From IMG/VR virus record IMGVR_UViG_3300011113_000640, positions 62,001 to 126,000 of that record: a stretch of DNA of 64,000 nucleotides; one strand, written 5' to 3'. Shown piece after piece: positions 1-64,000 of this stretch. Below the pieces are notes generated by a model. The model was not told the DNA's origin, searched no databases, and saw nothing but the letters and a program-made list of their open reading frames with translations. Every line of letters starts with the position of its first letter. Within the stretch, counting starts at the first letter, position 1. The translations under genes were made by a program, and so were the position numbers.

Positions 1-2
1 AT

Positions 3-1472
3 GGCAGCATAGGCAATGTCATACCTGTGGCTTCAAACGCATATAGTCTAGGAAACGCCACCAATCAGTGGTTGGACTTATGGGTTTCAAATGCAACCAT
101 CTACATGAATTCAGTGCCCATCACCGTGGGTGCTGGCAATGTGTTATCTGTTGCTGGCAACGCAGTTGCAACCGCTAACTCGCTGGGTAATATTGGATTT
201 GTTGGTGATACAATCTATGACCTCAACGGAATCAGCATACAAAATTCAGATTTAACACACGGTGCCACAGCGATTATAACTATCCCAGTCAATGGTGATG
301 CCAATGCTATCCTATTAAACAACACCTACGGCAACGTTATATTACAAGCAGGTGCCAATTCAGATCCAACTGCCGCCTGGACCTTCAGGAACAATGGCAA
401 CCTATCACTGCCTGGTGGTGGCCTACTGGGAAATACCTACGGTGACAATCCCAACGCTGTGGGATTACAAGCTGGCCCGGGTGGCTATGCTGGCCTTAAT
501 AGTCACGACCAAGGTCAATTTGTCCAGGCCGATGGCAATGGTGTTTACATAGGCACCGACTATACTGGAAACAGTTATATTTGGACATTCAATGCCAGTG
601 GAAACCTTGTCTTGCCTGGCAATACATCCAGTATCAATTACGCCAACGGAGCTCCTTATGGCGGCACAGGCACCACCACGACCCCGGGTGGCAACACCAC
701 TGAACTACAGTTCAACAATGCCAATGTCTTTGCTGGCAGTGGCAATCTCACATTCAATTCTGCCAATGCACTCCTGTCTGTGGGCGGACCTGTCAGTGCT
801 GTGGGCAACGTCACTGGCAACTACTTTATAGGCAATGGTAGGCAACTCACAGGCATCACAGTCACGGCCAACACCGGCAACATTACATTCAACAATTCAA
901 CCATAGTTGGACCCAGCTTTGGTGTGGCACCCAGTGCCAACAGCAGTGTGTATATCCAACCCACAGTGGATTCAGCCACTGCATATCAATTCAGCGGTTC
1001 TGCCATGTCTGCTCCTGGCAACGTCACAGTCAATGGCAATCTAACTGTTGGTGGTACATTGGTAAACAGAGTCTATTTTCTTGAAGCCTATGCAAATGTA
1101 ACTTACACCTTACCAGGTAGCTTTACTGAAGATCCTTGTAGATATAGTGTTGTAAGCAGTAATGTCAATGTATCAAGCAGTTGGTTCAATACTTCAACTT
1201 ATACATTTACACCACAAAAGGCCGGTTATTGGGAAATCACCGCCGCTTATGATGTTTATAGAAATGCTGAGGCAAGTATGGTAATTAAGAAAAATACCAG
1301 CATTGTAGCTTCGGCAGGATCTTTTAATGCAGTGGCTCAACAGATAACAAAAATTGTCTACCTAAATGGTTCAACTGATTATATAAACATTTACAATTAT
1401 GGTGGAGCAGCACTTTCAAGAAGTCAATACGCAGAAAGGTCTTGGTTCCAGGCAAGATGGGTAGGCGAATAA
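3..1472 (+). CDS. Tail-fibre-like structural protein with C-terminal C1q-like domain (5'-truncated by window edge)
   Basis: Frame is open from the window start; G/N/T-rich; WTF-x3-GNL-x-LPG repeats; C-terminal FTPQKAGYWEI...IVYLNGSTDYI resembles C1q-like jelly-roll tips of phage fibres. Confidence 0.7.
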   Translation, partial: GSIGNVIPVASNAYSLGNATNQWLDLWVSNATIYMNSVPITVGAGNVLSVAGNAVATANSLGNIGFVGDTIYDLNGISIQNSDLTHGATAIITIPVNGDANAILLNNTYGNVILQAGANSDPTAAWTFRNNGNLSLPGGGLLGNTYGDNPNAVGLQAGPGGYAGLNSHDQGQFVQADGNGVYIGTDYTGNSYIWTFNASGNLVLPGNTSSINYANGAPYGGTGTTTTPGGNTTELQFNNANVFAGSGNLTFNSANALLSVGGPVSAVGNVTGNYFIGNGRQLTGITVTANTGNITFNNSTIVGPSFGVAPSANSSVYIQPTVDSATAYQFSGSAMSAPGNVTVNGNLTVGGTLVNRVYFLEAYANVTYTLPGSFTEDPCRYSVVSSNVNVSSSWFNTSTYTFTPQKAGYWEITAAYDVYRNAEASMVIKKNTSIVASAGSFNAVAQQITKIVYLNGSTDYINIYNYGGAALSRSQYAERSWFQARWVGE

Positions 1473-1498
1473 GTATTAGATAATCAAGGATTGCTGTC

Positions 1499-2284
1499 AT
1501 GCCAAACATAGGAAACGTTACGCCGGATGGTCAATACATCATTGACACAACCCCTCCTGGGCAGAGCTTAAACAGTGCTTTTGTAGATGTCAACTTGAAT
1601 TTTGACCAAGTCTGGGCCACTGGACTGGTCAACAGCAACATCCAGATAGCCAACAACACTATCTATACCACCAATACCAATGGTAACTTGATCTTGAATC
1701 CCAATGGCATAGGTGCTGTAGTTGCCAATGCGCATGTTGTACCAGATTCCACCCGTGTGCGCAATCTAGGAAGTCCCAGTCTTTATTGGGATAGCCTGTA
1801 TGTTTGGTATGGCAACATACAAAGTGCCTCAATAGCCACGGCTAACATTGGCAATGCCACAATTGATAATATCAATATTGAAAACATTGGCAACCTGACG
1901 ATTCCTGTGGGCAACCTACATATCTTAGGTGGCACCAATGGCTATGTGTTGCAGACTGATGGCACTGGAAACTTGACTTGGACTGCACAGACCGGCAGCG
2001 GCAACGGATCTCCGGGTGGGTCCAACACACAAGTACAGTTCAATGATGCTGGCTTGTTTGCTGGTACCACAGCATTTACATTTGACAAGACTTCCAACAC
2101 TCTTGCAGTTGGCAATGCAGTGGCCAGCAATCAACTGCGTGCCTTAAACGGCGTAGTTTTTAACAGTCGAACCATAACGCAAGGATTCACGCTAGATGGA
2201 TACAATGCCGAAAGTGTAGGGCCCATTGACATAGCCGCCGGAGTTGTGATTGACATCACCAATGGTGACTGGGTAATTTTATAG
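1499..2284 (+). CDS. Tail-fibre-associated structural protein
   Basis: 261 aa; GYVLQTDGTGNLTW and PGGSNTQVQFND motifs typical of phage fibre proteins. Confidence 0.65.
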   Translation: MPNIGNVTPDGQYIIDTTPPGQSLNSAFVDVNLNFDQVWATGLVNSNIQIANNTIYTTNTNGNLILNPNGIGAVVANAHVVPDSTRVRNLGSPSLYWDSLYVWYGNIQSASIATANIGNATIDNINIENIGNLTIPVGNLHILGGTNGYVLQTDGTGNLTWTAQTGSGNGSPGGSNTQVQFNDAGLFAGTTAFTFDKTSNTLAVGNAVASNQLRALNGVVFNSRTITQGFTLDGYNAESVGPIDIAAGVVIDITNGDWVIL

Positions 2285-2296
2285 CCCGCAATACGC

Positions 2297-2302
2297 TAAA
2301 TA
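2297..2302 (+). promoter_or_regulatory. T4-late-like promoter (TAAATA)
   Basis: TAAATA in the intergenic gap before the 2324 structural gene; the same hexamer recurs before many genes. Confidence 0.55.
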
Positions 2303-2323
2303 CGAAAACAACGAGAATTCACA

Positions 2324-5300
2324 ATGACAACAAGACTAACTGAACTGGCCATAAGCACCACAGGCAACATCACCGGTGGAAATGTTATTGCCAATGTGGT
2401 ACAAACCAACAATTTCCAATACGCCAATGGACAACCTTTTACGGGTGGCGGCAGCACATATGGCAATGCCAATGTGGCCGCTTACTTGCCAACTTACACA
2501 GGAGATCTCAGTGCTAACAATGTTACAGTGGGCACTGTGTATTCACCTAACTTTTATGGCAATGCGGTAATTTATACAAATGCTACCGGATATCTTACCA
2601 GCACTAATTTGTTCAAGTACAATCCCGGCACCGAAACTCTTACAGTCGGTTCTGCGAGTCTAACAGGAAATGTTTCTGCAAATATCGTGACAGCCCTGGT
2701 GGGCAACATTACCAATCTTGATAGCTTGAACTTCACAGTAGAAAACATTTCTGCCTTGGTGGGCAACAATGGAGTCAACATTGGAGCTGGAGGTAACAAC
2801 AATCTTGTTGTGTTGCCAACTGAAGTGCTGATACAAAACGTGCCGTTGTCAGCGGCAGGCAATATAATGGCCAATGGCAACATTACAGCCAACTACTTCA
2901 TTGGCGATGGCAGCCTATTAACCAACTTGCCCAGCGGCGGTGGCAACACAGGCAATGTGACCTTTAGTGATCAAACGGTCATAGGCACTGGCACCAATGA
3001 CGGTGGTGGCGGATTGTATCTGGCTCCAGGAAATGCCAGTATTGCTAACAGTGCAGTGCAATATCTCAGAGTGCGTGGTGGTGATTATCCCACACACATA
3101 CACCTTGACACCGGCAACAATCTATACTATGATCAATACTTTGGCGATGACAGCAAGTATGTGAAAATAGAAGGCACTGGTAACATTGTAATCAACCCGC
3201 AACAGGATGGCGGCCCTAGTGCTCAATGGACATTTGGTTATGATGGTGCAACAATATTCCCAACATTAAGTGTCCAACGTGGCGATAATCCTTCGGGCAC
3301 GATTACAGGTCAAACTCTGTTGATTGGTGATAACGCACAAGAAGCAATCATTTCAACACCCGACGGTGATGCCGACGGCAATCCCAATAGCCAACGCCTG
3401 GTGATCAATCCTGGTGCAGGTGCTGATACCACTTCAGGTGAAGGTGGAGACATCTATCTCTGGGCTGGTCGCGGTGGCGATGTCAACGGCAATGGCGGTG
3501 ATGTCAAGATCCGTGGCGGTTTTGGTCCCGGCAATGGCCAGGGCGGATATATTCGTATAGAAGCAGGTGATGTTGGCAATGTAGGCACCCCTGGCTATGT
3601 GTATCTCCGAGGCGGCGATGCCAACTTTGGATCTGGTGGCTACGTCTCACTCCAAGGCGGCTATGGTGGTGATGGCCCAGGCGGTGCAATAAACATCCAA
3701 GGTGGTGACAGTGGCAATGGTGATTTATACGATGGCAATGTCAATATTCTGACTGGTAGCCATACCTGGACCTTTGACAACACTGGTAACTTGACCTTGC
3801 CCGGCAACACTTTTGCTGTGAACTATGCCAATGGAACACAAGTACCACTAGGCGGTGGCGGTGCCAACACCGGCAATGTCACATTCAGTGATCAGATCGT
3901 GATAGGTACCGGCATCAGCAATCTTGTCAGTGGACTATACCTGGCACCCAGCAGTTCTAGCGCAAATGCCGTTCAATATTTGCGAGTGCGTGGAGATACC
4001 AGTTACGAACCCACTCACATACATTTTGACACCGGCAACAACCTATATTTCAATCAGTTCATCGGCGATGACAACAAGTATGTGTTGTTGAGCAACATCG
4101 GCAACATCGTGATCCGTACCGACGACTATGCAGGCAACTCAGCACAATGGACATTTGGCGCAGATGGTAATCTAACATTCCCTGATACCACAGCCTTAGT
4201 GGCCGGCAATGGTATCAGACTCGAAGCCAATTCTGACAGCAACACATCAGGCATTGTGGTCTATGGCGACGCTGACGCAAATGTCTATGCCCACAGCAAT
4301 GTAGTAATCTATACTGATTCCAACGGCGCTGGCAATACCTGGACATTTGACAACACTGGCAACTTGACAGTTCCCGGCAACATCATTATGACCACAGGTA
4401 TTGTTGGGTCTGGAGCAAGTCCAGCACCTTACCTGTCAGGATTCAGCAGTGTGTCGGCCATCACGGTCAGTGCTTCGGGCAACATCACGGCTGGCAATGT
4501 TGTTACCACAGGATCGGGCGGTGATATCACCATGACTGGCGGCAACATCACTGGTGCCAATATAGTTAGTGCCAACACATTTGTTTCCAATGCATTTAAT
4601 GTTGTCACAGCCGGTAATTTGTCGATCACTTCTCAGTATGGTCTTGGCTTCACTGGTACAATATTGGAAGATAACGGCACACTCGAACTCATTGCCAAGG
4701 GCGGTGGTGCCGTGGTTGTTGGTTGGGACAGCACCTATGGAAACGGGCTAGGCAATATTGCCACTGTAAATTTTAACGAAGTTGGTGGTGGCGAAGGTAA
4801 TATTCTGCTTCGCACAGGCAATCGTTCCGCTACTGAATACAACTGGAACTTTGATAGCACTGGTAACTTGACAGTTCCTGGTGGTATGATCATCAACGGC
4901 AACATCAACACGCTGGGCACACAGACAGCATTGTTACAACCCACTGATGATCTGCCATTAGCGTTCATAGCATCCGGAGCCAACGGTTCAGTTACATCAT
5001 TCTGGGCCGAAGATTTTGCTAACTTGATGACCAGCAACATAGCGGCCATCTACACACCGTTGCAGAACACACAGACCGTGCGTATTGTCACTGGCAACAA
5101 TGGTGGCAACATAGCCATCTACGACTTTGACAACGCAGGAACCTTTTCTACCGCTGGCGTTTCGGCCACAGGAAGTATCACAGCCAATACTATAACCTTA
5201 ACTGGATCTGGAACAGCAGTCAACGCTGGTTCTGGCGACATCTTGACCAACCAGGTCACAGGCACGCAGTTCAACTTCTTGAATGGGCTTTATACTGTAA

Positions 5301-5587
5301 ATCTCAATGCCGGACAGGCCACTGCCAACTATGCCCTGCGACTGCCGTCCACAGCCGGATCAAACAATCAAGTCTTGATCACAGATGGTACCGGAAATTT
5401 GAGCTGGACTTCATCCAGCGTAACCACGCCGGTACCCTTGGCCAATCTCACAGCAGTGGCCGGAGGTCGTGCGTTTGTCAACAACGGCAACTTGGCAGCC
5501 GCTGGCAACTTTGGAGCACAGATTGGATCAGGTGGATCCAATATTGTTCCTGTATGGAGCGATGGTAGTAACTGGTATATAGGTTAA
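2324..5587 (+). CDS. Long tail fibre / adhesin-like protein with internal duplication and Gly-rich segment
   Basis: 1087 aa; duplicated ~100-aa module, repeated WTFDNTGNLT motifs, GG-rich stretch; C-terminus shared with the 12468 ORF. Confidence 0.7.
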   Translation: MTTRLTELAISTTGNITGGNVIANVVQTNNFQYANGQPFTGGGSTYGNANVAAYLPTYTGDLSANNVTVGTVYSPNFYGNAVIYTNATGYLTSTNLFKYNPGTETLTVGSASLTGNVSANIVTALVGNITNLDSLNFTVENISALVGNNGVNIGAGGNNNLVVLPTEVLIQNVPLSAAGNIMANGNITANYFIGDGSLLTNLPSGGGNTGNVTFSDQTVIGTGTNDGGGGLYLAPGNASIANSAVQYLRVRGGDYPTHIHLDTGNNLYYDQYFGDDSKYVKIEGTGNIVINPQQDGGPSAQWTFGYDGATIFPTLSVQRGDNPSGTITGQTLLIGDNAQEAIISTPDGDADGNPNSQRLVINPGAGADTTSGEGGDIYLWAGRGGDVNGNGGDVKIRGGFGPGNGQGGYIRIEAGDVGNVGTPGYVYLRGGDANFGSGGYVSLQGGYGGDGPGGAINIQGGDSGNGDLYDGNVNILTGSHTWTFDNTGNLTLPGNTFAVNYANGTQVPLGGGGANTGNVTFSDQIVIGTGISNLVSGLYLAPSSSSANAVQYLRVRGDTSYEPTHIHFDTGNNLYFNQFIGDDNKYVLLSNIGNIVIRTDDYAGNSAQWTFGADGNLTFPDTTALVAGNGIRLEANSDSNTSGIVVYGDADANVYAHSNVVIYTDSNGAGNTWTFDNTGNLTVPGNIIMTTGIVGSGASPAPYLSGFSSVSAITVSASGNITAGNVVTTGSGGDITMTGGNITGANIVSANTFVSNAFNVVTAGNLSITSQYGLGFTGTILEDNGTLELIAKGGGAVVVGWDSTYGNGLGNIATVNFNEVGGGEGNILLRTGNRSATEYNWNFDSTGNLTVPGGMIINGNINTLGTQTALLQPTDDLPLAFIASGANGSVTSFWAEDFANLMTSNIAAIYTPLQNTQTVRIVTGNNGGNIAIYDFDNAGTFSTAGVSATGSITANTITLTGSGTAVNAGSGDILTNQVTGTQFNFLNGLYTVNLNAGQATANYALRLPSTAGSNNQVLITDGTGNLSWTSSSVTTPVPLANLTAVAGGRAFVNNGNLAAAGNFGAQIGSGGSNIVPVWSDGSNWYIG

Positions 5588-5591
5588 TGCC

Positions 5592-6323
5592 ATGACCATA
5601 ACCGTAGGAAACGGAATCACACTAGGTGCAGGCATTACATTAGCACCATCAGTGGGGCCGTTGACTAATCAAGTATTGAGTCTTGACGCTGGCAATCCTG
5701 CCAGTTATCCTGGCACAGGCACTGTCTGGACTGACACAGTTGGATCAATGCCGTTTACACTGGTAAACGGTCCTACCTATAATAGTGCCAATGGTGGCTA
5801 CATACAATTCAATCCCAGCAGTGGACAGTATGGCTACAGCACTACAAACTTGGGCACACTGTCTAATTGGAGTATTGAAGCTTGGCATTACTATGATGGA
5901 ACCAACACTTCTTCTGGACCCAACATATTCACAGAATATCAATATGCGGGCGGCACTATCAATCTTGGCCTGGGCTGGGGAGGTGGCAGCGGAAGTGACA
6001 GTGAGTTAAATGCCTGGTGGTACGGTGGTGGCTTCCACGGTACTCCGTCATATTCACTCACACCCGGAGCATGGTATCAGATTGTGGGCACATTCGATGG
6101 CACCACTCTCAACCTGTATGTAAACAACACCCTGGTACGAACTGCTACAGAACCGCCAGGCGGTGCCGCCAATCCTGCAATTGGCTATGGTTTGATGACT
6201 CGTTGGGATCCAGGTGGGTTGTGGGGCGGCCGGTTGGCCATTGTCAATGTCTACAACTCAGCACTAAGCGGCGCAGAAGTTGCTCAAAACTTCAACTACT
6301 ATCGATCACGCTTCGGCCTTTAA
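5592..6323 (+). CDS. LamG / concanavalin-A-like domain virion protein
   Basis: LDAGNPASYPGTGTVWTD N-terminus; WYQIVGTFDGTTLNLYVN and YNSALSGAEVAQNF LamG-type motifs. Confidence 0.8.
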   Translation: MTITVGNGITLGAGITLAPSVGPLTNQVLSLDAGNPASYPGTGTVWTDTVGSMPFTLVNGPTYNSANGGYIQFNPSSGQYGYSTTNLGTLSNWSIEAWHYYDGTNTSSGPNIFTEYQYAGGTINLGLGWGGGSGSDSELNAWWYGGGFHGTPSYSLTPGAWYQIVGTFDGTTLNLYVNNTLVRTATEPPGGAANPAIGYGLMTRWDPGGLWGGRLAIVNVYNSALSGAEVAQNFNYYRSRFGL

Positions 6324-6677
6324 CTTCGCAATATGTTTGCAATCGCCCTTTTGCCATTTGCTGGCAGGGCAAGTACATGACCAAGCACCGTTGTCGTCTG
6401 TGACAGTGTACACATTTTTACCACTACCCACGACTCTATACTCCCGACCACGCACGGGTTCGGATTGCTCATCCACACCAAAGTTCCAGACATTCTTGAC
6501 CTCTCGGAACTTGCGACCACGAGTATGGAATCTGTATGGGGTCCGCATGGTCTGGACCACCCCGTCGCTTTCACGAACATAGCCATACATTTTGTCTCGG
6601 CTGTCGTTCAAAAAGTAAACATGATTGGGGACAGCAAAGTCGCTGTCCCATTCTGTGATCTCTTGAAAGGCCTTCAT
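6306..6677 (-). CDS. SWIM zinc-finger protein
   Basis: CTCPASKWQKGDCKHI matches the CxC-xn-CxH SWIM motif. Confidence 0.75.
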   Translation of the reverse strand: MKAFQEITEWDSDFAVPNHVYFLNDSRDKMYGYVRESDGVVQTMRTPYRFHTRGRKFREVKNVWNFGVDEQSEPVRGREYRVVGSGKNVYTVTDDNGAWSCTCPASKWQKGDCKHIAKLKAEA

Positions 6678-6940
6678 TAGCGGCTCAGATTCATTACACG
6701 ACCTTGGAATTCGTTAAAACTAACTCTCCAAGGCACATACATTTCGATACCAACACGACCCTTGTCTTCCGAGTCGGACCATGAATCACGTGTGACGCGA
6801 ATCTTGTAGGCCTGATAACCTTGCTCAGTGCTATGGGCGTCAATCACTTGGCCTTCGATAAAGCAGTCTTCACGGCCCGCCATGGGCTTGAAGTCATATG
6901 CACGAATAATGTCACCATCTACTATTGTTAGTCCAACCAT
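6677..6940 (-). CDS. Hypothetical early protein
   Basis: 87 aa, AGGAG RBS, directly behind a sigma70-like promoter. Confidence 0.7.
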   Translation of the reverse strand: MVGLTIVDGDIIRAYDFKPMAGREDCFIEGQVIDAHSTEQGYQAYKIRVTRDSWSDSEDKGRVGIEMYVPWRVSFNEFQGRVMNLSR

Positions 6941-6971
6941 TTGTTCGCTCCTTTTTATTAACTATACATAC

Positions 6972-7000
6972 ATTATAACCGATCGGGCATTTTTGGTCAA
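6972..7000 (-). promoter_or_regulatory. Sigma70-like early promoter
   Basis: TTGACC-17 bp-TATAAT on the - strand. Confidence 0.8.
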
Positions 7001-7066
7001 CCGGGCAAAATACAGTATTTTTAGGTGGCGTAAGTCATTGATTTCCAAGGACTTTTTTCCTTGTGT

Positions 7067-7231
7067 TTACAAGGGATCCAAGTCCGAAATTTTAAATTCC
7101 AGGCAGTTTTCTGGGTAGTCATATTCACTGGCATCGTCGATGATCACAGCCTTGTTGCCTACAATTTCCATGACTTGGCCCGTGATGCTTAGATCCTTGG
7201 TTGTAACAAAATCGCTGATGTTGATTTTCAT
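7067..7231 (-). CDS. Small hypothetical protein (54 aa, MKINISDFV...)
   Basis: Read manually; ATGA overlap with the upstream gene and a GAGGA RBS. Confidence 0.6.
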   Translation of the reverse strand: MKINISDFVTTKDLSITGQVMEIVGNKAVIIDDASEYDYPENCLEFKISDLDPL

Positions 7232-7467
7232 ATTAAGTCCTCTTCGATGTAAACTGTGAATGCCCGGGCGTCGGCCTTGTGAGTATCGCGTTGGCGTCCG
7301 TGTGGACCGCGATAGCGTATGCGGAACCTGTAGCCCAGTCGGTGCAGGCCCATTCTCACGGTTTCCACATGACCAATGGGCACCATGCGTAGATCTGGAT
7401 ATTTCTGCACCAGACTATACAACGGTGCATTCCCAGAAATAAATGATTCTACCGGCAAGTGCTTCAT
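7228..7467 (-). CDS. Hypothetical protein
   Basis: 79 aa, translationally coupled within the early operon. Confidence 0.6.
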   Translation of the reverse strand: MKHLPVESFISGNAPLYSLVQKYPDLRMVPIGHVETVRMGLHRLGYRFRIRYRGPHGRQRDTHKADARAFTVYIEEDLI

Positions 7468-7736
7468 GCCACTTCCAATAAATTGGCCGGAACATTGTAA
7501 CGACCTCGGGGAGTGTCAACCAGGACGTATTTCTGCTTGATGCGATTCACAGTGCCTGCGATGTAAAAATTCTGTTTGGGATGATAGAACTTCACGCTTG
7601 CCCCAGGAGCCAGTTGACGCTTGACTTCTCGACCAACTTGAGCTCGGGCGTATTTGAGAGCCTGTGCTACCTGTTCGATGTCATCGTTGGTCAAGGTGCC
7701 GCTCATGAGTTCTGTGACTATTTGATTAACTGACAT
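7464..7736 (-). CDS. Hypothetical protein (SH3-like C-terminus)
   Basis: Start moved to MSVNQ, which has a GGAG RBS; 90 aa. Confidence 0.65.
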   Translation of the reverse strand: MSVNQIVTELMSGTLTNDDIEQVAQALKYARAQVGREVKRQLAPGASVKFYHPKQNFYIAGTVNRIKQKYVLVDTPRGRYNVPANLLEVA

Positions 7737-7905
7737 TTTCTGTCTCCTGTTCAATGCTGTCGATTTCAAAATTGTCGCCGTCATAGGCCGGCCCAGTGTC
7801 GTAGTCGCCGATGTCAATCCGGGCTTGTGCCTCTTCCAGGCTGTTGGCTTCTACCACAAACTCGTAGAATACAGTTTCGCTGGCTAGTACTCGAAATTTA
7901 GACAT
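7726..7905 (-). CDS. Small acidic hypothetical protein
   Basis: MSKFRV... start with GGAG RBS; VVEANSLEEA motif common in phage early proteins. Confidence 0.6.
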   Translation of the reverse strand: MSKFRVLASETVFYEFVVEANSLEEAQARIDIGDYDTGPAYDGDNFEIDSIEQETENVS

Positions 7906-8086
7906 GTGCAATCTCCCAGTTGGCAATGCGACGTTCTACTTCTGCATCTATGAGTCCTTGGTACACCAGATCACTGACACCAGGACTGGCACCGCCTTGA
8001 TACGCTTCTGACAATGTCAGTAGATCTGGTGTGCTGAGATCACGGAGCATGGCTCGGTATTCGGTCACGGTTTGGTATTTCAGCAT
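7898..8086 (-). CDS. Hypothetical protein
   Basis: 62 aa, AAGGAG RBS. Confidence 0.6.
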   Translation of the reverse strand: MLKYQTVTEYRAMLRDLSTPDLLTLSEAYQGGASPGVSDLVYQGLIDAEVERRIANWEIAHV

Positions 8087-8095
8087 GGCTTCTCC

Positions 8096-8485
8096 TTAGT
8101 TGGCTTCGTAAGCGACCCGAACACGCTCACAGAACTCAGCACGGACTTTGGCCGCTTGCTTGGGTGTGAGTTTGACGTCATCATCTTCCGCGAGTTCACT
8201 ACGTTTTACTTTTACAGTGCGAGCTTTCTTGGGCTTGAATGGGTTTTCGTCCTTGGCATGTCGCACAAAGAACGCCACACAGGCCGGATCTTTGCCCATG
8301 TAATCCATGGCCAAGAGTTCTTTGGCGGCCGCACCTTTGGTGGCCACGGGTCGGATACTGACCATGTAAACCGACTCGCCAAATGCTTCTAGTTGGAAAA
8401 TGCGTTTTTCATCAGTGGCAGTACGGAATTTCCAGGTGCCATCTTTCAAAATGCTGTAACCTGCGTATTGGATTTGCTTGCTCAC
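8096..8485 (-). CDS. Hypothetical early protein
   Basis: 129 aa, GTG start with AGGAG RBS, first gene after a sigma70-like promoter. Confidence 0.7.
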   Translation of the reverse strand: MSKQIQYAGYSILKDGTWKFRTATDEKRIFQLEAFGESVYMVSIRPVATKGAAAKELLAMDYMGKDPACVAFFVRHAKDENPFKPKKARTVKVKRSELAEDDDVKLTPKQAAKVRAEFCERVRVAYEAN

Positions 8486-8514
8486 GATTGCTCCTTTTTG
8501 TTTACTATAGAACT

Positions 8515-8543
8515 AGTATAGCAAATCGGGCATTTTTGGTCAA
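8515..8543 (-). promoter_or_regulatory. Sigma70-like early promoter
   Basis: TTGACC-17 bp-TATACT. Confidence 0.8.
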
Positions 8544-8559
8544 CCGTTTGGAAATTGCT

Positions 8560-8579
8560 AGGTTAGTGCGCACTAACCT
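8560..8579. repeat. Perfect 20-bp palindrome AGGTTAGTGCGCACTAACCT (copy 1 of 3)
   Basis: Self-complementary; related copies at 39004 and 39278. Confidence 0.85.
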
Positions 8580-9698
8580 TTAAAGCATGCTGTTGTTATT
8601 ATGCCATTGGAAAAAGTCGGGCAAGACCTGTTTGTTATTTGTATTTTTAAATTTGCTGAGAAAATCAACGGCGCCTGGGTAAAAATCCTCAATCAAAGAT
8701 TTATTAAATTGGCCATCCAAAAATTGTGGCAACAAATCCTGCAGGTCGCAACGCAGTAAGATTTTGGCTATTTCTATATTTTTAAAAGGTGTCCAGGTTG
8801 TGGTATTGCCAAGATGCCAATGTTGATGATCATTGACCAAATGATTGATAATTTGCCGGTTCAGATCATGTATCGTGGGATATTGATGTCGCAGTTGATG
8901 TCTTGTGTTCCACGATTCAGTCCAGAGATCGTGATATTTGCTAAAATGATAGTAATGATATTTGTCTTTGTTTTGTTCCAACAACTGGCCAAAATTGATG
9001 TCATGCCAACTTGTCAACATGGCGATGACCGCAGGACCACGTAAAAAATATTCATCCCCGCAACTGCCGGTGGCCAACCATGTGGGTTGATTCCAATGAT
9101 GTATCTGCCCATAGGCCCAAAATGATTTGAGAGTTTTATTGTTATGACAAGTGAACATATCATAGTCATAGTATTCGTGAGTGATCAACTCAAAATCAAT
9201 CCGATCTCGCATCAGCATGGCATACAACAACAAGGTATCAACTCCACCCGAACAAAACAATTTTAAATTTTGAATCTGCAGGCTCGATAATCGATCCAAT
9301 GACTGAGACAAATGATCGCCAACTCGTTCCTGAGCTTGTTGCAAGGTCAAGGGTTGATCGGGCACGGAATAATCAATTGGACGTTTGGTGACCAGCACAT
9401 TGCCTTCAAAATCAATCAGCAAATCATCATCGGCCCAGGCCTGTGTGCTGGCCGCATCACAAGGTAGATTTGTTGATATTCCTGCGCCGTGCCACAGCGG
9501 AAAACTTCTCGGAGTGCTGTGGTTGATTTTCACGCCAATTTCAGTCATTTGCAACGCACAATGATTGTCGTAGTAGCCCTTGGTCCACTGGTCTAGCGTG
9601 GGTCGTTGCCAACCATGGTCACAGTTGATCCATAGATTTCCGCACTGCCAATGGTTGGGAAATCTACTATCTTGTTGTTTGGTTATGCTAAAAAACAT
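8580..9698 (-). CDS. Asparagine-synthase-like / N-type ATP pyrophosphatase
   Basis: FCSGGVDT PP-loop and ATGSCGDEYF (cf. TGxGGDELF); no N-terminal Cys glutaminase domain. Confidence 0.6.
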   Translation of the reverse strand: MFFSITKQQDSRFPNHWQCGNLWINCDHGWQRPTLDQWTKGYYDNHCALQMTEIGVKINHSTPRSFPLWHGAGISTNLPCDAASTQAWADDDLLIDFEGNVLVTKRPIDYSVPDQPLTLQQAQERVGDHLSQSLDRLSSLQIQNLKLFCSGGVDTLLLYAMLMRDRIDFELITHEYYDYDMFTCHNNKTLKSFWAYGQIHHWNQPTWLATGSCGDEYFLRGPAVIAMLTSWHDINFGQLLEQNKDKYHYYHFSKYHDLWTESWNTRHQLRHQYPTIHDLNRQIINHLVNDHQHWHLGNTTTWTPFKNIEIAKILLRCDLQDLLPQFLDGQFNKSLIEDFYPGAVDFLSKFKNTNNKQVLPDFFQWHNNNSML

Positions 9699-9761
9699 TT
9701 GGTTTTTGGAAAAATCTTATGTATACATTGATAAGTATAACATAGTAATTATGAAAACACA

Positions 9762-11333
9762 ATGAGAAATCTAATAAACTTAATAGAAGCGGTGTTATTG
9801 ACCGAAAAAAGTCGCGGTTTATTGTATCGCGAAAAAGGTGATGGTTTTTTTCAAGGCAACAAGGACAACCCCACAGCCGAAATAGTGTTTGATCGGGTGG
9901 ATTATTTTCCCAGTCAGCCCGGTGCTTATGCCAACTATGAAGAAATGGCCGAAGCTGGACAAGAACTGTTTCGACAGTATCCCAATATCATCTGGAGCAA
10001 CAAACCTACCAACGCCAGCAAGGCCTTTGCTATTATAACTTTTGACGGCCCGGCCAAAGGACAAAAAACCTACTACGGTCGATTCTTTGGCGAAATCAAA
10101 CAAGACATGGCCGGACTTTGGAAGAACAATGAACTACCCGGCGGCTGGCAACTCAACAAACAAGTTAGCCTGAAAGGCAGTTACTACAAATTAAAACCTG
10201 TGGACCTGTTTCCTGTCAACAGTACATTTGCCACTCCGGCCGATGCAGTATCGGCCATGGGCTCCAGACCTGGAACCACCCCCGACGAATTGGCCAACAT
10301 TGACAAAATACGTCCTGGTATGGATCAGTTGCTGGGTGGAAAATTGCCTACATTTGAGAACGTAGGCGAAATGTCCACCGCAGTGCGTGATGATCTTGGC
10401 GAAACCATTGGTCCTATAGCTCTTGTTCAAGGTATGATCACCTCGGGTGGAGCAGAAGCTGCAAGAAAAGATATCTTAGGGCCACAAGGTTCATTCTCTG
10501 GCAGTGCCATAAACTTTCCAGCGGCTAAGAACAATGGCCTGGTAGACAGCTATTTGTTACATCCGTCGGGTGTGGAAATTGGTATCAGCTCTAAAGGTGA
10601 AAAAGGTGCTTCTGCATCAGTCAAAAACATTGCCGACGGTATTGTGGCGGCCAGAGACAAAGGCATGGACAAGTTGTTGAAACAATACGCACCACAAGTT
10701 GACGTAATTGAAAAAGTAGGAACCTTAGGATCTGTGGATTTTCCTTTAGTGTTTGGTATCGAGCAAGGCATCATTGATGACACCACCGCACAAACAATCA
10801 AACAGTTGATCAAGAGTGGTGCGACCTCTACAGACGATCCAGAAGTGTTGGCGTTGATGAAAGACATCAAGGCCAAAACTGACAATCCCAGATACAATGT
10901 CGGCTATCATGCTCTGGCTTCGTTGGCACGACGAGTAGCTGTCAACATCAACTCGGATCCCAAGTTTGGTGAAGCCTGCTTGAAATTTTTGAATACCAGC
11001 CCTATCATACAACTACATTTAAATGGTTCAGACAAGGCCGGCACTTACACTGTCACAGGGTTTACATCAAAGTATCCGCCTGACTTCAAAGGCACGGTGG
11101 GTTTGGATGCTGGCAAAGTTTATGCAGCCACGGGCACAATTGGTCGTGTGAGTTTTAGTTACAACGGTGGCGGAGACAAAGACACTGATGTTGAAGTAGA
11201 CGTTGCTCCAGCAAAAACCGCCGCAACCGATTTAGATGTAGTCACACAAAAACGCAGTGCTATCACAGCCGCTCCTGACGAGCCCAAGAAATACGGCACA
11301 GAAAAAACCCTGGGCCGTAAAAGACAACGATAA
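9762..11333 (+). CDS. Hypothetical protein, probably virion-internal; possible PD-(D/E)xK-like nuclease fold
   Basis: 523 aa; MRNLINLIE...LLTE N-terminus; LVDSY...GISSK motif. Confidence 0.55.
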   Translation: MRNLINLIEAVLLTEKSRGLLYREKGDGFFQGNKDNPTAEIVFDRVDYFPSQPGAYANYEEMAEAGQELFRQYPNIIWSNKPTNASKAFAIITFDGPAKGQKTYYGRFFGEIKQDMAGLWKNNELPGGWQLNKQVSLKGSYYKLKPVDLFPVNSTFATPADAVSAMGSRPGTTPDELANIDKIRPGMDQLLGGKLPTFENVGEMSTAVRDDLGETIGPIALVQGMITSGGAEAARKDILGPQGSFSGSAINFPAAKNNGLVDSYLLHPSGVEIGISSKGEKGASASVKNIADGIVAARDKGMDKLLKQYAPQVDVIEKVGTLGSVDFPLVFGIEQGIIDDTTAQTIKQLIKSGATSTDDPEVLALMKDIKAKTDNPRYNVGYHALASLARRVAVNINSDPKFGEACLKFLNTSPIIQLHLNGSDKAGTYTVTGFTSKYPPDFKGTVGLDAGKVYAATGTIGRVSFSYNGGGDKDTDVEVDVAPAKTAATDLDVVTQKRSAITAAPDEPKKYGTEKTLGRKRQR

Positions 11334-11912
11334 TTATTTTTTCAAGTCGCTGACATAGTCGCAGATTTTTAATTCCAAGGCTTCCTCTGCTGACAAGTAT
11401 ATGTCACTGGGTGGCAACAATTTTTCCAAGATGGTATCAGTGTCCAAGCCCGTGGCCGCCCGATAGTGTTCCAGCATGCGCCACTGTATGAGATTGTGCT
11501 CTTTGGCTATGGCAAATAGTTCATGATGCTTGCCTTCGTGGCTGTTGCTATACTGATGGCTTAGTATTGAAGTGTTGGGCGTTAGCACTCTACGTCCAGC
11601 GTGTCCGGCCAAGAATATCATGAGCCCGGCACTGGCTATCACTCCCAGGCCCACGGTCTTGATTGCGATGCTCGACGCTTTCATCACGTCGATCAAAGCA
11701 AAAGCATCTTCCACGCTGCCGCCTTCCGAACATACCATGAGTAAGAGCTCTTTTTTCTTTTTCTTTACCACATGATTTTCCACCAAGATCCATTCAATGA
11801 TGGGCTTGATGGTGTCATCGTTGACTTCGCCCATGAACACATACATGCCGGCTTCCTGCAACAGGCGGGATGGTTCTTTTTCTGAATTATCAGGTTCTTG
11901 TAGTATTGGCAT
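11334..11912 (-). CDS. clpP: ATP-dependent Clp protease proteolytic subunit (ClpP-like)
   Basis: SEGGSV, catalytic Ser in IASAG, His in SHQ, Asp in DIYLSAEEA. Confidence 0.85.
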   Translation of the reverse strand: MPILQEPDNSEKEPSRLLQEAGMYVFMGEVNDDTIKPIIEWILVENHVVKKKKKELLLMVCSEGGSVEDAFALIDVMKASSIAIKTVGLGVIASAGLMIFLAGHAGRRVLTPNTSILSHQYSNSHEGKHHELFAIAKEHNLIQWRMLEHYRAATGLDTDTILEKLLPPSDIYLSAEEALELKICDYVSDLKK

Positions 11913-11996
11913 TTTGGAGTTCTCTACGTATATTATAGCACAAGATTCTGGGCCACTCTAGTACTTATGATAATTCTGTTCAAACGATTTATTCAA

Positions 11997-12024
11997 AAGA
12001 AAACCCCCAATTTGGGGGTTTTTT
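11997..12024. terminator. Intrinsic terminator (bidirectional-type hairpin)
   Basis: AAAACCCCC-AATTT-GGGGGTTTT with flanking A/T tracts, after the 12043 gene. Confidence 0.75.
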
Positions 12025-12042
12025 GTATTACAAACTAGCAAA

Positions 12043-12309
12043 TTAGGCCGCTACTTTGGTGGCCTTTTCTACAGTTTTGGTGATTTCTTTTTGTGTTTCT
12101 TTGGCCACTGCTTCTACAGTTTCAGCAAACTCTTTCACAGCCTTGTTGGTTGTGCGGATCAAGCTGAACTGGGCATCTACCACAGTGTGAGCACTCTTAC
12201 GAACTTGCTCAGGCATGTAGGTAATCATTGTGGTGGCACCTTTGTGCATGTTGTCGATGGCAACAGTTACATCAAATAATTTTGCAAAGTCGATTTTGTT
12301 GAATTCCAT
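12043..12309 (-). CDS. Phasin-like small amphipathic helical protein
   Basis: 88 aa, A/K/E/T-rich helical pattern, AGGAG RBS, PhaR-like box upstream; family call is inference. Confidence 0.5.
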   Translation of the reverse strand: MEFNKIDFAKLFDVTVAIDNMHKGATTMITYMPEQVRKSAHTVVDAQFSLIRTTNKAVKEFAETVEAVAKETQKEITKTVEKATKVAA

Positions 12310-12360
12310 TTTGTTTTCTCCTATGTTGAAATGGGTTACTACTAAACTATTATATATGAA

Positions 12361-12377
12361 TATTTATTGCAGTGCAA
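12361..12377 (-). promoter_or_regulatory. TAAATA promoter abutting a PhaR-like TGC-N3-GCA box
   Basis: + strand TATTTA (12361-12366) followed immediately by TTGCAGTGCAA (12367-12377). Confidence 0.55.
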
Positions 12378-12467
12378 CAATTATTATATATCTATATTAC
12401 TCGTTTTTTAGATTTTGGCAAGATTGATTGCACAAACCCTATGGATAAATAATAAAAAGGATCAAAA

Positions 12468-13205
12468 ATGGCGTCTTACAACAACTACAGCGACAATTGG
12501 TATGTGACCGTAAATGGTGGAACTGGCACAGTTTATCTTGATGCCTCACTACAAGTAAATGGCAACATCACCTATGTCAGTCAGCTAGAGGTCAATGACG
12601 CTTTTATCATAGCAGCCGCCAACAACAGCAGCTCTGCCAATGTAACAGCCGTGGGCTTTTTGGCAGGCAAACCCACCACACCCATCAGCTATGCTGGAAT
12701 CCAATACAACGCCACAGCCGATGCCTGGCAAATATCCACCAATGTTTTTGCCAATGGCGTAGCCAACACAGCCTATGCCAATATCAGTACTTCAACATAC
12801 GGAAACACAAATGTTGTGGCCTTGTTATCGGCATTTGGTAGCAACACCATTTCAACTACCGGAACCATTAATTCCGGCAACATTGTAGCTCCCAATGTCA
12901 TTGTGGGCAACGTTACCACCAATCTAATAAGATCAGACGATTCTTCTTATCTAACTGTGCAAGATGGGTTGAATGTGGTTGGCGACGTTGAAGTATCGGG
13001 TAACATAACCGGTGGTAACACAATATCAGATTCAAGCATAACTCCTTCCAAAGCACTAGCCGACCTTACTGCTACAGATGGTGCACGGGCATTTGTAAAC
13101 GATGCTAACTTGGTGGCTGCAGGTAACTTTGGAAATCAGATCGGCAGTGGTGGATCAAATGTGGTGCCAGTCTGGTCGGATGGCTCCAACTGGTATATAG
13201 GCTAA
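12468..13205 (+). CDS. Structural protein sharing its C-terminal domain with the 2324 fibre
   Basis: Ends ...RAFVNDANLVAAGNFGNQIGSGGSNVVPVWSDGSNWYIG, nearly identical to the end of 2324..5587; TAAATA at 12446. Confidence 0.7.
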   Translation: MASYNNYSDNWYVTVNGGTGTVYLDASLQVNGNITYVSQLEVNDAFIIAAANNSSSANVTAVGFLAGKPTTPISYAGIQYNATADAWQISTNVFANGVANTAYANISTSTYGNTNVVALLSAFGSNTISTTGTINSGNIVAPNVIVGNVTTNLIRSDDSSYLTVQDGLNVVGDVEVSGNITGGNTISDSSITPSKALADLTATDGARAFVNDANLVAAGNFGNQIGSGGSNVVPVWSDGSNWYIG

Positions 13206-13918
13206 ACTGACTGTTCGCGTAGTGTGGCCAGTTTATAACGTTCCAGCAGTTTGATATAAGTCCAACCCAGGTCCCATTCCCATTTCTTCACGCTGAGTTT
13301 GGGACTAGCTGGATCTGCGTGATGATTGTTGTGCAATTCCTCGCCACCAATGAAAAATGCCCAAGGCACTATGTTGGTCGAATAGTCCTTGGTGGCTGTG
13401 TTTCTGTAGCCCCACCAGTGCCCCAGGCCGTTGATGACTCCGGCCGCAAACAAAGGTATCCAGATCATTTGCCAGCCCCAGGCCAACCATCCCCAGGCCC
13501 AGCCAAATATCATGCAATCAATAAAGAACATGATAACAATACCCAACCAGTTGAATCTTGTGTAGATGTTGCGTTCCATCCAGTCGTCAGGTGTGCCTAC
13601 TCCGTACTGTTCAACCATTTTTTTATCTTGTGCAGCCCAGGCATAGTAGAAAGCACCTCCCAGCAAGATCTGCCAGATTCCTTCATTTTGCGGGCTATGC
13701 GGATCACCTTCTTTGTCGGTAAATCTGTGATGTTTTCTATGAGTGGCCACCCACTGCCGAGTGACCATGCCTGTGGTCAGCCACAGCCAAAATCTCATGA
13801 AGTGTGCGACCCTGGGATCGAATGTGACTCCTCTATGTGCTTGACTGCGATGCAAATAAAGTGTGACACAGGCTATGGTGATGTGTGTCATCACCAGGAT
13901 GTAGATGAGTAGGCCCAT
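13202..13918 (-). CDS. Membrane fatty-acid (delta-9-type) desaturase
   Basis: His boxes HRSQAH, HRKHH, HNNHH; GDPHSP; GGEELHNNHH. Confidence 0.9.
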   Translation of the reverse strand: MGLLIYILVMTHITIACVTLYLHRSQAHRGVTFDPRVAHFMRFWLWLTTGMVTRQWVATHRKHHRFTDKEGDPHSPQNEGIWQILLGGAFYYAWAAQDKKMVEQYGVGTPDDWMERNIYTRFNWLGIVIMFFIDCMIFGWAWGWLAWGWQMIWIPLFAAGVINGLGHWWGYRNTATKDYSTNIVPWAFFIGGEELHNNHHADPASPKLSVKKWEWDLGWTYIKLLERYKLATLREQSV

Positions 13919-13925
13919 GTTTTAC

Positions 13926-14480
13926 TTAGCCAAAACTTTCCTGGAATGGCCGCCAGCTTTGTTGCAGAGCCATGTAAAACAAATTGCGTTGCCGTGTGAC
14001 CAGTTCTTGATTCAAGGTGATCCAGGTAGCAGGTGCCAGGGCAATCTTGGTTTCGCTGTCGCCACCTAGATCTCGTGGTTCCAGACCGTGTTTGTCACAC
14101 AGGTGCTTAATGGCTGCATTATGACCCAGGCAGTGCATGAACAGTTCGTTATAGCCACGATTTCTAGCCCAGACTATGCCTTGTGTGAGCAAGTCATCAC
14201 CGATGCCTAGGCCTCTATGATCGCGGTGCACTATGAGCCCAAATTCCACCTGCGCTTTGCTGATTTCGGCTATGTGCAAGGTGCCCAGCCAGCCCTCACA
14301 GTTGGCGGCTATCAGGAAAGCATGACCATTGGGCTCGGCTTCTATTCGTAGCATGAGGCTTTCTATGATGCCCACACCGGTGGTTCCAAAATACATGTGC
14401 TGGGTGTCGGCATCTTGCTCCTGCAACCATTCACCGTAGCGATGATATTTGTCAGGATCTAGAAATTGGGTGGTGTACAT
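13926..14480 (-). CDS. GNAT-family acetyltransferase
   Basis: VHRDHRGLGIG acetyl-CoA-binding motif A; WARNRG...HCLGHNAAI. Confidence 0.85.
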   Translation of the reverse strand: MYTTQFLDPDKYHRYGEWLQEQDADTQHMYFGTTGVGIIESLMLRIEAEPNGHAFLIAANCEGWLGTLHIAEISKAQVEFGLIVHRDHRGLGIGDDLLTQGIVWARNRGYNELFMHCLGHNAAIKHLCDKHGLEPRDLGGDSETKIALAPATWITLNQELVTRQRNLFYMALQQSWRPFQESFG

Positions 14481-14599
14481 TATTTTTTATACATGGCCTG
14501 TGCTCGTTGCACCTGTCCATTGCGTGCCAGATGTGCGGCATAACTGGCCTGTCCAAGATCGCACATGAATTGCCATACTGTTGATAAGATTGATTTCAT
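14480..14599 (-). CDS. Small protein (39 aa, MKSILSTVWQF...) heading the GNAT-desaturase operon
   Basis: Read manually; AAAGGA RBS; TAATG overlap with the GNAT start. Confidence 0.6.
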   Translation of the reverse strand: MKSILSTVWQFMCDLGQASYAAHLARNGQVQRAQAMYKK

Positions 14600-14671
14600 T
14601 ACATTTTCCTTTTGGGTTATTTTCGGACCCAGACTCTTGATCTGAGCTTCTCAGTGAAAACACTGACTTTG

Positions 14672-14696
14672 TATTTATATTGTGCAGTGCCACATA
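14672..14696 (-). promoter_or_regulatory. TAAATA promoter with adjacent PhaR-like box
   Basis: - strand reads TATGTGGCACTGCACAATA-TAAATA; same arrangement as at 12361. Confidence 0.5.
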
Positions 14697-14750
14697 ATAG
14701 CAAAACATAATGATCAAAAGGCAAATAAATATCCTACAAGGAGAACTACC

Positions 14751-14942
14751 ATGTTATCATTCTTAAAGAAAATTTTCGGAGCTAAACCTGCTGAGCCCAC
14801 TGCGGCGCCTTACAAGGTAGAAGAGCCCAGTCAGTTTCCGTTTCCTAAAACTGTCAAGGAAGAAAAGCCGTCTGTAAAGGCCAAAAAACCTGCAACCAAA
14901 AAACCCGCCGCTAAAAAAACTGCTAAAAAATCAGCTCAATAA
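14751..14942 (+). CDS. Small Lys/Ala/Pro-rich basic protein
   Basis: MLSFLKKIFG...KKPAAKKTAKK; AAGGAG RBS; TAAATA at 14726. Confidence 0.7.
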   Translation: MLSFLKKIFGAKPAEPTAAPYKVEEPSQFPFPKTVKEEKPSVKAKKPATKKPAAKKTAKKSAQ

Positions 14943-15221
14943 CAAGCGGGCAAGTCCCACAGTATCAATGGTGACCAACAAGACATAGTTGGCCAGCATG
15001 CCAAAACTCCTGCGTGTCCAGGCGGCCCAGGCCATCATGCCACATCCAGCAATAAACAAAGGATACAAGATCAAGAAAGGTGGATGAGGAATAGTAATGG
15101 CCATGACCACACTACAACCTACACTGATCAACCATGCCGCTACTTCGGCCATGAATCTCACAGGATAGCTGTGATAGTCTTCACAGATCCAACTCCAAAT
15201 GTCCGCAATGGTCTGGGTCAT
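14931..15221 (-). CDS. Small multi-pass membrane protein
   Basis: Three hydrophobic segments; start at MTQTIAD. Confidence 0.65.
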   Translation of the reverse strand: MTQTIADIWSWICEDYHSYPVRFMAEVAAWLISVGCSVVMAITIPHPPFLILYPLFIAGCGMMAWAAWTRRSFGMLANYVLLVTIDTVGLARLLLS

Positions 15222-15391
15222 ACAGGACCACGCAAGAAATACATGGCACAATAGATCACAAATCCCGAGAACAGAATCAAGGCCAATGTTGCAGCCAACT
15301 CCATGCTATCAACATCACCGTCGATCTTGATCATGTGTGTGACAACAAACACACCAAATATCACTACAAGCAAAAAGACGCCGAAGGCCAT
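15218..15391 (-). CDS. Small membrane protein (57 aa)
   Basis: Read manually (MAFGVFLLVV...); coupled to both neighbours. Confidence 0.55.
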   Translation of the reverse strand: MAFGVFLLVVIFGVFVVTHMIKIDGDVDSMELAATLALILFSGFVIYCAMYFLRGPV

Positions 15392-16422
15392 TATACCAAC
15401 CCCAATTCTACTGCACGATTGTAAACCTGCGCACTGGCCAGGTTCTTACCTTTGCTTTCGCACTGTATGTCAAACTGGTTCCAGAAACCCAACACCCAAT
15501 CTGTGACAGCCGGGTTCCAGTAAAAGTCAGAATGTGCTCGTAGTTTTTGTTTTTTGTAGCCGGCTTCTAACAGACTTGCATGATCTGGACGATGCTGAAC
15601 TGCATGGTCCACAAGTACATCTTCACGGCTAACGCTGTAGTGCATAGCAGGACGAACACCGCGCCAGCTGTCCACGACACGTTTGACACGGTCGTCCGTG
15701 GGTGAAATATATTCTCCCGTTTTGATCCAGTGATGGTGAACATCAAGCACAGTAGGAACAATATCACCAAGTTCAAGACAACGATCCAGGCCATGTGTTA
15801 TTTCTTCGTTTTCAAATGTAATACAACTGCGGGCTGTGGGTGATAATCGCGACCAGGCACGGCGTGCACCGGCGGCACCGGCTTTACCTGATATGTGTAC
15901 GTTGATTTTAAAATCCTGGAAGGATTTGCCATAACCCATCCATCTGGCCATATCCGCATGATATTCAAACTCCTCTATGCTTCTATTTACGATTTCTTCG
16001 CTTTCCGACCCCAGCACACAGAACTGTCCAGGATGAAACGACAAACGAACATCCAGTCTGCGTGCGGTTTCACCAATGGGCGCAAAAATCCGTTCACAGT
16101 GATCTTGTATTTCCCTACGTTGCCACCAGGCCTTCCAGTCTTTCTCTGTGTAGCCTTGTAGCATTTCACTGCCCAGACGCACCATTCTACGATTTGGGAG
16201 CAATGAGGCCACACGCTCGATCAGTTTCACAGCGGCCGAGGCGTTGTGGTTCATGATGTCCCACTGGCGTTGTTCGGCTTCGGCTGGATGCTCACGCAAC
16301 CAACGCATGGTGGTTGATCGGCCGTTGAGGTCGCGGTCTTTGGCATTGACTTTCATGCCGCCGCATTCGGACGGATCATTGAGCCATTTGCAACAGAAAC
16401 CAATGCGTTTGAGTGTAGTCAT
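15391..16422 (-). CDS. uvsE: UV-damage endonuclease UvsE/UvdE
   Basis: RIGFCC, RLSFHPGQF, FENEE, LDVHHH, RAHSDF and CESKGKN motifs. Confidence 0.9.
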   Translation of the reverse strand: MTTLKRIGFCCKWLNDPSECGGMKVNAKDRDLNGRSTTMRWLREHPAEAEQRQWDIMNHNASAAVKLIERVASLLPNRRMVRLGSEMLQGYTEKDWKAWWQRREIQDHCERIFAPIGETARRLDVRLSFHPGQFCVLGSESEEIVNRSIEEFEYHADMARWMGYGKSFQDFKINVHISGKAGAAGARRAWSRLSPTARSCITFENEEITHGLDRCLELGDIVPTVLDVHHHWIKTGEYISPTDDRVKRVVDSWRGVRPAMHYSVSREDVLVDHAVQHRPDHASLLEAGYKKQKLRAHSDFYWNPAVTDWVLGFWNQFDIQCESKGKNLASAQVYNRAVELGLV

Positions 16423-16428
16423 GCATAC

Positions 16429-16457
16429 ATTATAGCACAAACTGTGCCAAATGTCAA
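16429..16457 (-). promoter_or_regulatory. Consensus sigma70 promoter for uvsE (probably leaderless mRNA)
   Basis: TTGACA-17 bp-TATAAT, 6 nt before the ATG at 16422. Confidence 0.8.
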
Positions 16458-16459
16458 GG

Positions 16460-17026
16460 TCAAATAGTGCCTAAAATAGAATCCAGGGTGTCAGTGACCA
16501 CATTTGGTAAGTTTGCTATGTTTTGGTCCAAAGCCGTGGCGTGATCCACTATAACCCATTGTGTTTGGTCATAGGTTAGAAAAGCCTGACGCACCATGTT
16601 GCGATGATGTCGTTCTCGATTGGCGGTCAATAGATCTGAGTCGGGTTTCAACTCCGCAAGATTCCAACCCAGCATCAACACTATGTCACTGGTGGTTGCA
16701 GCCAAGTGCATGGCCACCAATTCTTCTTGATGTATGACATCGTGAACAAACTCTCCGGCGTAAATTTTGACTCCTGTGGGTCTGTCCAGGTTGGCATACG
16801 CTGTGTCAGGCACATAAAAATTACAACTGCGTTGAAAATCTCGCTTGATAAATTCAGAGGCCTTGACCTGATCATGACAAATCACGTTGTCGGTTTGGCA
16901 GGCTCGCCAGGTACGCCATGATCCCCAAAATGCACCAATGGTCTTCAACACTGCAATGTCTTGGGTAGGATCCAGTTGCACACTGTCACTGAGCACCCAA
17001 CTGATCTTTTCTCTGGCTCTATGCAT
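16460..17026 (-). CDS. Hypothetical protein, weak Maf/MptE-like glycosyltransferase resemblance
   Basis: DNVICHD and AMHLA...DIVLMLGWNL pattern. Confidence 0.5.
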   Translation of the reverse strand: MHRAREKISWVLSDSVQLDPTQDIAVLKTIGAFWGSWRTWRACQTDNVICHDQVKASEFIKRDFQRSCNFYVPDTAYANLDRPTGVKIYAGEFVHDVIHQEELVAMHLAATTSDIVLMLGWNLAELKPDSDLLTANRERHHRNMVRQAFLTYDQTQWVIVDHATALDQNIANLPNVVTDTLDSILGTI

Positions 17027-17942
17027 GAGATCGTTGTGTGTCCAAGGTCACACAGTGGAATCCGCCGCCCAGGGTTCGGCTGTGTCTAAGACGCAAAGGA
17101 ATGGTATCAAAACCATGTGATTGTAACACTGGTATTAACGCAGTTTGATCAGCATCAACTATGACAGTTTCTGGATCCAGGACCAGCATGTTCATGGCTA
17201 TCCATTTACTAGCATAAGGATACTGATAAAAATTTTGTGGTACTATCATGTCATCAGTTACCCAGATCTTTTCCCAGTAGTCAAAAGCTCGAGGACAGTT
17301 GTCGGGAGTGACGCGACCAGCGTTTAACATGACCAGACCTTCACGCAAGGGCACTATGGTTGAATCTATATGCACTCCAGCATAAAAATTACACAATTCT
17401 ATGTTTACCGCAGGAAATCGATCACACAACCATTCATAGGCCGCACGATTTCCTGAAGCTGATTCCAGGAACAACCAGGTATCGCCTAACCTGCACACAT
17501 TAGCAGCGTCCATGACCATGCCTGAATCTCTGGGCATGGTCAAGACGTTTCTTGCTTGGGCTACAAGCCTTGTATAGTTTTTTATCTCTTGATTGCGACA
17601 TGGATACATCATGTTGACATCAACCATGGTGTCTTCGTACACCAAGAGTCGATCTCTAGGACAATAGTTGTACATGCCCTGGGTGGCTACAAAATCCATG
17701 TCTTGGGGGCGGTACACCGTGGCACCGTACCGCAACAAGGTCTCACACAATAGATCGAGATCTTCATTGGCTTCGTCGACAATCCATTGCGGCACTGGGC
17801 CCGCGGGCACCGGTGTTTCTGTCCAGGTAGTTTTTTCAGATTCCAGGGCAAACACAGGATCCGATGTAGGCCAATTGGCATGAGTGGCTGTGCCTACCAC
17901 TATGGCCTTGAGAGGATCCCACTCGTTGATTGAATTAATCAT
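17019..17942 (-). CDS. Amidinotransferase (glycine / inosamine-phosphate amidinotransferase family)
   Basis: NEWDPLKAIVVG, CPRD, DAAN, HIDS and GGGFHCVTLD catalytic Cys motif. Confidence 0.9.
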   Translation of the reverse strand: MINSINEWDPLKAIVVGTATHANWPTSDPVFALESEKTTWTETPVPAGPVPQWIVDEANEDLDLLCETLLRYGATVYRPQDMDFVATQGMYNYCPRDRLLVYEDTMVDVNMMYPCRNQEIKNYTRLVAQARNVLTMPRDSGMVMDAANVCRLGDTWLFLESASGNRAAYEWLCDRFPAVNIELCNFYAGVHIDSTIVPLREGLVMLNAGRVTPDNCPRAFDYWEKIWVTDDMIVPQNFYQYPYASKWIAMNMLVLDPETVIVDADQTALIPVLQSHGFDTIPLRLRHSRTLGGGFHCVTLDTQRSHA

Positions 17943-18456
17943 CTACATGTCCGGTGATTTGCAAGGTGTATCGAGGAGTCAGTCCCAGATTGGCAGCCAT
18001 GTGTGGAGTATCATAGGTCCATTCAATCACAGCACCTGCACGCCAATTTACAAAGGCCTGGTCCATGTACTCAGCGTAGTGTCCAGGTTGCCAGTCTTCT
18101 AAAAAGATAATTGCGCGACGTATGGTGTGTTCCCGGCCTTGTAGTTTGAAAACATCTATGTATTTCAAGTAAAGATCGCCGTGTGTGGGCAACACTGTGC
18201 CTGTGTCCATTCTGTAATAACTGGTGCCCACATCACGCCATCCCTGGCCTTGGAATATTTCCACAATCCTTTGATTCCAACTAGGTTGTTGACTTCTCAT
18301 GTCGCACATGTTACCAGTGAACTTGTTGGGATATCCTTGTGAGGTCCAAACTTCTAATAGTTGTGTGTCATTGAAAGATTCATTGATGTAGTCAAGTGTT
18401 TTGTAGTCTTCATTCCAAAAAGGATAAAGTTGATATTTGTGAATGCTGTGAGTCAT
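17935..18456 (-). CDS. 2OG-Fe(II) oxygenase / cupin (aspartyl beta-hydroxylase-like)
   Basis: LPTHGD (HxD), PHMAAN, RYTLQITG. Confidence 0.75.
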   Translation of the reverse strand: MTHSIHKYQLYPFWNEDYKTLDYINESFNDTQLLEVWTSQGYPNKFTGNMCDMRSQQPSWNQRIVEIFQGQGWRDVGTSYYRMDTGTVLPTHGDLYLKYIDVFKLQGREHTIRRAIIFLEDWQPGHYAEYMDQAFVNWRAGAVIEWTYDTPHMAANLGLTPRYTLQITGHVDD

Positions 18457-18497
18457 AATTCTAAGTCCTGATCAAATTAACTGCGTAAATAGTCCAC

Positions 18498-19781
18498 ATG
18501 AACATTCCTATAGACCGCTTGTATCATTACATTGAGAGCTGTGCCAAAAAAATCTACGGTGATCATGTTTTAATTTATCGTTTTTGGCCGCATGGTTCAA
18601 AAAACATTGAGAATCTGACTTCATTACACCCTCTAAAGTCTTGGCTGGAACTGCAGACCTTGCCTGTAATATATTGCAATGATCAAGAACCTCTACAATA
18701 TGACTACTACAAAAACAATTTAAAACAATTCGACGGGAAATTTGCAGATCTGTTGGTAAAATTAAATTTGGATTACAAAGTAACAAATCTAAATTCTTAT
18801 CAAAATATATTTGCCAAAAACATACTGTTGCACAGTGAAAAAAATTCAACTGATTTAGAAAAATATCAAAAACATGACCAATTAATTTTGGTCTATTACT
18901 GGAGTCATGCTGTCATAGCCCGAGACTGGTATAGATTTGCAGAGCATGTAGATTTTCAAAAAAGTCCTAAAAGATTTTTTTTGATTTACAATCGCTCTTG
19001 GACCGGTACTAGAGAATACCGGCTTAAATTTTCTGATTTGTTGATTGATGCCGAGCTAGTCAAGCATTGTCAAAGCACATTTAATCCTCAAGATTCTGAA
19101 ACAGATGTACGTTATACAAACTATGCGTTTCAAACAAAAAAATGGCAACCAACACACAAATTAGAAAAATATTTTGCTCCAAACAGTGCACCTGCTAGTA
19201 GCAGTGCGGATTTTGAGATTCTTGATTACTGTGACACAGAAGTTGAAGTTGTGCTTGAAACTTTGTTTGACGACAATCGTTGGCATTTGACTGAAAAAAT
19301 TCTTAGACCCATTGCATGCGGTCAACCGTTTATCTTGGCCAGCACGCCGGGCAGTCTAGAATATTTAAAACAATATGGTTTTCAAACCTACCAAGAGGTC
19401 TGGAACGAAGACTATGACACCGTTACTGACCCAGAATCAAGATTACATAAAATCATTGACTTGATGAAATATCTGGTTGGTCTCAACGACAGACAAAAAA
19501 AAGATATCATGCATCGAGCGCAGAAGATAGCCGATCACAATCGAAAGTTATTTTTCAGTAAAGAATTTTTTGATAGAATAACAAATGAGTTAGAAACAAA
19601 TTTGGTGGCGGCTTTTGCCTGCCTAAAAGTGTTGCCGGCAAATCAAAATTTCATAGATAGATACACTAAGATACTAGCAAATCCTATCACAAAAAATTTT
19701 TTAAGTCTCGATCAAGATATTCTGTCCCCTAATTTGCACATGGTTGACCAAGCATTAAAGTTAGCTCAAAGCAGACCATAA
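18498..19781 (+). CDS. Glycosyltransferase-like protein (TEK family paralogue 1)
   Basis: VVLET...LTEKILRPIACGQPFI...LKQYGFQT...EDYD; AT-rich. Confidence 0.55.
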   Translation: MNIPIDRLYHYIESCAKKIYGDHVLIYRFWPHGSKNIENLTSLHPLKSWLELQTLPVIYCNDQEPLQYDYYKNNLKQFDGKFADLLVKLNLDYKVTNLNSYQNIFAKNILLHSEKNSTDLEKYQKHDQLILVYYWSHAVIARDWYRFAEHVDFQKSPKRFFLIYNRSWTGTREYRLKFSDLLIDAELVKHCQSTFNPQDSETDVRYTNYAFQTKKWQPTHKLEKYFAPNSAPASSSADFEILDYCDTEVEVVLETLFDDNRWHLTEKILRPIACGQPFILASTPGSLEYLKQYGFQTYQEVWNEDYDTVTDPESRLHKIIDLMKYLVGLNDRQKKDIMHRAQKIADHNRKLFFSKEFFDRITNELETNLVAAFACLKVLPANQNFIDRYTKILANPITKNFLSLDQDILSPNLHMVDQALKLAQSRP

Positions 19782-19804
19782 ATGCATCACATTTAGAATA
19801 CCCG

Positions 19805-20038
19805 TTAATTGGGTCGGCAGATGTTTGAACTTTTGATGCCATTCAAGGTAAACTGACTCACAAATTTGTCCACATCACTGTGTAAACCGGGCATGCGATG
19901 TGGCAAGAACCACAAGTTTAAATAAGTCCAAGTCCAAGAATCAATCCACCAATTTACGTAATTGTCAACAGGTTGCCGCACAACATCCCAACCAGAAATC
20001 CGTGAAATTTCAGGCCAGTATGTTTGCCAGTAGATCAT
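19805..20038 (-). CDS. Small Trp-rich hypothetical protein
   Basis: 77 aa ORF. Confidence 0.45.
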   Translation of the reverse strand: MIYWQTYWPEISRISGWDVVRQPVDNYVNWWIDSWTWTYLNLWFLPHRMPGLHSDVDKFVSQFTLNGIKSSNICRPN

Positions 20039-20196
20039 GATAAACTGGTGGTCAATACCACCATGCAGGTCAACAGCATAGCGGTCATGATGGCAAATAG
20101 ATTGGTATAATCTCCAAACATGGTTTTGACACTCAAGATTAGAGTAAGGTAAACCACTGTTACCAAAAGCAGGATGTGCGTGAATTGTAGCATCAT
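20035..20196 (-). CDS. Small membrane protein
   Basis: Read manually (MMLQFTHILLL...); two hydrophobic segments; TAAATA upstream. Confidence 0.45.
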   Translation of the reverse strand: MMLQFTHILLLVTVVYLTLILSVKTMFGDYTNLFAIMTAMLLTCMVVLTTSLS

Positions 20197-20200
20197 GTAT

Positions 20201-20569
20201 TTAATACTGAATGCGTAATCCTATACTGAGATTGTTTGCCACTGCGGCGGCTTCGAGCACTGTGATGCCGATCAACCAGTTTTTGCGTTGGCTTTCCCAG
20301 TTATTTGCTACTAGAAAAATCAAAGGCACCGAAATCATAAAATGCCTGTTGACCTGTGCTGTGGTTGGATGAGATCCCAGGAAGGGATTGCGTTCATAAT
20401 ACCCTTCATTGTAGCGATGGGTCATGTTGCGTGTGGTCAACCAATCACCTACCAGCAAGGCCCCAGCAGCCCAACCCCAGGCTCGTTCCTCTGAGGTCCA
20501 AGGACGGGTTTCGGCCTGGGCCAAATTTACCATCACTGCCATTAACAAGCAAACAAATATTTTAGACAT
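20201..20569 (-). CDS. Secreted or membrane hypothetical protein
   Basis: Signal peptide (AQA-E); E-x-NP motif; TAAATA 7 nt upstream. Confidence 0.6.
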   Translation of the reverse strand: MSKIFVCLLMAVMVNLAQAETRPWTSEERAWGWAAGALLVGDWLTTRNMTHRYNEGYYERNPFLGSHPTTAQVNRHFMISVPLIFLVANNWESQRKNWLIGITVLEAAAVANNLSIGLRIQY

Positions 20570-20606
20570 GATGGAATATTTAAGATATCAACCGGTGGAT
20601 TAAAAT

Positions 20607-20628
20607 AAAAAGCCCCTTGCGGGGCTTT
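20607..20628 (-). terminator. Intrinsic terminator
   Basis: AAAGCCCC-TTGC-GGGGCTTT hairpin with a U-tract on the - strand. Confidence 0.8.
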
Positions 20629-20723
20629 GGAGTATGGAGCAGGGTCGATTCCTTGTTTTTTTATATCGACTCAGTATTTACAGGTAGGTTTATAAAAAAT
20701 TACCACGCATATTATGTGTCAGC

Positions 20724-20888
20724 TCAAGAGCGAACGTCGGGCGGCCAAAATGTTTCTATGTAATCCTGCTCAACTCCATTGGTATCAGTCACACGATCTT
20801 CATATTCTTCTGGTTTTTCCAGATTCTGTTTGTTGTTGTTAAGCTTCACAATATACTCAGCCAAGGTTTTAATAGTGTTGCCATCCAT
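20724..20888 (-). CDS. Small hypothetical protein (54 aa)
   Basis: Read manually (MDGNTIKTLAEY...); AGGAGG RBS. Confidence 0.55.
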   Translation of the reverse strand: MDGNTIKTLAEYIVKLNNNKQNLEKPEEYEDRVTDTNGVEQDYIETFWPPDVRS

Positions 20889-20909
20889 ACAATATCCTCC
20901 TACAAATAC

Positions 20910-21386
20910 TTATTTGGCTAGAGGATTGTCCATGGCCTTTTGTATCTTGACATCTACTTCCCGGCGCATCTGCCGCAGGTCCTGATCCACTTCACGGTTC
21001 AACTGCTTGCCATCACGCTCAACTTGCTCCACGATCTTTTCTAACCTACGTATATCTTGTTTAAGATCGTTCTTGATGTCCTGGGTGTACTGAACCGATT
21101 TTTCCGAATTCTGCATGGTCAGTTCCATCTTCTTGTTGAGCTCACTCAAATCAGGTGCTACATATTCGGCAATGCGTTTCTTCATTCCTTGATAGTCCTT
21201 GTACACTTCAAAAGCACCATACAGAGCACCCAAGGTACTGCTGACAATGGTTGCAGCAACCATGAGCTTGGCTGGTGTGAATTCGTAGCCGCCGATGCTG
21301 ATCACAGTATCTTTGCTCATATACTTTTTGGCGGCAGCTTCTAGCTCGTCGACTTTTTTGTTTACATCTTTTATTTCTTCAGTCAT
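20910..21386 (-). CDS. Membrane-anchored coiled-coil protein
   Basis: Hydrophobic segment followed by heptad-rich helix; start at MTEEIKD. Confidence 0.65.
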   Translation of the reverse strand: MTEEIKDVNKKVDELEAAAKKYMSKDTVISIGGYEFTPAKLMVAATIVSSTLGALYGAFEVYKDYQGMKKRIAEYVAPDLSELNKKMELTMQNSEKSVQYTQDIKNDLKQDIRRLEKIVEQVERDGKQLNREVDQDLRQMRREVDVKIQKAMDNPLAK

Positions 21387-21387
21387 G

Positions 21388-22899
21388 TTACTTTCCTCTT
21401 TGATATTGTTGATCCACCATGTCCGAGTGGAGGCGGTCGCTGGCACCAGTTAACCCACGCAAGGCCGCGCGATTGTCCACAGTGGGTCGTCCATTCACAT
21501 ACAAGCGAGCCATCCGTAGACCATTTACATCTACAAGTCCACCACCATAAGAATCAAAACCTGGCACAAATCCCATGAGTGCCACTACCACACCTTGTGT
21601 AGCTGTCTGTGCTTCAAAGGTTCGGGCACCGGCACTTTGTCGGGCCACTTCTTGTGCTTGAGCTTCTATTCTGGCCTTGGCTGTGTTAGTTGATCCACTG
21701 GCAACAGATTTGATTTCACCGTCAGCTTTTTTGGTTTCTTGTGTTTGAGTCTGTGGTGACGAAGCAGTAGATGTAGTCTGAGCAGGTTGACTTGACACAG
21801 TGTTAGAGATTGTGGTTGATATGTCAGTTTTGTTTATAGTGCTGGTAGAACTTGTCACTGATGTAACACCTGTGGTGCTGGTAGTGCTGGGGGTAGTGAT
21901 AGTACTGTCTACTGTGCTGTCACCGGTGCGACTGACTTCGGTGTTGACTGTGCCGTCGGATCGGACAGTGGTAGTAGGAGTAGAGGTGCTTACAGTCGCG
22001 GTAGTGATGGTAGGAGTAGAGATGCTGGGTATGTTCAGGATGTTTCGCTTGGTGTAGGCCTGCGAATAGTTAGGACAGCTTTGGCTGTACAGACCATCTA
22101 GATTGCACTGATAAGCCAGATAGGCTTCAGCATATCCAGGACAGGCTGGATTATAAAGTGGGTTGGCTGTGCATTGTTGTGTAAAGTAAGCGGCCGCATA
22201 CCCAGGACAGGCTGGATTGTAAAGAGCACTGATGGTGCACTGCTGATTGAAATAGGCCGTGGCATAGTTGAGACAAGTAGGACTACTCAAGGGATTGGCC
22301 GCACACTGATCAAAACTGTAGTTCAATGACAGACTAGGATCTCGCAATCGCGGACCATATAGGCCCATCCAGAATCTATCATCTACTCCAGAAACTGCCA
22401 TGCTGAGATATCCAGTGGATGCCAGAGCATAAGGATTCGTAAAAGTTTTAGTGCCTTGTTCCAAGTTCCAACCTGCTGATTCTTGCACAGCATGTGTCAT
22501 GGTCTGGCTTTCCAGCGTGCTGCCGCCAGGATCACTCAGCAGGATGGCCACACCCAAACTGCCACTGTTGTATCCACCATTCATCCATTGATACCGCCAG
22601 TTGAATCCGTTGATCTGTATGCCCGTGCCTTGCAGGGCCGTGTTGATGGCTATGGTCTGGCTCACTGTGCTGGGCAAGTAGCCAAATCTTATGGTGTTGG
22701 TGTCGGAGTTGTAGTAGGCCGAGCCCGTGGTATAGCCGGCACCCTCCACAGCGGCGATACCTCCATTATTGAGCACCTGGTTGCTGGGTATGCCCCAGGC
22801 TGTGCCCGCAGGATTGATCAGATTGGGTGTGGTCTGTGTCTGTGCCTGGACGGTCAGGCTCAAGGTCATGCCCAACAACCACGTGATCAAGTATTTCAT
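21388..22899 (-). CDS. Secreted protein with Cys-rich repeats and Ser/Thr-rich linker
   Basis: Signal peptide; four C-x9-C repeats (e.g. CTANPLYNPACPGY); long T/S tract. Confidence 0.7.
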   Translation of the reverse strand: MKYLITWLLGMTLSLTVQAQTQTTPNLINPAGTAWGIPSNQVLNNGGIAAVEGAGYTTGSAYYNSDTNTIRFGYLPSTVSQTIAINTALQGTGIQINGFNWRYQWMNGGYNSGSLGVAILLSDPGGSTLESQTMTHAVQESAGWNLEQGTKTFTNPYALASTGYLSMAVSGVDDRFWMGLYGPRLRDPSLSLNYSFDQCAANPLSSPTCLNYATAYFNQQCTISALYNPACPGYAAAYFTQQCTANPLYNPACPGYAEAYLAYQCNLDGLYSQSCPNYSQAYTKRNILNIPSISTPTITTATVSTSTPTTTVRSDGTVNTEVSRTGDSTVDSTITTPSTTSTTGVTSVTSSTSTINKTDISTTISNTVSSQPAQTTSTASSPQTQTQETKKADGEIKSVASGSTNTAKARIEAQAQEVARQSAGARTFEAQTATQGVVVALMGFVPGFDSYGGGLVDVNGLRMARLYVNGRPTVDNRAALRGLTGASDRLHSDMVDQQYQRGK

Positions 22900-23411
22900 T
22901 TTCTGCTCATGGGTTTGACTGCATCTGCCTGTGGCGCATAATTGCCAACATTTTCTCGCTTGACCGCATCAAGCACACCACGACGTTGCCATTCTTCTTT
23001 GGCTTCAGCACCAATCTTGCCATCCACTGGGCATGGTGTGCCTGCAGCAATCATGGCAGTGAATATACGATCGTCCTGGCACAGCGTGGCCACAGCCGCG
23101 ACCTTCATGCCCATGTCAAACAAATTCTTGGACAACTTGATGCGTTCGCAGTTCATGTCACGCATGGTACCACCCATCGAAATACCCAGGATCTGTGTCT
23201 GCACAGCACCCGAGGCTGCCACGGCACACACATCATTGTTGATGGTGGTTATGGCCGGCGCTATGGCCGTGGGTGGCGGGCTTTTGACCGTGGTTTCACT
23301 GCGAGTAGTCGAATCGGTGACAATGTTGCTGGTATCAGCCACAGCAGGTGCGGCCGCTAAAACGGCAGATACAATGGCCCATCTGCCCAGGCTTTGAATT
23401 GTGTTGATCAT
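22896..23411 (-). CDS. Secreted Cys-containing conserved phage protein
   Basis: Signal peptide; SPPPTAIAP...NDVC...DMNCERIKLSK...LCQD...TPCP. Confidence 0.7.
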   Translation of the reverse strand: MINTIQSLGRWAIVSAVLAAAPAVADTSNIVTDSTTRSETTVKSPPPTAIAPAITTINNDVCAVAASGAVQTQILGISMGGTMRDMNCERIKLSKNLFDMGMKVAAVATLCQDDRIFTAMIAAGTPCPVDGKIGAEAKEEWQRRGVLDAVKRENVGNYAPQADAVKPMSRK

Positions 23412-23508
23412 TTTTCTTTGGATTGGTTTTGCCAATCTTCTCCATGTGTTCCTTATCTTGGAACATCATGTATATTTAACGAAAAAATACTGGAAAAATG
23501 TTGCTACA

Positions 23509-23709
23509 TTACTTGTTTGCGTGGTACACTCGACCATTTAGAACAACAGCACCATCTTTGACTGCTTCTCGATACAGTTGACCCCATCGTTCAGCCACAG
23601 CCGAATCACCCATGTAAGGTGAAATCACCCGGCCATGTTCGTCAGTCCAATACCAACTGGTATTGACCGCGTCACCATAGTGCTTTAATTGTATGTTGGC
23701 CGAGCTCAT
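23509..23709 (-). CDS. Hypothetical protein
   Basis: 66 aa, coupled to neighbour. Confidence 0.55.
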   Translation of the reverse strand: MSSANIQLKHYGDAVNTSWYWTDEHGRVISPYMGDSAVAERWGQLYREAVKDGAVVLNGRVYHANK

Positions 23710-23897
23710 GGTTTTTGTTCTTTGTTTTTCAAATCTCTCAAGGCTGTGCGATAGGCCTCTTCATGGTCCAAGGCCTCCACGGTTTCAAAGTCTTGGGTTC
23801 CGTCCGCAGTCAAATAGGTCACGTTCCATAGTTTGCCTGCGATGTGTTTGACTTCAACCACATGGAATGTTGAGTTTAGGTTATTTTTTGCAGGCAT
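23706..23897 (-). CDS. Hypothetical protein
   Basis: 63 aa. Confidence 0.55.
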   Translation of the reverse strand: MPAKNNLNSTFHVVEVKHIAGKLWNVTYLTADGTQDFETVEALDHEEAYRTALRDLKNKEQKP

Positions 23898-24094
23898 TCC
23901 AATATCATGATGCCTAGTGATCCCAAAACAACCAAAACAAAAAATATAGGTTCTAGATTCATGTCATGCTCCTTTCACGTGAACAGCGGGTGTGGCTCTT
24001 GGCGGAGCCACATTCTTGCGCATGACATCGGATTCTATCACTATCAGCGCAAGTAACACACACAACACCGCTACAAATATAAATGGTTGCGGAT

Positions 24095-24529
24095 TCATTT
24101 ATACAGTTTGAAAAAATAAGTGACCGCTGCTGCCGCAGTCATGCACCACCAAAAAACTTGTACTTGGCGAGCACGGTCCTTATCCATGTATTTTAGCTCT
24201 TCCTGTCGTTCACGTTCCATCTTGGCCTTGACTGCTTCCACTTCGGTCCAGGCCGTTTTGCCATACTTGGATATGGTTTGTTGTTTGATGCGTTCTACTT
24301 CACGCTGGTGTGCTTTTTCGGCTTCGTAGCGTTCTACAGCCTTGAACTCGGCCATGGCGGCCCGGCGTGCTTCCTCGGCCTTGGCTCTGAGTCGAGCCTG
24401 ATGTTGTTGTTGTACCGCAGCTTCCATGTCGGCCTGCTGTGAGGTCACAACTGACCCTAGCTCTTTTCCAGCCGCCTGGGCTCCTTTGAGTGTGTTGGCT
24501 GCTGATTTGGCTCCGGCCACTGGATCCAT
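24095..24529 (-). CDS. Coiled-coil protein with C-terminal membrane anchor
   Basis: 144 aa, AGGAG RBS. Confidence 0.65.
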   Translation of the reverse strand: MDPVAGAKSAANTLKGAQAAGKELGSVVTSQQADMEAAVQQQHQARLRAKAEEARRAAMAEFKAVERYEAEKAHQREVERIKQQTISKYGKTAWTEVEAVKAKMERERQEELKYMDKDRARQVQVFWWCMTAAAAVTYFFKLYK

Positions 24530-24539
24530 GATGGCTCCT

Positions 24540-25094
24540 TTATATGATAACAGGCAACCACAACCATATGGCCTGGCTCAGCAGGATCATGGCCACAGCT
24601 CCAACTGCAATGCTGGCCCGATACATTTTATTGCTCACGGCCAAGATGCTGGCTGTCAACAACACGATGGCTATCTGGAACAGACTGCCGGCATAGGTAT
24701 ACCAGGGGCTACGATGTTTGGCTTCGGCGCGGCTGGCTTCAAGACTGCGAGCTTTGGCCATGAGTTCTTGCTTGCCTTCACCGGACTTGGGATCACTTTC
24801 ATAGCGATCGATCTTGGCCTGCAGGTCTGCGGCTTTCTTACGATCGCCTGCCCGCACTGCATCTTCGTAGGCCATTTCGGCTAGAGTTTGTTTGATGCTT
24901 TTGGCTTGATAGAATGCCCAGGTGTTGTTGGCATCTATGGTGTTGTTGAGTATTCTACTAGAGTTGGCACCACCCATGAGTGTGTTGATGGCCAACATGG
25001 CAGCCAACACAGTGATTACCCATCCAGCTTTGTCTTTGATCTGTGCTTCACGCTCGCTGCGACTCAGCGGCTTTGTTTCCGTTGCTACACTCAT
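24540..25094 (-). CDS. DUF4337-like membrane protein
   Basis: WAFYQAKSIK motif, three TM segments. Confidence 0.75.
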   Translation of the reverse strand: MSVATETKPLSRSEREAQIKDKAGWVITVLAAMLAINTLMGGANSSRILNNTIDANNTWAFYQAKSIKQTLAEMAYEDAVRAGDRKKAADLQAKIDRYESDPKSGEGKQELMAKARSLEASRAEAKHRSPWYTYAGSLFQIAIVLLTASILAVSNKMYRASIAVGAVAMILLSQAIWLWLPVII

Positions 25095-25145
25095 AATTGC
25101 TCCTTTTTTTTAAGAGTCTTTTTATTATGTAGGTATTTATCCAGA

Positions 25146-25496
25146 TTAAGTTTTTGGTATCACCGGGCTCCAACTATCGTCCAGATCCAAAGTTTTCAAC
25201 AGATCTATGCGAGTGTTTAAATCCGCATAGAATGTGTCCAATTCGCCGCCCCATTTGCCCACAAGTTGTTCTATGGCCTGTTCGCAGTAATTCCAATTGC
25301 GTTTTCCATACTCCAGGATGAGATTGGCATGTAATTCTTTAAAATTATCTGCTTGAGCCAATTCTTGTATGGGCATGTTTTCAACCACACAACAGGCTGT
25401 GTGGACGTTGCCATCAGGCAACCTAAAGGTATCCAGATCCAACACTGTGTATTTTTCTTCTAGGCCTGATATGTGATTTTTGAATATGATGTGCAT
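25146..25496 (-). CDS. Hypothetical protein
   Basis: 116 aa. Confidence 0.65.
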   Translation of the reverse strand: MHIIFKNHISGLEEKYTVLDLDTFRLPDGNVHTACCVVENMPIQELAQADNFKELHANLILEYGKRNWNYCEQAIEQLVGKWGGELDTFYADLNTRIDLLKTLDLDDSWSPVIPKT

Positions 25497-25514
25497 GATG
25501 TTTAAATAGTTATC

Positions 25515-26306
25515 ATGTCAGTGAGCTTTGATTTAATTTCAGATTTGCATGTAGAGACTTGGGACCAATTTGATTGGAGTGATCAGGCCACTTCGCCCTA
25601 TTGCATAGTGGCAGGAGATGTGGCACGCAACCGAGAAAGATTATTACAATCACTTGAGAATCTTGGCCGCTGTTATCCTGGTGGAGTTTTTTATGTAGAT
25701 GGCAATGAGGAACACAAAGATTACATAGACGATCTAGTGGCCAGTTACCGAGATCTTGCCAAGGATATTTCGACCATAAAAAATGTAGTTTACATGCAAG
25801 ACAATGTTGTCATCATCAATGGTGTTGCTCTGTTAGGAACCAATGCCTGGTGGACCTATGACTTTGATCCGGACATTGACGTTGAATCCAGCATACAAGC
25901 CATACAAGATCATTTTGGCATTTCAAATTCAGCAGCCACCAATATTGTAGGAGTGGCCTACAATGATGCCAATTACATGATCAACAGTGTGCGCAAATTA
26001 CAAACTCACAAAGAAGTGGCTACCATAGTTATTGTCAGTCATACTGTGCCAGCACCTTGGATTGTGTCACATGATCCTGATCTAGTAGGAACCTGGAGAT
26101 ACAACGGCATGGGCAACAGTGTTATCACTAGAGCCATCGACGAGGATACCGAAAACAAAATCCATACCTGGTGTTTTGGTCATTATCATAGACCTGTTGA
26201 CCAGAATTTTGGCGGTATCAGATACGTGAGCAATCCACGGGGTCGCGGCGGCACACCATGGAGCCAACCTGTGTATTATCCCAAAAGAATTGTTGTGGAC
26301 TTCTAA
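25515..26306 (+). CDS. Calcineurin-like metallophosphoesterase
   Basis: SDLH, AGD, GNEE (canonically GNH), SHT, FGHYH, SNPRG. Confidence 0.85.
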   Translation: MSVSFDLISDLHVETWDQFDWSDQATSPYCIVAGDVARNRERLLQSLENLGRCYPGGVFYVDGNEEHKDYIDDLVASYRDLAKDISTIKNVVYMQDNVVIINGVALLGTNAWWTYDFDPDIDVESSIQAIQDHFGISNSAATNIVGVAYNDANYMINSVRKLQTHKEVATIVIVSHTVPAPWIVSHDPDLVGTWRYNGMGNSVITRAIDEDTENKIHTWCFGHYHRPVDQNFGGIRYVSNPRGRGGTPWSQPVYYPKRIVVDF

Positions 26307-26611
26307 GCTGTCTCGGGTTCGAGCTTGATCTGCAAGGGATAATTGTTGTTGCGTGCCTGCACCGTGACTTCGATGCCTTTTTGTTCGGCGATTTCATAAG
26401 GCAATACAGCTACCACAGCACTGCCTGCTTCGTGTATGTCGTGAGTGATTTGCACAGCAGTTTGTTCGTTGTAGTTGAAAGATTCTATCAAGGTCTCAAT
26501 CACAAACTCCATGGGTGTGGCATTGTCATTGAGATAGATAATTTTGAACATGGGTGGTTCAGCTAGTCCCAAGTTTGTTTTGGTTTTTGTGATTGAATCA
26601 GCTTGTGACAT
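26303..26611 (-). CDS. clpS: ATP-dependent Clp protease adaptor ClpS
   Basis: PPMFKIIYLNDNATPMEFV...IHEAG...EIAEQK...YPL. Confidence 0.9.
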   Translation of the reverse strand: MSQADSITKTKTNLGLAEPPMFKIIYLNDNATPMEFVIETLIESFNYNEQTAVQITHDIHEAGSAVVAVLPYEIAEQKGIEVTVQARNNNYPLQIKLEPETA

Positions 26612-26670
26612 TGCGTTTCCTTGTTGGTAGTAGGGAGCGACATGCCCCCTACTGTATTTACTACATTATA

Positions 26671-27111
26671 CTATTTTGCGTAGGTGATCGCAATGGTCTT
26701 TGGCTTCATGGCCTCGGGCACACGACGCTCCAAACGCACTGTAAGAATACCATCCTTGCTTTCGGCCGTGACTACTTCCACATAGTCGGCCATGGTAAAG
26801 GTACGGATGAACTTGCGGGCACTGATGCCTTGATGCAAGTATTCGGTGCCAACCAACATGGCTTCGGGTTGTTTTTCACCTGTGATGATCAATTCTCCAT
26901 CCTTGACGTGAACGTCAATCTCACCTTGTGCAAAGCCTGCTACTGCGACCTGGATTTCAAAGGTCTCATCGCCGGTTTTCAAGATGTTGTAGGGTGGATA
27001 GTTGGTGTTGCTGGCATGATCCATTTGATCCATGATACGACCAAACAAACGATCTACACCAATGCTGTTACGATAAAATGGACTGAGGTCCAGAGCTGTG
27101 ATTTTTGTCAT
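26671..27111 (-). CDS. Small heat-shock protein (Hsp20/IbpA-like)
   Basis: IGVDRLF, YPPYNI, AVAGF, YLHQGISARKF, DGILTV, PEAMKPKTI. Confidence 0.95.
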   Translation of the reverse strand: MTKITALDLSPFYRNSIGVDRLFGRIMDQMDHASNTNYPPYNILKTGDETFEIQVAVAGFAQGEIDVHVKDGELIITGEKQPEAMLVGTEYLHQGISARKFIRTFTMADYVEVVTAESKDGILTVRLERRVPEAMKPKTIAITYAK

Positions 27112-27173
27112 GTTTTTCTCCTTTAGTTAAGCAAGTATGACTTTAATGTAGACCCGACCATCGGCATCTACAT
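27107..27173 (-). promoter_or_regulatory. ROSE-like RNA thermometer in the Hsp20 5' UTR
   Basis: 5' hairpin ATGTAGA..CCGA/TCGG..TCTACAT, then GUCAU-A-CUUGCUU pairing with the AAGGAG SD and AUGAC. Confidence 0.65.
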
Positions 27174-27191
27174 AATATATTTATAACACAT

Positions 27192-27416
27192 TTACCACCG
27201 TCTGTCAATAAGTCGATATTCGAATTTGCTGTTCCAGGTCGTGGCAAACACAGTATAGAAACGGTCTTGATCAAAGGCCAATCTATGTGTATATTTTATT
27301 GTTTTTTGTGTGTAAGGAATGTTGTAGCGAGTTGCCCAATCAACTATATCAAGACGAACAAGATTTAAAACAAACCCGTAACTTTCGTCCTGAGGCAATG
27401 CAAATTCTACAAACAC
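27192..27416 (-). CDS. Hypothetical protein
   Basis: Probable GTG start just after rpsU; the longer ORF in the track overlaps rpsU. Confidence 0.5.
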   Translation of the reverse strand: MFVEFALPQDESYGFVLNLVRLDIVDWATRYNIPYTQKTIKYTHRLAFDQDRFYTVFATTWNSKFEYRLIDRRW

Positions 27417-27417
27417 A

Positions 27418-27639
27418 TCAATAGAGTTTTTTTGGTAGTTGTTGATCACGCAGTTTTTTGCGCCAGCGTGCAGCGGCACCACCTTTTTTGCGTTTTCTTT
27501 TGGTAGTGGGTTTTTCGTAGGTTTCGCGACCTCGCAGTTCCTCCAAGAGGCCTTGTTCTTGGATCTTTTTCTTGAACTTGCGCAGAGCACGTTCCACATT
27601 GCCGTCTCGGACGACCACGCTTCTGCGATACTCTTTCAC
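27418..27639 (-). CDS. rpsU: Ribosomal protein bS21
   Basis: [12 protein letters not shown]...[15 protein letters not shown]...AARWRKK. Confidence 0.9.
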
Positions 27640-28835
27640 GAATTTTCCTGTAACAGTGTCATGGGTGTATTTACCTGGGTTTTATTGATTGTGACCTGTA
27701 ATATATTTTGTCGACGGTACCGGGGCAGATCAAACATGTGCGGCAATAACACCCGCTCCAGTTCGCTGTGTAATCCGCGGGCACCTGTGCCGGTTCTCAG
27801 TGTGCGTTCCACTATGAGATCCAGGCTTTCGGGATCAAATTGTAGATTTACCTGATCTTGATCAAACAACCATTGGTATTGACCCACAAAATTGTTTTTG
27901 ATTTCTGTCAACACACTGATCAATTGTGCCCGGGTCAGGGCATGTAGGTTTACATAGTTGCTGAATCTACCCACAAATTCGGGTATCATTCCATACCGCA
28001 CCAGGTCTTCTGGAGTAATGGGTTCTTGTCGGGTATCATCCGCCGATGAGATTTGTGCAGCAAATCCCATGGCTGTGCCTTGCACACGATTTTGTATGAT
28101 ACGGTCCATGCCCACAAACGCACCGCCGGCTATAAACAATATATTTGAAGTGTCAATCTCTACAGTTTCTGTAGTGTTGCTTTTTCTTGTTCCTTGCACA
28201 GGCACCTTGCATCGAGTGCCTTCGACCAATTTCAGCAAGGCCTGTTGCACACCTTCGCCGCTGACATCTCGACTGACCGTTGCACTTTCGCTTTTACGAG
28301 CTATCTTGTCAATTTCGTCCAGGAACACTATGCCGCGCTGACAGCGTTCTACATCGCCATCGGTGGCCATGTATAATCTTGTGATCATGCTTTCTACGTC
28401 ATCGCCTACATAGCCTGCTTCGGTCAAACAGGTGGCATCGGCTATGACAAACGGCACATCAAGATATTCGGCTACGGTGCGGGCCATCAAGGTTTTGCCT
28501 GTGCCAGTAGGACCGATCATGAGTATGTTGGCCTTGGCTATGCGTCGGTCGGCCTGACCGATACGTTTGTAATGATTGGCTATGGCTACGCTGAGCACAA
28601 TCTTGGCTGAATCCTGCCCTACCACGTGCTGATCAAGGTAATCTCTTATGTCTTTGGGATCAGGAACTGAAACTGTGGCGGGCTTTTTTTCTGGTGTGGC
28701 CTTGGTATCTTTGAGAAGCCCGCCACACAGATCCACACACTCGTTGCAGATGGCTACCTTGTGACTGACTATGAGTTTGCCCACACGATCTTTGTGTTTG
28801 TCACAGAAACTGCAATGTTCTATGGCCGGGCTCAC
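27636..28835 (-). CDS. clpX: ATP-dependent Clp protease ATPase subunit ClpX
   Basis: CSFC/ICNEC Zn domain, [38 protein letters not shown] loop, TGARGL; start uncertain (28835 GTG or 28889). Confidence 0.95.
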
Positions 28836-28836
28836 G

Positions 28837-30420
28837 TCAGGCCTGTCCGGTAGATCGTAATCTTTGTTCAATGCTGTCACGTTCAGCATCGCTCAACAAC
28901 TCAGGATCATATTCACCTGTGCTGATTTTTTCTATGAGATGATCTATGTAGTCGTCATTGTAGGCATGGGTATCACTTTGAGACTTGTCTACTTCAATCC
29001 AGGTTTTGCCATTGAACTTGTATAGCACACTGGGCAGTTGATCCACACGCAAGAACATGTCACTCTTGTTGGGGTTTGGTGGAAACGCGGTACCAAACCC
29101 GCGGACTTCACCCATTAATCCTTCAGGACGGTTGTCAGCTTCTAGGCCCAGTTGATCTTGATAGGCAGGATGATTCCAAGGAAAGTCTTCTACCTGTCCT
29201 GTTTGATGCATGCGGCGCCAATGTTTGATTGTTTCTCTTGGGTTGGCTTCTTTCCATTTTCTAATGGCTTCTTTTTCTCGAGGATCAATGCTGTCATCTA
29301 TGTCATCATCTGTTTTAATTTCATCAACAACTGTGTCTACCGGCTGGTTTAATGGAGCATGATCAGCTTCAGGATCTCGGTTAACGATTTTTTTGGCACG
29401 TGTCCACATGCTGTCTAGGCCAGCCAACACTGTCTGTTTAACAGTCTTTGCGGATTTAGCCGGGTCTTGTTCATCGGGCACATCAATTTCCGGGCCGGTC
29501 TGCGTCCATTCGTCTGTGCCCGAACGTATACCTTCAAACTCTCGAGGGAATGGCCATGGCACAGGTTTTTCCTTTTGTTGTTGATCCCAAAATCTGGCAC
29601 GCTCACGAGCTCGATCAAACCAAGATTGGACTTCTGGATCCTTATCGTTGACTTGCGTTTGATTTTCGCGCTCCCATTCAAAGGTCTTGGTGGCGGCCAA
29701 CAACAGGGTCAGGGCCAAGGGATCAAACACTATGACTATGAGTATGATTACCCAACGCACGGCCTTTTCTAACAGATTGGCATCGGGATTGTCACCATAT
29801 ATGAGTGCGGCAATGTATTTGATAGGACCTACTTCGGCTTCAATCTGCCGAGCTTGGCTGGCTATGGGTGCTCGTTGTTCTTGTAGTTTGGTAATCTCGC
29901 TCTGTGCCCGAGAAATGTCGTTCTGTAGATTGCCACGTTCACGGGCCTGACTACGGCGCAGGTTGGCAGCTTTGTCTGCCCCTTGCTCGCTAATGCTACG
30001 ACTCATGGTCTGATCCACGGCTTCATCCATTTGGCGCAGGGCCTTTCTGGCTGCTTCTATGTTGTCACGCTGTGTCCGGATCTTGTCATCGTAGATCTGC
30101 ACCTGGGCCTGTATGTCGCCCGACGGTACAGCCTGATCCAGGTGTGCCTTGGAAAGGAAGCCAAACACGCCCATGCTGGTCAAGACCATGAGTATGGCCA
30201 CAGCGGCACTGAGATATATCTTGTACTGCATTTCTGCACGGTGCCAATACTTGTGCAACCAGAGAGTTGATACCACCTTGCCTACTTCAAGACTGCTACC
30301 AAGAATAACAATGGGCCAGAAGGCCGCGGCAAATATGGCTGTGAGACCAAGTATGCTGTAATAGGCTGCACTCACTGATATGATCAGTGCAGTTGCGAGA
30401 GTTAGTATGCCAAACCACAT
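28837..30420 (-). CDS. Membrane protein with coiled-coil and acidic C-terminal region
   Basis: Three N-terminal TM segments, heptad region, EVGPIKYIA...VFDPLA TM. Confidence 0.7.
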   Translation of the reverse strand: MWFGILTLATALIISVSAAYYSILGLTAIFAAAFWPIVILGSSLEVGKVVSTLWLHKYWHRAEMQYKIYLSAAVAILMVLTSMGVFGFLSKAHLDQAVPSGDIQAQVQIYDDKIRTQRDNIEAARKALRQMDEAVDQTMSRSISEQGADKAANLRRSQARERGNLQNDISRAQSEITKLQEQRAPIASQARQIEAEVGPIKYIAALIYGDNPDANLLEKAVRWVIILIVIVFDPLALTLLLAATKTFEWERENQTQVNDKDPEVQSWFDRARERARFWDQQQKEKPVPWPFPREFEGIRSGTDEWTQTGPEIDVPDEQDPAKSAKTVKQTVLAGLDSMWTRAKKIVNRDPEADHAPLNQPVDTVVDEIKTDDDIDDSIDPREKEAIRKWKEANPRETIKHWRRMHQTGQVEDFPWNHPAYQDQLGLEADNRPEGLMGEVRGFGTAFPPNPNKSDMFLRVDQLPSVLYKFNGKTWIEVDKSQSDTHAYNDDYIDHLIEKISTGEYDPELLSDAERDSIEQRLRSTGQA

Positions 30421-30588
30421 AATCTAATATTTATTCTGTGTCTTCTGGTTGGATAAACTGGCTGGCCATGTCGCACATACAGCTAAAGCAGGTGGGACAA
30501 AAGCTCACTGGAAGGATACCAAAATAGCCTTGGATGCCGCCTTCGTCATCGGTGTAGTCGCAACTACAGACCGAACATTGATGAGCGT

Positions 30589-30819
30589 CTACTGCTTCTT
30601 GCCTGGCCATGTTTTACTGAATAGATTGAACTCGCGTTCGTTGGTTATAATACGATTTTCTAATCTATCCACTCTGCGTTGTAGATTGATGGTACGGATC
30701 AGCAAGATGATCAAGGCCGCTACAACAAGAGTGAAAGTCAGACCCCACCCGGCAATGATACCATAGGTCCATAACCAGAGATTGTCTATGGTTGTGGTCA
30801 GAAGGGTGATGGGATTCAC
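30589..30819 (-). CDS. Small membrane protein
   Basis: 76 aa with one TM segment. Confidence 0.5.
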   Translation of the reverse strand: MNPITLLTTTIDNLWLWTYGIIAGWGLTFTLVVAALIILLIRTINLQRRVDRLENRIITNEREFNLFSKTWPGKKQ

Positions 30820-30930
30820 GGTTTCTTGCCTATTCGATGTTTGGTATAATCACATAATACATGATATCCCATTTTATAGCAAGAGCAATGGTTGCCTAAT
30901 ATTTTTCTAGCCAACCAGATTCGGAATCTT

Positions 30931-31599
30931 CTAATCATCACGATTGCCAAACAGTTGCAACAGGCTGACAAAAATGTTAATAAAGTTCATGTACAGGCTC
31001 AAAGCACCCAAGATCTCGGCCTTGCTGTCTGGTTCAAGAATGCTGACCTCTTGGCGGATACGTTGTGTGTCATAGGCAGTGAGACCCAAGAACACGATAA
31101 TAGCCACTGCACTCACAACCATGGCCAAGGTGCTACTGCCAATGAACACATTGACAACGCTGGCGATTACCACTGCAATCACACCTACCATCAAGAAACT
31201 GCCCCATCCTTCCAGGCTTTTCTTGGTAAAGTATCCCCACAAGCTCATGGTACCAAACAAGATGGTTGCGCCCATGAAAGCAGTGACTATACTGGTAGTA
31301 GTAAACGTAATGAATATGGTGCTCATGCTGAGACCCATCAAAGCCGCAAAGATATGTAGCATGCCCCGGGCTTCACCATAGGTGGCCTTTTCCATGATCC
31401 AGGTCATGGCAAAAATCATCACAAGGGGTGCAAAAATCACAATCCATTTCATGATACCAGTGAACAGAAATGCCATGAGTCCCGGACTTGACGCTACCAA
31501 TAGACTGACCAACATGCTGTTGACCACGGCCAAAAACATGTTGTTGTAGACCGAAATCATTCGGTTGTTGATATCACTCACACTTGCATAGGTATTCAT
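30931..31599 (-). CDS. Bax inhibitor-1 / YccA family membrane protein
   Basis: About 7 TM segments; GLTAYDTQRI; ALSLYMNFINIF. Confidence 0.9.
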   Translation of the reverse strand: MNTYASVSDINNRMISVYNNMFLAVVNSMLVSLLVASSPGLMAFLFTGIMKWIVIFAPLVMIFAMTWIMEKATYGEARGMLHIFAALMGLSMSTIFITFTTTSIVTAFMGATILFGTMSLWGYFTKKSLEGWGSFLMVGVIAVVIASVVNVFIGSSTLAMVVSAVAIIVFLGLTAYDTQRIRQEVSILEPDSKAEILGALSLYMNFINIFVSLLQLFGNRDD

Positions 31600-31608
31600 C
31601 GCTTCTCC

Positions 31609-31857
31609 TTAATTGATATTGGGTGTGCCTGGGCCCTTGGCTCCAGTACACGAACCGCCGTTGTCAAACCACAGGCTCATGGCCTGATCGCGGTAAGATT
31701 CTAACTCATCTTGTCGTTGCTTTTGCTGTTCACTGTCATTGTGTTCAGCCAAGCGTTGTTGGTAGGCTTCTTCAGTCAGGGCGTGCCATCCACAACACAC
31801 GCCTGTGGGGCTACGCCCGCACCCGCAACGGCCTGCTGTTTCAGGTTTGGCCATCAT
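31609..31857 (-). CDS. CDGSH-like Fe-S/Zn finger protein
   Basis: CGCGRSPTGVCCGWH, a variant of C-x-C-x2-S-x3-P-x-CDGSH. Confidence 0.55.
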   Translation of the reverse strand: MMAKPETAGRCGCGRSPTGVCCGWHALTEEAYQQRLAEHNDSEQQKQRQDELESYRDQAMSLWFDNGGSCTGAKGPGTPNIN

Positions 31858-33041
31858 TGTGCTGTCTCCTCATCTGTCATAGATTTTACAATCCTATCCA
31901 TTGACACTGCTGGATCCCATTCCTTACAATACTTAGCACGGTTTTTACGACCCGTAGCTGTGTCTGGATCGTAGTCGATCCACGAAAACTCTGTGCCGTC
32001 ACATTCTGGGCAATGGCTGTTGTATTCTTCATCTTCACGGCGGTCATCACTGCTGCCTACCCAACCACACGATTTATTGTCGCAGATCAGGCTGGGTGGC
32101 TCGGGAGGTTGATTGACCCATGAGCTTGTGTCCCAGTTGTAGCCTTGCCATGATACTATGCCATCATCGTCTTTGGGATGGAACTTGCCGTATTCCCAGT
32201 CACCAAAATTCTTGCCATCCCAATACAGGCTACCATAGGTACTACCATGACCATAGTTACAACTATAGTAACCTGGGATTGTGGGTTTTTGTTTTTTGAA
32301 TTTGAAATTAGAGCTCTTTTCCCAGTCGCTAGGGCTAGTACCATAAGGTGGGTGACCCCAATCTTTTTCTTCGGGTTCATAGCGTTCCCAGTTGCCTTCA
32401 TCGTCAGTGACCCGCGCCATGGTAAAATCAGAACTCTTACCATCGGTGCTGCCGCCGTTGTTGTCGATCTCATCGCCATCGTAGTACACTGAATTGACGA
32501 TCTCTTCGCCATCTACTTCTTCGTAGTGCAGTTCCAGTTTGGTGATGTCAAACGGTGCTCGTAGTTCTATTTCGCCTTCAAAGAAAGTGCCTTTTTCGTT
32601 GCTACTTCCAACAAACACCACTTCACCTTTCTTGCGCTGACCAATGTAGGTCTCATCATCACATGACCACTCAGGACTGTCTTCACAGCCATCGCAGTCT
32701 TCTAGCTGTTTTTCAAACACAGAATTCCCATTTTCATCTTCGATCTGTATGTGTCCGGCGTTGCGGCTCACACCGTTGACGTGTGTCATGCTGTCGCATT
32801 CGTACCATGACCCAGGAGTGAATGGCAACATATCTTCGTCCAAGTCCATTTCTTCACAGGCGTCATAGTTCCAAGCTATGTCACTGAGATCAACTTGGTG
32901 CTCCATGCAGTAGTCCCAACATTTGGGATCCACGGTGCCCATGACCTTTTCACCACCGTAGCCCCACATGCTGATCTTGTAGGTTCTGGGTGTGAACTTT
33001 AATGTGTCTATGAGTTGTTGTTTCTCTTCTTTGGTTGCCAT
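31854..33041 (-). CDS. Acidic hypothetical protein with C-terminal Zn-ribbon
   Basis: 395 aa; CDNKSC...CPEC. Confidence 0.65.
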   Translation of the reverse strand: MATKEEKQQLIDTLKFTPRTYKISMWGYGGEKVMGTVDPKCWDYCMEHQVDLSDIAWNYDACEEMDLDEDMLPFTPGSWYECDSMTHVNGVSRNAGHIQIEDENGNSVFEKQLEDCDGCEDSPEWSCDDETYIGQRKKGEVVFVGSSNEKGTFFEGEIELRAPFDITKLELHYEEVDGEEIVNSVYYDGDEIDNNGGSTDGKSSDFTMARVTDDEGNWERYEPEEKDWGHPPYGTSPSDWEKSSNFKFKKQKPTIPGYYSCNYGHGSTYGSLYWDGKNFGDWEYGKFHPKDDDGIVSWQGYNWDTSSWVNQPPEPPSLICDNKSCGWVGSSDDRREDEEYNSHCPECDGTEFSWIDYDPDTATGRKNRAKYCKEWDPAVSMDRIVKSMTDEETAQ

Positions 33042-33050
33042 GATCTTTCC

Positions 33051-33326
33051 TTATCGATAATCTTTGTTTAACTGTGCCCAAGTCATCCAGGACTTGAATG
33101 CATTATACACTGTTAGAGCCTCTGTGTCATCCTGTTCGACTTTGACACCACGCACCCAAAATCCTTCAGGGCTGACTCGCAACATTTCGGCTCCGCCGGC
33201 CAAGCAGGTTATGTTGTTCATAGGTAATTGAGAGCCGGGTGGTACTGCTCCATAAAGTGGATCCAATTTCATTTCTTCCATGATTCGATCATGAGCCTCT
33301 TGCCAATAATCGTGTTGTGTTTTCAT
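33051..33326 (-). CDS. Hypothetical protein
   Basis: 91 aa. Confidence 0.6.
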   Translation of the reverse strand: MKTQHDYWQEAHDRIMEEMKLDPLYGAVPPGSQLPMNNITCLAGGAEMLRVSPEGFWVRGVKVEQDDTEALTVYNAFKSWMTWAQLNKDYR

Positions 33327-33513
33327 GCCATGAACTGACGGATGCGTTTTAGGGCTTTTTCAATACGCCATTTGATATAGGCGATCCATTCCTTGGGATG
33401 TATCATTTATTCTCCAATCATGTCTGCAAACTTACGAACCAAAACCGCCATGACTATGGCAGCACCAATAATGCATACTGCTTCTACAAACCAGTTCTCT
33501 AGCATCCAACTCA

Positions 33514-34260
33514 TCATAACTTGTTTACCTTTACAAATAATTGATTATCACTGGGTAACTGCCAACCTGGATCAAAAATATGTGATATTTTTCCCTGCAA
33601 CAAATATAGAGTAATAATATTTCTTACGTTTTCGCCATCTGCATCATCAAAACAAATAACCGAGTTATTCTTTGCTGTATTAAGAATGTTACATAAATCT
33701 GCTTCGACACTACTTGCACTATGGTCACCATCAATATGATAACCATCAAAGTTGTTGTCAGCACAGAGATATATAGGCAATACTTCTCTTGAATCACCTG
33801 CTATCAAAGTAAATCTGTCGCCAAACGTTTTTTTCAAATACCTTGCACATGGTTGCACATAAGAATGATATCCTATGTCTACACTGACAACTTCAAGATT
33901 AGGATTTGACGATAACATAAGCAAGCTGCTGAATCCACAATTGAACCCAACTTCTAAAACACGAGTCTTAGATAATGCAAATAAAGCTATTCCTCTTCTT
34001 TTTTGTCTGGCAGACTGATCTAACTGTGGTGAAACAACTTCTTTGTTCAGATTGATCATTTCTAGACTATTATCAGTAAAAAATATGCTACCTTCTAGTT
34101 CTTCGCCTGAATCTTGAACAATCTTCAATAAAGCAGACACGTGTTCATTGTAAACATGTAAAAAAGGTTCATTGTAAGAACTATTGTCAGGATTTGACCA
34201 TTTGTCAAACTGTCTAAGAATATCATATCTTACTTTTAAAATATTATGATACATTGACAT
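33514..34260 (-). CDS. Class I SAM-dependent methyltransferase (Methyltransf_24-like)
   Basis: VLEVGFNCGFSS, GDSREVLP, HIDGDH, CFDD; AT-rich. Confidence 0.8.
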   Translation of the reverse strand: MSMYHNILKVRYDILRQFDKWSNPDNSSYNEPFLHVYNEHVSALLKIVQDSGEELEGSIFFTDNSLEMINLNKEVVSPQLDQSARQKRRGIALFALSKTRVLEVGFNCGFSSLLMLSSNPNLEVVSVDIGYHSYVQPCARYLKKTFGDRFTLIAGDSREVLPIYLCADNNFDGYHIDGDHSASSVEADLCNILNTAKNNSVICFDDADGENVRNIITLYLLQGKISHIFDPGWQLPSDNQLFVKVNKL

Positions 34261-34261
34261 T

Positions 34262-35626
34262 TTACAGTTTTTCTCCTTGTTCAAATCCACGGAAGCGGAC
34301 AAAGCGGGGGAACCTTAGGCTATAGGTTCCATCTTGATTTTGGGTGACAGCGTCTGCCGCAACCTCAACCACTCGGCCAAGTAGGTCATTTCGGGAATGC
34401 CAATATTCATCACGATCAGCATCGGAAAGGCCACTGCCCACATTAACACGAATATTACGATCATTATCATTTCCTTCGCATATTATAGCACCCAAACGCC
34501 CTTGATTGCGACCTGTGCCTTCTTCAAATCCTACAATATTTAAGTCCACGGTCATCACAGGTTTCCATTTCATCCAGAAACTCGACCGTTTGCACTCGTA
34601 GGGTGCACCTACGTCTTTGATCATGACGCCTTCAAAGCCTTGGGCCACAGCATCCTCGGCAAATCTGCGCATGACATCTTGTCCTTCTGCGGTGCCGAGA
34701 TCCACATCCATACCAGGCATGATTCGGAGATTTGTTTCGGCTTCGATCTCTTGTCGGTTGATCTCCAACATCAAAGTGCGTTTATGTTGTTGGGCATTCC
34801 AAAATCCACGCTCAAAGTCTGCCAACGGAATCACATCAAAAATATAGTAGTTCATGTCCTTGGTCTTGACATTGTCTTTTCGTTGCGCCTGTTTCATCAA
34901 GGCCTGGAAACTTTCGCCCACGATCTCACCATCCAGCACAAACGGACCTTTGGTCTCAAGACTGATGCGATGTTTGATTCGGTTCAGTTGTTCTTGGATA
35001 TCTGGAAAGTTTTCAAATATCTTACCGTTGCGACTGTACAAGGTCACACGGTTCTTGGTGCATAACGCCAGCACACGCACACCATCCAGCTTGCACTCTA
35101 TACGTTTGATGCCCTTCATCTTGTTGGCGTGATCATTGCTGTCTGTGGCCAATTGGCAAGTGAACACAGGAATCCTCCACTCGGTCTTGCCCAGGATCTT
35201 GTTGAGTGTTTTTTCACTGATACCACAGCGCAGGTCTTTGATGATGACTCTGCGGCACAGGCCATTCCACTCTTCGCTGTCAAACTGCTCACTCATGGCC
35301 AGGATGGCATCTCTAGCATCATGTCCAGTGACACTACGAGTCCGCAAACTTTCTAACAGTCCCCAGAATGCCGGCCAAGGGTTAGGCCTGCCTGTCAGCC
35401 CTTCGGTCTCTGGCACTTGACGCACACCAAACACATGGAAGGGATTATAGGCTTCATAGCAGTTGAACAAGAAACATTGAGCATTGGCACTGCCCAGCTT
35501 GGCAGCCATGAGTGCTTTTTCAATTACTTTTTCTTTGTGTATTCTGCTGTCACTGCTTTCGAGATCGCGGATCCAGTCTGCGGCCAATTTTAATCCTTGG
35601 AATTTGACATCTTGCATGACTATCAT
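34262..35626 (-). CDS. ATP-dependent DNA ligase
   Basis: KLDGVR, SRNGK, LDGEI, EGVMIK, WMKWK, VGSG, SLRFPRF. Confidence 0.95.
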   Translation of the reverse strand: MIVMQDVKFQGLKLAADWIRDLESSDSRIHKEKVIEKALMAAKLGSANAQCFLFNCYEAYNPFHVFGVRQVPETEGLTGRPNPWPAFWGLLESLRTRSVTGHDARDAILAMSEQFDSEEWNGLCRRVIIKDLRCGISEKTLNKILGKTEWRIPVFTCQLATDSNDHANKMKGIKRIECKLDGVRVLALCTKNRVTLYSRNGKIFENFPDIQEQLNRIKHRISLETKGPFVLDGEIVGESFQALMKQAQRKDNVKTKDMNYYIFDVIPLADFERGFWNAQQHKRTLMLEINRQEIEAETNLRIMPGMDVDLGTAEGQDVMRRFAEDAVAQGFEGVMIKDVGAPYECKRSSFWMKWKPVMTVDLNIVGFEEGTGRNQGRLGAIICEGNDNDRNIRVNVGSGLSDADRDEYWHSRNDLLGRVVEVAADAVTQNQDGTYSLRFPRFVRFRGFEQGEKL

Positions 35627-35663
35627 TATTTACTAGCTCCCAGTCAATACAAATGTTGATAGA

Positions 35664-36386
35664 TTAGTTGGCTTGCACAGTGTATTGTCCGATCACAGCA
35701 CCGGGTTTTTTCAAGGCCTCGGCTCGACGAGCCTTGTATTCTTCGTTGTCAACTTGGACCAGTCCAATGTTTTGGGTAGTACCATCTGGGCCTACCACGC
35801 TGATTGTTTCAGACTTTTTGTCTGTGGCTGGTGCCCGGTTTTGTTCTTTGGTCACGTTGTCTAATTCTTTGAATGCTTCAGGCGCACGAGCCGCGGCATC
35901 CTTGGCCGACTTCATGACATTCTTGTCGCCTATGGGCAGGGCTACCAACACATAGGTACGGATACGATTGCCTTCGGACACATGTTTCATTTCCACGGTT
36001 TCTACACCAGTGATGTCCACGTCGGGGCACATGCTACGCAAGGCCATTTCGCTTTGGTCAGTGCTGGAGTCTCCGCTGTCACTTCTAAACATCTTGACCT
36101 GGCTACGCACTTTGCCTCCGGCGGCTGTGCAAATCTTGGCATAGGCCATGCTCTTGGCCTTGATGTCGGCAAAGGCAAAGTCTCCGCTGGTGGCCGTGCC
36201 GTTTTCAAACACATAACCTGCGGCCTTGGGCAACTTGCTCATCCAAGGCGGTGCCTCTTTAATGGCTGACGCCATCTGTGCAGATTGCAGTCCATTGTCT
36301 GCACTGAACTGTTTACTGTAGTTTGGCGTTGAGCTACAGGCACTCAAGGCCAAAGTGATACCGGTTACGATTGCTAATTTTTTCAT
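35664..36386 (-). CDS. Lipoprotein (LPP20-like)
   Basis: Lipobox LSAC; PPW...G.ATS motif. Confidence 0.65.
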   Translation of the reverse strand: MKKLAIVTGITLALSACSSTPNYSKQFSADNGLQSAQMASAIKEAPPWMSKLPKAAGYVFENGTATSGDFAFADIKAKSMAYAKICTAAGGKVRSQVKMFRSDSGDSSTDQSEMALRSMCPDVDITGVETVEMKHVSEGNRIRTYVLVALPIGDKNVMKSAKDAAARAPEAFKELDNVTKEQNRAPATDKKSETISVVGPDGTTQNIGLVQVDNEEYKARRAEALKKPGAVIGQYTVQAN

Positions 36387-36418
36387 TTCCTACCTCTTCT
36401 TAGAGTTGCGATTAATAA

Positions 36419-36447
36419 AGTATAGCACAAATGCTACCATTTGTCAA
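36419..36447 (-). promoter_or_regulatory. Sigma70-like promoter
   Basis: TTGACA-17 bp-TATACT. Confidence 0.75.
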
Positions 36448-36997
36448 CTACACGCCATTGTGAACCATGCGACAAGCATATGATGCCTTGATACTGTCCA
36501 AGATCCTGTTTGCGATATGTGGGCTCAATGAACCAACGGCACTGGGCACCAAGATATCTAAAGGTCTTGGGAAAGTTTGGATGGACTCGGACTTCGCTTT
36601 CACGCACAGTGTCGCCAATGCGAACATTACGGACCTGTATTTCTGGACGCTCGTCGCAGACCATGTTGGTCTCCACAGTGAGATTTTTGGCTGTAGCTCG
36701 ACTCACAACCTGTACTCGTCCAGAATCCATGGCCTGGCGGCACAGCTCGGCTTCGGTGACTGTTCTGGGTGCGGTCTTTTCGCCTTCGCCCGAAATCCAC
36801 TCATTGTCGATCAAGGCTCTGAATGTGACTATGCACTTGTGGTGGGTGTTTGATACCGGCACAGCCAAGGTCTGTACATCAGTGATCCTGGCAATGCTGG
36901 CCTGTTGTTGTGTGGTCATGGCCTGCCGCACATAGCACTGTGCCATGACAGAGTTGGTCACGGCCAACCCCAAGATCAACGCTGTAGTGCGGAGCAT
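36434..36997 (-). CDS. Secreted Cys-containing hypothetical protein
   Basis: Signal peptide; six Cys. Confidence 0.65.
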   Translation of the reverse strand: MLRTTALILGLAVTNSVMAQCYVRQAMTTQQQASIARITDVQTLAVPVSNTHHKCIVTFRALIDNEWISGEGEKTAPRTVTEAELCRQAMDSGRVQVVSRATAKNLTVETNMVCDERPEIQVRNVRIGDTVRESEVRVHPNFPKTFRYLGAQCRWFIEPTYRKQDLGQYQGIICLSHGSQWRVVDKW

Positions 36998-37251
36998 GAT
37001 GCTCTTAGACTCCATAGGTTATTTTTCAAACGAGTGTAGTATTGACGATAAGATTGGGTGAGTTGATCAGGTTTGGAGCCAAAGTAGGCATGGAATTCGT
37101 CAATGCGTGACTTTAAATACACCGCCTGTGACTGTGCCTGGCCACAATCGGGTCGCAGGTTGTCAAAATCTGAAATGTCATAGCCGGGCTTGGTAGGGTG
37201 TGAAGCACAGCCAACCAACAACATCACAGCAACAAAAAACAACTGTCTCAT
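36976..37251 (-). CDS. Small lipoprotein
   Basis: Lipobox LVGC. Confidence 0.65.
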   Translation of the reverse strand: MRQLFFVAVMLLVGCASHPTKPGYDISDFDNLRPDCGQAQSQAVYLKSRIDEFHAYFGSKPDQLTQSYRQYYTRLKNNLWSLRASCSALQR

Positions 37252-37424
37252 AGTTCAGCAGTATTTTGCTGTTGATGACGGTATTCTCTTTTGAGCCAAT
37301 ACTTGTACATGCGGAAATAGGTTGCGGCATCGCAGGTAGGAAAACCATAGGCGTTGGCTTCGTCCTTGTGATCCATGTAGATGCGTTGTAACCAAATTTG
37401 AAATGGACTGTCAGAACGTTTCAT
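37248..37424 (-). CDS. Small hypothetical protein (58 aa)
   Basis: Read manually (MKRSDSPFQIWLQ...YKYWLKREY); ATGA overlaps on both sides. Confidence 0.6.
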   Translation of the reverse strand: MKRSDSPFQIWLQRIYMDHKDEANAYGFPTCDAATYFRMYKYWLKREYRHQQQNTAEL

Positions 37425-37657
37425 TTCATCTCCATGATCCGCTTGATTGCGGCTGTAGCTTCAGGAAAGCCTTGCCGCTCACGACTGCTGACCACGGCTT
37501 CAATTAATTCCATCTGTGTTTCATGCAAGCCGCCCACAAAAGTCATGATCTGATCACGGGTCAAGGTCATTTTGATATTGCCCAAGATCTGACGTTTGCG
37601 ATTGGCACTTGGCCGTTCTTCATAATCATCTTCAAACACGATTCTTCTCCTGTTCAA
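37421..37657 (-). CDS. Hypothetical protein
   Basis: 78 aa. Confidence 0.55.
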   Translation of the reverse strand: MNRRRIVFEDDYEERPSANRKRQILGNIKMTLTRDQIMTFVGGLHETQMELIEAVVSSRERQGFPEATAAIKRIMEMK

Positions 37658-37765
37658 TTTGTTTCAGCAGGTCTGCAATAAATCTCTTGGCCAGTTCGCT
37701 CCAGATAGAGCTGTCTATGATATGGAATCCAGCTTGTCTGGCAATCTCACGAATCTGCTGTTCGG

Positions 37766-37918
37766 TCACACGGTCTCCTCATCACAGTCTCTGGCAAAGA
37801 TACGAGCCACATCTTCCTGGGTCACATAGTCTTTGAAATAGATATAAGTTTCATCCTGGGTGCGACCACGGGCCTGCCATTGCATGATTTCTATTTCGAT
37901 GTCTTTGTAGAATCCCAT
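37766..37918 (-). CDS. Small hypothetical protein
   Basis: MGFYKD start with GGAG RBS. Confidence 0.55.
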   Translation of the reverse strand: MGFYKDIEIEIMQWQARGRTQDETYIYFKDYVTQEDVARIFARDCDEETV

Positions 37919-38229
37919 TATGCCATCTCCCCATAGGCTTGTGCATCCAGGTCGGCTGACCATTCAGCGTACTCTCGTGGATCAATCACTTCGGGTTCGT
38001 CATCAATGACCCAACCGGCCTCACGTAATTCTGCACGGCCCGATTCGGTCTTCTTCATGGCATCCAAAGCGGCATGGATACCGTTGATCTGGGCTACCAA
38101 GAACTCACGATCACGCCACTGCTCAGGAGTGGCACCACGTGGACGCCACCCGTGAAAATCCTTGTGGAAATCGCTGTAATAGCTCTGCAAGTCTTCTACC
38201 GATAAATCTGCAAAATCGCTGTGTGCCAT
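37918..38229 (-). CDS. Hypothetical early protein
   Basis: YSDFHKDFHGWRPR motif; AGGAG RBS; promoter upstream. Confidence 0.7.
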   Translation of the reverse strand: MAHSDFADLSVEDLQSYYSDFHKDFHGWRPRGATPEQWRDREFLVAQINGIHAALDAMKKTESGRAELREAGWVIDDEPEVIDPREYAEWSADLDAQAYGEMA

Positions 38230-38257
38230 GCTATGCTCCTTTATTGTTTATAATACT

Positions 38258-38286
38258 ATTATAACAAATGGGCCTTTTTTGGTCAA
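38258..38286 (-). promoter_or_regulatory. Sigma70-like early promoter
   Basis: TTGACC-17 bp-TATAAT. Confidence 0.8.
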
Positions 38287-38549
38287 TCCCACGACTTTTT
38301 GTCGCCATACTGCTCGTTGTAGTCGTAACCGGCTAGATATTCAGCAATTTCAGCTTCATTGAGCTCAGTGACCTGCTTGCCGTGCCCAGTGCCTTCTGGC
38401 CAGTAGTGCGGATCACGGGGACGACCATAATATGAATCTGCACTGCCACGGTCAAACAGGCCACCGTGCAGTTTGCGATCAAACTGCGGGCCACGCAAGG
38501 CCTGGACGATTTGTTCTTGTTCTGTGGGTTCTAACATTCCTATATACAT
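38283..38549 (-). CDS. Hypothetical early protein
   Basis: HGGLFDRGSADSYYGR...PHY...EYLAGY; AGGAG RBS. Confidence 0.7.
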   Translation of the reverse strand: MYIGMLEPTEQEQIVQALRGPQFDRKLHGGLFDRGSADSYYGRPRDPHYWPEGTGHGKQVTELNEAEIAEYLAGYDYNEQYGDKKSWD

Positions 38550-38578
38550 TATTGCTCCTAATTTCTAACTATACATAC

Positions 38579-38607
38579 ATTATAACCGAAATGCCTTTAT
38601 TGGTCAA
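38579..38607 (-). promoter_or_regulatory. Sigma70-like early promoter
   Basis: TTGACC-17 bp-TATAAT. Confidence 0.8.
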
Positions 38608-38954
38608 CCATTACCACATAAACGGTCTACACGTGGTTGTATCTTGTACACAAATTCATCCACGCTATTTTCAGCCCAAACATGCAAACGGTAATCAGCT
38701 ACAGCCAATCTAAAATAGGCTATAGAGTCATCGCGGTCACAGGTTGTAAACATTCGATAAAAAAAATCATGACACATTTTCTTATAGGTGTCATTGATTT
38801 CATCAAGACTTTCGAAATACCTTGCCAATTCTAGTAGATCAGTGTCCAGGTTCCTCAGATCCAATTGATCACTGAGATCCAACTGTTGAAAATCCGGACT
38901 CCGGTGCAATGCCAGTATTTTTTGTGCCGATTCGCTTAGTAAGTATTCTCTCAT
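38604..38954 (-). CDS. Hypothetical protein flanked by a 12-bp direct repeat
   Basis: 116 aa; TGGTCAACCATT at 38601 and 38971. Confidence 0.55.
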   Translation of the reverse strand: MREYLLSESAQKILALHRSPDFQQLDLSDQLDLRNLDTDLLELARYFESLDEINDTYKKMCHDFFYRMFTTCDRDDSIAYFRLAVADYRLHVWAENSVDEFVYKIQPRVDRLCGNG

Positions 38955-39003
38955 ATGTCTTTAATTAGCATGGTCAACCATTGTCCCGGACTTAGGATTT
39001 ATT

Positions 39004-39021
39004 GGTTAGTGAACACTAACC
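39004..39021. repeat. Palindrome GGTTAGTG-AA-CACTAACC (copy 2)
   Basis: Same arms as the copy at 8560. Confidence 0.85.
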
Positions 39022-39053
39022 TACCCTGGTTGGCGCCGGGTCGGAGATAATGA

Positions 39054-39209
39054 CTATATGTTACAGGCCGAAAAGAAACGGTCCTGATCGAATCTCTGAT
39101 TTGCTTCTTTGCAGGCACTGGCCACTGCAACTGCGGCCTGGAGACGAGCATGGGGATCCATGATTGAATTGATATACTTGGCGAGTAGTTCGAAATGTTT
39201 CTTGGACAT
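39054..39209 (-). CDS. Small early protein (51 aa, MSKKHFELLA...RFDQDRFFSAC)
   Basis: Read manually; AGGAG RBS and its own promoter. Confidence 0.7.
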   Translation of the reverse strand: MSKKHFELLAKYINSIMDPHARLQAAVAVASACKEANQRFDQDRFFSACNI

Positions 39210-39240
39210 ACTGTGGCTCCTTTTGATTAACTATACTGCT

Positions 39241-39269
39241 ATTATACAAAAAGGACAGTTTTTGGTCAA
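39241..39269 (-). promoter_or_regulatory. Sigma70-like early promoter
   Basis: TTGACC-17 bp-TATAAT. Confidence 0.8.
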
Positions 39270-39277
39270 CCGCCAAA

Positions 39278-39293
39278 GTTAGTGAGCACTAAC
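39278..39293. repeat. Palindrome GTTAGTG-AG-CACTAAC (copy 3)
   Basis: Same arms as the copies at 8560 and 39004. Confidence 0.85.
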
Positions 39294-39295
39294 CT

Positions 39296-39487
39296 TTATT
39301 TTCTGGGCTCCAACTGCACGGCCATGACGGGCTGGCAACGAGTACGGATCTGTTGTTTCTTTTGTTGATATCTGACATGCAATCTTTCCTGGGTGGTCAG
39401 GCAATTGACGTGATGTTGATACCCTCCCCAGATTTCAAACTCTGGACTGGTTACGGATAAATGCACGATCAGGATCCATTCGATCAT
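39296..39487 (-). CDS. Small hypothetical protein
   Basis: MIEWILIVHL start, 5 nt after TAAATA. Confidence 0.55.
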   Translation of the reverse strand: MIEWILIVHLSVTSPEFEIWGGYQHHVNCLTTQERLHVRYQQKKQQIRTRCQPVMAVQLEPRK

Positions 39488-39506
39488 GGCAATATTTATA
39501 GCCAAG

Positions 39507-39531
39507 AAAAAGCCCACAAAAATGTGGGCTT
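39507..39531 (-). terminator. Intrinsic terminator
   Basis: AAGCCCACA-N4-TGTGGGCTT followed by a U-tract on the - strand. Confidence 0.8.
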
Positions 39532-39711
39532 GTTCATCCCCAGACTTGCTGGTATCGTTGCATGGCTCGGATTCGAGCTATCAACAATCGCAGTCGAATT
39601 TCATCTGAAAGTTCAGATTCTTCAACTGGTTCCAGTTCTGGGCGACGATATCCAACATGAAACCCGCAGGTCTCATCATAGTATTGGACATCATCGTCCT
39701 CAAAGGCTAAA

Positions 39712-39900
39712 TTACTTCTTTGCAGCGTCCTTGGCAGGAGCAGCCTTGGCGTCGCTTTTGGCGTCAGACTTTTTGGCTTCTTCTTTCTTAGCAGGAGCAG
39801 CGGCGGCTGGCTTTGCTTCTTCTTTCTTAGCAGGAGCTGGTGCCTGTGCTACAGCGGATAATGCAAATGCGGATGCTACGATTGCGATTAATGCTTTCAT
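39712..39900 (-). CDS. Small secreted Ala/Lys-rich repeat protein
   Basis: Signal peptide; APAKKEEAK twice; AAGGA RBS. Confidence 0.8.
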   Translation of the reverse strand: MKALIAIVASAFALSAVAQAPAPAKKEEAKPAAAAPAKKEEAKKSDAKSDAKAAPAKDAAKK

Positions 39901-39996
39901 TTTAATTTCCTTTAGGTTAAAACACAGTTGTATCCTGTGTTATATATTTAACGCCTTGCCCTGGATCTGCGTTGACTTTTTTGATATAAATTTCTA

Positions 39997-40989
39997 TTAT
40001 TTGATTACCAAATTGGCTGCTTGTTGTGCAGTATAAGTGGCTGGTATCAAAGGAGCTGGCGGAATTGGTGGATTGGGATCAGCCGGTATGGTGGCGTTGG
40101 TAGTTATACCAGCATTGTCCAAATAAGGACGGTTTTGTCCTTCTCTCATGGCACCGACCATGGCCTGTCCGGTAAATGTTGACAGATTGGCCACGCCTTC
40201 CCAGAACTGTGCTTGTCCACCTTGTTCGGTCTGTTGTCCGTAGATGGGCAAGCTGAAAACCAAACTGTAGATTGAAGAGTTGTTGTTAGGCAACAAATTG
40301 GCAAAATCCACAGGTATCTGAGCCTGTAGTGTATTTTCCAGCGTGATCTGTTGTGCCATGCTGTTGAAATATGAATTCAAAGATGCAGTCTGATTGGCGT
40401 AGGCAACTGTGATATTTCCTATTTCTGTCAAGGCCACCGGTATCAAGCCAGGACCGGTGGGTGGAAAATCACCACCTGAGCCTGTAAAGGCCACATCGGC
40501 AGCATTGACAATTACAATGGTGTTACTGGTTTCAGCATAGTATGTTCCGGCAGCAGGCTGGCCACCTGGTATGGTCACAGGGCCAAGGTTGGGATCACCG
40601 TAGACCCCACCAACTACACTGTTCATAGTTTGATATGTTGTAGTTAGATACGCGATATTGGTATTGGCCAACACCGAAATTGTGTTTGCAAAAAGATCCG
40701 TGATCTGATAGCCGGCTGCCACTCCCAGCACATCGCAAACACCCACACTATTGCCATTGGTGCCGGCTATATTGCTCAAGTAGTTGGCCACCGAATCGGG
40801 CACTGGTTCAGTCAAGGCCGAAATCAAAGGAAGGTTATTAGTGGTTTGCTGATTGGTCACTGTGTTGGCCAGCACCGGCAAAATGGTATCAACAATACCA
40901 CCTATTTGTTGCAGAGCTACAGATAGGGCTTTGTTTGCCAGAGCTTGATCAGCTGGTATTATTTGACTGAGTCGATCGTAAGGTATCAT
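39997..40989 (-). CDS. Putative virion/baseplate protein
   Basis: 330 aa, co-transcribed downstream of the PAAR gene. Confidence 0.6.
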   Translation of the reverse strand: MIPYDRLSQIIPADQALANKALSVALQQIGGIVDTILPVLANTVTNQQTTNNLPLISALTEPVPDSVANYLSNIAGTNGNSVGVCDVLGVAAGYQITDLFANTISVLANTNIAYLTTTYQTMNSVVGGVYGDPNLGPVTIPGGQPAAGTYYAETSNTIVIVNAADVAFTGSGGDFPPTGPGLIPVALTEIGNITVAYANQTASLNSYFNSMAQQITLENTLQAQIPVDFANLLPNNNSSIYSLVFSLPIYGQQTEQGGQAQFWEGVANLSTFTGQAMVGAMREGQNRPYLDNAGITTNATIPADPNPPIPPAPLIPATYTAQQAANLVIK

Positions 40990-41963
40990 ATGTAGGTTCG
41001 CTCAGGAATAATATCAGTCAGCACATACGAGGGCAATTCTGTCAGCAAATTTTGATTGACCGAACCCGATTGATTTACATAGATTGCTATGGGAATCTTG
41101 AATGAGGTACCTGGCACTGTGAGACTTTGATAACTGTTGGGAAACAGTTTCACAGGATTTAACAAATCGGCCATGGTGTTTATGCCCACAGTGGTAACTT
41201 TTAACACGCTGAGTATCTGTGCTAGGTCATTGCCGGTGATTTGGGTCATGGCCTGATACATGAGTCGTTGTATGCTGTCAGTGACACTGATGGTTGGGTT
41301 GGTGAGATTCAAAACTATTTCTGTGGGTATTCCTATGGCCACAAAAGTCAAAGATACTATGGGTATGGTTCCAGTAATAGAATATATTTGTTGTATCAAG
41401 GCCAAGGGACTACCTAGGTTGTCAAGATCGTTGAGATTTATCAGCTGGCCCAAATTCTGCAAATCTTGACCAAAGGCGGTAGTAGCCAAGTTTATAGATG
41501 TGACCCCACCAGTGATCATGTTGTTCATGTTTGTGAAGGTGTTGCCAAGGTAGGTCTGGCTGTTGACAGCACTGTTGATAAACAAGCTGGTCAGGCTGGT
41601 ATACGCACTGACCTGATCCAAGGCCTGCACCAGTTGACTGACATTGTTGCCACAGATATCTTTGTTGGCTTGATTGAGCACAACTGTGGTCATTTGCACA
41701 CCAAGTGTGCTGTAGGCTCCTGGCACGCTGTCACTGAGAGCCGGACATGTATTAGCGGCCAAGGTTTCTAGGCTGGTTACCACATTGCCTGACAGTATAT
41801 TGGCACTGCCCACTGCAATGGTATTGAGAAAAGGAGAAATAAGTGCGCTGTTTTCATAACTGGATATGTTTGCCAGCAGGTCGGCATTGACAGCAATGCC
41901 TTGATTCTGTAACAGTCCGGCTGCGGCATCTAGCTGTAAGGGAGTTAAAACGCTGACAGTCAT
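40986..41963 (-). CDS. Putative virion/baseplate protein
   Basis: Start at MTVSVLTP overlaps the PAAR stop codon. Confidence 0.6.
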   Translation of the reverse strand: MTVSVLTPLQLDAAAGLLQNQGIAVNADLLANISSYENSALISPFLNTIAVGSANILSGNVVTSLETLAANTCPALSDSVPGAYSTLGVQMTTVVLNQANKDICGNNVSQLVQALDQVSAYTSLTSLFINSAVNSQTYLGNTFTNMNNMITGGVTSINLATTAFGQDLQNLGQLINLNDLDNLGSPLALIQQIYSITGTIPIVSLTFVAIGIPTEIVLNLTNPTISVTDSIQRLMYQAMTQITGNDLAQILSVLKVTTVGINTMADLLNPVKLFPNSYQSLTVPGTSFKIPIAIYVNQSGSVNQNLLTELPSYVLTDIIPERTYI

Positions 41964-42253
41964 TTGCCCACAATCACATTCAAACTGCCACCTACCCGGG
42001 GATGAGCACAAGTGTCTAAATCCCCTGCTGTGACCACGGGTTTACCCCCTGCTAGAACGGTAAAGTTTTTACTTGTGGTTTTAGCAGCGCAATGCACCGG
42101 AGGACAACCTTTTCGACCGCAACACGGATGAGGAGTTACTTTAGCACCGAACACCGCTATGGGTCGACCATTGACCAGCACTGTAGGATCCCCAACAAGT
42201 ATTACTCCGCCTACAGCGTTTTTATCTCCTACTCTACATACTGGTCCCGGCAC
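41960..42253 (-). CDS. PAAR-domain spike-tip protein (T4 gp5.4-like)
   Basis: RVGD...TVLVNGRPIA...PHPC...H...GKPVVTAGD..TCAH. Confidence 0.85.
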   Translation of the reverse strand: MPGPVCRVGDKNAVGGVILVGDPTVLVNGRPIAVFGAKVTPHPCCGRKGCPPVHCAAKTTSKNFTVLAGGKPVVTAGDLDTCAHPRVGGSLNVIVGK

Positions 42254-42259
42254 AATATA

Positions 42260-42562
42260 TTATCCCATTAAAATCTTGCTGTTTCTCACTGTCTTGATAC
42301 CAGTGGTGGCTTCCACATAGCTGTCCTGCACTTCATCACGTGCTGGTGCAATCAGGGCCACTTGTGCTTTATTTATAGTGACGGATTTGTCAGGATTTGC
42401 TGTGAAAAGGCTGAAAATCATCTGTATGCCTTCCCTGCCCGGAACCACTGTCAGTGGACGAGCTACAGTAAAACTACTGTCGTCCTCTGCGGTGATTTTT
42501 GCCACCATTTCGTCGCCGTTGGCAATTTTCATTGTGTAAACCTGATCTAGTTCTACTTTCAT
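42260..42562 (-). CDS. Conserved T4-like phage protein (Sm-like fold)
   Basis: KIANGDEMVAK...YVEATTGI. Confidence 0.6.
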   Translation of the reverse strand: MKVELDQVYTMKIANGDEMVAKITAEDDSSFTVARPLTVVPGREGIQMIFSLFTANPDKSVTINKAQVALIAPARDEVQDSYVEATTGIKTVRNSKILMG

Positions 42563-42563
42563 G

Positions 42564-42788
42564 TTATCCTTGTAAGTGTTTGCGTAATTCTGTAAACCCG
42601 CCAATCAACTGCTGATCTAGAAAAATCTGCGGTACCGTGCGGGCATTAGGTACCGCTTCCAACAACTGTTCACGTGTCCAGTCTGTGCTGATGTTGCGTT
42701 CTTCAAACTCAATGCCTTTTAACTTGAGTAAATTTTTTGCTTGATCGCAAAAAGGACAGGCGTTTTTGCTCCATACTATGGCTTTCAT
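42564..42788 (-). CDS. Glutaredoxin
   Basis: CPFC, TVPQIF, IGGF. Confidence 0.95.
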   Translation of the reverse strand: MKAIVWSKNACPFCDQAKNLLKLKGIEFEERNISTDWTREQLLEAVPNARTVPQIFLDQQLIGGFTELRKHLQG

Positions 42789-42808
42789 ATAGGTCTCCTT
42801 GATTGTTA

Positions 42809-43909
42809 TTATAAGCTAGGTAATGCGTTGTAGTCAATGGTATCACTCATGACACCAATTACATAGTTGGTTGATTCATTTTCTTGCAATGCTGTCTGTT
42901 TGTTTGAAGTGTTCACATGTTTGTTGAACCAAGGAATTGGAGTGGTCCTGGGAGCAACACCTTGATATTTGACTCCAATCTCTTTGAGTGCGTTGACTGC
43001 GGTATAGTCTACGAAGTCACGCAAGATGTTGGCATTGAGACCAATCACTGGTCCTTTCTTGAACAGGTAATCAGCCCAGGCTTTTTCCTCACGGATCACA
43101 TCCTGATACATGGCATACACTTCAGATTCGCATTCTGCTTTGGCACGTGCGAAACGTGGATCTTCTTTGACCACCTGATTGATGATCCAGGCCGTCCAGT
43201 CCTTGTGCAGGATCTCGTCTTGTAGGATCAACTGTATGATGTTGCCGTTGCCGATGAATATGCGATTCTCAACCATGGCCAAGCTGGTAGCAAAGCTGAC
43301 CATGAAGCGGAAGGCTTCTAGACCATAGCTGGCATTGAGTGCCAACCATATGGCCTTGATGTGTTCGTACTCATCAAATTCTTCCTGCAACTCTTTACGG
43401 CAGTTGATCATGTGCAGGCGATCGTAGTAAAGTCCAATGGTTGAAGCCATGTCCACAATCTCTGCGGTGTCATGAATCTTGTTGAACTCTTCCTTGGGCA
43501 CATTGTAGATGTTGCGTATGATGTGACTGTAACTACGGCTGTGGATGTTGGTTTCAAAGAATCCCCAGTTGTACATGAGTGCTTCCAGTTCAGGAATGCT
43601 GACCACAGGAGTGAATACCTGTGTGGGGCCACGGCCTTGTAAACTGTCCAAGGCAGTTTGTCGTAATAGATTGCTGGTAAAGATATGACGCACTGTGTCA
43701 GAAGCTTCTTTGAAATCGCCAGCATCCTTGGTCAGACTGATCTCTTCTGGCACCCAGAAGAATCCACGTGCCTCTTGTTCAAATTTCACAACCTTGTTGT
43801 ATTTGACTTCTTCAAAGCGTTGTATGGTCACTGGACCTGCTGGGTCTAAAAACATTTTGCGATTTAGATAATCAGTCTTGGTGTGTAAATTGTATTGTGC
43901 TTGGCTCAT
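42809..43909 (-). CDS. nrdB: Ribonucleotide reductase class Ia beta subunit
   Basis: FFWVPEEI, QTALDSLQGR, ETNIHSRSY, EAFRF, DEILH. Confidence 0.95.
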   Translation of the reverse strand: MSQAQYNLHTKTDYLNRKMFLDPAGPVTIQRFEEVKYNKVVKFEQEARGFFWVPEEISLTKDAGDFKEASDTVRHIFTSNLLRQTALDSLQGRGPTQVFTPVVSIPELEALMYNWGFFETNIHSRSYSHIIRNIYNVPKEEFNKIHDTAEIVDMASTIGLYYDRLHMINCRKELQEEFDEYEHIKAIWLALNASYGLEAFRFMVSFATSLAMVENRIFIGNGNIIQLILQDEILHKDWTAWIINQVVKEDPRFARAKAECESEVYAMYQDVIREEKAWADYLFKKGPVIGLNANILRDFVDYTAVNALKEIGVKYQGVAPRTTPIPWFNKHVNTSNKQTALQENESTNYVIGVMSDTIDYNALPSL

Positions 43910-43925
43910 AGTTTTCTCTTTGTTG

Positions 43926-46253
43926 TTATAGTTTGCATGCTAGACAATCTTCCTCTAAGAGGTCGCTGTCGGGTTCTTGAGTGTGCAAGACCTGTGGTGC
44001 TTCGTCTTGACCTTTGGATCCTTGTTTGTTGATCAGACTGTAGTAGAATGTTTTTAAACCCCAACGATGTGCTTGCATGAGGTTGGTGGCGATCAAGGTT
44101 GTAGGCACCTTGCGATCCGCAAAGTGCGCAGGGTTATAGAATGTGTTGGTTGAGATGCTTTGATCCACATAGGCAGCAATCACAGCTGCGGTCTTCAAGT
44201 AATTTGCACAGTCTCGTTGTTCCCACATGAGTTGATATCTGTTCTTCAACTTGTTGTACTCTGGAGCCACCTGGATCAAACTTCCTGCTTTGGATTCTTT
44301 GACAGTGATCAAGCTCATAGGCATTTCAATACCATTGGTTGAGTTGATCACAACCGATGACGACTCAACCGGAGCCACTGCCATGAGTGTGGCATTGCGC
44401 ACACCATGGATCTTCATCTTTTCACGCAGTGATTCCCAATCAAGTTCTGGTTTGAAGTTGGCCAGTTCGTTGACAGCCTTGGCGCGAAGCTCCCATGGAA
44501 ACACACCTTGTCCGTAGCGTGTTAATCCGCTGTGACTGCATGGTCCACGTTCTTTGGCCAATTCAACTGTGGCTTCTGTCAAATAGTAGGCTTGATGTTC
44601 CATCCACGACTTGACTTCTTGCAAGGCATCTTTTTCACCATACAGCAAGCCACGTTTTGCGTGCCAGTATGCTAGATTAGTGATGCCAATGCCCAAGGGT
44701 TGTATCTCTTGGTTTGACAGCATGCTCTGGATACTCAAATAGTCTTGATAATCAAGTATGTTACATAGACTGCGCTGTAAGATACGGCAGGCTCTGCGCA
44801 TGTCTTCGGGATTACGGAACGCACCCCAGTTGATGCTCCCCAATGTGCATAGTGCGATACGTCCGGCATCGTCATCGAGCCGCTTGAATGGCTTGGTGGG
44901 CAACAAAATTTCACAGCAAAGGTTGCTCTGATAGATGGCATGATACTCAGGATCAAATGGACCTTGGTTGACCACGTTGTCAATGTACACCAGATAGATG
45001 CGTCCGGTGTCAGTGCGCTCTTTGAGGATGCCGCCTTTGAACACATCCTCGGCACTCATGATTTTCTTTCTTAGATCTTTTCTTTTTTCATACTTGACAT
45101 AGAGTTCTTCAAACCGCTCTGGATCTGTATAAAATGCTTCATACATGTCTGGCACTTGGTTAGGATCAAAGAACGTGATTTGTTCCTTGTTCTTAAAACG
45201 CCGCCAAAAGAACGATGATAATACCACTCCGTAATCCATGTGTCGGACTCGTGTTTCTTCAGTGCCTTGATTGTTCTTGAGCACAATGAGATCATCAAAC
45301 TGATAATGCCAGATAGGATAGAACACAGTAGCACTCGCATTACGGATACCTCCTTGTGAACAACTACGCAAATCACCAAACCATTTTTTCAGGAATGGTA
45401 TCATGCCAGTGTGCATGACTTCACCACCGCGAATGGCGGCACCCAAGGGACGCAGACGACCAACTTCCAGGCCAATACCTGCACGTTTGGCCGCATACTT
45501 GGCCATCATTTCGCCACTAGCAAATATAGAGTCCAAATCGTCGTCGGCGCGAATAAGTACACAACTCGAAAACTGTTTGGTGGGAGTACCCAGACCAGCC
45601 AGTACAGGTGTAGCCAGAGTAAAAAGGCCATCACTGGCACAATTATAATATTCTTTGATGTAACGCATCCTAGCAGTGTTGGGTTCTTCTCGATGGAACA
45701 CAGTAGCTGCTGCCACCATGTATCTAACTTGTGGGGTTTCATAGATCTCCTTGGTGGCACGATTGCGTACCAGATATTTTTCAATCAACTGTTCAATGGC
45801 CGCATATGAATACTGTTCGTCTTTTTCATGATCGATCATGTCGTTCATGCGATTCCAGTCTTCTTCGGTATACCACTCCAACAACTCTGCGGTATACAGA
45901 CCAGTGGCTACATTCTTCTTGACAATTTCGTACAGGTGGGGAGGTGTGTAACTGCCATACACATCCTTCCTCAACATGCTGAGTCGTTGTTTACCTGCCA
46001 CGAACTGATAGTTGGTGTGGCCCACGTCAGGATTGGCTTCTACATCAATCAAGTCCACAGTGGCACGCAAGGTAATACCATCAATCTCTTGTGTGGTAAT
46101 ACCATCATAAAAGTGCAACTGTGCTTTGATTTCTATCATGCTCTGACTTACGTCAGCAATGCCCTGGCAGACCTTGGCAACCTGTGCCTGCCACTTGTCA
46201 ATCTGTAGTGGCTCTTTTCGTCCGCTTCTTTTTTCTACCGTAATCTGCGTCAT
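43926..46253 (-). CDS. nrdA: Ribonucleotide reductase class Ia alpha subunit with ATP cone
   Basis: QFSSC, SCSQGGIR, SNLCCEI, APVESSS, KTFYY, C-terminal CLAC. Confidence 0.97.
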   Translation of the reverse strand: MTQITVEKRSGRKEPLQIDKWQAQVAKVCQGIADVSQSMIEIKAQLHFYDGITTQEIDGITLRATVDLIDVEANPDVGHTNYQFVAGKQRLSMLRKDVYGSYTPPHLYEIVKKNVATGLYTAELLEWYTEEDWNRMNDMIDHEKDEQYSYAAIEQLIEKYLVRNRATKEIYETPQVRYMVAAATVFHREEPNTARMRYIKEYYNCASDGLFTLATPVLAGLGTPTKQFSSCVLIRADDDLDSIFASGEMMAKYAAKRAGIGLEVGRLRPLGAAIRGGEVMHTGMIPFLKKWFGDLRSCSQGGIRNASATVFYPIWHYQFDDLIVLKNNQGTEETRVRHMDYGVVLSSFFWRRFKNKEQITFFDPNQVPDMYEAFYTDPERFEELYVKYEKRKDLRKKIMSAEDVFKGGILKERTDTGRIYLVYIDNVVNQGPFDPEYHAIYQSNLCCEILLPTKPFKRLDDDAGRIALCTLGSINWGAFRNPEDMRRACRILQRSLCNILDYQDYLSIQSMLSNQEIQPLGIGITNLAYWHAKRGLLYGEKDALQEVKSWMEHQAYYLTEATVELAKERGPCSHSGLTRYGQGVFPWELRAKAVNELANFKPELDWESLREKMKIHGVRNATLMAVAPVESSSVVINSTNGIEMPMSLITVKESKAGSLIQVAPEYNKLKNRYQLMWEQRDCANYLKTAAVIAAYVDQSISTNTFYNPAHFADRKVPTTLIATNLMQAHRWGLKTFYYSLINKQGSKGQDEAPQVLHTQEPDSDLLEEDCLACKL

Positions 46254-46282
46254 CCGTCTCTCGTTCTTAAATTTTTTTACTA

Positions 46283-46699
46283 CTACTTTATGTGGTGTTG
46301 CTGGTATTGCCGTTTGATCGTTACTGCTTGGATGGTATTTAATATTGAATTAGTTTCCCAATTCAGTATATATTTTGATTGTTCCACCAGGACTAAATTA
46401 TGCCCAGTTTCAGTCAAAACCAGGCGTGCCGGCTGTAAATCTGGTCGTTCCAGCAAAGTTATAGTATACAGGATTCCTAAGCCTCTTGCAAGTTCACAGT
46501 AGATGTCATCACTCAAAAGTTGCCAAGGATCGGGCCAGGTTTTTTGGTCATCCCAGTGTAGATAGTAAGGTCGCCAAGGTGCTCGAAACCACCAAGCATT
46601 AATGTGTTCTAGTGCAGATTGAGCAGAGAGATTTTGGCAATGGACACGCAACTGATTCCAGCTTTCCAGCCGAGCGGCAAATGTAACAGGCCAGATCAA
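46283..46699 (-). CDS. Hypothetical protein (possible transglutaminase-like fold)
   Basis: WPDPWQLL...YCE; 138 aa, TTG start. Confidence 0.55.
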   Translation of the reverse strand: MIWPVTFAARLESWNQLRVHCQNLSAQSALEHINAWWFRAPWRPYYLHWDDQKTWPDPWQLLSDDIYCELARGLGILYTITLLERPDLQPARLVLTETGHNLVLVEQSKYILNWETNSILNTIQAVTIKRQYQQHHIK

Positions 46700-48303
46700 G
46701 CTAGATAAGTGACAGAGTAGTAAATGGTGCCATTGATGCCAGTGTCTGTGGTAGTGTAATCCAAAGATACATCAGACCCTGTTTGACTGACAGACAGTGT
46801 GGCGCCGGTACTGCCATTCTCTACATAGTCATCGTTGAAGGTTAGAACTGTTCCTGCACCCCCATCTGAAGCAATCAAGATAAAACCTGTGCGATAAAAA
46901 TTATCGCGTATGATGGTGTAATCAATTTTGAAACATTTATTAAACTCGGTGCTGAGCGTAACAACCGTGCCTGTGGAATCGTTGATCAAAGTTGCTTGGG
47001 AGCCGCTGAGTCTGGTATACTGTCCCATCTGCAGGCTTTCGCCATTGGTAGTGGCGATACTGAGAGTGGTAGTACCATTGCCGGGATTGGTCAAACTAAT
47101 ACGCGGATAAATTTCAGCCGAGGTGTCATTGCGTTCAAACATGTCACCTATGCTGACATTGTTGTTGCTTTCAATACTGATGTTGGAAGCAATTACTGTG
47201 TTGTTTGACCCAGTAAATTCATTTCCAACGTCATAGAATACATTGTTGGCACTGGCATTCAAAGCTGTGTTTAAATATTGTCCAAATATGATACCTTCGG
47301 CATAGATATTATCAAATACATTGCCTGTGATCCTGGAACCAGTTGGACCGCCATCAACTGTTGAGCCTGTGCCCAGCAAGATACCTTGATACAAAACATT
47401 TAAATAACTGTTGGTCACAGTCAATCCCTTGGTAGGATAGTCTGTGTACACAGCATTGACCAACCCAGAGAATGTGCAAGTGTCGAACACAATCTGTTGG
47501 CATATGAAACTGGCATCGCTGAGCAGGCTGACACCAATGCTGCCATTGGTGTCTGTTGTGAGATCTGTTGTGGTGCTGGCGCCTGTGATGCCTACGTTTT
47601 TGAATGACATGTTGATGGCGTCTTGTACTAAAAACACGCTGCCAGTGGGATCCAGATGTGTGAATCCCATGTTGGAGATGGTAATGTTCTGTGGGCCGGT
47701 GGCTCCTGCGTTGCCAATGTTGTTGCCAGTTTGTTGCAAGCTGTCAGCTGTGCGTGCCACATAATCCGCCACACCGTCGTCCATGGCGATTACGCTGTTG
47801 TCGCCACCTTCACCAAACAGTGTGGCATACGGCGGAATATTGATACTCGAGGTAATACGATACACGCCAGCTGGAAAATACAAGCTACGACGTATTTGTG
47901 GGTTGACTTCTCGGCAAAACAGCTGATACAGGGCGCGATTAATGGCCGCGGTGTCGTCAGTTGACCCATCGCCTACTGCTCCAAAATCCGTGACCGATGC
48001 ATACTGATCCAACCAACTCTGTAAACTCTGTGTCACAGGTGTGCCCAGAGTAGGTCCGGTCTGCACTGTGTAGCCTGCTGCTTGACCTTTATAGGTATAG
48101 GTGTTGGTAAAAGCCAGGATGTCGCTGAATTCTGTCAGTATTTCTGTGTTGCCTATGACCGGAGCACCATCTTGTATGGTGCCGTTGCCGATGAATAATC
48201 TGCGCGAATCAGTGCTCCACCCTAATTCAGCTCCAGCTAATTGAGGAAGATTTTCTTGTAATCCTTTGCGATTGGTAATCTGCGAAATCTGTACTATGGC
48301 CAC
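46696..48303 (-). CDS. Tailspike-like protein: Mtd-N-type head plus pectate-lyase-like beta-helix
   Basis: LPQLAGAELGWSTDSRRLFIGNG; SVTDFGAVGDGSTDDTAAI...YFPAGVY. Confidence 0.8.
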   Translation of the reverse strand: MAIVQISQITNRKGLQENLPQLAGAELGWSTDSRRLFIGNGTIQDGAPVIGNTEILTEFSDILAFTNTYTYKGQAAGYTVQTGPTLGTPVTQSLQSWLDQYASVTDFGAVGDGSTDDTAAINRALYQLFCREVNPQIRRSLYFPAGVYRITSSINIPPYATLFGEGGDNSVIAMDDGVADYVARTADSLQQTGNNIGNAGATGPQNITISNMGFTHLDPTGSVFLVQDAINMSFKNVGITGASTTTDLTTDTNGSIGVSLLSDASFICQQIVFDTCTFSGLVNAVYTDYPTKGLTVTNSYLNVLYQGILLGTGSTVDGGPTGSRITGNVFDNIYAEGIIFGQYLNTALNASANNVFYDVGNEFTGSNNTVIASNISIESNNNVSIGDMFERNDTSAEIYPRISLTNPGNGTTTLSIATTNGESLQMGQYTRLSGSQATLINDSTGTVVTLSTEFNKCFKIDYTIIRDNFYRTGFILIASDGGAGTVLTFNDDYVENGSTGATLSVSQTGSDVSLDYTTTDTGINGTIYYSVTYLA

Positions 48304-48341
48304 TTGAGTTGTCCTTGAATTCTATCCAGTATTTAGCTGGT

Positions 48342-49052
48342 TTAGGTCCGTAGGTAGTACTGCTCAAGTCTACGCCACCAAGCATCGGCCCAGTGGTCAA
48401 ATTCTGCGTTTTCCAGCACAAATTCTTGATATTCTGGGCGGGCTGTTGGACGGCCTTGGATATCCACTGGTGGTTTTACGCACATCAAAACCACACCCTT
48501 GCGTATGCGTGTGCCATAAACTTCATTGTGTGCCAAGGCATAGGCTGCCAACTGTAGAAAGTAATCTTCTATCCACTCTCGGCGCTTGGGCTTGTTGGTT
48601 TGCTTGTAGTCCAGTATGCTTTCTTCATTTAAATGTATGCCCGCACCATCACTGGTTCCAGCATACAGTTTGGGGAAATACAAGGGTATTTCTACTCCCC
48701 AAAACTCATCTACATTTTTCAATCCATCTTCAATCACAGTTTCAGCCATGGCATGGCTGGCCCATCCAAATGGATTACTTCCTCGGTCTTTAAGTTCACC
48801 ATTTTTTACATAGTGCTCAAGATAGGTATGCATGCGGGTGCCGCGGTTAGCAGCTTCGGTGGTTATGGCCTGTGCTTGGGCATGACCCACTCGGTTGCGC
48901 CATTCCTGCAAGGCCTGTTTCTTTTCCTCGGGTTTGGTTTTTTCCAACACAGTGGTCACACTGGGCAACTTGCCGCCCGGAGTGTCATACAGTCTGCTAC
49001 CGTCCTCAGTGACCCGGCTCAGGGGTTGATAATCAAATCTAGGATTGTACAA
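48342..49052 (-). CDS. PD-(D/E)xK exonuclease (MGME1/Cas4-like fold)
   Basis: LPSVTTVL, RGTRMH, E..L...YAGTSD...ILDYKQ, QLAAYALAH; probable TTG start. Confidence 0.85.
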   Translation of the reverse strand: MYNPRFDYQPLSRVTEDGSRLYDTPGGKLPSVTTVLEKTKPEEKKQALQEWRNRVGHAQAQAITTEAANRGTRMHTYLEHYVKNGELKDRGSNPFGWASHAMAETVIEDGLKNVDEFWGVEIPLYFPKLYAGTSDGAGIHLNEESILDYKQTNKPKRREWIEDYFLQLAAYALAHNEVYGTRIRKGVVLMCVKPPVDIQGRPTARPEYQEFVLENAEFDHWADAWWRRLEQYYLRT

Positions 49053-49054
49053 TA

Positions 49055-49399
49055 TTATACCCGAAAACTTTCTCCGCAACCACAGCGATCCTTTTCAGCC
49101 TGATTACGGAATTCAAACCCTTCGTTGAGACCTTGACGCACATAATCTATTTCTAAATTTTCAAAATAAGGTAGGTCTTTGTCAGAAACATATACACAAA
49201 AATTTTCAAAAAGTTTTTTATATCCAGATTCTAAATAATCAACTGTGTCTAAATATTCTAGCGTGTAAGCCAGTCCTGAGCAACCTGTGGTTCTTACTCC
49301 TATACGGATGCCCACTCCTTTTCCACGACGTTTGAGATTGGCTTGGATTTTTGAGATGGCCTGATCAGTTACTGTTATCAAATTTTCTTTTGTAGTCAT
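49055..49399 (-). CDS. iscA: A-type Fe-S carrier IscA/HesB
   Basis: TTGCSGLAY and CGCGESF. Confidence 0.92.
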   Translation of the reverse strand: MTTKENLITVTDQAISKIQANLKRRGKGVGIRIGVRTTGCSGLAYTLEYLDTVDYLESGYKKLFENFCVYVSDKDLPYFENLEIDYVRQGLNEGFEFRNQAEKDRCGCGESFRV

Positions 49400-50378
49400 T
49401 CAATATACTCTGATAATTATTTGCATTATAGTCTGCCACAAGATTAATTTGGTACAGTAATTCTTGCAGTTGATCATTGGGCATGGCACTTATGCGGCGT
49501 ATTTCTTCTTGGATCATGTCAAACCGCCGATCGGTGTTGGGTTCTTGATCATAGCTTTCGTTGATCCAGGGTCTGAATGTGCGAAATCCTATATTTTTCA
49601 AATGCTCCAGTTGACCATGTGTGCCCATCAAAATAAAAGGTTTGCCTGCGTATAAACATCTAGTGGTTTTTTCCGTCCACCAACCATTTTCATAAGCATT
49701 AGTTTCAAGCACCACATCTATATGACATAGTCCAAAGATGTTGTGATAATCTTTGAGTGCCATGTAATCATCCAAACGACCGTTGTATCCTGAAATAATT
49801 TTTTTCAACTGTTGAGAATGTCTGTTGTGCAACCATTCCATCTGCCGAGGGTAATGATTTATAACCGCATCCATCTGTTGTTCTACCCATTTTATACTAG
49901 GATGAAAGGCCACCACACTGTGTTCAGTCATCTCGGTTTCTAGAAAATACGCCATCAACAGTCGATGAGGGGTGTATCTGCCATAAAATCCACCAAACAG
50001 TTTTGCATTTGAATTTCGTTGACACTTGTCTTTTTGTACATATATTATAGCATGATCAAAACTGCTGCTGGGTGCAGTGATTACAGTGACCCAATCACTT
50101 TCGGTAAGAGGCCAATGATCCCATATTTCAAGAATCATCCTTGATCGAGGTATATCATATGTGGTTGATATGTATTCGCACACCCGATCAAATGCTACCA
50201 TCTTAAACGGATGACCATCTTCGGCAAAATTAAATCTTACAGTTTTTGTTTTTAATTGTTCTCTCAGTTCATGTAAGGTTCTATACAATTCTTGAAGATG
50301 AAAACAATATCCATCAATTTCTATAAACCCAATGCCGCGAATCGTAATTTCTGTGTCAGTGACTGTTACGCAATCCAT
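49365..50378 (-). CDS. Glycosyltransferase-like protein (TEK family paralogue 2)
   Basis: VVLET...TEKTTRCLYAGKPFI...LKNIGFRTF...ESYD. Confidence 0.55.
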   Translation of the reverse strand: MDCVTVTDTEITIRGIGFIEIDGYCFHLQELYRTLHELREQLKTKTVRFNFAEDGHPFKMVAFDRVCEYISTTYDIPRSRMILEIWDHWPLTESDWVTVITAPSSSFDHAIIYVQKDKCQRNSNAKLFGGFYGRYTPHRLLMAYFLETEMTEHSVVAFHPSIKWVEQQMDAVINHYPRQMEWLHNRHSQQLKKIISGYNGRLDDYMALKDYHNIFGLCHIDVVLETNAYENGWWTEKTTRCLYAGKPFILMGTHGQLEHLKNIGFRTFRPWINESYDQEPNTDRRFDMIQEEIRRISAMPNDQLQELLYQINLVADYNANNYQSILNDYKRKFDNSN

Positions 50379-50765
50379 CTATGATTCGCCTAGATGTTTT
50401 CTCTTATAATCTTCAATAGCAGCCTTGATCGCGTCCTCAGCCAGGATGGAGCAATGGATCTTAACGGGCGGTAAGGCAAGTTCTTCTGCAATCTGTGAGT
50501 TCTTAATCTCTCCTGCCTGCTCCAACGTTTTGCCCTTGACCCACTCTGTGACAAGTGAGGAGCTCGCAATAGCTGAACCGCAACCGTAAGTTTTAAATTT
50601 CGCATCTTGGATGACACCATCTTGTACCCTTATTTGCAGTTTCATCACGTCGCCACAGGCCGGAGCACCAACCATGCCGGTACCTACATTGACATCGCCA
50701 GTATCCATCTTGCCCACGTTGCGTGGATTCTCATAGTGATCAATTACTTTTTCTGAATAGGCCAT
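50379..50765 (-). CDS. iscU: Fe-S cluster scaffold IscU
   Basis: MAYSEKVIDHYENPRNVG, APACGDVM, GCGSAIASSS, LPPVKIHCS. Confidence 0.97.
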   Translation of the reverse strand: MAYSEKVIDHYENPRNVGKMDTGDVNVGTGMVGAPACGDVMKLQIRVQDGVIQDAKFKTYGCGSAIASSSLVTEWVKGKTLEQAGEIKNSQIAEELALPPVKIHCSILAEDAIKAAIEDYKRKHLGES

Positions 50766-50820
50766 TTGACTCTCCTAGTAATATTATAACACTGTATGTA
50801 AGTATTTACAACCTTTTTGA

Positions 50821-51720
50821 TTAAACCGGTTCCAGGGTATATTGTTTTCGGGCTTCTTTTTTGCTGACAGCAAACAATCTGTTTTTGTAGTCTAAACTTT
50901 CTGGACAAAATTTACACATTTCTAATTGATCGTCAATGGTAGACAAAAAGTCCTGGCCTCGTTGTGCATATTCATATGGCGATAAGGGTTGGTAGGAATT
51001 TAAAATAGCTCTATCTTCGTCTGAGATATCAAATCGATGTTGATGGTCAAACTCTGGAAATAGTGCTGCCGGTCCACATTTATACAGCCGGCCTTTGATC
51101 ATGTGATAATTTTTATGTCTGCGGAATCCGCAACTGTTGTGGGCCACTTCGGGTCTGCTGTTGTGAAGTGTAAATTTACCTGATTGGTCACGTTTGATTG
51201 CACTATCGTAAAAATCATATTGTATCCACAACGGGATGGCAACTTTGTTTTCATCAATCCAGGCAATATGAGCACCAAACTCGTTGCGAGGATCATCTTT
51301 TTCTACTTTTGTAATTTTACCTCGAAGAAACTTGTGAACTTCAGCTTCAAATTCATCAATGGTATTGGGATTATGCCAACTGATGCCCATCCAATTGCCA
51401 TTGACCTGTAGTGCTTCGTACAGTCCCTTTACGTTGTTTAAACGTGTGCCATTTGAAAGTATCTGCACATTGGTTCCAAATATGCGATTGAGTCCATGGA
51501 TCCAATCCATGATGTCAGGATTCAACAAGGGTTCACCACCCAGGAGCACCATGTGATCAATGTCCACATACTCGGCCCATTTTTCATAGTCAGCTTCGTA
51601 ATCTGCCCAGCGTTGCCAGCCAGCGAAATTGTAGTTGTTGAAACGGTTGCAACCTTCACAGGTAAGGTTACACACATTGGTTATGTAAAACTCAATTTTT
51701 GAAAATTTGTGTTTGATCAC
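50821..51720 (-). CDS. Radical SAM protein
   Basis: CNLTCEGC, GGEPLL, C-terminal Cys residues. Confidence 0.85.
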   Translation of the reverse strand: MIKHKFSKIEFYITNVCNLTCEGCNRFNNYNFAGWQRWADYEADYEKWAEYVDIDHMVLLGGEPLLNPDIMDWIHGLNRIFGTNVQILSNGTRLNNVKGLYEALQVNGNWMGISWHNPNTIDEFEAEVHKFLRGKITKVEKDDPRNEFGAHIAWIDENKVAIPLWIQYDFYDSAIKRDQSGKFTLHNSRPEVAHNSCGFRRHKNYHMIKGRLYKCGPAALFPEFDHQHRFDISDEDRAILNSYQPLSPYEYAQRGQDFLSTIDDQLEMCKFCPESLDYKNRLFAVSKKEARKQYTLEPV

Positions 51721-52058
51721 TGACGACGTTTCATTGCTGCTTTGGCGTTGGAATCTACCACGGCACGAGCTTGATCCACACTCATGCCTGTGGTGGCCTC
51801 AGTGTCACCTTTGAAGCGAACCACGCCTGAGTTGGGTTCCAACGGTTCTAGCAAATTTTTCAATGGATCTTGTGTGATCAAATCGGCTAGTGTCTCTGGT
51901 GTAAGCTCGACACCCACGCTTTTGGCTGCTTGGATATAAGCATCCTGGCTGATCTGCTTGCGAGCAGATTCGTCCTTGGCTCGATCAACAAGAAACTTGG
52001 TTATGGCTACTAACTTGTCGGCGTTGGGACGGGTTTCAGCAAACTCACGAATTAACAT
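51717..52058 (-). CDS. Hypothetical late protein
   Basis: 113 aa, MLIRE N-terminus. Confidence 0.65.
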   Translation of the reverse strand: MLIREFAETRPNADKLVAITKFLVDRAKDESARKQISQDAYIQAAKSVGVELTPETLADLITQDPLKNLLEPLEPNSGVVRFKGDTEATTGMSVDQARAVVDSNAKAAMKRRQ

Positions 52059-52927
52059 TATCTACGGGCACGACCCAATGATGCGGCTGGTGTTTCTGCA
52101 CCGGGCTCTTCAATGTCAATGTCAGTGACATCAATTTCTTCTTCACCGGGCGCTGGTAACTCGGCTGGCATTTCGGCACCAAGGTCTGCGCCCATGTCGG
52201 CGCCTGGTACTGTAGGAGCTTGACCTGTGACCACACCCAAGGCAGCTTCCAACTGTGTCTTGGCGCCTTGTAAGTTTTGCAACAGGCCTGCTAGAGCAGC
52301 TGTGGCATCGGTGTTGAACTGCATGGCCTGATCCGTGCCAACTTCGTTCTTGATCTGATCTACCAGGGCTGGTAGGTCTTTGAACTGCATGGCCGAGATC
52401 TGTTCGCTCATTTTCTGTACTTGATCAACCATATCTTGGCTGGCCAAGACCACTTGAGCTTGCTGAACTTCACTGGCTTCTTTGAGTCGTTGACGAAGAC
52501 TTCTACGACCTTCCATGGTAGGCACGTTCATGCCACGTTGTAAGTCAGCTTTTTGTTTGTTGAGATCAGTGACTTGCTTTTCAATGTCACGGATTTGATC
52601 TTGTTTGTTGCGTTTGTCCTGGGCCACCTGAGCACTCTGCAGAGCCGCTTGTTTGCGTGGATCCACCGGCGCTGTGGCAGGTGCCATGGCCTGTGTGGCC
52701 AGAGCCTGTTCCATGACTACCAATTTCAAATAAGCAGGATTTTGTTCACTGTGATGGAATTCCGGAGTCCGACGATGTTCAGCTATCATGCCACGCACAC
52801 GCTTGAGCATGCCGCGGGCTTGCGATGGGGTTATCTGGTCAAATTTGACGGTATTGCCAAAGTAGCTTTCAAATACTTTAGCGGCTTGTTTTGTTGGGTT
52901 GGCCGCGGCCAATTCGTTGAGTTTCAT
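52058..52927 (-). CDS. Putative head/scaffold-like protein
   Basis: MKLNEL start; coiled-coil; acidic tail ending LGRARR. Confidence 0.6.
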   Translation of the reverse strand: MKLNELAAANPTKQAAKVFESYFGNTVKFDQITPSQARGMLKRVRGMIAEHRRTPEFHHSEQNPAYLKLVVMEQALATQAMAPATAPVDPRKQAALQSAQVAQDKRNKQDQIRDIEKQVTDLNKQKADLQRGMNVPTMEGRRSLRQRLKEASEVQQAQVVLASQDMVDQVQKMSEQISAMQFKDLPALVDQIKNEVGTDQAMQFNTDATAALAGLLQNLQGAKTQLEAALGVVTGQAPTVPGADMGADLGAEMPAELPAPGEEEIDVTDIDIEEPGAETPAASLGRARR

Positions 52928-53375
52928 CTTCAAATCCTCGTTGTTGAACATATTTAGCCCACTTGACACATTTGGTCAGTTGATTTTCCAAGTGTTTTTT
53001 GTGGATGATCTTGCTTTCCAGCTTGGCCAAAATAGTTTCGCGCAACACAGGATCACGGCTACGATCACCAATGCCGGCTCTAGTGGCTATGTCATGGGTC
53101 AAATAAGCCAATTTGCGGTCGGTTTCTAATAGTTCTCGGGCAGTGTTGTAGGCACGATTTTTGTCGGCTATGCACCAGCTGAGTGCTGAACGAGTAGAGC
53201 TGAATGTGCCCACTTCGGTGGCCGAGCAAAACACTGTATAACCTGTTTTCGCCGGTGAGATCCTGTAGCGATCAAACACTTGATAAATTCCATCGTCATT
53301 TTGGTAAATTACATTGGGCATGAGATCGCGAAATTCCTGGCGGAACATGCGCTCAACATCTTGTTCTCGAATCAT
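52878..53375 (-). CDS. Hypothetical protein
   Basis: MIREQD start. Confidence 0.6.
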   Translation of the reverse strand: MIREQDVERMFRQEFRDLMPNVIYQNDDGIYQVFDRYRISPAKTGYTVFCSATEVGTFSSTRSALSWCIADKNRAYNTARELLETDRKLAYLTHDIATRAGIGDRSRDPVLRETILAKLESKIIHKKHLENQLTKCVKWAKYVQQRGFEDETQRIGRGQPNKTSR

Positions 53376-53635
53376 TTCAATACGTAGTTGGTGACCAGAT
53401 ATATCACAGCGGCTGTCAGGGCACCAATCAGGCCCACACCCCAACCTATGAGTTGGTCTGTGCGTTTTTCACTCATGCGTTGCACCATGTCATGCACTTC
53501 ACGCAACAGGGTTTCCAGGTGGTTGATCTTGCCATCCACATGCTCAAATCTGGCTTCCAGCTGGTTGTAGCGTTCGGCACACAGTTCCACGTGTGCTTCC
53601 AGGCTCTTCTTTTCAATTTCAGTGGCTTCGCTCAT
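53372..53635 (-). CDS. Coiled-coil protein with C-terminal TM segment (XhlA/holin-like architecture)
   Basis: HVELCAERY, heptads and one TM segment. Confidence 0.55.
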   Translation of the reverse strand: MSEATEIEKKSLEAHVELCAERYNQLEARFEHVDGKINHLETLLREVHDMVQRMSEKRTDQLIGWGVGLIGALTAAVIYLVTNYVLK

Positions 53636-53637
53636 GA

Positions 53638-54066
53638 TCAAGTATTTATGGACATAGGTGCGAACCAAATATTCTGACGTGGGCCCAAGGTCACTAGATA
53701 AGGGTCAACGTCAGGGTCGTTGTTTAATGCTATCAACATGGGCACACCTTCTGCGTCTGCACGCAGAACCTGTGTAGGGTCATCTTCAGCACCATAGATA
53801 CCTTCGCTTTCGGTTTCAAATTCAAACATCCAGCGTGTGCCCGTGATGTCCAACACTGGATCAGTAAGGTCAAACAACTGTGTGCGCAGGCCCAGTATTT
53901 GTGTTATGGTTTCCCAGTTGCGTTGTTGATTGCGGCTGCGATTCCAACTTTCAGTGTCACGGATTTCCTGGCCAGCGCGGTCATGAAATGGCATGCGTGT
54001 GATCTTGCAGTGTCCTGTGACTCCGGTGGCCGTGATATCAAACAGGGTTTGGCACATGTATCTCAT
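53638..54066 (-). CDS. Hypothetical protein
   Basis: TLFDITATG...RNQQRNWET...GVPM. Confidence 0.65.
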   Translation of the reverse strand: MRYMCQTLFDITATGVTGHCKITRMPFHDRAGQEIRDTESWNRSRNQQRNWETITQILGLRTQLFDLTDPVLDITGTRWMFEFETESEGIYGAEDDPTQVLRADAEGVPMLIALNNDPDVDPYLVTLGPRQNIWFAPMSINT

Positions 54067-54314
54067 TCTTGTCGACCTAGTTCATAGATGATTTCCACCT
54101 GTTCGCACAGTCGATCCAGTTCAGGATTGCCTCGACGGGCTTGGAATATGTCCACCCAGCGTTTTTGTGCTTCTAGTTCTTTGAGTTCTTGTTGCAGGTT
54201 GGGATCTTGCCAATGCAACTCTCGTTTGATGGTGCCGGGTTTTCTGGCATACACTGTGCGGCCACCGTCGGGGCTTTCAAATATAGTTACTTCGGTGATT
54301 TTACTGACTTCCAT
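54063..54314 (-). CDS. Hypothetical protein
   Basis: IFESPDGGRTVYAR motif. Confidence 0.7.
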   Translation of the reverse strand: MEVSKITEVTIFESPDGGRTVYARKPGTIKRELHWQDPNLQQELKELEAQKRWVDIFQARRGNPELDRLCEQVEIIYELGRQE

Positions 54315-54356
54315 GATGTATTTAACTATTGTAACAGGGTGCTAGATAAAGTCAAC

Positions 54357-54379
54357 AAAAAACCCGCCGCAGCGGGTTT
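54357..54379 (-). terminator. Intrinsic terminator
   Basis: AAACCCGC-N4-GCGGGTTT followed by a U-tract, after the 54403 gene. Confidence 0.8.
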
Positions 54380-54402
54380 GATGTGATAACAAATTCAACT
54401 GA

Positions 54403-54804
54403 TTAGATATCAGCCTGGTTTGTGAATGCGGCTGTGCCAGTGGCAGAGCTGATACCATAAGCACCGGCATTTGCACCTTGTGCAGCAGCCAAAGCAAGAG
54501 CAACGTTGGCAAATGCGCCAGTTGGATATACACCAACTGCAATGGTGGTTGTTGTTGGAACTTGATACAAAGCAACCGTGGTTGTCTGTTGCAACGCTTG
54601 TAACACGTTACCAACAAAACCATTTACACCACCTTGTGCAACCAAAGTTGCATTAGCTGTAAAAGTGTAAAAGTCTAACTTGGGACCGGCTACTTGAACA
54701 GGACCTTGAGCAACAATGTTAGCACCTTGAGCAACTGTACCGTTGAGCTCGTCTGTTGCGAATACTGGTTGTGTACTACCAGAAACTTTAGTGATAAATG
54801 CCAT
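54403..54804 (-). CDS. Probable abundant virion protein (decoration-like)
   Basis: A/G/T/V-rich, strongly biased codons, AAGGAG RBS, TAAATA promoter at 54845, own terminator. Confidence 0.6.
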   Translation of the reverse strand: MAFITKVSGSTQPVFATDELNGTVAQGANIVAQGPVQVAGPKLDFYTFTANATLVAQGGVNGFVGNVLQALQQTTTVALYQVPTTTTIAVGVYPTGAFANVALALAAAQGANAGAYGISSATGTAAFTNQADI

Positions 54805-54873
54805 TTTAAATCTCCTTAATATATGGCCACAATGGGCCTACTTTTATTTATACCTTTTGGAGAAAATCTGGAG

Positions 54874-56751
54874 TTAGGTGACCAGATTTGGGTTGTTTAA
54901 GATGCGGTTTCCGGCACTGAACCCAAAGCGATTTACCAACTTGGCACGTCCGGCATCGGTGGCTAGGACCCAGCCTTCTTGTCCGGGTTGTTGGCGATCC
55001 AACTGTGCCAGCATGTCCATCTTGATTTCATGCAACAGCAAGAACGCTGTGAATGCGGCTGTGATGCCCGACATGTTGCTTCTGGGGCTCTGCAGGTATT
55101 CCACTATGTTGTTGTATTTTCTTGGAGTTACGTTTTTCTGCAACCAAGCTCCAAAGTCTGGCAATAAATTTTCATAGTCAGTGGTGATCCTGCTGTTGAT
55201 GTAGCGTTTGCACAAGGCAGGCAGGTCACTGAGTTGTGCACCGCGAAGTTCAGCAGGATTGAACAGACCGTTGATGTCAGAACCGTGAGAGCTGACCACT
55301 GCACGCAGTTGATCTACGAGCTTTTTGTTGGGTGTGACATTCTTGATGTCTTTGACCGTGGGCTCAATTATGAGCAAGCCCGGCACTGGATCTAGATTTG
55401 CACTGCGTATGGGTTCTGCTGCGGCATCGGCAGTTTTGTATCGGGTATGCACGGCTATGCCCACTTCACTGTTGCCAATGGCCTGGCCCAATTTACTGGC
55501 GGCCGGAATGCGATATTCCACAAAGTTGGGTTTGAATTCATAGTTGCCCGACACTTCAGGTGGAGTTTCAGTGTACAGCAGATCGCCTTGCAAGTATCCG
55601 CGGAAGTTTTCAGGCGTGGCAGCTTCCAGCATGGGCCATAGTTTAGCATAAATGCCTATCAACTCACCACGTTCCCCGCCACGCTGATTCATGATACCAG
55701 CCAACTGCTGTATACTGGTAGCACGGCCCTCGTAACCTTTGGCACCAAATCCGCTCTTGTCTGTGAGAACAAAACGACCTTGTTCGTCGCGGCCCCAGAT
55801 AATAGCGGGTTTGCCATCCCATTTGACTGTGGTGGTTCGGCGTGTGTCTTCGGCGGCTGCACGTATGATGGCCATGGCTTCTTCTATACCACGTGTGCCG
55901 CGATCAAACACCAGATCTTCTATGTGTGGAATCCTTGCTTCGGCTTCCATCAAAGTGGATTCGATCAAGGGCGTCATGCCTTGATTTACAATCCTGTCTC
56001 TCAGTTTGGCCAAGAAATGCACATCAGTTACAGGTTTGAACAATTCTGCACTTTCCAAGAATGGCAGGCCTTCGCGCTTCATGTGTTCGCGGAAGTCGGC
56101 CAGTTTAGATTCACGTTGAGCATCGGTGCTGAGTGCTTGTAGTATGCTTTCCACCGAAGCTAGGTCTTGCCGGGTGGCTGTTTTATTGAGCAGTAGTTTG
56201 GCCACAGCATCTGGATCATCGGTGATAATTTTGTCTGTGGTACGATCTGCTATGCCAGAGATTTGATTGAGTTTGTAGCCCATGCTCTTGGCTATGCTGT
56301 TCATGAGCACATTGCGTTCTTTGCCTTTGTATTTGGAATCCGCAGGCATGGCACCCAACACAAACTTTGACCATGGCACGTTTTTAAGAAACATAAAGTC
56401 AGTTTGCACGTAGCCCTGTTCTGGTCTACCAGTGATAGGTGTAAGGAAATGCACTGCTGTGCCGCTTTTGCGAACCCACTCATCGGGTTTGAATCCATGA
56501 CTGGCGGCCCATTGTCGGAGTCTTGTTTCCAACTGTTCTTTGGTTACCCGGGTAGAATCTACGGCGATATCTAAATCACCACTGGTGTCTTTGATACCAG
56601 TGCTACCAAGTGTGTTGTTTTGTAGATCCAGCCCAGGCAGCAGTTCTTCCAACCAGGCCAAGGTAGGTTTGACATCAGTCTGGTTGATGCGTTGTGTCAG
56701 ACTACGGCCGTCGGCATCTTTGAATACGTTGCCACCTTCAAAAATGTTCAT
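54874..56751 (-). CDS. Fusion protein: Pol-beta-type nucleotidyltransferase-like domain plus KWDG (DUF6267/ligase-like) domain
   Basis: LGSTG...SGDLDIAVD...VQTD; HIED...TVKWDG...QGDLL...EGWV...KLVNR. Confidence 0.6.
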   Translation of the reverse strand: MNIFEGGNVFKDADGRSLTQRINQTDVKPTLAWLEELLPGLDLQNNTLGSTGIKDTSGDLDIAVDSTRVTKEQLETRLRQWAASHGFKPDEWVRKSGTAVHFLTPITGRPEQGYVQTDFMFLKNVPWSKFVLGAMPADSKYKGKERNVLMNSIAKSMGYKLNQISGIADRTTDKIITDDPDAVAKLLLNKTATRQDLASVESILQALSTDAQRESKLADFREHMKREGLPFLESAELFKPVTDVHFLAKLRDRIVNQGMTPLIESTLMEAEARIPHIEDLVFDRGTRGIEEAMAIIRAAAEDTRRTTTVKWDGKPAIIWGRDEQGRFVLTDKSGFGAKGYEGRATSIQQLAGIMNQRGGERGELIGIYAKLWPMLEAATPENFRGYLQGDLLYTETPPEVSGNYEFKPNFVEYRIPAASKLGQAIGNSEVGIAVHTRYKTADAAAEPIRSANLDPVPGLLIIEPTVKDIKNVTPNKKLVDQLRAVVSSHGSDINGLFNPAELRGAQLSDLPALCKRYINSRITTDYENLLPDFGAWLQKNVTPRKYNNIVEYLQSPRSNMSGITAAFTAFLLLHEIKMDMLAQLDRQQPGQEGWVLATDAGRAKLVNRFGFSAGNRILNNPNLVT

Positions 56752-57755
56752 CGCACTTGCACTCCCATTCTTTGCAACATAGCGTCAACTTCTGCATTGC
56801 CAGTGGATCGAGCTTGATTGGATTTAAATTTGTTGGTCACTGATTTGATAGGGTTTAGATTAACTCCGGCCTGTGTCAGAGCTTGCATAACAGCACCTTG
56901 CTGACTTTGAGCTTGACTGGCAGCAGATAGACTGCTTTGAGGTTCTTCATTTTTCAATGACTGACTGCGTGCTTGTACCCCTGCTATGGCCACTTGTAAG
57001 TACGCACGAATAGCTTCGTCGGCCTGTGGTGTGCCACGTGCTTTGACCACATCATTTAATTTTTTTTCCAATACGGCGGCAATGTTTGGCACGTGTTTTC
57101 TAACGTCGTTCATGGTGATAGCATTGTAACGGCTGTCTCTACTGGCCAGTTGCTGATCTGTCCAGTCTTGGAATGCCTTCTTATAATCCGCCGCATTCAT
57201 TTGTACTGCTTCCTGTAGTTTGCCCTGTTTTTTAAGTTGCGCCAAAATCTGTGCATCTTTGGGATTGTTGGGATCCAAAGGCTTTTGACGTTGTCCTGCA
57301 AAACTCACAGTAGTGCCAGGTTTGCCATAAGTCGGTCGTGCCTTGGAAGCGGTCGACGAGGCAGTTGATTGTGTAGCTGGTTGTGGTGAGGTTTGTTGAG
57401 CAACAGTTGTTACAGCCTGCGACGATGGTTGTGCCAGACTTGCCTGGCGTTGTTGTTGTTGAGTTTGGGCCATCTGCTTGCTCCAACCCTGCATGATCGA
57501 ATTTATATACTGGCCCACGGCTGGGTCCTTTTGCAAGGTCTGGTATTTGTCTGCCCAGTTGGATGAGGGCAAGGCTGACCCTCCTGGACCATAGCCTTGT
57601 TTGCTCAAAGCCGCTGCGCTTTTGGCCGCACTTTTGGCCGCACTGCCTGGGCTTTGTGGTAGGTCTGGACCACCTGCGGCTGAAACCAATCCACGCCCAA
57701 TGTCGCCTAGCAAGCCTTCTTGAACCGGACGTTGAGTTACTTCATAGATTTGCAT
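56748..57755 (-). CDS. Q/A-rich hypothetical (probably virion-internal) protein
   Basis: MQIYE...VQEG N-terminus; low-complexity linkers. Confidence 0.6.
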   Translation of the reverse strand: MQIYEVTQRPVQEGLLGDIGRGLVSAAGGPDLPQSPGSAAKSAAKSAAALSKQGYGPGGSALPSSNWADKYQTLQKDPAVGQYINSIMQGWSKQMAQTQQQQRQASLAQPSSQAVTTVAQQTSPQPATQSTASSTASKARPTYGKPGTTVSFAGQRQKPLDPNNPKDAQILAQLKKQGKLQEAVQMNAADYKKAFQDWTDQQLASRDSRYNAITMNDVRKHVPNIAAVLEKKLNDVVKARGTPQADEAIRAYLQVAIAGVQARSQSLKNEEPQSSLSAASQAQSQQGAVMQALTQAGVNLNPIKSVTNKFKSNQARSTGNAEVDAMLQRMGVQVR

Positions 57756-57990
57756 CAGTGCGCCTTACTGTGCGAGTAAATTTGCCAGGGTCACGCTGAT
57801 TGATAGCATTGAGCAGTTTGCGTTTTAAATTTTCAGCCTGTTCTTCAGGATAGGTTTCATCAATCTGCTCCATCAAACGTATGGCACTGGCAATCACGTT
57901 GCTGGCACGGTTTTCTATGACATGGCGCTGATCGCGCTCGATGTACATGGCATCTAATTCTTCTAGTAGACTTCTTGTTTTTTTCTGCAT
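57742..57990 (-). CDS. Hypothetical conserved phage protein
   Basis: 82 aa, TRSLLEEL...LLNAI...D..KF. Confidence 0.7.
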   Translation of the reverse strand: MQKKTRSLLEELDAMYIERDQRHVIENRASNVIASAIRLMEQIDETYPEEQAENLKRKLLNAINQRDPGKFTRTVRRTDANL

Positions 57991-58014
57991 TTTGGGCCAG
58001 GACCTTTTTATTAT

Positions 58015-59025
58015 TTATTGGTTTTGGCCACAGTTGTCATCACAAATAACCAAACGTCCTTGTTCATAGTTTGGTATTTTCCATGCTTTTTCAACAGATT
58101 TAAACCATTCTACACATTCTTGCAAAGGGTGTTCTAGGGCATTGTTTTTAACTATCAGTGGAATCAACTGTGCATTGGCCGCTTGATGGTATTGTCCGGC
58201 ACCATATGTCTTAGGATAAAAACCTGTGTAGCAACATGGGCTAACATCACCGGTGGCTGAAATATAAATGGATTTTAAATTCTTGGTTTCACAGCTAATA
58301 GATGTTGCAGGTACTTGATCAGCTGTGATATCCTCTAGCAAAACATGGTCTGTTTTTTTCTTGTGAAACAAAATCTCAAAATTACGTTCACCTGTGTAGT
58401 TGCCCATGACATGTACCAAATTGCCATGCTGATCAAACACCGGCGCAGTATCACGTCCGTCATTTTTTAATTTAAACTCTTTAAATCCTAGGTCTTGGCT
58501 TATTTTTTTGCAGGTATCAATTTGATGTCTATTGTGATCAAATGGAATCATACTCCAAATAGCATATCCGCCTGCACTGATAAATTCTTTGGCATTCTTG
58601 ATAACCGTGGACCATTGCGTGTTTTGTCGGTAAAGGTGATGTGTGTCCTTGAGCCCATCTAAACAAAATTGCACGGTAGCTGGTGTACGTGCCAGTCTAG
58701 TCCAAAAATCTTTGTTTCTAGCACCACCATTGGTACTGATAGTTACTGCAAGTTCTGGATTGTGAGAGAAAAAATAGTCTACTATTGCCGGCCCTTCGGA
58801 ATTCATAACGATGTCACCAAAATTGCCGTTGATACGAATACTGGTCAACTGTTGTAAAAACTCAGGGCGAAAGATATGTCGGGCTTGTGTTAAACTGAGA
58901 TTGGTTTCAGGGTACCCGCCGTTGTAGGGATACCCCCAGAATGTTCTAGGACACCAAGAACAACTGGCGTTGCAAAGGCTAGAGATTTCCAAATGAACAT
59001 CTCTTATGTCTTGATACGCAATCAC
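58015..59025 (-). CDS. Radical SAM protein with SPASM/twitch-like domain
   Basis: CNASCSWC, NGNFGD, STNGG, GDVSPCC, C-terminal CxxxC. Confidence 0.85.
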   Translation of the reverse strand: MIAYQDIRDVHLEISSLCNASCSWCPRTFWGYPYNGGYPETNLSLTQARHIFRPEFLQQLTSIRINGNFGDIVMNSEGPAIVDYFFSHNPELAVTISTNGGARNKDFWTRLARTPATVQFCLDGLKDTHHLYRQNTQWSTVIKNAKEFISAGGYAIWSMIPFDHNRHQIDTCKKISQDLGFKEFKLKNDGRDTAPVFDQHGNLVHVMGNYTGERNFEILFHKKKTDHVLLEDITADQVPATSISCETKNLKSIYISATGDVSPCCYTGFYPKTYGAGQYHQAANAQLIPLIVKNNALEHPLQECVEWFKSVEKAWKIPNYEQGRLVICDDNCGQNQ

Positions 59026-60419
59026 GTGGTTTTGATTTTGCCTAATAGTTGTTTGAGTTTGGCACTCTGCACATCTGCTGTGATTTTGCCAGACTCTACA
59101 ATTTCTTCTTCTACAGGTGTGGTCATACGGCTTTGTGTTCTAATACTGCTTAAAATATCAGGTTTCTTGAACGCATTGACTGGTCCAGCGTCTTCGCCTG
59201 GATCGGTGATACGCATGGTTTCAATGTTGTAATCCAAGTCAATCTTTTGTCCTACACCTGTACTGCTACGGCTCTTCATACACTGTATCTGATACTTGCC
59301 ACGTTCACGCATGGCTCTTGATGTAAAGATACCAAACACGTTGTCTGCTGTGTTGATCTTTGAGATACCACCCGATATATGGCTGTGATCGAATTCAATT
59401 TCCTCCACAGCACTTCTGTTCAACTGACTTGCTGTCACAAACAACACATTGAGTTCTTTGGCCAAGTTACGCAATTCTTCACTCACATATTTGTCTTTGA
59501 CAAACAAGTCATTTGGTGATACTTTGGCACTCACGGGCATCAGCAAGTCCAAGTAATCACACATGACGAAATCCACTTTCAATCCTGTTTGTACTTGGAC
59601 TTCTTTGATGTAGCTTCGTATATCATTGATGTTGCTCTGTGCCGGCAAGGCCTTGATACGATACTGTCCGGCTTTCTTGCTCACAAGTTTGACCTTGAGT
59701 TCGGTCTGATCAATGTCCTTGCGGATCTCCTTGGTGCTCATGCCTGCCAACATGGCATCGGTTCTCAACGCACAAAGTTCTTCACTAAGTTCTAAACTGA
59801 TATACACACCAGACAAGCCAGCCTGCAACCAGCTCAATGCTATGTTCATCATGACTAAGGATTTACCACTACCCGATCCACCTGCAAATATGTTCAATTC
59901 GCCGCGGCTGAATCCGCCATACAGGATCTTGTCCATCTGTGGCCATCCTGTGCTCACTTGTCCACCGCTGTTAAAGTATTTGTTGATCCTTGCTTTGGGA
60001 TCAGACCAGTAGTCTGTGCCCATGTCTTTGGTCAGACTGATCTGTACCGCATCCTTGATCAGTTTCTCCACAGGATCGTACTCGCCTTTTTCCAGCAAGT
60101 CTGCACTCTTTAGGATTGCACGTTCCAGTTCCTGGCGTCTAGTAAAGCCTTCAAACTCGTCCATGAACCACTCAAAGTGTCCGTCGTTCAAATCTGGAAT
60201 ATGATTCAGTTGCACACCTGTGCTGGCTGCGATCTGTTCCGTGGTGGGCAAGGTCTTATGATCGTCACTGTGTTTGGCAATAAACTCGGCCGCAGGTCGC
60301 AAACTTCTATCAAAGTTTTCGGGATTGTAGATGTTCTGCACACGCACATAACTTTCTGCGTCTTGCAACATCATTTCTAAGAATAGGCGTTGGACTTCAA
60401 GTCCGTAATCTTTTAACAA
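59022..60419 (-). CDS. Replicative DNA helicase (T4 gp41/DnaB-like)
   Basis: GGSGSGKS, SLELSE, DYLDLL, TASQLNR, KSR. Confidence 0.92.
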   Translation of the reverse strand: MLKDYGLEVQRLFLEMMLQDAESYVRVQNIYNPENFDRSLRPAAEFIAKHSDDHKTLPTTEQIAASTGVQLNHIPDLNDGHFEWFMDEFEGFTRRQELERAILKSADLLEKGEYDPVEKLIKDAVQISLTKDMGTDYWSDPKARINKYFNSGGQVSTGWPQMDKILYGGFSRGELNIFAGGSGSGKSLVMMNIALSWLQAGLSGVYISLELSEELCALRTDAMLAGMSTKEIRKDIDQTELKVKLVSKKAGQYRIKALPAQSNINDIRSYIKEVQVQTGLKVDFVMCDYLDLLMPVSAKVSPNDLFVKDKYVSEELRNLAKELNVLFVTASQLNRSAVEEIEFDHSHISGGISKINTADNVFGIFTSRAMRERGKYQIQCMKSRSSTGVGQKIDLDYNIETMRITDPGEDAGPVNAFKKPDILSSIRTQSRMTTPVEEEIVESGKITADVQSAKLKQLLGKIKTT

Positions 60420-61383
60420 GTTGTTTCTTCCTTAGTTCTATTTTAATTTTACTGGTTTCCTTGGCCTGCATGATAGTTATCAAAGTTGCTACCTTTCCCC
60501 AACGAATCACAGCATCGTTGACATCTTTTACATCCGCAGGCCATGTAGGCATGCTTACACTCCATCCAAGTTCCACAGCACGATCCACCAACTTCATACC
60601 TGCTTCGTCTTGATCTGGAACCACTATGACTTCACGATCTAAACTGCGAATTAGACGTACCTGGGAGTCATTGATCTCAGCATGCAACACAGCCAAGCCG
60701 CCGATGCTGAGTGCGTCAAACACACCTTCGACCACTAGAGCATAACGCCAGTCTGCCCCTTGCAGATCTGTGCCAAACACATAACCTGGTTGTGTGTCGT
60801 GGATATACTTGGGCTGACGATTGTCCAGCATCCTACTGCTGTAGCCTACCACGCGATTGTCATAGGTAAATGGAACTATGACCTGTGGACGTGTCCAATG
60901 CACACTGTCATTTTCCAACACAGTCATCACAGGATAGTCTTCGGGTATTGCACGGCCACGCAAGTAATCCCAGTGCGGACTATGTTTTGTGGTGACCAGT
61001 TCTGCAGCAGGTGGCAGGTCACGTTCTTCAAACTCTATGCCTTGCAAGGTGTTGCTTAACCTTTGACGATCTGTCAACAGACCTTCCATGCTACGATGGC
61101 GCAGGCTTTCAAGATTGATGCGTTCTATTTCTTCCGTGGGCACACCCAACCATGACATGAACTTGCGTGCTTTGAAACTGAGATTACGACCTATGATAAA
61201 GCTGGCAGTGTAACCACAATTGAAACAATGATAACTCCACCCTGCGTCAGAAGTTTTGATGCCGCCTCGGTTGCGACGGTCTCGACTTTCTCCCATGTGC
61301 TCACAACAGGGTGCATTAAAACTGATCCACCCCGAAGCACTGGGCTTGCGTCGTGCGGGTAAATAAGAAATCACATCAATCAT
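60397..61383 (-). CDS. DNA primase (T4 gp61-like)
   Basis: Zn-binding APCC/HCFNC; TOPRIM VEGVFDA, PDQDEAG, KDVND. Confidence 0.88.
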   Translation of the reverse strand: MIDVISYLPARRKPSASGWISFNAPCCEHMGESRDRRNRGGIKTSDAGWSYHCFNCGYTASFIIGRNLSFKARKFMSWLGVPTEEIERINLESLRHRSMEGLLTDRQRLSNTLQGIEFEERDLPPAAELVTTKHSPHWDYLRGRAIPEDYPVMTVLENDSVHWTRPQVIVPFTYDNRVVGYSSRMLDNRQPKYIHDTQPGYVFGTDLQGADWRYALVVEGVFDALSIGGLAVLHAEINDSQVRLIRSLDREVIVVPDQDEAGMKLVDRAVELGWSVSMPTWPADVKDVNDAVIRWGKVATLITIMQAKETSKIKIELRKKQLVKRLRT

Positions 61384-61428
61384 GTTGTTATTTTAACATG
61401 ATTTTTGGTCAACTGCAATGAATTTGGT

Positions 61429-62598
61429 TTATCTGTAAAGAAGGTCAAGCACATAACCTGTGCTGATTACCACAGCAGCACTGGACACTGATGGTGGAGT
61501 AGGACTGGTCACACTGGTTGAGCCTGCATTAGGCAGATACCAATAACCACTTCCACCATTGGTCACTGTGATACCTGTGACCACACCGCCCGAGATAGTG
61601 GCTTCTGCTGTGGCTCCAGCACCGCTGCCAATGATGTTGATCTTGGGAGGCGCCAAGTACCCGCTTCCGCCATTGACCACGTTGATTGCAGTGACCACAC
61701 CATCTTCGGTCACAGCCGTGGCCAGGGCAGGAGTGCCCGGTTGGTCGGGCACAGCAAAAATGCTGTTGTTGAAACACAATCTAATTATAGGATACCAGCC
61801 CACAATATTCATGTATATGGTGCCAGTTTTGTTGTAATAAGTCCAAGATAGCCCGGGGCCGTCTATGGTTTCGGTGGGCACATTGTAAAACAGGCTTTGG
61901 TAGTTTTCTGCGGCCTGCGCTTTGATTGTTCCTGTGTAACCGTCCAGGGTCATCTGCACCGTGGTAATGCCCTTGGTGGGTTCAATAAAACTGCTGAAGT
62001 ATTCGGTATTTAAGAAACTGTTGTAGTAATTTCCACCATTAGGGTTGCCAGAATAGTACGGATTAGAAGGCCATTGGGTCCATCCAATGCCATCTGGACT
62101 GCCTTGAGCACTGAGTTTGATGGTAGGTATGGTGAGTGGTGCACTGGGCACATACTGTGGTAAGATTGAATCCACAATGTTTACAGGGGCACGGGCACCG
62201 GCCTGCGCATCCACAAACACAGCTTCCACAAGGTTACCACTGCTGCGTTGTATGCTGTAGTTGGCCGGTTGTGCCAAGACTTCTAGCAGTTCTGCACTGG
62301 TCAAAGTTACCTTGGCGCGGCCGGTGGGAGCATTCAAGATCACCATGGGTTTTTCTATCAGCAATACATCACCTTCAGTGCTGATCACTCGGAACAGGAA
62401 CGTGCTACCTGTGATGTTCACAGGTTTTTCTTGCTGGTTGATAAACTCAAACAAGAGCACGTTATCAACACCTTTGTTTATGGTCAGGACTTTGGCGTAC
62501 ACAGGATCATACCTATAGATAAAAGTTTCGCCCGCGCCGGTGTCCATGAGCAAGACTCTGGTGATCTGCTGATAGATATAGGCTTGGGTGGAATACAT
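61429..62598 (-). CDS. Baseplate/tail structural protein
   Basis: BppU-like N-terminus; NGGSGY...GAGATA...NGGSGY repeats. Confidence 0.65.
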   Translation of the reverse strand: MYSTQAYIYQQITRVLLMDTGAGETFIYRYDPVYAKVLTINKGVDNVLLFEFINQQEKPVNITGSTFLFRVISTEGDVLLIEKPMVILNAPTGRAKVTLTSAELLEVLAQPANYSIQRSSGNLVEAVFVDAQAGARAPVNIVDSILPQYVPSAPLTIPTIKLSAQGSPDGIGWTQWPSNPYYSGNPNGGNYYNSFLNTEYFSSFIEPTKGITTVQMTLDGYTGTIKAQAAENYQSLFYNVPTETIDGPGLSWTYYNKTGTIYMNIVGWYPIIRLCFNNSIFAVPDQPGTPALATAVTEDGVVTAINVVNGGSGYLAPPKINIIGSGAGATAEATISGGVVTGITVTNGGSGYWYLPNAGSTSVTSPTPPSVSSAAVVISTGYVLDLLYR

Positions 62599-62658
62599 AC
62601 AGAGTATTTAGCAGGTTATGCTAGGGCTCAAAAACGGTCTGGTAAATATCCGTAACTT

Positions 62659-63036
62659 ATGAGCACTGAATTTTTTGCCCAACTAGCGGAAAAATATCCG
62701 TTTATCACCTTGTGTGTGTATGCTACCACGGAATATGTGGGCATCATACAGAATCAAGACGATGCTATAACCACCATCTATGATTTTGGAGCCATACAAG
62801 ATCTAGCAATCAAACGCAGATTTCTTGAGCTGGCCAACGTTTGGTGGTGGGAAAGCAATAGAACTGTGCCTATAAACATATTCTTGAAAGGTGAGTGGGA
62901 CGTGTTCCGCCCCTATCTGCGTACATTTACCAACAAGGACCTGGAAATCCTGCACGGGCCCATATGCAGTCTCAGTGAAATGAGCCGCAAAAAAAGCAAG
63001 AGAAAAAGTATTACCTTAGTTCGGCGTGTTGAGTAG
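62659..63036 (+). CDS. Hypothetical conserved phage protein
   Basis: YVGIIQN...WWWESNR..PINIFL; TAAATA at 62643. Confidence 0.7.
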   Translation: MSTEFFAQLAEKYPFITLCVYATTEYVGIIQNQDDAITTIYDFGAIQDLAIKRRFLELANVWWWESNRTVPINIFLKGEWDVFRPYLRTFTNKDLEILHGPICSLSEMSRKKSKRKSITLVRRVE

Positions 63037-63585
63037 ATTCATGTGCAGGGCTACCAAGGCCGCATAACTAATCGCATGTGATTTCTTGAACACAAATCCT
63101 CGGCTGTCATCACCGTCCCACACTGAGGTAAACACTTGCTCCCAAGGCAGATTCTGTAGGTGTGCTTTGCCGGGTCTAATAATAGATATGAAAGCTGCCA
63201 TCCTAGGGATGCTGTCAGGGCGCATGGTTTTTAACAGTTCTGTATAGTTGCCCACGTGCACCAGTTGGCCTGCCCAATCCGAGTCGGTCCGTAGTCGCGA
63301 CCAAGGTGGTTCCAGGGCCAACATCGCTTCATAGTGTGATGGACTCTTTATCAGTTGATACACACTCATGTTCAGCAGATCGATCTTGAAATAACCCAAC
63401 TGTTCGGCTGTTTCGTAGTCTATGGCCGCACAGGCATTAACAGGATCCTGGGGTATGTCTGTGACATATATGCCACTGTTGTGACGACGCACCTGTCCTT
63501 GATTGATTTGTCGTGCTGGAACAGATTGTATCAATCGCAACAACTGATCTCTGTCAGCCAAGTCGATGTCAATGTCTGCGCTCAT
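63016..63585 (-). CDS. Miniature DNA polymerase III alpha (DnaE)-like protein
   Basis: DIDID, HNSGIY, FKIDLL, IIRPG and FKKSHAISY, collinear with the C-family polymerase core. Confidence 0.75.
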   Translation of the reverse strand: MSADIDIDLADRDQLLRLIQSVPARQINQGQVRRHNSGIYVTDIPQDPVNACAAIDYETAEQLGYFKIDLLNMSVYQLIKSPSHYEAMLALEPPWSRLRTDSDWAGQLVHVGNYTELLKTMRPDSIPRMAAFISIIRPGKAHLQNLPWEQVFTSVWDGDDSRGFVFKKSHAISYAALVALHMNLLNTPN

Positions 63586-63998
63586 TTTGAATATTTCCGC
63601 AAAATCTGATCAAGTTTCATTGGTCCTAGGGCTTCTATTGTGTTAGAAAAAAAGTAATTGTAGTTGTGTTCGACAAGATCTCGAGCCTGAGCACTGACCA
63701 AAATTTCAGGATGTTGGGCCATCCAGTTGATGGCCTCTGCACACATGCGATATCTTGCTATATGATCTTTTTCGTAATTATATGATTGTAACTGTTCTGG
63801 CAACAAATTCCAAGCAGTTTTAAATCCTAATTGGTTATACAACACGTCGGTGTTGGCCCCAGCAATGGGCCAAGGTATAGATTTAGTGATTGCACATTTA
63901 AGCAGTTTTTCAGTGATCCAGACTTCGTCATTTAACCATGTGGTTTCAGGAAATATCACACAATGATATGCAAGATATTCATCAATGACAAAGAAGCC
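63582..63998 (-). CDS. Glycosyltransferase-like protein (TEK family paralogue 3), 5'-truncated
   Basis: Frame open to the window end; IFPET...WITEK...LGFKT. Confidence 0.5.
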   Translation of the reverse strand, partial: GFFVIDEYLAYHCVIFPETTWLNDEVWITEKLLKCAITKSIPWPIAGANTDVLYNQLGFKTAWNLLPEQLQSYNYEKDHIARYRMCAEAINWMAQHPEILVSAQARDLVEHNYNYFFSNTIEALGPMKLDQILRKYSK

Positions 63999-64000
63999 CG

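What the first reader, a model, noticed from the sequence alone, without database searches (positions are those of the whole stretch)
18498..63998. Three dispersed paralogues of a glycosyltransferase-like TEK family, plus other tailoring enzymes inserted singly between core genes
Seen: 18498..19781, 49365..50378 and 63582..end share ET-x8-10-TEK...P(F/W)...GFxT...Y(D/N). They, the methyltransferase (33514), the Asn-synthase-like gene (8580) and the radical SAM genes look AT-richer than their neighbours (by eye) and sit between core genes rather than in one island. Known: a similar E..TEK motif marks the nucleotide-sugar site of GT10-like GT-B enzymes. Inference: a distributed, rapidly exchanged glycan-building system, with the many N/S/T-rich fibre proteins as plausible substrates.
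Basis: partly seen in the sequence, partly recalled or inferred. Interest (0 to 1): 0.6.

Follow-up and report, generated by a model that had tools for sequence, protein, structure and literature searches.

The report
Phage-specific glycosyltransferase family in swappable slots
A 320-kb freshwater jumbo phage carries ten old, AT-rich copies of an undescribed, almost virus-only family of glycosyltransferase-fold enzymes. Three lie in this window, in variable slots between core genes, next to radical-SAM and sugar-tailoring genes, so the phage probably builds its own strain-variable glycan.

Summary
The three ORFs share the ET..TEK..P[FW]..GFxT..Y[DN] block. They belong to a family of ten paralogues in the 320,541-bp phage genome.

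- **Sequence:** no Pfam, PHROG, PDB or cultured-phage match. A profile still finds 14,109 metagenomic clusters, nearly all viral.
- **Composition:** the AT-richness is significant (p = 1e-6) and marks the flexible gene pool.
- **Turnover:** the second and third window copies are missing from two complete relatives. There the flanking core genes abut, or the slot holds a different AT-rich gene. Copies kept in a conserved slot are 43-47% identical, against a genome median of 84%.
- **Context:** 17 radical SAM genes, IscU/IscA, four sugar epimerase/dehydratase-type SDR enzymes (one a GalE), two sugar aminotransferases, a carbamoyltransferase and amidinotransferase-like genes. One radical-SAM/TEK cluster recurs in 80 of 80 related viral loci.

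The acceptor is untested. Virion fibres are plausible. DNA is less likely, because no hydroxymethylase or DpdA was detected. GT10 membership fails the HMM test. "Asn-synthase-like" is unconfirmed.

The parts
18498..19781 (+). TEK family member 1 (P0001, 427 aa), a GT-B fold enzyme, GC 0.35
49365..50378 (-). TEK family member 2 (P0002, 337 aa), a GT-B fold enzyme, GC 0.38, lying between IscU and IscA
63582..64000 (-). C-terminal 138 aa of TEK family member 3. The full gene is 389 aa, genome 125582-126751, and runs off the window end. GC 0.375.
   Evidence: Absent from G003 and G002, with the flanking genes abutting in G003. A 63% orthologue sits in the same slot. A 49% relative sits next to the large terminase in another phage.
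17019..17942 (-). Amidinotransferase/DDAH/ADI-like protein (307 aa), one of three paralogues, two of which sit beside TEK genes
   Evidence: phrog_25854. Atlas feature search 0.98 to COG1834/ADI clusters. Paralogue family. Conserved with TEK member 1 in relatives.
17935..18456 (-). 173-aa protein of unknown function, conserved next to TEK member 1. It has a paralogue at genome 9442-10116.
   Evidence: No Pfam hit. Paralogue pair. Orthologues in G003 and G002.
49055..49399 (-). IscA/HesB-like Fe-S carrier (114 aa)
   Evidence: 65% identical to the L167 gene carrying Pfam Fe-S_biosyn, and ends in CGCGESF.
50379..50765 (-). IscU/NifU-like Fe-S scaffold (128 aa)
   Evidence: PF01592, E = 1.3e-51.
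50821..51720 (-). Radical SAM enzyme (299 aa), GC 0.41. Absent in G003, 53% orthologue in G002.
   Evidence: PF04055, E = 3e-11..
58015..59025 (-). Radical SAM/SPASM-like enzyme (336 aa), GC 0.40. Conserved at 92% in G003.
   Evidence: Weak PF04055 and PF13186. Member of the radical SAM paralogue set..
33514..34302 (-). Class I methyltransferase (Methyltransf_24, O-methyltransferase-like), GC 0.34. No orthologue in G003 or G002.
   Evidence: PF13578, E = 3e-15..
8580..9698 (-). 372-aa protein with an SGGVDT PP-loop-like motif. No family assignment, GC 0.42, absent in G003 and G002.

Best explanation
The three ORFs belong to a large, previously undescribed family of GT-B fold glycosyltransferases that is almost confined to viruses. 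I call it the TEK family here.

How each enzyme is built. Each has two Rossmann-like domains. The conserved C-terminal domain carries R-x-H-R after its first strand, E-T after a strand, T-E-K at the start of the next helix, then P-F, G-F-x-T and E-S-Y-D. It most likely binds a nucleotide-sugar donor without a metal. By analogy with GT10, the Glu-Lys pair would contact the donor. The N-terminal domains are only 15-30% identical or cannot be aligned between paralogues. They most likely choose different acceptors.

How the system works. The phage encodes the rest of a glycan workshop:
- Sugar epimerase/dehydratase-type SDR enzymes, including a GalE, and DegT/PseC-type aminotransferases, which make amino-deoxy sugars.
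- Carbamoyl-, amidino-like, methyl- and acetyl-transferases, and 17 radical SAM enzymes (six of the N-terminal-twitch type), which tailor them.
- IscU/IscA, which feed the Fe-S enzymes.

One TEK member is fixed inside a conserved cluster of five or six radical SAM genes. Others, including the second and third in this window, occupy defined slots between core genes. In related phages those slots are filled, empty or filled with other AT-rich cargo. Related phages therefore differ in their enzyme sets and presumably in the glycan they make.

Shown: homology, fold, copy number, composition, turnover, gene neighbourhoods.
Inferred: transferase activity, donor type, pathway coupling with the radical SAM enzymes, and the target. 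My best guess for the target is virion surface or fibre proteins, or another phage-made glycoconjugate, rather than DNA.
For: Family and motif.

GT-B fold:
- Two independent models, pLDDT 91.5 and 91.4.
- Foldseek PDB hits are nearly all GT-B enzymes.
- Motif placement: ET follows strand 249-253 and TEK opens helix 266-273. The same holds in P0002.
- In H. pylori GT10, Glu249 and Lys250 contact GDP-fucose (PMC11468063).

Nucleotide-sugar link through fusions. Structural neighbours include viral fusions of a TEK-like domain with Epimerase/GDP_Man_Dehyd, with an MTS methyltransferase, and with UDP-glucose/GDP-mannose dehydrogenase.

Sugar toolkit in the genome:
- Four SDR enzymes, one a GalE above the family cut-off.
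- A DegT/PseC-like aminotransferase with one paralogue.
- A carbamoyltransferase.
- GT4 and GT2.

Radical SAM linkage:
- 17 radical SAM genes.
- Five of ten TEK genes lie within two genes of one, against 1.27 expected, p = 0.004.
- 80 of 80 IMG/VR loci holding the orthologue of TEK 243745 carry 1-8 radical SAM genes within 10 kb.
- Six are NF033640 twitch radical SAM enzymes.

Size and range of the family:
- 14,109 clusters at E <= 1e-3.
- Atlas clusters are 95-100% viral.
- Only four loci were found among GTDB genomes, all in MAGs.
- Five related genomes carry 6-9 copies each.

Flexibility.

Against DNA as target:
- No ThyA-like hydroxymethylase in G000 or in three relatives, two of them complete.
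- No TGT/DpdA.
- TEK proteins have pI 5.4-6.6.
Against: - No enzymatic, transcript or virion data exist. No RNA run holds the locus.
- No sequence-level link to any characterised glycosyltransferase: Pfam, PHROGs and PDB profiles are all blank.
- The best structural neighbours are the two T4 DNA glucosyltransferases, so a nucleic-acid acceptor is not excluded.
- No nucleotidyltransferase (PF00483) was found, so activated sugars would have to come from the host.
- One TEK gene sits inside an IscU-IscA pair. That placement is odd for a glycosyltransferase and hints at a tighter functional tie to the radical SAM enzymes than simply sharing a pathway.
- The TET/JBP search had no positive control.
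Confidence: 0.62

Rival explanations
1. DNA hypermodification. The TEK enzymes glycosylate bases in the phage genome as T4 alpha- and beta-glucosyltransferases do. The radical SAM and other tailoring enzymes build or decorate the modified base or its sugar, and cassette exchange diversifies the modification against restriction systems.
For: - T4 BGT is the top structural match of both models, and T4 AGT is also near the top.
- The nearest cultured relatives by DnaB are PA5oct-like phages. PA5oct DNA is reported to carry a modified G (PMC12191111).
- Fast-evolving, swappable modification genes would fit an arms race with restriction.
Against: - No ThyA-type dCMP/dUMP hydroxymethylase in G000 or in three relatives, two of them complete.
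- No TGT/DpdA and no TET/JBP hit, although that search had no control.
- TEK proteins are mildly acidic, pI 5.4-6.6.
- Ten transferases plus amino-sugar, carbamoyl and amidino tailoring exceed any known DNA glycan pathway.
- The BGT similarity may only reflect that BGT is a minimal GT-B enzyme.
Confidence: 0.15
2. Small-molecule or peptide natural product. The radical SAM clusters with TEK, amidinotransferase-like, carbamoyltransferase and aminotransferase genes make a diffusible aminoglycoside-like or nucleoside-like compound, or a glycosylated RiPP. The phage would use it during infection, for example against competing phages or to manipulate the host, rather than to build a virion glycan.
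For: - The enzyme mix recalls aminoglycoside and nucleoside antibiotic pathways. It includes twitch-domain radical SAM enzymes, a NodU/TobZ-family carbamoyltransferase, amidinotransferase-like proteins and DegT aminotransferases.
- The radical SAM proteins also give weak hits to SPASM peptide maturases.
- The core cluster is conserved in 80 of 80 loci.
Against: - No precursor peptide, scaffold synthase (for example 2-deoxy-scyllo-inosose synthase), exporter or self-resistance gene was identified.
- Genes are scattered in many slots rather than one cluster.
- Ten transferases with divergent acceptor domains fit a polymer or multi-site glycan better than a single small molecule.
Confidence: 0.13
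3. The TEK proteins share the GT-B fold but are not transferases of activated sugars. They could be non-catalytic, bind nucleotides, or be accessory partners of the radical SAM/Fe-S machinery.
For: - No sequence match to any characterised glycosyltransferase.
- One member lies between IscU and IscA.
- There is a tight and repeated association with radical SAM genes.
Against: - Invariant Glu-Lys and conserved Arg residues sit at the canonical donor site across about 14,000 clusters.
- Fusions to nucleotide-sugar enzymes exist.
- All top structural matches are active Leloir transferases.
Confidence: 0.08

Closest known systems
GT10 alpha-1,3/4-fucosyltransferases (Pfam PF00852; H. pylori FucT 2NZW/5ZOI, human FUT9)
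   Same: - An acidic residue after a strand, followed about ten residues later by T-E-K at a helix start. In H. pylori FucT, Glu249 and Lys250 contact GDP-fucose.
- An Arg-bearing segment after the first strand of the C-domain. The correspondence to GT10 here is from my own knowledge of GT10 motifs.
- GT10 is the nearest Pfam-bearing neighbour in the language-model search, at 0.78-0.79, which is a lead only.
   Different: - The PF00852 model does not match any TEK gene, even at E <= 10.
- No PDB GT10 chain is found by TEK profiles.
- GT10 is not the best structural neighbour.
- The first acidic motif is E-T, not the E-N-S of GT10 (from my own knowledge).
- The donor is unknown.
T4 beta- and alpha-glucosyltransferases (GT63, GT72), which glucosylate hydroxymethylcytosine in DNA
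   Same: - Phage-encoded, compact GT-B enzymes of 330-430 aa.
   Different: - 7-11% sequence identity, and no Pfam T4 glucosyltransferase hit.
- The genome lacks a hydroxymethylase.
- TEK proteins are acidic.
- Ten divergent paralogues, against one or two in T-even phages.
Virus-encoded protein glycosylation machineries: chlorovirus capsid glycosylation, mimivirus fibril glycans, mycobacteriophage virion glycosylation (Freeman et al. 2023, cited in PMC12619734)
   Same: - A virus carries several glycosyltransferases together with sugar-nucleotide tailoring enzymes.
- Chlorovirus glycosyltransferases appear among the structural neighbours: 3oy2, 8asa.
- S/T/N-rich structural proteins are available as potential acceptors.
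   Different: - A different enzyme family.
- Heavy involvement of radical SAM enzymes.
- Genes dispersed in exchangeable slots.
- No evidence yet that the virion is glycosylated.
Hyperplastic regions and flexible gene cassettes of T4-like phages
   Same: AT-rich accessory genes sit between conserved core genes. They show presence/absence polymorphism among relatives, and the same junctions are reused by different cargo.
   Different: - The cargo here is drawn largely from two enzyme superfamilies, TEK GT-B and radical SAM.
- No shared flanking repeat or homing endonuclease was seen.
- Several insertions overlap both neighbours by only 4-7 bp.

Membership tests
GT-B glycosyltransferase superfamily | Two Rossmann-like alpha/beta domains with a cleft between them and C-terminal helices | tested here: met
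   Two AF2 models with pLDDT 91.5 and 91.4. Nearly all top-50 hits are GT-B enzymes, aligned over 215-299 residues.
GT-B glycosyltransferase superfamily | Conserved donor-binding residues in the C-terminal domain: an acidic residue at the start of the helix after the fourth strand, and basic residues for the diphosphate | tested here: met
   E266 and K267 are invariant. R172/R175, E254 and T255 are at least 90% conserved in 48-94 sequences. DSSP places ET after strand 249-253 and TEK at the start of helix 266-273.
GT-B glycosyltransferase superfamily | Transfer of a sugar from an activated donor | not testable with these tools
   Needs an enzyme assay.
GT10 fucosyltransferases (PF00852) | Significant match to the family profile | tested here: not met
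   No PF00852 hit at E <= 1 in hmmscan of the three proteins. None at E <= 10 in the six-frame genome search. None in 57 long relatives.
GT10 fucosyltransferases (PF00852) | Donor-site motif with adjacent Glu-Lys (H. pylori Glu249/Lys250) preceded by an acidic motif | tested here: met
   ET-x9-10-TEK is present in all ten paralogues except that L008 lacks the ET. Residue roles in GT10 are taken from PMC11468063. This is a resemblance in motif only.
GT10 fucosyltransferases (PF00852) | Closest structural neighbour is a GT10 enzyme | tested here: inconclusive
   [not shown]
T4-type DNA glucosyltransferases (GT63/GT72) | Sequence family match | tested here: not met
   No Pfam hit of any kind at E <= 1. 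7-11% identity in the structural alignments.
T4-type DNA glucosyltransferases (GT63/GT72) | Co-occurrence with an enzyme that creates a hydroxymethyl-pyrimidine acceptor | tested here: not met
   PF00303 is absent in G000 and in G001-G003, with positive controls ringing. The TET/JBP search was negative but had no control.
GT4 / Glycos_transf_1 (EX7E retaining enzymes) | Match to PF00534 or related profiles | tested here: not met
   The PF00534 search of the genome finds two other genes (genome 42988-43995 and 304737-305972) but none of the TEK genes.

The most novel reading that the evidence does not exclude
Freshwater jumbo phages of this clade build a glycoconjugate tailored by radical SAM enzymes. 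A fixed core module of five or six N-terminal-twitch radical SAM enzymes and one TEK transferase does the main work. Exchangeable TEK and radical SAM cassettes in defined genomic slots add to it. The result would be phage 'serotypes' of an unusual glycan carrying amino, guanidino or carbamoyl groups, displayed on the virion. This would be a viral counterpart of bacterial O-antigen diversity, made by an enzyme family with no characterised member.
Probability: 0.3. Interest if true: 0.8.

Novelty: new variant of a known kind. Interest (0 to 1): 0.62.

Why it matters
- **An unnamed family gets a likely function.** Several thousand metagenomic protein clusters (14,109 at 50% identity) have no Pfam, PDB or cultured-phage representative. 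They would gain a fold and a probable biochemical role.
- **The radical SAM puzzle becomes testable.** Many paralogous radical SAM genes have been noted in large aquatic phages but not explained (12 in one marine genome, PMC5332604). Here they are tied to a sugar pathway that can be tested.
- **A possible new layer of phage diversity.** If the product decorates virions, glycan variation could affect host range, stability or recognition in uncultured freshwater jumbo phages.
- **If the product is on DNA,** it would be a new hypermodification route.
- **A tractable case of cargo exchange.** The slot-wise swapping of AT-rich enzymes between core genes shows how huge phages renew their accessory metabolism.

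Tried and rejected
- **Family scans of the three proteins.** Pfam and PHROGs gave only sub-threshold chance hits (DUF5917, DUF5580_C).
- **PDB profile searches.** The 10-sequence and 94-sequence TEK alignments found only chance hits (ATM kinase, 3fd0).
- **Cultured phages.** tblastn of P0001, P0151 and the L005 paralogue against GenBank phages, and megablast of 8 kb of the window, found nothing.
- **Pfam on 57 long, tandem TEK relatives.** No real domain found.
- **GT10 model on the genome.** No match.
- **The search for related loci with the broad alignment A5.** It failed for lack of a conserved stretch. The narrower A6 found only four MAG loci among GTDB genomes.
- **Profile-profile comparison with GT10 or T4 BGT.** Not done, because no tool supplied those sequences and I did not type them from memory.
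- **Shared flanking repeats at the ten TEK borders.** None seen by eye. No formal motif search was run.
- **Recent duplication.** Rejected. Paralogues within the genome are at most 25-37% identical over partial lengths.
- **Assembly chimera as the cause of the GC dips.** Rejected.
- **Recent import from an AT-rich donor as the sole cause of AT-richness.** Rejected for member 1, whose syntenic orthologues at 41-53% identity are equally AT-rich.
- **Expression.** No RNA run holds the locus.
- **Literature.** Searches for a description of this family or of the radical SAM/GT module in jumbo phages found none. The 'moraphage' paper reports four core glycosyltransferase orthogroups in aquatic jumbo phages. 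I could not establish whether this phage or the TEK family is among them.
- **Complex prediction.** Not used. No specific binding claim is made.

Full report
**What the sequence is**

The window is bases 62001-126000 of a single 320,541-bp contig with GC 45.9%. IMG/VR holds it as a linear viral record estimated 93% complete.

Genes in the window show a large tailed phage:
- ClpX, ATP-dependent DNA ligase and both ribonucleotide reductase subunits.
- DnaB-like helicase, Toprim primase and UvdE.
- A pectate-lyase-type tailspike and baseplate-like domains.

By DnaB the nearest cultured relatives are Pseudomonas phage PA5oct (49% aa) and Agrobacterium phage Atu_ph07. Near-identical DNA occurs in lake, freshwater and aquatic metagenomes from several studies.

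**Checking the observation**

The three ORFs translate cleanly and share the stated block. They are true homologues: phmmer gives 1.5e-15 between the first two, and jackhmmer recruits the third at 2.9e-24.

The third gene is cut by the window end. In full it is 389 aa.

The same iterative search finds exactly ten members in the genome. Their genome coordinates begin at 80498, 111365, 125582, 164147, 204099, 243745, 254925, 260588, 273870 and 317674.

What they share is the C-terminal half:
- An F-x-x-x-N-G-x-x-R-x-H-R segment.
- Then E-T, T-E-K, P-F, G-F-x-T, E-S-Y-D, an Arg and an Asn.
- E266, K267, G294 and F295 are invariant.

The N-terminal halves barely align. Paralogues are at most 25-37% identical over partial lengths, so they are old, not recent duplicates.

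**Composition**

The ten genes have GC 0.35-0.43 against a mean of 0.46 for 338 ORFs. Mann-Whitney p is 1e-6 for GC and 1.5e-5 for GC3. Each forms a sharp dip relative to its immediate neighbours.

- Methyltransferase 33514-34302 is the second most AT-rich long gene, at 0.34.
- The two radical SAM genes in the window are mildly low, at 0.40-0.41.
- 8580-9698 is at 0.42.

Contigs from other lakes bridge both borders of the first gene with zero to a few differences. The dips are therefore not assembly chimeras.

**What the proteins are**

Sequence methods are blank:
- No Pfam or PHROG family.
- No PDB chain, even with profiles of 10 or 94 sequences.
- No tblastn hit in 50,697 GenBank phage records.

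The family is nevertheless very large:
- P0001 alone has 4,331 word-search relatives.
- A profile of the ten C-domains finds 14,109 clusters (50% identity level) at E <= 1e-3, and 11,295 at E <= 1e-10.
- Many of these are 700-1000-aa proteins with two TEK units in tandem. They also lack Pfam domains.
- ESM Atlas clusters around P0001 are 95-100% viral.
- BFVD neighbours are uncharacterised proteins of uncultured Caudovirales.
- A scan of 185,579 species genomes gave four loci, all in MAGs and probably mis-binned phage contigs.

*Fold.* AlphaFold2 models of P0001 (48-sequence alignment, pLDDT 91.5, pTM 0.88) and P0002 (43 sequences, pLDDT 91.4, pTM 0.89) both show two alpha/beta domains followed by long C-terminal helices.

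| Solved structure | P0001 | P0002 |
|---|---|---|
| T4 BGT | 11.9 | 9.9 |
| POGLUT1 | 10.8 | 8.5 |
| POGLUT2 | 9.7 | 9.6 |
| T4 AGT | 9.8 | 9.4 |
| H. pylori alpha-1,3-FucT | 9.9 | 8.5 |
| FUT9 | 8.9 | 8.1 |

WaaG, PimA, glycogen synthases and others follow.

The conserved E-T follows a strand, and T-E-K opens the next helix. This is the position where GT-B enzymes hold the donor. In H. pylori GT10, Glu249 and Lys250 contact GDP-fucose (PMC11468063).

Membership of GT10 itself fails: PF00852 does not match at any threshold tried. GT10 is only a weak language-model neighbour at 0.78-0.79.

*Links to nucleotide sugars.* Structural neighbours include viral fusions of a TEK-like domain to three partners:
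- An Epimerase/GDP-mannose-dehydratase domain.
- An MTS methyltransferase.
- UDP-glucose/GDP-mannose dehydrogenase.

The genome also encodes:
- Four SDR enzymes of the sugar epimerase/dehydratase type, one scoring as GalE above its cut-off and one close to dTDP-glucose 4,6-dehydratase.
- A DegT/PseC-type sugar aminotransferase with a paralogue.
- A NodU/TobZ-family carbamoyltransferase.
- A hexapeptide acyltransferase and an AMP-dependent ligase.
- A GT4 and a GT2.
- Three amidinotransferase/DDAH-like paralogues, two of them beside TEK genes.

No sugar nucleotidyltransferase was found.

**Radical SAM association**

The genome has 17 radical SAM genes. Six match NCBIfam NF033640, the N-terminal twitch-domain radical SAM family.

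Five of the ten TEK genes lie within two genes of a radical SAM gene. The expected number is 1.27, p = 0.004.

The strongest case is genome 242352-250090: radical SAM, TEK, then four radical SAM genes. It is followed by the carbamoyltransferase, another radical SAM gene, an amidinotransferase-like gene, a second TEK, the aminotransferase, an SDR enzyme and a third TEK.

All 80 IMG/VR loci fetched with the orthologue of that TEK carry 1-8 radical SAM genes within 10 kb, usually 5-7. Orthologue identity there goes down to 41%.

In the window, TEK member 2 sits between IscU (50379-50765) and an IscA-like gene (49055-49399), next to a radical SAM gene.

A marine T4-like genome with 12 radical SAM genes and Fe-S assembly genes has been noted before without explanation (PMC5332604).

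**Exchange**

I fetched two complete relatives with terminal repeats:
- G003: 337 kb, 239 reciprocal best hits, median 84% aa identity.
- G002: 347 kb, 197 reciprocal best hits, median 62%.

Only four of the ten TEK genes have a reciprocal best hit in G003, at 47, 45, 79 and 43% identity. By contrast, 72% of other genes are retained (Fisher p = 0.036).

| Slot in this genome | G003 | G002 |
|---|---|---|
| TEK member 2 (window 49365-50378) | Empty: about 200 bp separates the flanking core genes, which are 92-96% identical to this genome's | A 272-aa unknown plus a 427-aa radical SAM gene, GC 0.34-0.37 |
| TEK member 3 (window 63582 onward) | Empty: the flanking genes overlap, but a TEK gene sits one junction further on | A 304-aa unknown, GC 0.34 |

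The slots of TEK 164147, 204099 and 260588 behave in the same way.

Genome-wide, only 3 of 27 genes with GC below 0.40 have an orthologue of at least 70% identity in G003. The figure is 165 of 283 for the remaining genes (p = 2e-6).

The exchange is not free movement, because each subfamily has a home slot:
- Member 1: orthologues at 41-53% identity sit after the same UvdE / amidinotransferase-like / 173-aa genes in a 371-kb contig, a 199-kb contig, G003 and G002. There too they are the most AT-rich gene.
- Member 2: orthologues at 48-52% sit in IscU-TEK-IscA-nuclease-tailspike-RNR order in three other contigs.
- Member 3: a 63% orthologue sits in the same primase-proximal slot. A 49% relative lies beside the large terminase of a different phage.

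Members kept in a slot diverge far faster than their flanks. One example is 45% identity against 82-87% for the flanking genes within the radical SAM cluster.

I cannot tell allele replacement from diversifying selection. The persistent AT-richness remains unexplained.

Five related genomes carry 6-9 TEK genes each.

**Mechanism proposed, and rivals**

My best reading, at 0.62, is a phage-encoded glycan-building system. TEK enzymes share a donor-binding domain and differ in their acceptor domains. Phage enzymes tailor the sugars. The slot cargo varies the product between strains.

The acceptor is open:
- S/T/N-rich fibre-like proteins are abundant, but no evidence links them to the enzymes.
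- DNA glycosylation is the main rival, at 0.15. For it: T4 BGT and AGT are the top structural hits, and PA5oct DNA is reported as modified. Against it: there is no ThyA-type hydroxymethylase in four genomes and no DpdA, and the TEK proteins are acidic.
- A diffusible aminoglycoside-like or RiPP product is at 0.13.
- A non-transferase role tied to Fe-S and radical SAM chemistry is at 0.08.
- None of these is excluded.

**Novelty and limits**

GT-B enzymes, phage glycosylation and flexible AT-rich cargo are all known kinds. What I found no description of:
- This particular family, which is virus-restricted, very large and unannotated.
- Its conserved pairing with twitch radical SAM clusters.
- Its slot-wise exchange.

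The 'moraphage' study reports four core glycosyltransferase orthogroups in aquatic jumbo phages. Whether those are related to the TEK family could not be checked.

Everything about activity, donor and target is inference. No profile-profile comparison with GT10 or BGT could be run, because no tool supplied those sequences.

Noticed in passing
genome 242352-250090 (outside the window; L033:2352-10090): A conserved operon of radical SAM, TEK and four more radical SAM genes, all five radical SAM genes matching NF033640 (N-terminal twitch). It lies on the + strand in a genome that is about 80% minus-strand. The cluster recurs in 80 of 80 related IMG/VR loci.
   Followed up: partly
window 49055-50765: IscU (50379-50765) and an IscA-like gene (49055-49399) flank TEK member 2. 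The closer relative G003 keeps only IscU and lacks TEK, IscA and the adjacent radical SAM gene.
   Followed up: partly
L029:14282-17534 and L031:14912-18287: Relatives carry FecR-like, curlin-repeat, CsgG and CsgF genes, plus a CHASE2-guanylate cyclase, just downstream of the TEK member 1 slot. The corresponding window stretch (about 20200-25100) has partial orthologues in G002 but was not scanned.
   Followed up: no
window 25146-28889: A chaperone and protease block. ClpX was confirmed at 27636-28889. By synteny with L029 and L031 the neighbouring small ORFs should be ClpS and HSP20, and relatives also carry ClpP and Cpn60. The window ORFs themselves were not scanned.
   Followed up: no
genome 10749-11762, 269088-270002, 313485-314507: Three paralogues of a TctC/Bug-family periplasmic solute-binding protein in a phage genome (PF03401, E = 2.7e-32 for one). 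This may hint at a host with tripartite tricarboxylate transporters.
   Followed up: no
genome 251203-252669 (L033:11203-12669): A NodU/CmcH/TobZ-family carbamoyltransferase lies inside the TEK/radical SAM island.
   Followed up: partly
window 17019-17942; genome 169384-170553 and 253909-254928: Three amidinotransferase/DDAH/arginine-deiminase-fold paralogues, two directly beside TEK genes and conserved there in G002 and G003. The catalytic residues were not examined.
   Followed up: partly
window 8580-9698: A 372-aa protein with an SGGVDT PP-loop-like motif but no Pfam, PHROG or NCBIfam match. It is absent from both complete relatives.
   Followed up: partly
G002:275409-276323, G002:236007-236705, G002:292122-294230, G003:273605-277879: The same inter-gene junctions that hold TEK genes in this phage hold other AT-rich genes in relatives (GC 0.34-0.43). 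These include radical SAM enzymes and unknown proteins, so the junctions act as reusable cargo slots.
   Followed up: partly
window 46696-48303: A tailspike-like protein with an Mtd_N (major tropism determinant N-terminal) domain and a pectate-lyase-type beta-helix. It is only 68% identical in G003, where the genome median is 84%.
   Followed up: no
window 17000-21000: Near-identical contigs occur in lake, freshwater and aquatic metagenomes of several independent studies, so this is a widespread freshwater phage. No RNA run holds the stretch.
   Followed up: partly
L049, L050 (NZ_JBBAKG010000001.1 and NZ_JBBAKG010000003.1): A GTDB 'Haliscomenobacter sp.' MAG holds TEK genes on 183-kb and 148-kb contigs. 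These may be mis-binned jumbo-phage contigs or a hint of a Bacteroidota host. Not examined.
   Followed up: no

What the first reader, a model, noticed from the sequence alone, without database searches (positions are those of the whole stretch)
27107..27183. ROSE-like RNA thermometer controlling a phage small heat-shock gene
Seen (- strand): TAAATA, then hairpin AUGUAGA-UG-CCGA-UGG-UCGG-G-UCUACAU, then GUCAU-A-CUUGCUU-AACUA-AAGGAG-AAAAAC-AUGAC. The UUGCU opposes the SD with a bulged G, and GUCAU pairs with the start codon. Known: this is the hallmark of ROSE thermometers upstream of proteobacterial sHsp genes. Inference: a phage late promoter joined to a temperature-gated translation switch.
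Basis: partly seen in the sequence, partly recalled or inferred. Interest (0 to 1): 0.62.

Follow-up and report, generated by a model that had tools for sequence, protein, structure and literature searches.

The report
ROSE-like RNA thermometer before phage hsp20
The leader of a small heat-shock gene in a 320-kb freshwater T4-like phage has the two-hairpin 'ROSE-like' RNA fold that bacteria use to turn such genes on with heat, and a related leader sits before hsp20 genes of many aquatic phages, cultured cyanophages and pelagiphages included.

Summary
On the minus strand, 27208-27107 reads:
- promoter: TTGACA, 17 nt, TGn, TATAAATA
- hairpin I: 27173-27146, stable
- GUCAU, then CUU-G-CUU opposite the SD AAGGAG
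- AUGAC, the start of a 146-aa Hsp20 gene

**Support**
- Rfam ROSE_3 aligns full length with the AUG in register. The score is 31.1 bits, below the 43-bit cut-off.
- The leader is conserved before sHsp genes at nearly all of 41 viral loci (93-45% protein identity).
- A model built from it also matches the hsp20 leaders of phages Melnitz, Mosig, S-PM2 and S-SM2. HTVC008M scores weakly (12 bits).
- Hairpin I covaries strongly: 11 of 12 pairs change on both sides in an independent set of 60 sequences.
- A coding-blind search for the anti-SD/SD motif in viral contigs landed before sHsp genes in 67 of 81 matches.
- The phage is T4-like (Gp23, gp55 homologue). NATAAATA marks its late promoters, so the "late promoter" reading stands, but a perfect sigma-70 -35 box and TGn are superimposed.

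**Caveats**
- Energy models alone do not single this leader out.
- No RNA or temperature data exist.

**Verdict:** a new, virus-borne member of a known kind.

The parts
27203..27208 (-). -35 box TTGACA. It lies inside the 3' end of the upstream ORF, 17 nt before the -10 box.
   Evidence: A -35 box with at most 1 mismatch is present in 24 of 46 distinct related upstream regions.
27178..27188 (-). TGn (27188-27186) followed by TATAAATA (27185-27178). This reads both as a T4-type late promoter box and as a sigma-70 extended -10 box.
   Evidence: ATAAATA is present in 40 of 46 related upstream regions. A gp55 homologue is encoded in the genome.
27146..27173 (-). Hairpin I at the predicted 5' end of the mRNA: 8-bp outer stem, bulged G, 4-bp inner stem, loop UGG. 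Predicted energy is -12.0 kcal/mol at 37 C. The transcription start is inferred at about 27173.
   Evidence: Covariation: 9 of 12 pairs and 11 of 12 pairs change on both sides.
27137..27141 (-). GUCAU, complementary to AUGAC at the start codon; forms the outer helix of hairpin II.
   Evidence: MFE structure. GUCA, GUUA or AGUC recurs in most relatives whose gene starts AUGAC. Relatives without it have a longer SD helix instead.
27129..27135 (-). Anti-SD CUUGCUU, which contains the ROSE motif UUGCU. G27132 is the candidate bulge.
   Evidence: The six paired positions are nearly invariant in 41 distinct leaders (38-40 of 41 hold the commonest pair). Variants seen by eye keep complementarity (CUUCGUUU, UUUUCGCUU, CUGCCU, CUCGCUU).
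27118..27123 (-). Shine-Dalgarno AAGGAG, 6 nt before the AUG.
27107..27111 (-). AUGAC: the start codon (27111-27109) plus 2 nt, paired with GUCAU in the predicted structure.
   Evidence: AUG unpaired probability is at most 0.08 up to 42 C in the model.
26671..27111 (-). Small heat-shock protein gene, 146 aa, IbpA-type N-terminus.
   Evidence: Pfam HSP20 E 2.6e-17. PHROG 432 E 2.6e-38. 41 viral and 192 bacterial relatives, of which 80 were kept.

Best explanation
This is a ROSE-like RNA thermometer in the predicted 62-nt leader of a phage-encoded small heat-shock gene.

Transcription (inferred from sequence). One promoter reads both as a T4-type late promoter (TATAAATA, used by the phage's gp55-like sigma) and as a near-consensus sigma-70 extended -10 promoter (TTGACA, 17 nt, TGn-TATAAA). 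The mRNA is therefore probably made both early and late, without the sigma-32 control that bacterial ibpA genes have. The transcript should start at the foot of hairpin I.

Hairpin I (structure shown by covariation; role inferred). It is stable and not heat-sensitive. It probably serves as a folding scaffold and protects the 5' end.

Hairpin II (predicted). It is weak. CUU-G-CUU pairs imperfectly with the SD AAGGAG, and GUCAU pairs with AUGAC, so ribosome entry is hindered in the cold.

Switch (inferred by analogy with validated ROSE-like elements). Warming melts hairpin II, and the holdase chaperone is translated only when the infected cell is heat-stressed.
For: - Rfam ROSE_3 is the only Rfam family that matches with any support. 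It aligns full length (1-69 of 69) with the AUG in register, E 5.7e-4 over 2 kb.
- Thirteen related phage leaders give the same sub-threshold match, 25-38 bits.
- The motifs, two-hairpin layout and leader length match the experimentally validated Pseudomonas ibpA thermometers (PMC3669281).
- The leader is conserved before sHsp genes at nearly all of 41 viral loci, down to 45% protein identity.
- My model also matches the hsp20 leaders of cultured phages Melnitz, Mosig, S-PM2 and S-SM2. HTVC008M scores only 12 bits (E 0.25), but the two hairpins are visible by eye.
- Covariation: 95% of cells are paired against 37-57% in slid controls, and 0 of 500 shuffles reach the observed values.
- In an independent set of 60 sequences picked only by hairpin-II letters, 11 of 12 hairpin-I pairs show changes on both sides.
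- A coding-blind pattern (CTTGCTT, 3-8 nt, AAGGAG, 5-8 nt, ATG) in viral contigs precedes an sHsp gene in 67 of 81 matches and DnaK in 3.
- Energies fit the stable-plus-labile design. Hairpin I is -12.0 kcal/mol at 37 C. Hairpin II is -3.2 at 37 C and -6.9 at 20 C. The SD core alone is 0.0 at 37 C and -2.2 at 20 C.
- Promoter: gp55 homologue, intergenic enrichment of (N)ATAAATA, and a perfect -35 box with TGn.
- The leader is among the longest after such a promoter box: 66 nt, against mostly 4-30 nt for other genes.
Against: - There are no temperature, structure-probing or expression data. No RNA run holds the sequence.
- The Rfam score is below the curated cut-off (31.1 against 43). However, 0 of 20 bacterial IbpA-type leaders reached any ROSE cut-off either.
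- The energy model does not single this start site out. The cost of opening it, 5.7 kcal/mol at 25 C, ranks 88th of 139 in a crude gene set from the same genome.
- 24% of shuffled leaders pair the SD as well as the real one.
- For the window's own sequence, the model prefers a register with only 3 SD pairs. That register is 2.3 kcal/mol better than the bulged-G register.
- Hairpin II shows almost no covariation, because the SD side cannot vary.
Confidence: 0.7

Rival explanations
1. The leader is structural but not a thermometer. Hairpin I stabilises the mRNA 5' end, and the weak SD hairpin merely sets a constant, moderate translation rate.
For: - The start-site opening energy is unexceptional.
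- Shuffles often pair the SD as well.
- The neighbouring clpS gene also has a promoter-proximal hairpin without any anti-SD, so 5' hairpins may be a general habit of this phage.
Against: - The anti-SD heptamer is nearly invariant while the linker and loop drift.
- The motif is tied to heat-shock genes (sHsp, DnaK) in a coding-blind search.
- It is the same design as validated thermometers (PMC3669281).
Confidence: 0.17
2. The conserved leader is an operator for a trans-acting factor, such as a RegA-like translational repressor or a small RNA, rather than a direct temperature sensor.
For: - T4-like relatives encode RegA. It lies next to hsp20 in S-PM2 and S-SM2 and is present in HTVC008M.
- The A-rich SD-AUG spacer is conserved.
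Against: - Nothing here points to a binding partner.
- The conserved letters are exactly those of the ROSE motif and its SD partner.
- Hairpin I varies in sequence and keeps only its shape.
- I did not test whether this genome has regA.
Confidence: 0.08
3. Hairpin I is the transcription terminator of the upstream S21/ORF operon, and its resemblance to ROSE is chance.
For: It follows the upstream stop codon (27194-27192) by about 20 nt.
Against: - No U-tract follows it, and the terminator scan does not flag it.
- The conserved promoter lies between the stop codon and the hairpin.
- The hairpin travels with the sHsp gene in loci that have different upstream genes: groEL, dnaK or a true terminator.
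Confidence: 0.02

Closest known systems
Short ROSE-like thermometers of Pseudomonas ibpA (Krajewski et al. 2013, PMC3669281)
   Same: - Two hairpins in a 61-62-nt leader of an IbpA-type sHsp gene.
- A stable hairpin I at the 5' end.
- A short, labile hairpin II in which U(U/C)GCU pairs imperfectly with the SD.
   Different: - The Pseudomonas genes use a sigma-32 promoter, and their AUG is unpaired.
- Here the promoter is a phage late / sigma-70 hybrid, and the AUG is predicted to pair with GUCAU.
- The carrier is a virus.
- My phage model finds nothing significant in 80 bacterial sHsp loci.
Rfam ROSE_3 (RF02523)
   Same: - Full-length alignment.
- The same hairpin-I core (GAUGCCGA...UCGGGUC with a bulged G).
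- The same ACU-GCU anti-SD, and the AUG in register.
   Different: - The score is 31.1 bits against a cut-off of 43; phage relatives score 25-38.
- The hairpin-II loop and lower stem differ.
- No genome I sampled reached the cut-off, so I could not identify the family's home taxa.
Classical ROSE elements (RF00435; Bradyrhizobium, other Alphaproteobacteria, E. coli ibpA)
   Same: - SD masking by UUGCU or UCGCU with a bulged G.
- Location before sHsp genes.
- Sphingomonad leaders fetched here have a first hairpin with the same Y-G pair, bulged G and CC/GG core.
   Different: - Those elements have three or four hairpins and leaders of about 100 nt.
- RF00435 gives no match here at E up to 10.
Known phage RNA thermometers: lambda cIII, SPbeta blyA (fourU), a gut-phage sigma-70 gene (fourU), as listed in PMC11182007
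   Same: A cis-acting leader structure in a phage mRNA, proposed to gate translation by temperature.
   Different: - They belong to different structural classes and sit before different genes.
- None is ROSE-like and none precedes a chaperone gene.
- I found no paper that reports a ROSE-like element in a phage. That library lacks most subscription journals.

Membership tests
ROSE-like RNA thermometers (literature definition) | Lies in the 5' leader of a small heat-shock (Hsp20/IbpA) gene | tested here: met
   Pfam HSP20 E 2.6e-17. PHROG 432. The element ends at the ATG.
ROSE-like RNA thermometers (literature definition) | [quoted passage not shown] | tested here: met
   Two hairpins are predicted. 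Hairpin I is supported by covariation. Hairpin II is predicted in all 35 phage leaders folded.
ROSE-like RNA thermometers (literature definition) | U(U/C)GCU anti-SD motif paired imperfectly with the SD | tested here: met
   UUGCU lies within CUUGCUU (27135-27129), opposite AAGGAG. Cyanophage relatives carry the UCGCU variant.
ROSE-like RNA thermometers (literature definition) | Bulged G opposite the SD | tested here: inconclusive
   G27132 occupies the bulge column in the ROSE_3 alignment, and many relatives fold that way. For the window's own sequence, the energy model prefers another register by 2.3 kcal/mol.
ROSE-like RNA thermometers (literature definition) | Heat-induced melting of the SD hairpin and temperature-dependent translation | not testable with these tools
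   Only model energies are available. No RNA runs hold the sequence.
Rfam ROSE_3 (RF02523) | Score at or above the curated gathering cut-off (43 bits) | tested here: not met
   31.1 bits. For calibration, 0 of 20 bacterial IbpA-type leaders reached any ROSE cut-off.
Rfam ROSE (RF00435) | Any match to the model | tested here: not met
   No match at E up to 10 in 26000-28000.
T4-type late promoter | TATAAATA box about 6 nt before the start, in a phage that encodes a gp55-type sigma | tested here: met
   Box at 27185-27178. gp55 homologue: E 6.5e-7 against T4 gp55, and PHROG 12791 at 3.1e-73. 10 of 16 TATAAATA sites and 28 of 46 ATAAATA sites lie in the 6% of the genome that is intergenic.
T4-type late promoter | No -35 element | tested here: not met
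   A perfect TTGACA at 17 nt plus TGn. Other TATAAATA sites in the genome have 1-5 mismatches in the -35 hexamer, nearly all 2-5.
Sigma-70 extended -10 promoter | TTGACA, 16-18 nt, TGnTATAAT | tested here: met
   11 of 12 hexamer positions plus TG. Many similar promoters occur on the same strand of the genome. Activity was not tested.
Intrinsic terminator | GC-rich hairpin followed by a U-tract | tested here: not met
   UAAAGUCAU follows the stem. The terminator scan does not flag it.

The most novel reading that the evidence does not exclude
The ROSE-like leader is an old, clade-wide attribute of the hsp20 core gene of T4-like aquatic phages: cyanophages, pelagiphages, Methylophilales phages and their freshwater jumbo relatives. 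It has been re-used in front of phage dnaK and of an 8-codon mini-ORF upstream of phage groES-groEL. Together these would form a virus-encoded, RNA-gated heat-shock regulon that bypasses host sigma-32, and the first ROSE-type thermometers known in viruses.
Probability: 0.45. Interest if true: 0.75.

Novelty: new member of a known kind. Interest (0 to 1): 0.6.

Why it matters
- hsp20 is a core gene of T4-like cyanophages and pelagiphages, and its role in infection is still unclear. A temperature-gated leader would say when the protein is wanted: in heat-stressed infected cells. Cultured systems exist for a direct test (S-PM2, S-SM2, HTVC008M, Mosig, Melnitz).
- By the count in PMC11182007, only three RNA thermometers are known in phages, and none of them is ROSE-like.
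- The element would show a phage taking over a bacterial post-transcriptional heat sensor while replacing the sigma-32 promoter with its own.
- Temperature effects on phage-host dynamics in lakes and oceans are ecologically relevant.
- The short, modular leader could also serve as a low-temperature-range switch for synthetic biology.

Tried and rejected
- **Late promoter.** I first took TATAAATA for a plain sigma-70 -10 box, because its total count (16) is about what chance gives. I reversed this after finding Gp23, a gp55 homologue and strong intergenic enrichment.
- **Rfam at gathering thresholds** over the whole window: nothing.
- **MAFFT plus RNAalifold** on raw leaders recovered only 3 pairs, because stems of different length were misaligned. 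I replaced this with a covariance-model alignment, which leans towards the model. The second set was chosen without reference to hairpin I.
- **Phage model R1 against 80 bacterial sHsp loci:** no significant match.
- **Home taxa of ROSE_3:** sub-threshold matches in 3 of 151 genomes sampled from the class of a Novosphingobium genome, and in 0 of 151 from the class of a gammaproteobacterial MAG. None was over the cut-off. Unresolved.
- **Energy-based exceptionality** of the start site: not found.
- **Second copy in the own genome:** the weak hit at G000:301784-301836 has no hairpins. The genome has no GroEL.
- **Expression:** 20 DNA runs from 11 studies hold the stretch, mostly freshwater, lake or river. 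None is RNA. Read laying was not used, because contigs cannot show a transcript start.
- **Close cultured relative by DNA:** none found.
- **gp55 in HTVC008M:** not labelled in the two stretches of the annotation I read. I used T4 gp55 instead.
- **Upstream ORF against the HTVC008M hypothetical gene** in the same position: no similarity.
- **The two unnamed small proteins** behind the same leader (L147, L203): no family.

Full report
**1. What is in the sequence**

Read on the minus strand, the stretch holds these parts in order:
- the last codons and TAA stop (27194-27192) of an upstream ORF
- TTGACA (27208-27203), a 17-nt spacer, TGT (27188-27186) and TATAAATA (27185-27178)
- four bases
- a 28-nt hairpin (27173-27146): 8-bp outer stem, bulged G, 4-bp inner stem, loop UGG
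- UAAA
- GUCAU (27141-27137), then A
- CUUGCUU (27135-27129), loop AACUA, AAGGAG (27123-27118), AAAAAC
- AUGAC (27111-27107)

The ATG opens a 146-aa ORF. It is an Hsp20/alpha-crystallin protein (Pfam E 2.6e-17; PHROG 432 E 2.6e-38) with an IbpA-type N-terminus.

**2. Genomic setting**

The window is bases 62001-126000 of a 320,541-bp virus record, estimated 93% complete.
- The phage is T4-like. It has a Gp23 major capsid protein (E 4.6e-98).
- It has a homologue of the T4 late sigma gp55 (E 6.5e-7 against T4 gp55; PHROG 12791 'sigma factor for late transcription', E 3.1e-73).
- DNA near-identical to parts of this stretch occurs in runs from 11 studies, mostly labelled freshwater, lake or river. 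No run is on record as RNA.
- Around the sHsp gene lie clpX (27636-28889), ribosomal protein S21 (27418-27639), a small unknown ORF and clpS (26303-26611), all on the same strand.

**3. Match to known RNA families**

- In a permissive Rfam scan of 26000-28000, the only match with any support is the thermoregulator ROSE_3 (RF02523) at 27173-27106. It covers all 69 model positions and has the model's AUG on the gene's AUG. The score is 31.1 bits against a cut-off of 43, E 5.7e-4.
- The alignment shows the same hairpin-I core as the consensus, different but complementary outer-stem letters, and CUU-G-CUU / AAGGAG with the G in the bulge column.
- Nothing in the window reaches a gathering score.
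- The failure to reach the cut-off is weak evidence. Of 20 bacterial IbpA-type sHsp loci I fetched, none reached the cut-off of any ROSE family, although their leaders visibly carry UUGCU or UCGCU opposite the SD.

**4. Comparative evidence**

*Viral loci found by protein.*
- The sHsp protein found 41 viral loci at 93-45% identity, several on contigs of 317-344 kb.
- Nearly all carry the same leader plan: a promoter box, hairpin I with varying stem letters, a variable linker, CUUGCUU or a complementary variant, AAGGAG, 5-8 nt and ATG.
- A covariance model built from 12 of them (R1) matched 38 of the 41 loci before the sHsp gene. The other three hold too little upstream DNA to judge.

*Covariation in that alignment.*
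- 95.2% of cells pair, against 37-57% when partners are slid by 1-3 columns.
- 13 of 18 pairs show changes on both sides, 9 of 12 in hairpin I.
- No shuffle of 500 reaches the observed values.

*An independent, coding-blind test.*
- I searched all viral contigs for the letters CTTGCTT, 3-8 nt, AAGGAG, 5-8 nt, ATG. These carry no coding information beyond the ATG.
- Of 81 matches in the 80 loci returned, 67 stand directly before an sHsp gene (23-62% identical to this one), 3 before DnaK, 10 before other ORFs and 1 before a tiny ORF.
- Sixty of them also match the full two-hairpin model.
- In that set, which was chosen without reference to hairpin I, 11 of 12 hairpin-I pairs change on both sides and 92% of cells pair.

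*What covariation does and does not show.*
- Hairpin I is a real, selected structure.
- Hairpin II cannot covary much, because one arm is the SD. Its variants still keep complementarity and move the bulged G: CUUCGUUU, UUUUCGCUU, CUGCCU, and CUCGCUU in cyanophages.
- Leaders fall into two designs. One has a short SD helix plus a remote helix against the start codon (GUCA:UGAC, as here). The other has an SD helix lengthened by one to three pairs.

**5. Cultured phages carry it too**

R1 matches the leaders of the annotated hsp20 genes of:

| Phage | R1 score (bits) |
|---|---|
| Methylophilales phage Melnitz | 46.7 |
| Synechococcus phage S-PM2 | 35.7 |
| Pelagibacter phage Mosig | 31.5 |
| Synechococcus phage S-SM2 | 25.3 |
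| Pelagibacter phage HTVC008M | 12 (E 0.25; clear by eye) |

HTVC008M also has the order S21, small ORF, hsp20, although the small ORFs are not alike. I found no paper that links phage hsp20 to a thermometer. A 2024 paper counts only lambda cIII, SPbeta blyA and one sigma-70 gene leader as phage thermometers, the latter two of the fourU type (PMC11182007). The library searched lacks most subscription journals, so this absence is provisional.

**6. The promoter**

I first doubted the 'late promoter' reading, then found it supported.

*Evidence for a T4-type late promoter.*
- Ten of 16 TATAAATA sites and 28 of 46 ATAAATA sites lie in the 6% of the genome that is intergenic.
- 42 of the 46 ATAAATA sites are followed within 90 nt by an ORF start, mostly 4-30 nt away.
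- With a gp55 homologue present, NATAAATA is this phage's late promoter.
- The sHsp gene has one of the longest leaders after such a box (66 nt), which is the room the thermometer needs.

*Evidence for a superimposed sigma-70 promoter.*
- This site alone among the 16 also has a perfect TTGACA at 17 nt together with TGn. That is the pattern of the many sigma-70-type promoters on this strand.
- Among 46 distinct related upstream regions, 40 have ATAAATA, 24 also have a -35 box with at most one mismatch, and 20 of those have TGn.
- The two cyanophages instead have TATAAT after a terminator.

I therefore read the window's promoter as a late / sigma-70 hybrid. This is an inference. Bacterial homologues carry sigma-32-like boxes instead (PMC3669281).

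**7. Energetics**

| Element | 20 C (kcal/mol) | 37 C (kcal/mol) |
|---|---|---|
| Hairpin I | -16.6 | -12.0 |
| Hairpin II, minimum-energy register | -6.9 | -3.2 |
| Hairpin II, bulged-G register | -4.8 | -0.9 |
| SD core alone | -2.2 | 0.0 |

This is the stable-plus-labile design shown by probing for Pseudomonas ibpA, where hairpin I stays closed and hairpin II melts.

Energy alone, however, does not mark this leader as special:
- Opening the SD-AUG region costs 5.7 kcal/mol at 25 C, which ranks 88th of 139 in a crude gene set from the genome.
- 24% of shuffled leaders pair the SD as well.

**8. Mechanism**

*Shown:*
- the sequence parts
- the conserved fold of hairpin I
- the tie between the anti-SD motif and heat-shock genes
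- the presence of late-transcription machinery

*Inferred:*
- a transcript start at about 27173
- transcription both early and late
- SD and AUG occlusion in the cold
- melting and translation on warming

**9. Rivals**

- A non-sensing structural leader (0.17).
- An operator for RegA or another factor (0.08).
- A terminator or chance (0.02). No U-tract follows the hairpin, and the promoter lies between the stop codon and the hairpin.

**10. Verdict**

This is a genuine, conserved ROSE-like element in a new carrier. By the literature definition it meets the location, architecture and motif criteria. The bulged G is inconclusive for this one sequence, the Rfam cut-off is not met, and the thermal response is untested. 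I file it as a new member of a known kind, with interest 0.6.

Noticed in passing
L009:984-1043; also L142, L157, L162: Related phages carry a second ROSE-like leader directly before a phage-encoded Hsp70/DnaK gene (Pfam HSP70 E 6e-255 for L009:1043-2935). ROSE-like control of dnaK is not something I know from bacteria.
   Followed up: partly
L016:797-880; likewise L005, L011, L014, L015, L019, L020, L022 about 2.1 kb upstream of their sHsp gene: A second copy of the promoter plus ROSE-like leader drives a conserved 8-codon mini-ORF (MSKH-T/I-Y-L/V-T, then a conserved CUGACCUAGCGUCA). A separate sigma-70-like promoter and phage groES-groEL follow (Pfam Cpn10 and Cpn60 confirmed). The purpose of the mini-ORF is unknown.
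   Followed up: partly
window 26303-28889 (-): A proteostasis and translation gene cluster: clpX, ribosomal protein S21, a small unknown ORF, hsp20 and clpS, all on one strand. The order S21, small ORF, hsp20 is shared with Pelagibacter phage HTVC008M.
   Followed up: partly
window 26628-26693 (-): clpS has its own sigma-70-like promoter (TTGCGA, 17 nt, TATAAT) and a promoter-proximal hairpin (AGUAGGG...CCCUACU), but no anti-SD. Hairpins at the 5' end may be common in this phage's mRNAs.
   Followed up: no
window 12367, 14678, 25140, 30434, 39499, 53649, 54851, 58018 (-); 12445, 14725 (+): (N)ATAAATA boxes a few to some tens of bases before ORF starts. They are likely T4-type late promoters, many with very short leaders.
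   Followed up: partly
window 6977, 8520, 16434, 36424, 38263, 38584, 39246 (-), and many more genome-wide: A family of near-consensus sigma-70 promoters: TTGAC(A/C), 17 nt, and mostly TG(C/T)TATAAT or a close variant. Several share spacer letters (for example AAAAATGCCCGAT), which suggests a repeated early-promoter cassette.
   Followed up: no
window 27192-27599 (-): The listed 135-aa ORF overlaps the S21 gene by 180 nt. A GTG at 27416, one base after the S21 stop codon, gives a more likely 74-aa product. It has no Pfam or PHROG match.
   Followed up: partly
L024:13-61 (-): A glutamine riboswitch (RF01739, 53 bits, cut-off 35) on a viral contig that also carries an sHsp gene with the leader.
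   Followed up: no
G000:C1:209124-209160 (-), outside the window: The gp55-like late sigma gene is itself preceded by TTGACA, 16 nt, TACAAT overlapping ATAAATA. This is another sigma-70 / late hybrid promoter.
   Followed up: no
L147:2531-2861 (-); L203:4153-4404 (+): Two small unknown proteins (90 and 65 aa) sit behind full two-hairpin ROSE-like leaders on viral contigs. Neither has a family match.
   Followed up: partly

What the first reader, a model, noticed from the sequence alone, without database searches (positions are those of the whole stretch)
63016..63585. 189-aa miniature DnaE: the C-family polymerase catalytic core condensed into one small ORF
Seen: collinear motifs DIDID, RHNSGIY, GYFKIDLL, IIRPG and FKKSHAISYA in an intact ORF with its own start and stop, close to primase and helicase. 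Known: in DnaE (over 1000 aa) the matching motifs PDxDxD, HAxG, KxDxL, RPG and FNKSH span several hundred residues, and the three catalytic Asp lie in DxD and KxD. All three are kept here, while the PHP, most thumb/finger, HhH and OB regions are missing through internal deletions rather than simple truncation. Inference: a streamlined enzyme with a new role (primer extension, terminal or protein nucleotidylation, DNA modification) or the core of a multi-gene split polymerase.
Basis: partly seen in the sequence, partly recalled or inferred. Interest (0 to 1): 0.75.

Follow-up and report, generated by a model that had tools for sequence, protein, structure and literature searches.

The report
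Half of a split mini-DnaE polymerase
This 189-aa ORF is a real, strongly conserved relative of the bacterial replicase DnaE, but it is only the metal-binding half of a two-gene "minimal Pol III alpha" already described in T4-related jumbo phages in 2021; its nucleotide-binding half lies 102 kb away in the same phage genome.

Summary
The ORF (window 63016-63585, minus strand, 189 aa) and all five motifs are as reported. Homology to DnaE holds. A family profile hits only Pol III alpha chains in the PDB (E 3e-6). An AlphaFold model (pLDDT 95.8) aligns over 183-187 residues with PolC, Taq and E. coli alpha (Z 8.4-9.8; best unrelated Z 3.7), covering E. coli residues 399-780. D4, D6, K67 and D69 are invariant, lengths are stable and dN/dS is about 0.12, so it is not a decaying fragment.

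It is not a complete catalytic core. The N-terminal half of the palm, with the GRGS nucleotide-binding loop, is a separate 179-aa gene 102 kb away. That gene ends exactly where this ORF begins. The two genes co-occur in jumbo phages (92 and 96 records), occur fused as 375-aa proteins in a rare lineage, and are predicted to bind (score 0.91; best control 0.44).

The host is a 320-kb uncultured freshwater jumbo phage with a complete family B polymerase. Iyer et al. (Viruses 2021) described this split minimal Pol III alpha, and PHROGs files it as "DNA polymerase". So this is a new member of a known but biochemically untested kind. Polymerase activity and a primer-extension role are inferred only.

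The parts
63016..63585 (-). C-unit of the split minimal Pol III alpha (189 aa): the Asp-bearing strands of the palm plus a reduced finger module.
   Evidence: ORF. phrog_11778 'DNA polymerase', E 9e-52, full length. Family profile against the PDB hits only Pol III alpha, E 3e-6. AlphaFold pLDDT 95.8. VIA-align Z 8.4-9.8 to E. coli, Taq and PolC. dN/dS 0.12.
63562..63576 (-). DIDID (aa 4-8). D4 and D6 correspond to E. coli D401 and D403, the metal ligands.
   Evidence: D4 and D6 are invariant and D8 is at least 90% conserved in 83 cluster representatives. All three are 100% conserved in 81 close ORFs. The model start aligns to E. coli residue 399.
63379..63387 (-). K67-I-D69, corresponding to E. 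coli K553 and D555 (the third catalytic Asp).
   Evidence: Invariant. Aligned to the E. coli motif VKFDFLGL by HMMER.
63166..63177 (-). R137-P-G-K140 finger motif, corresponding to E. coli RPG 639-641.
   Evidence: P138 is invariant; R137 and K140 are at least 90% conserved. Alignment.
63076..63090 (-). F166-K-K-S-H170, corresponding to E. coli F756-N-K-S-H760. H170 is the counterpart of the presumptive steric-gate His.
   Evidence: Alignment. H170 is at least 90% conserved and 100% in close relatives. The role of H760 is taken from PMC8485763.
62659..63036 (+). Convergent 125-aa gene (phrog_11637, function unknown) that overlaps the 3' end of the C-unit by 21 nt. It has a WWWESNR..PINIF motif and a basic tail. 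It is always adjacent to the C-unit.
   Evidence: phrog_11637, E 4e-33. Present in 78 of 80 related IMG/VR loci and in Phosso, Paride, CBB, Atu_ph07 and PA5oct. Cross-lineage alignment. Also found beside the fused form.
61429..62598 (-). 389-aa protein resembling a virion structural protein, embedded in the replication block.
   Evidence: Its C-terminal part hits baseplate and virion PHROGs. The gene at this position is annotated as a virion structural protein in Phosso, CBB and Atu_ph07, and as a structural protein found by ESI-MS/MS in PA5oct. Syntenic in 68 of 80 loci.
60397..61383 (-). Toprim DNA primase (328 aa).
   Evidence: Pfam Toprim_2 and phrog_47 'DNA primase', E 8e-32.
59022..60419 (-). 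DnaB-like replicative helicase (465 aa).
   Evidence: Pfam DnaB_C, E 3.5e-21; phrog_19, E 3.6e-71.
63582..64000 (-). 3' end of a 389-aa upstream ORF that runs beyond the window end. Its stop overlaps the C-unit start (ATGA). It is lineage-specific and has no family hit.
   Evidence: Conserved in only 2 of 80 related loci.

Best explanation
The ORF encodes the C-terminal subunit ('C-unit') of a two-gene, split, minimal C-family polymerase.

The C-unit carries:
- the beta-strands with the three metal-binding Asp (D4, D6, D69);
- the Lys next to the third Asp (K67);
- a cut-down finger module with the RPGK and FKKSH motifs, including the counterpart of the steric-gate His.

The missing N-terminal half of the Pol-beta-like palm is a 179-aa 'N-unit' at bases 22,548-23,087 of the same 320.5-kb phage genome, 102 kb from the C-unit. 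It holds the helices and the GRGS loop that grips the triphosphate of the incoming nucleotide. The N-unit ends at ..EFLR, equivalent to E. coli alpha about residue 393. The C-unit begins at about residue 399.

The two polypeptides most likely assemble non-covalently, with the active site at their interface. The product would be a core of about 370 aa without PHP, thumb, clamp-binding, HhH or OB domains. Because it keeps the steric-gate His and the finger motifs, it probably adds dNTPs to a primer in a template-directed but poorly processive way.

The phage has a complete family B replicase, so this enzyme is auxiliary. Its fixed position in the block of UvsW-like helicase, C-unit, primase and DnaB suggests a fork-associated job, such as first extension of primers or gap filling or repair.

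Shown: homology, fold, selection, the partner gene, co-occurrence, the fused form and the predicted interface.
Inferred: physical assembly in vivo, DNA polymerase activity and the biological role.
For: Identity and fold:
- phrog_11778, E 9e-52.
- The family profile against the PDB hits only Pol III alpha chains.
- AlphaFold pLDDT 95.8.
- The top 18 Foldseek hits are all C-family polymerases.
- VIA-align Z 9.8, 9.6 and 8.4 to PolC, Taq and E. coli alpha; the model maps to E. coli residues 399-780.

Selection:
- D4, D6, K67, D69 and P138 are invariant in 83 representatives of 50%-identity clusters.
- 81 intact ORFs of 183-209 aa have a median dN/dS of 0.116.
- At least 7,889 relatives are in the metagenome protein set.

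Partner gene:
- PF07733 finds a 179-aa ORF whose match covers only model positions 25-94, at 33 bits against a cut-off of 23.9.
- It matches phrog_11127, E 1e-40.
- NCBIfam DnaE models match it at positions about 278-389.
- Its PDB alignment covers E. coli residues 342-392.
- All 35 IMG/VR homologues end in EFLR or EFLK followed by a stop.

Linkage of the two units:
- C-unit in 96 phage records and N-unit in 92, with the same taxon counts.
- Both are present in the four related near-complete genomes covered by both searches (five records per search), 91-100 kb apart.
- Three clusters of natural fused proteins of 375-376 aa (N-unit, about 10 aa of linker, C-unit), from independent assemblies.
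- Complex prediction score 0.91 in all three runs against a best control of 0.44. That mark was reached by 58 of 80 solved complexes and 2 of 110 mismatched pairs. The interface joins N-unit residues 139-152 (the GRGS loop) to C-unit residues 3-10 (DxDxD) and 167-170 (KKSH).

Context:
- A complete 885-aa family B polymerase with exonuclease and polymerase domains.
- No PHP domain anywhere in the genome.
- Conserved synteny with primase and DnaB in five distant phage lineages.

Literature: Iyer et al. 2021 predicted the same split enzyme.
Against: - No biochemical or genetic data exist for any member of the family.
- The complex prediction may score high simply because the two chains resemble one solved polypeptide. 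The tool itself warns of this.
- The core lacks a thumb, clamp-binding motif and any recognised DNA-binding domain, so it is unclear how it would hold primer-template DNA.
- The C-unit alone does not reach any Pfam threshold.
- The N-unit profile reaches the PDB only at E 0.022.
- Synteny with primase and helicase may reflect a frozen core gene order rather than function.
- No transcription evidence was obtained.
Confidence: 0.8

Rival explanations
1. Stand-alone miniature polymerase: the 189-aa protein is by itself a complete, streamlined nucleotidyltransferase.
For: All three catalytic Asp and two finger motifs lie in one intact, well-folded ORF.
Against: - The ORF begins three residues before the DxD strand. 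It has no counterpart of E. coli alpha 280-398, so it lacks the GS nucleotide-binding loop and the two palm helices that every Pol-beta-fold transferase needs.
- That segment is a separate gene that always co-occurs with it, ends exactly at the junction, and is fused to it in one lineage.
Confidence: 0.04
2. The heterodimer is catalytically active but is not a templated DNA polymerase. It could be a terminal or protein nucleotidyltransferase, a nucleotide-signal synthase, or a DNA-modifying enzyme.
For: - The loss of thumb, clamp-binding, HhH and OB domains removes most known DNA contacts.
- Pol-beta-fold enzymes are functionally diverse (established knowledge).
- The phage already has a proofreading family B replicase.
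Against: - The family keeps the finger motifs RPG and FxKSH, which are specific to C-family polymerases, and the counterpart of the steric-gate His that selects deoxyribose.
- Its conserved position is inside a helicase-primase-DnaB block.
Confidence: 0.12
3. Decaying remnant: a pseudogenised fragment of a once full-length phage or host dnaE.
For: - It is very short compared with DnaE and has no Pfam hit above threshold.
- An earlier paper called the N-unit 'truncated'.
Against: - dN/dS is 0.04-0.19 over 235 pairs.
- 81 of 81 related ORFs are intact, with lengths of 183-209 aa.
- The catalytic residues are invariant at about 30% overall identity.
- The model is confident.
Confidence: 0.01
4. 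Split-intein DnaE, as in cyanobacteria: the two halves are joined covalently by protein trans-splicing.
For: Cyanobacterial dnaE is also encoded as two distant genes (established knowledge).
Against: - There is no room for intein halves. The N-unit stops directly after EFLR in 35 of 35 homologues.
- The C-unit has only three residues before DxD.
- The fused form has a linker of only about 10 aa.
- The cyanobacterial split lies elsewhere, in a full-length DnaE (established knowledge; not tested here).
Confidence: 0.01

Closest known systems
Split minimal DNA polymerase III alpha of group 2.2 (T4-related) jumbo phages (Iyer, Anantharaman, Krishnan, Burroughs and Aravind, Viruses 2021, PMC7824862); PHROG families phrog_11778 (C-unit) and phrog_11127 (N-unit)
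   Same: - The same two-gene architecture, with the genes far apart.
- The same division into an N-terminal nucleotide-binding part and a C-terminal Mg- and template-binding part.
- The same genomic background: a jumbo phage with a family B polymerase and no other Pol III domains linked to the pair.
- Full-length PHROG matches.
   Different: - This member is from an uncultured freshwater phage and is only 33-41% identical to the versions in cultured phages.
- Its genome also carries an unsplit 557-aa PHP-less DnaE.
- I did not find the fused 375-aa relatives, the always-adjacent convergent gene or the predicted interface in the passages of that paper that I read.
Bacterial DnaE / PolC (C-family replicases; PDB 2HNH, 2HPI, 3E0D, 3F2B)
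   Same: - The Pol-beta-like palm with Asp equivalent to D401, D403 and D555.
- The K553 equivalent.
- The RPG and FNKSH finger motifs, including the H760 equivalent.
- Structural Z 8.4-9.8.
   Different: - 189 aa, or about 370 aa with the partner, against 1,000-1,400 aa.
- No PHP, thumb, clamp-binding, HhH or OB domains.
- The palm is split between two polypeptides.
- It sits beside a family B replicase instead of being the replicase.
Bacillus subtilis DnaE beside PolC (a two-polymerase fork in which DnaE extends primase-made primers; PMC5627055, abstract listed)
   Same: - A second, C-family polymerase coexists with the main replicase.
- Here it is encoded next to primase and helicase, which suggests a comparable hand-off role.
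   Different: - This is purely an analogy for function.
- B. subtilis DnaE is full length and binds the clamp.
- No activity data exist for the phage enzyme.
Cyanobacterial split-intein DnaE (two distant genes joined by protein trans-splicing)
   Same: A DnaE encoded by two widely separated genes.
   Different: - There are no intein segments at the junction.
- Assembly here must be non-covalent.
- The split site lies inside the palm.

Membership tests
C-family DNA polymerase catalytic core (Pol III alpha / DnaE / PolC) | Three catalytic Asp on the palm sheet (E. coli D401, D403, D555). | tested here: met
   D4, D6 and D69 are invariant in 83 representatives. They are aligned by HMMER and by structure.
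C-family DNA polymerase catalytic core (Pol III alpha / DnaE / PolC) | N-terminal half of the palm with the GRGS nucleotide-binding loop, in the same polypeptide. | tested here: not met
   The ORF starts at the equivalent of E. coli residue 399. The GRGS segment lies in a separate 179-aa gene at genome bases 22,548-23,087.
C-family DNA polymerase catalytic core (Pol III alpha / DnaE / PolC) | Finger motifs that bind the incoming dNTP (RPG; FNKSH with the steric-gate His). | tested here: met
   R137-P-G and F166-K-K-S-H170 are conserved and aligned to E. coli 639-641 and 756-760. The role of H760 is from PMC8485763.
C-family DNA polymerase catalytic core (Pol III alpha / DnaE / PolC) | Pfam PF07733 (DNA_pol3_alpha) above the gathering score. 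| tested here: not met
   The C-unit has no PF07733 hit. Its only hit is DNA_pol3_finger at 11.4 bits against a cut-off of 22. The N-unit passes at 33.2 bits against 23.9.
C-family DNA polymerase catalytic core (Pol III alpha / DnaE / PolC) | PHP, thumb, clamp-binding, HhH and OB modules of the replicase. | tested here: not met
   189 residues cover E. coli 399-780 with 183 aligned. No PHP domain is found anywhere in the genome.
C-family DNA polymerase catalytic core (Pol III alpha / DnaE / PolC) | Template-directed DNA synthesis. | not testable with these tools
   This needs primer-extension assays. I found no published assay.
Split minimal Pol III alpha of group 2.2 jumbo phages (Iyer et al. 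2021) | Two stand-alone proteins, one nucleotide-binding (N-terminal) and one Mg- and template-binding (C-terminal), encoded by distant genes. | tested here: met
   The N-unit is at 22.5 kb and the C-unit at 125 kb of the 320.5-kb genome. The split point is fixed.
Split minimal Pol III alpha of group 2.2 jumbo phages (Iyer et al. 2021) | The host genome is a jumbo phage with a family B polymerase and T4-type replication genes. | tested here: met
   The virus record is 320,541 bp. It has an 885-aa PolB with an exonuclease domain, as well as DnaB, primase, a UvsW-like helicase, an ATP-dependent ligase and a ribonucleotide reductase.
Split minimal Pol III alpha of group 2.2 jumbo phages (Iyer et al. 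2021) | Orthology with the versions in PA5oct, RaK2-like phages, Atu_ph07 and XacN1. | tested here: met
   Full-length tblastn matches at 33-41% identity in 96 records. phrog_11778, E 9e-52. Shared synteny.
Split minimal Pol III alpha of group 2.2 jumbo phages (Iyer et al. 2021) | No other Pol III alpha domain-bearing gene in the genome (as stated in the paper). | tested here: not met
   This genome also has an unsplit 557-aa DnaE-like gene with a palm and fingers. It is accessory: present in 2 of 5 relatives and absent from 4 cultured phages.
Split-intein DnaE | Intein N- and C-fragments flanking the junction. | tested here: not met
   The N-unit ends at EFLR followed by a stop, and the C-unit has three residues before DxD.

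The most novel reading that the evidence does not exclude
The N-unit and C-unit form the smallest working C-family DNA polymerase, about 370 aa with its active site at a subunit interface. A third subunit may be the 125-aa basic-tailed protein, whose gene always overlaps the C-unit gene convergently and which could stand in for the missing thumb or DNA-binding parts.

This enzyme would act at the fork with primase and DnaB as a dedicated primer-extension or gap-filling polymerase beside the family B replicase. That would be a phage counterpart of the DnaE/PolC division of labour, and a living model of the ancestral Pol III core.
Probability: 0.2. Interest if true: 0.65.

Novelty: new member of a known kind. 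Interest (0 to 1): 0.38.

Why it matters
If the two small proteins do rebuild an active polymerase, they define the minimal working unit of the bacterial replicase family. That would show which of DnaE's 1,100 or more residues are dispensable for catalysis. It would also give a tractable model for how C-family polymerases arose, as Iyer et al. argued. And it would show that a large, widespread group of jumbo phages (at least 7,889 relatives in metagenomes) runs two unrelated polymerase families side by side.

For this scan the practical point is narrower. The finding is real but already published, and the 'one-ORF core' reading is wrong. The extra observations made here give concrete handles for the experiment that is still missing: the fixed split point, the natural fusions, the predicted interface and the always-adjacent convergent gene.

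Tried and rejected
- **Single-sequence searches.** The C-unit alone gave nothing meaningful against the PDB and only a sub-threshold finger hit in Pfam. A family profile was needed.
- **N-unit profile against the PDB.** It reached Pol III alpha only at E 0.022. Assignment of the N-unit rests on Pfam, NCBIfam and PHROGs instead.
- **Joint alignments of the fused protein with N- and C-units (A3, A6).** MAFFT laid the N-units over the C-half, so I discarded both and made no model of the fused protein.
- **Second structure prediction (N-unit, then the 125-aa neighbour).** No model of the neighbour or the N-unit was obtained.
- **Foldseek 'viral' library.** Closed.
- **Transcription evidence.** The only 'RNA' runs found hold relatives and were judged 'probably DNA'. 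The reads laid were short and under 90% alike, so they are uninformative.
- **Supplements.** Neither the PA5oct omics paper nor Iyer et al. has supplements held as text.
- **Possible companions in the own genome.** A DnaQ-type exonuclease (PF00929), a PHP domain (PF02811) and the gp45 clamp C-domain (PF09116) were not found. CBB and Atu_ph07 do carry a DnaQ-like gene.
- **The 125-aa neighbour.** The ESM Atlas feature search and a PDB profile search gave no lead.
- **Rejected readings.** Pseudogene, split intein and stand-alone enzyme (see the rival explanations).
Full report
**1. The observation**

The ORF is real. It runs from 63585 down to 63016 on the minus strand, is 189 aa long and starts with ATG. 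That ATG overlaps the stop of the upstream gene (ATGA). The five motifs are present and in order: DIDID (aa 4-8), RHNSGIY (34-40), GYFKIDLL (64-71), IIRPG (135-139) and FKKSHAISYA (166-175). A Toprim primase (60397-61383) and a DnaB-type helicase (59022-60419) follow on the same strand.

**2. Is it DnaE-like?**

Yes.
- A single-sequence search of the PDB finds nothing, and Pfam gives only a sub-threshold finger hit.
- PHROGs gives a full-length match to phrog_11778 'DNA polymerase' (E 9e-52) and a local match to the 1,190-position DnaE family phrog_405.
- A search of 1.84 billion cluster representatives gave 363 relatives. Nearly all complete sequences are about 180-215 aa.
- An alignment of 83 of them (A1) has D4, D6, K67, D69 and P138 invariant. 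D8, H35, G38, R137, K140, K167 and H170 are at least 90% conserved.
- The A1 profile finds only Pol III alpha chains in the PDB (nine best hits, E 3e-6 to 5e-5). It aligns the KxD motif with E. coli K553/D555, RPG with 639-641 and FKKSH with F756-H760.
- AlphaFold2 on A1 gives pLDDT 95.8 and pTM 0.88.
- The 18 best Foldseek hits are all C-family polymerases.
- VIA-align gives Z 9.8 (PolC, 970-1296), 9.6 (Taq, 460-837) and 8.4 (E. coli, 399-780), with 183-187 residues aligned. The first unrelated chain has Z 3.7.

So 189 residues stand for a stretch of about 380 residues in DnaE. E. coli H760, matched here by H170, is the presumptive steric gate against ribonucleotides, and D401, D403 and D555 are the catalytic Asp (PMC8485763).

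**3. Not a pseudogene**

Eighty related IMG/VR loci all carry an intact ORF of 183-209 aa, with every motif residue conserved. Median dN/dS is 0.116 (range 0.04-0.19) over 235 pairs with dS between 0.1 and 1.5. The metagenome protein set holds at least 7,889 relatives.

**4. Not a complete core**

The window lies at 62,001-126,000 of a 320,541-bp IMG/VR virus record. Searching that genome with Pfam PF07733 gave two places, neither of them this ORF.

- **The partner (N-unit).** One place is a 179-aa ORF at about 22,548-23,087 (minus strand). It ends ..WGVGRGSSVSS..EFLR followed by a stop.
  - It matches only positions 25-94 of the 260-position model, at 33.2 bits against a cut-off of 23.9.
  - It matches phrog_11127 'DNA polymerase' (E 1e-40).
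  - NCBIfam DnaE models match it at positions about 278-389.
  - In the PDB it aligns to E. coli alpha 342-392 (weak, E 0.022, though the nine best hits are all Pol III alpha).
- **The junction.** The N-unit stops at about E. coli residue 393, and the C-unit starts at about residue 399, three residues before D401. The ORF in the finding therefore lacks the GS loop and the helices that complete a Pol-beta-type palm.
- **A fixed split point.** All 35 IMG/VR N-unit homologues end in EFLR or EFLK followed by a stop.

**5. Do the two halves belong together?**

- **Co-occurrence.** The C-unit is in 96 phage records and the N-unit in 92, with the same taxon counts. These include Escherichia, Pseudomonas, Klebsiella, Erwinia, Salmonella, Xanthomonas, Yersinia, Agrobacterium, Pectobacterium and Serratia phages.
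- **Relatives.** Each unit was found in all five related IMG/VR records searched for it. The four near-complete genomes common to both searches carry both, 91-100 kb apart.
- **Cultured phages.** In Phosso, Paride, CBB and Atu_ph07, PF07733 finds only the N-unit.
- **Natural fusion.** Three 90%-identity clusters (P0165, P0271, P0272; 375-376 aa) come from independent assemblies. Each is an N-unit, a linker of about 10 aa and a C-unit. The N-half of the fused protein P0165 matches the N-unit profile at 99.4% probability by hhalign and ends at the same point. The fused gene sits in the C-unit's usual locus. The nearest split C-units are 51-59% identical to the fused forms.
- **Predicted complex.** The score is 0.91 in all three runs against a best control of 0.44. 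That mark was reached by 58 of 80 solved complexes and 2 of 110 mismatched pairs; because my own alignments were used, these counts hold only roughly. The interface joins N-unit residues 139-152 (the GRGS loop) with C-unit residues 3-10 (DxDxD) and 167-170 (KKSH). The pass may partly reflect memory of intact DnaE structures. It supports binding but does not prove it.
- **No intein.** No intein sequence fits at the junction.

**6. Genomic context**

- **Host.** It is an uncultured freshwater jumbo phage (lake and viral metagenomes).
  - It has an 885-aa family B polymerase with exonuclease and polymerase domains.
  - It also has a ribonucleotide reductase and an ATP-dependent ligase.
  - No PHP domain was found.
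- **Gene order around the C-unit.** The order is: UvsW-like helicase, three conserved unknown genes, the C-unit, a convergent overlapping 125-aa gene (phrog_11637), a virion-type protein, primase, then DnaB.
  - This order holds here.
  - In the 80 related loci the neighbour gene is found in 78; the virion-type protein (68), primase (58) and DnaB (41) counts fall off as contigs end.
  - The core order from the C-unit to DnaB also holds in Phosso, Paride (PA5oct-like), CBB and Atu_ph07; an upstream helicase is annotated in Phosso, Paride and CBB.
- **Gene order around the N-unit.** It has its own conserved neighbourhood, with a Cpn10 co-chaperonin two genes downstream both here and in PA5oct.
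- **Age of the split.** It therefore predates the divergence of these lineages.

**7. Prior knowledge**

- The N-unit was noted as a 'truncated' Pol III alpha of 172 aa in phage CBB in 2017 (PMC5259590). It was noted as a Pol III alpha subunit in Atu_ph07 (PMC6102473).
- Iyer et al. 2021 (PMC7824862) recognised both parts. [quoted passage not shown] The parts correspond to the nucleotide-binding N-terminal subdomain and the Mg- and template-binding C-terminal subdomain, and may cooperate with the family B enzyme in synthesis of one strand or in repair.
- I found no later experimental work.
- The ORF is thus a new member, 33-41% identical to those of cultured phages, of a known and computationally described kind.

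**8. Mechanism and confidence**

- **Most likely.** A non-covalent heterodimer rebuilds the palm with the active site at the interface. It adds dNTPs to a primer with low processivity, as an auxiliary enzyme of the fork or of repair.
- **Shown.** Homology, fold, purifying selection, the partner gene, co-occurrence, the fusion and the predicted interface.
- **Inferred.** Assembly in vivo, polymerase chemistry and the biological role.
- **Rivals.** See the rival explanations for details.
  - Stand-alone enzyme: rejected.
  - A non-polymerase transferase: possible.
  - Pseudogene: rejected.
  - Split intein: rejected.

**9. What went nowhere**

The RNA evidence was uninformative. Joint alignments for the fused protein failed. 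Details are under 'tried and rejected'.

Noticed in passing
outside the window: own genome G000 about 46,051-47,724 (+), locus L002:1435-3108: A third C-family gene in the same phage. It is an unsplit, PHP-less 557-aa DnaE-like protein with a complete palm (PF07733 positions 21-260) and a finger domain. The GS, DxD and KxD motifs are intact. Its best NCBIfam model is the error-prone DnaE2 type, far below the cut-off. It is accessory: present in 2 of 5 related near-complete genomes, absent from 4 cultured relatives, and only one phage record (LR756508.1, 484 kb, uncultured) has a close full-length match. This phage therefore carries a family B polymerase, an unsplit mini-DnaE and the split mini-DnaE.
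   Followed up: partly
window 62659-63036 (+): A 125-aa gene of unknown function (phrog_11637) is convergent with the C-unit gene and overlaps its end by 21 nt. It is present next to the C-unit in 78 of 80 related loci, in all five cultured lineages checked, and beside the fused form. It has an invariant WWW, a near-invariant ESNR, an invariant PI (PINIF in the consensus) and a basic KRxKRK tail. There is no Pfam, PDB or Atlas lead. It is a candidate third subunit, or it may simply be a frozen neighbour.
   Followed up: partly
loci L121:1066-2193 and L130:519-1649 (metagenome contigs): Natural fused N-plus-C proteins of 375-376 aa fall into three clusters from independent assemblies. They sit in the C-unit's usual locus. 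The nearest split relatives are 51-59% identical, so this is a rare lineage in which the two halves are one polypeptide.
   Followed up: yes
window 58015-59025 (-): A radical SAM / SPASM-domain protein (336 aa) lies directly downstream of DnaB, and its start overlaps the end of the helicase gene. It is present at this position in only about 4 of 80 related loci, so it is a variable insertion in the replication block.
   Followed up: no
window 61429-62598 (-): A 389-aa protein with virion- and baseplate-like C-terminal repeats sits between the polymerase piece and the primase. The gene at this position is annotated as a virion structural protein in Phosso, CBB and Atu_ph07, and as a structural protein found by ESI-MS/MS in PA5oct. 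A structural gene is thus fixed inside a replication module.
   Followed up: no
window 63582-64000 (-) and L131:83-1252: The ORF upstream of the C-unit is cut by the window end. In the genome it is 389 aa, has no PHROG hit and is conserved in only 2 of 80 related loci. Further upstream lie three conserved unknown genes (phrog_11058, 11758, 11279) and a UvsW-like helicase.
   Followed up: partly
loci L127, L128, L129 (GTDB genome contigs): C-unit relatives (69-77% identical) lie on contigs binned into Bacteroidota MAGs: two in a Haliscomenobacter MAG and one in a Lishizhenia MAG. These are probably phage contigs binned with a host, which gives a weak hint that this freshwater clade infects Bacteroidota.
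   Followed up: no
outside the window: L003:447-845 (-) (own genome about 21.5 kb): A Cpn10 / GroES-like co-chaperonin lies two genes downstream of the N-unit. The same arrangement is seen in PA5oct (N-unit EST35_0288, chaperonin EST35_0290).
   Followed up: partly
window 43926-46253 (-), 34262-35626 (-), 27636-28889 (-): The window also holds a ribonucleotide reductase large subunit, an ATP-dependent DNA ligase and an AAA+ ATPase with weak clamp-loader similarity. No tRNA genes are present in the window.
   Followed up: no
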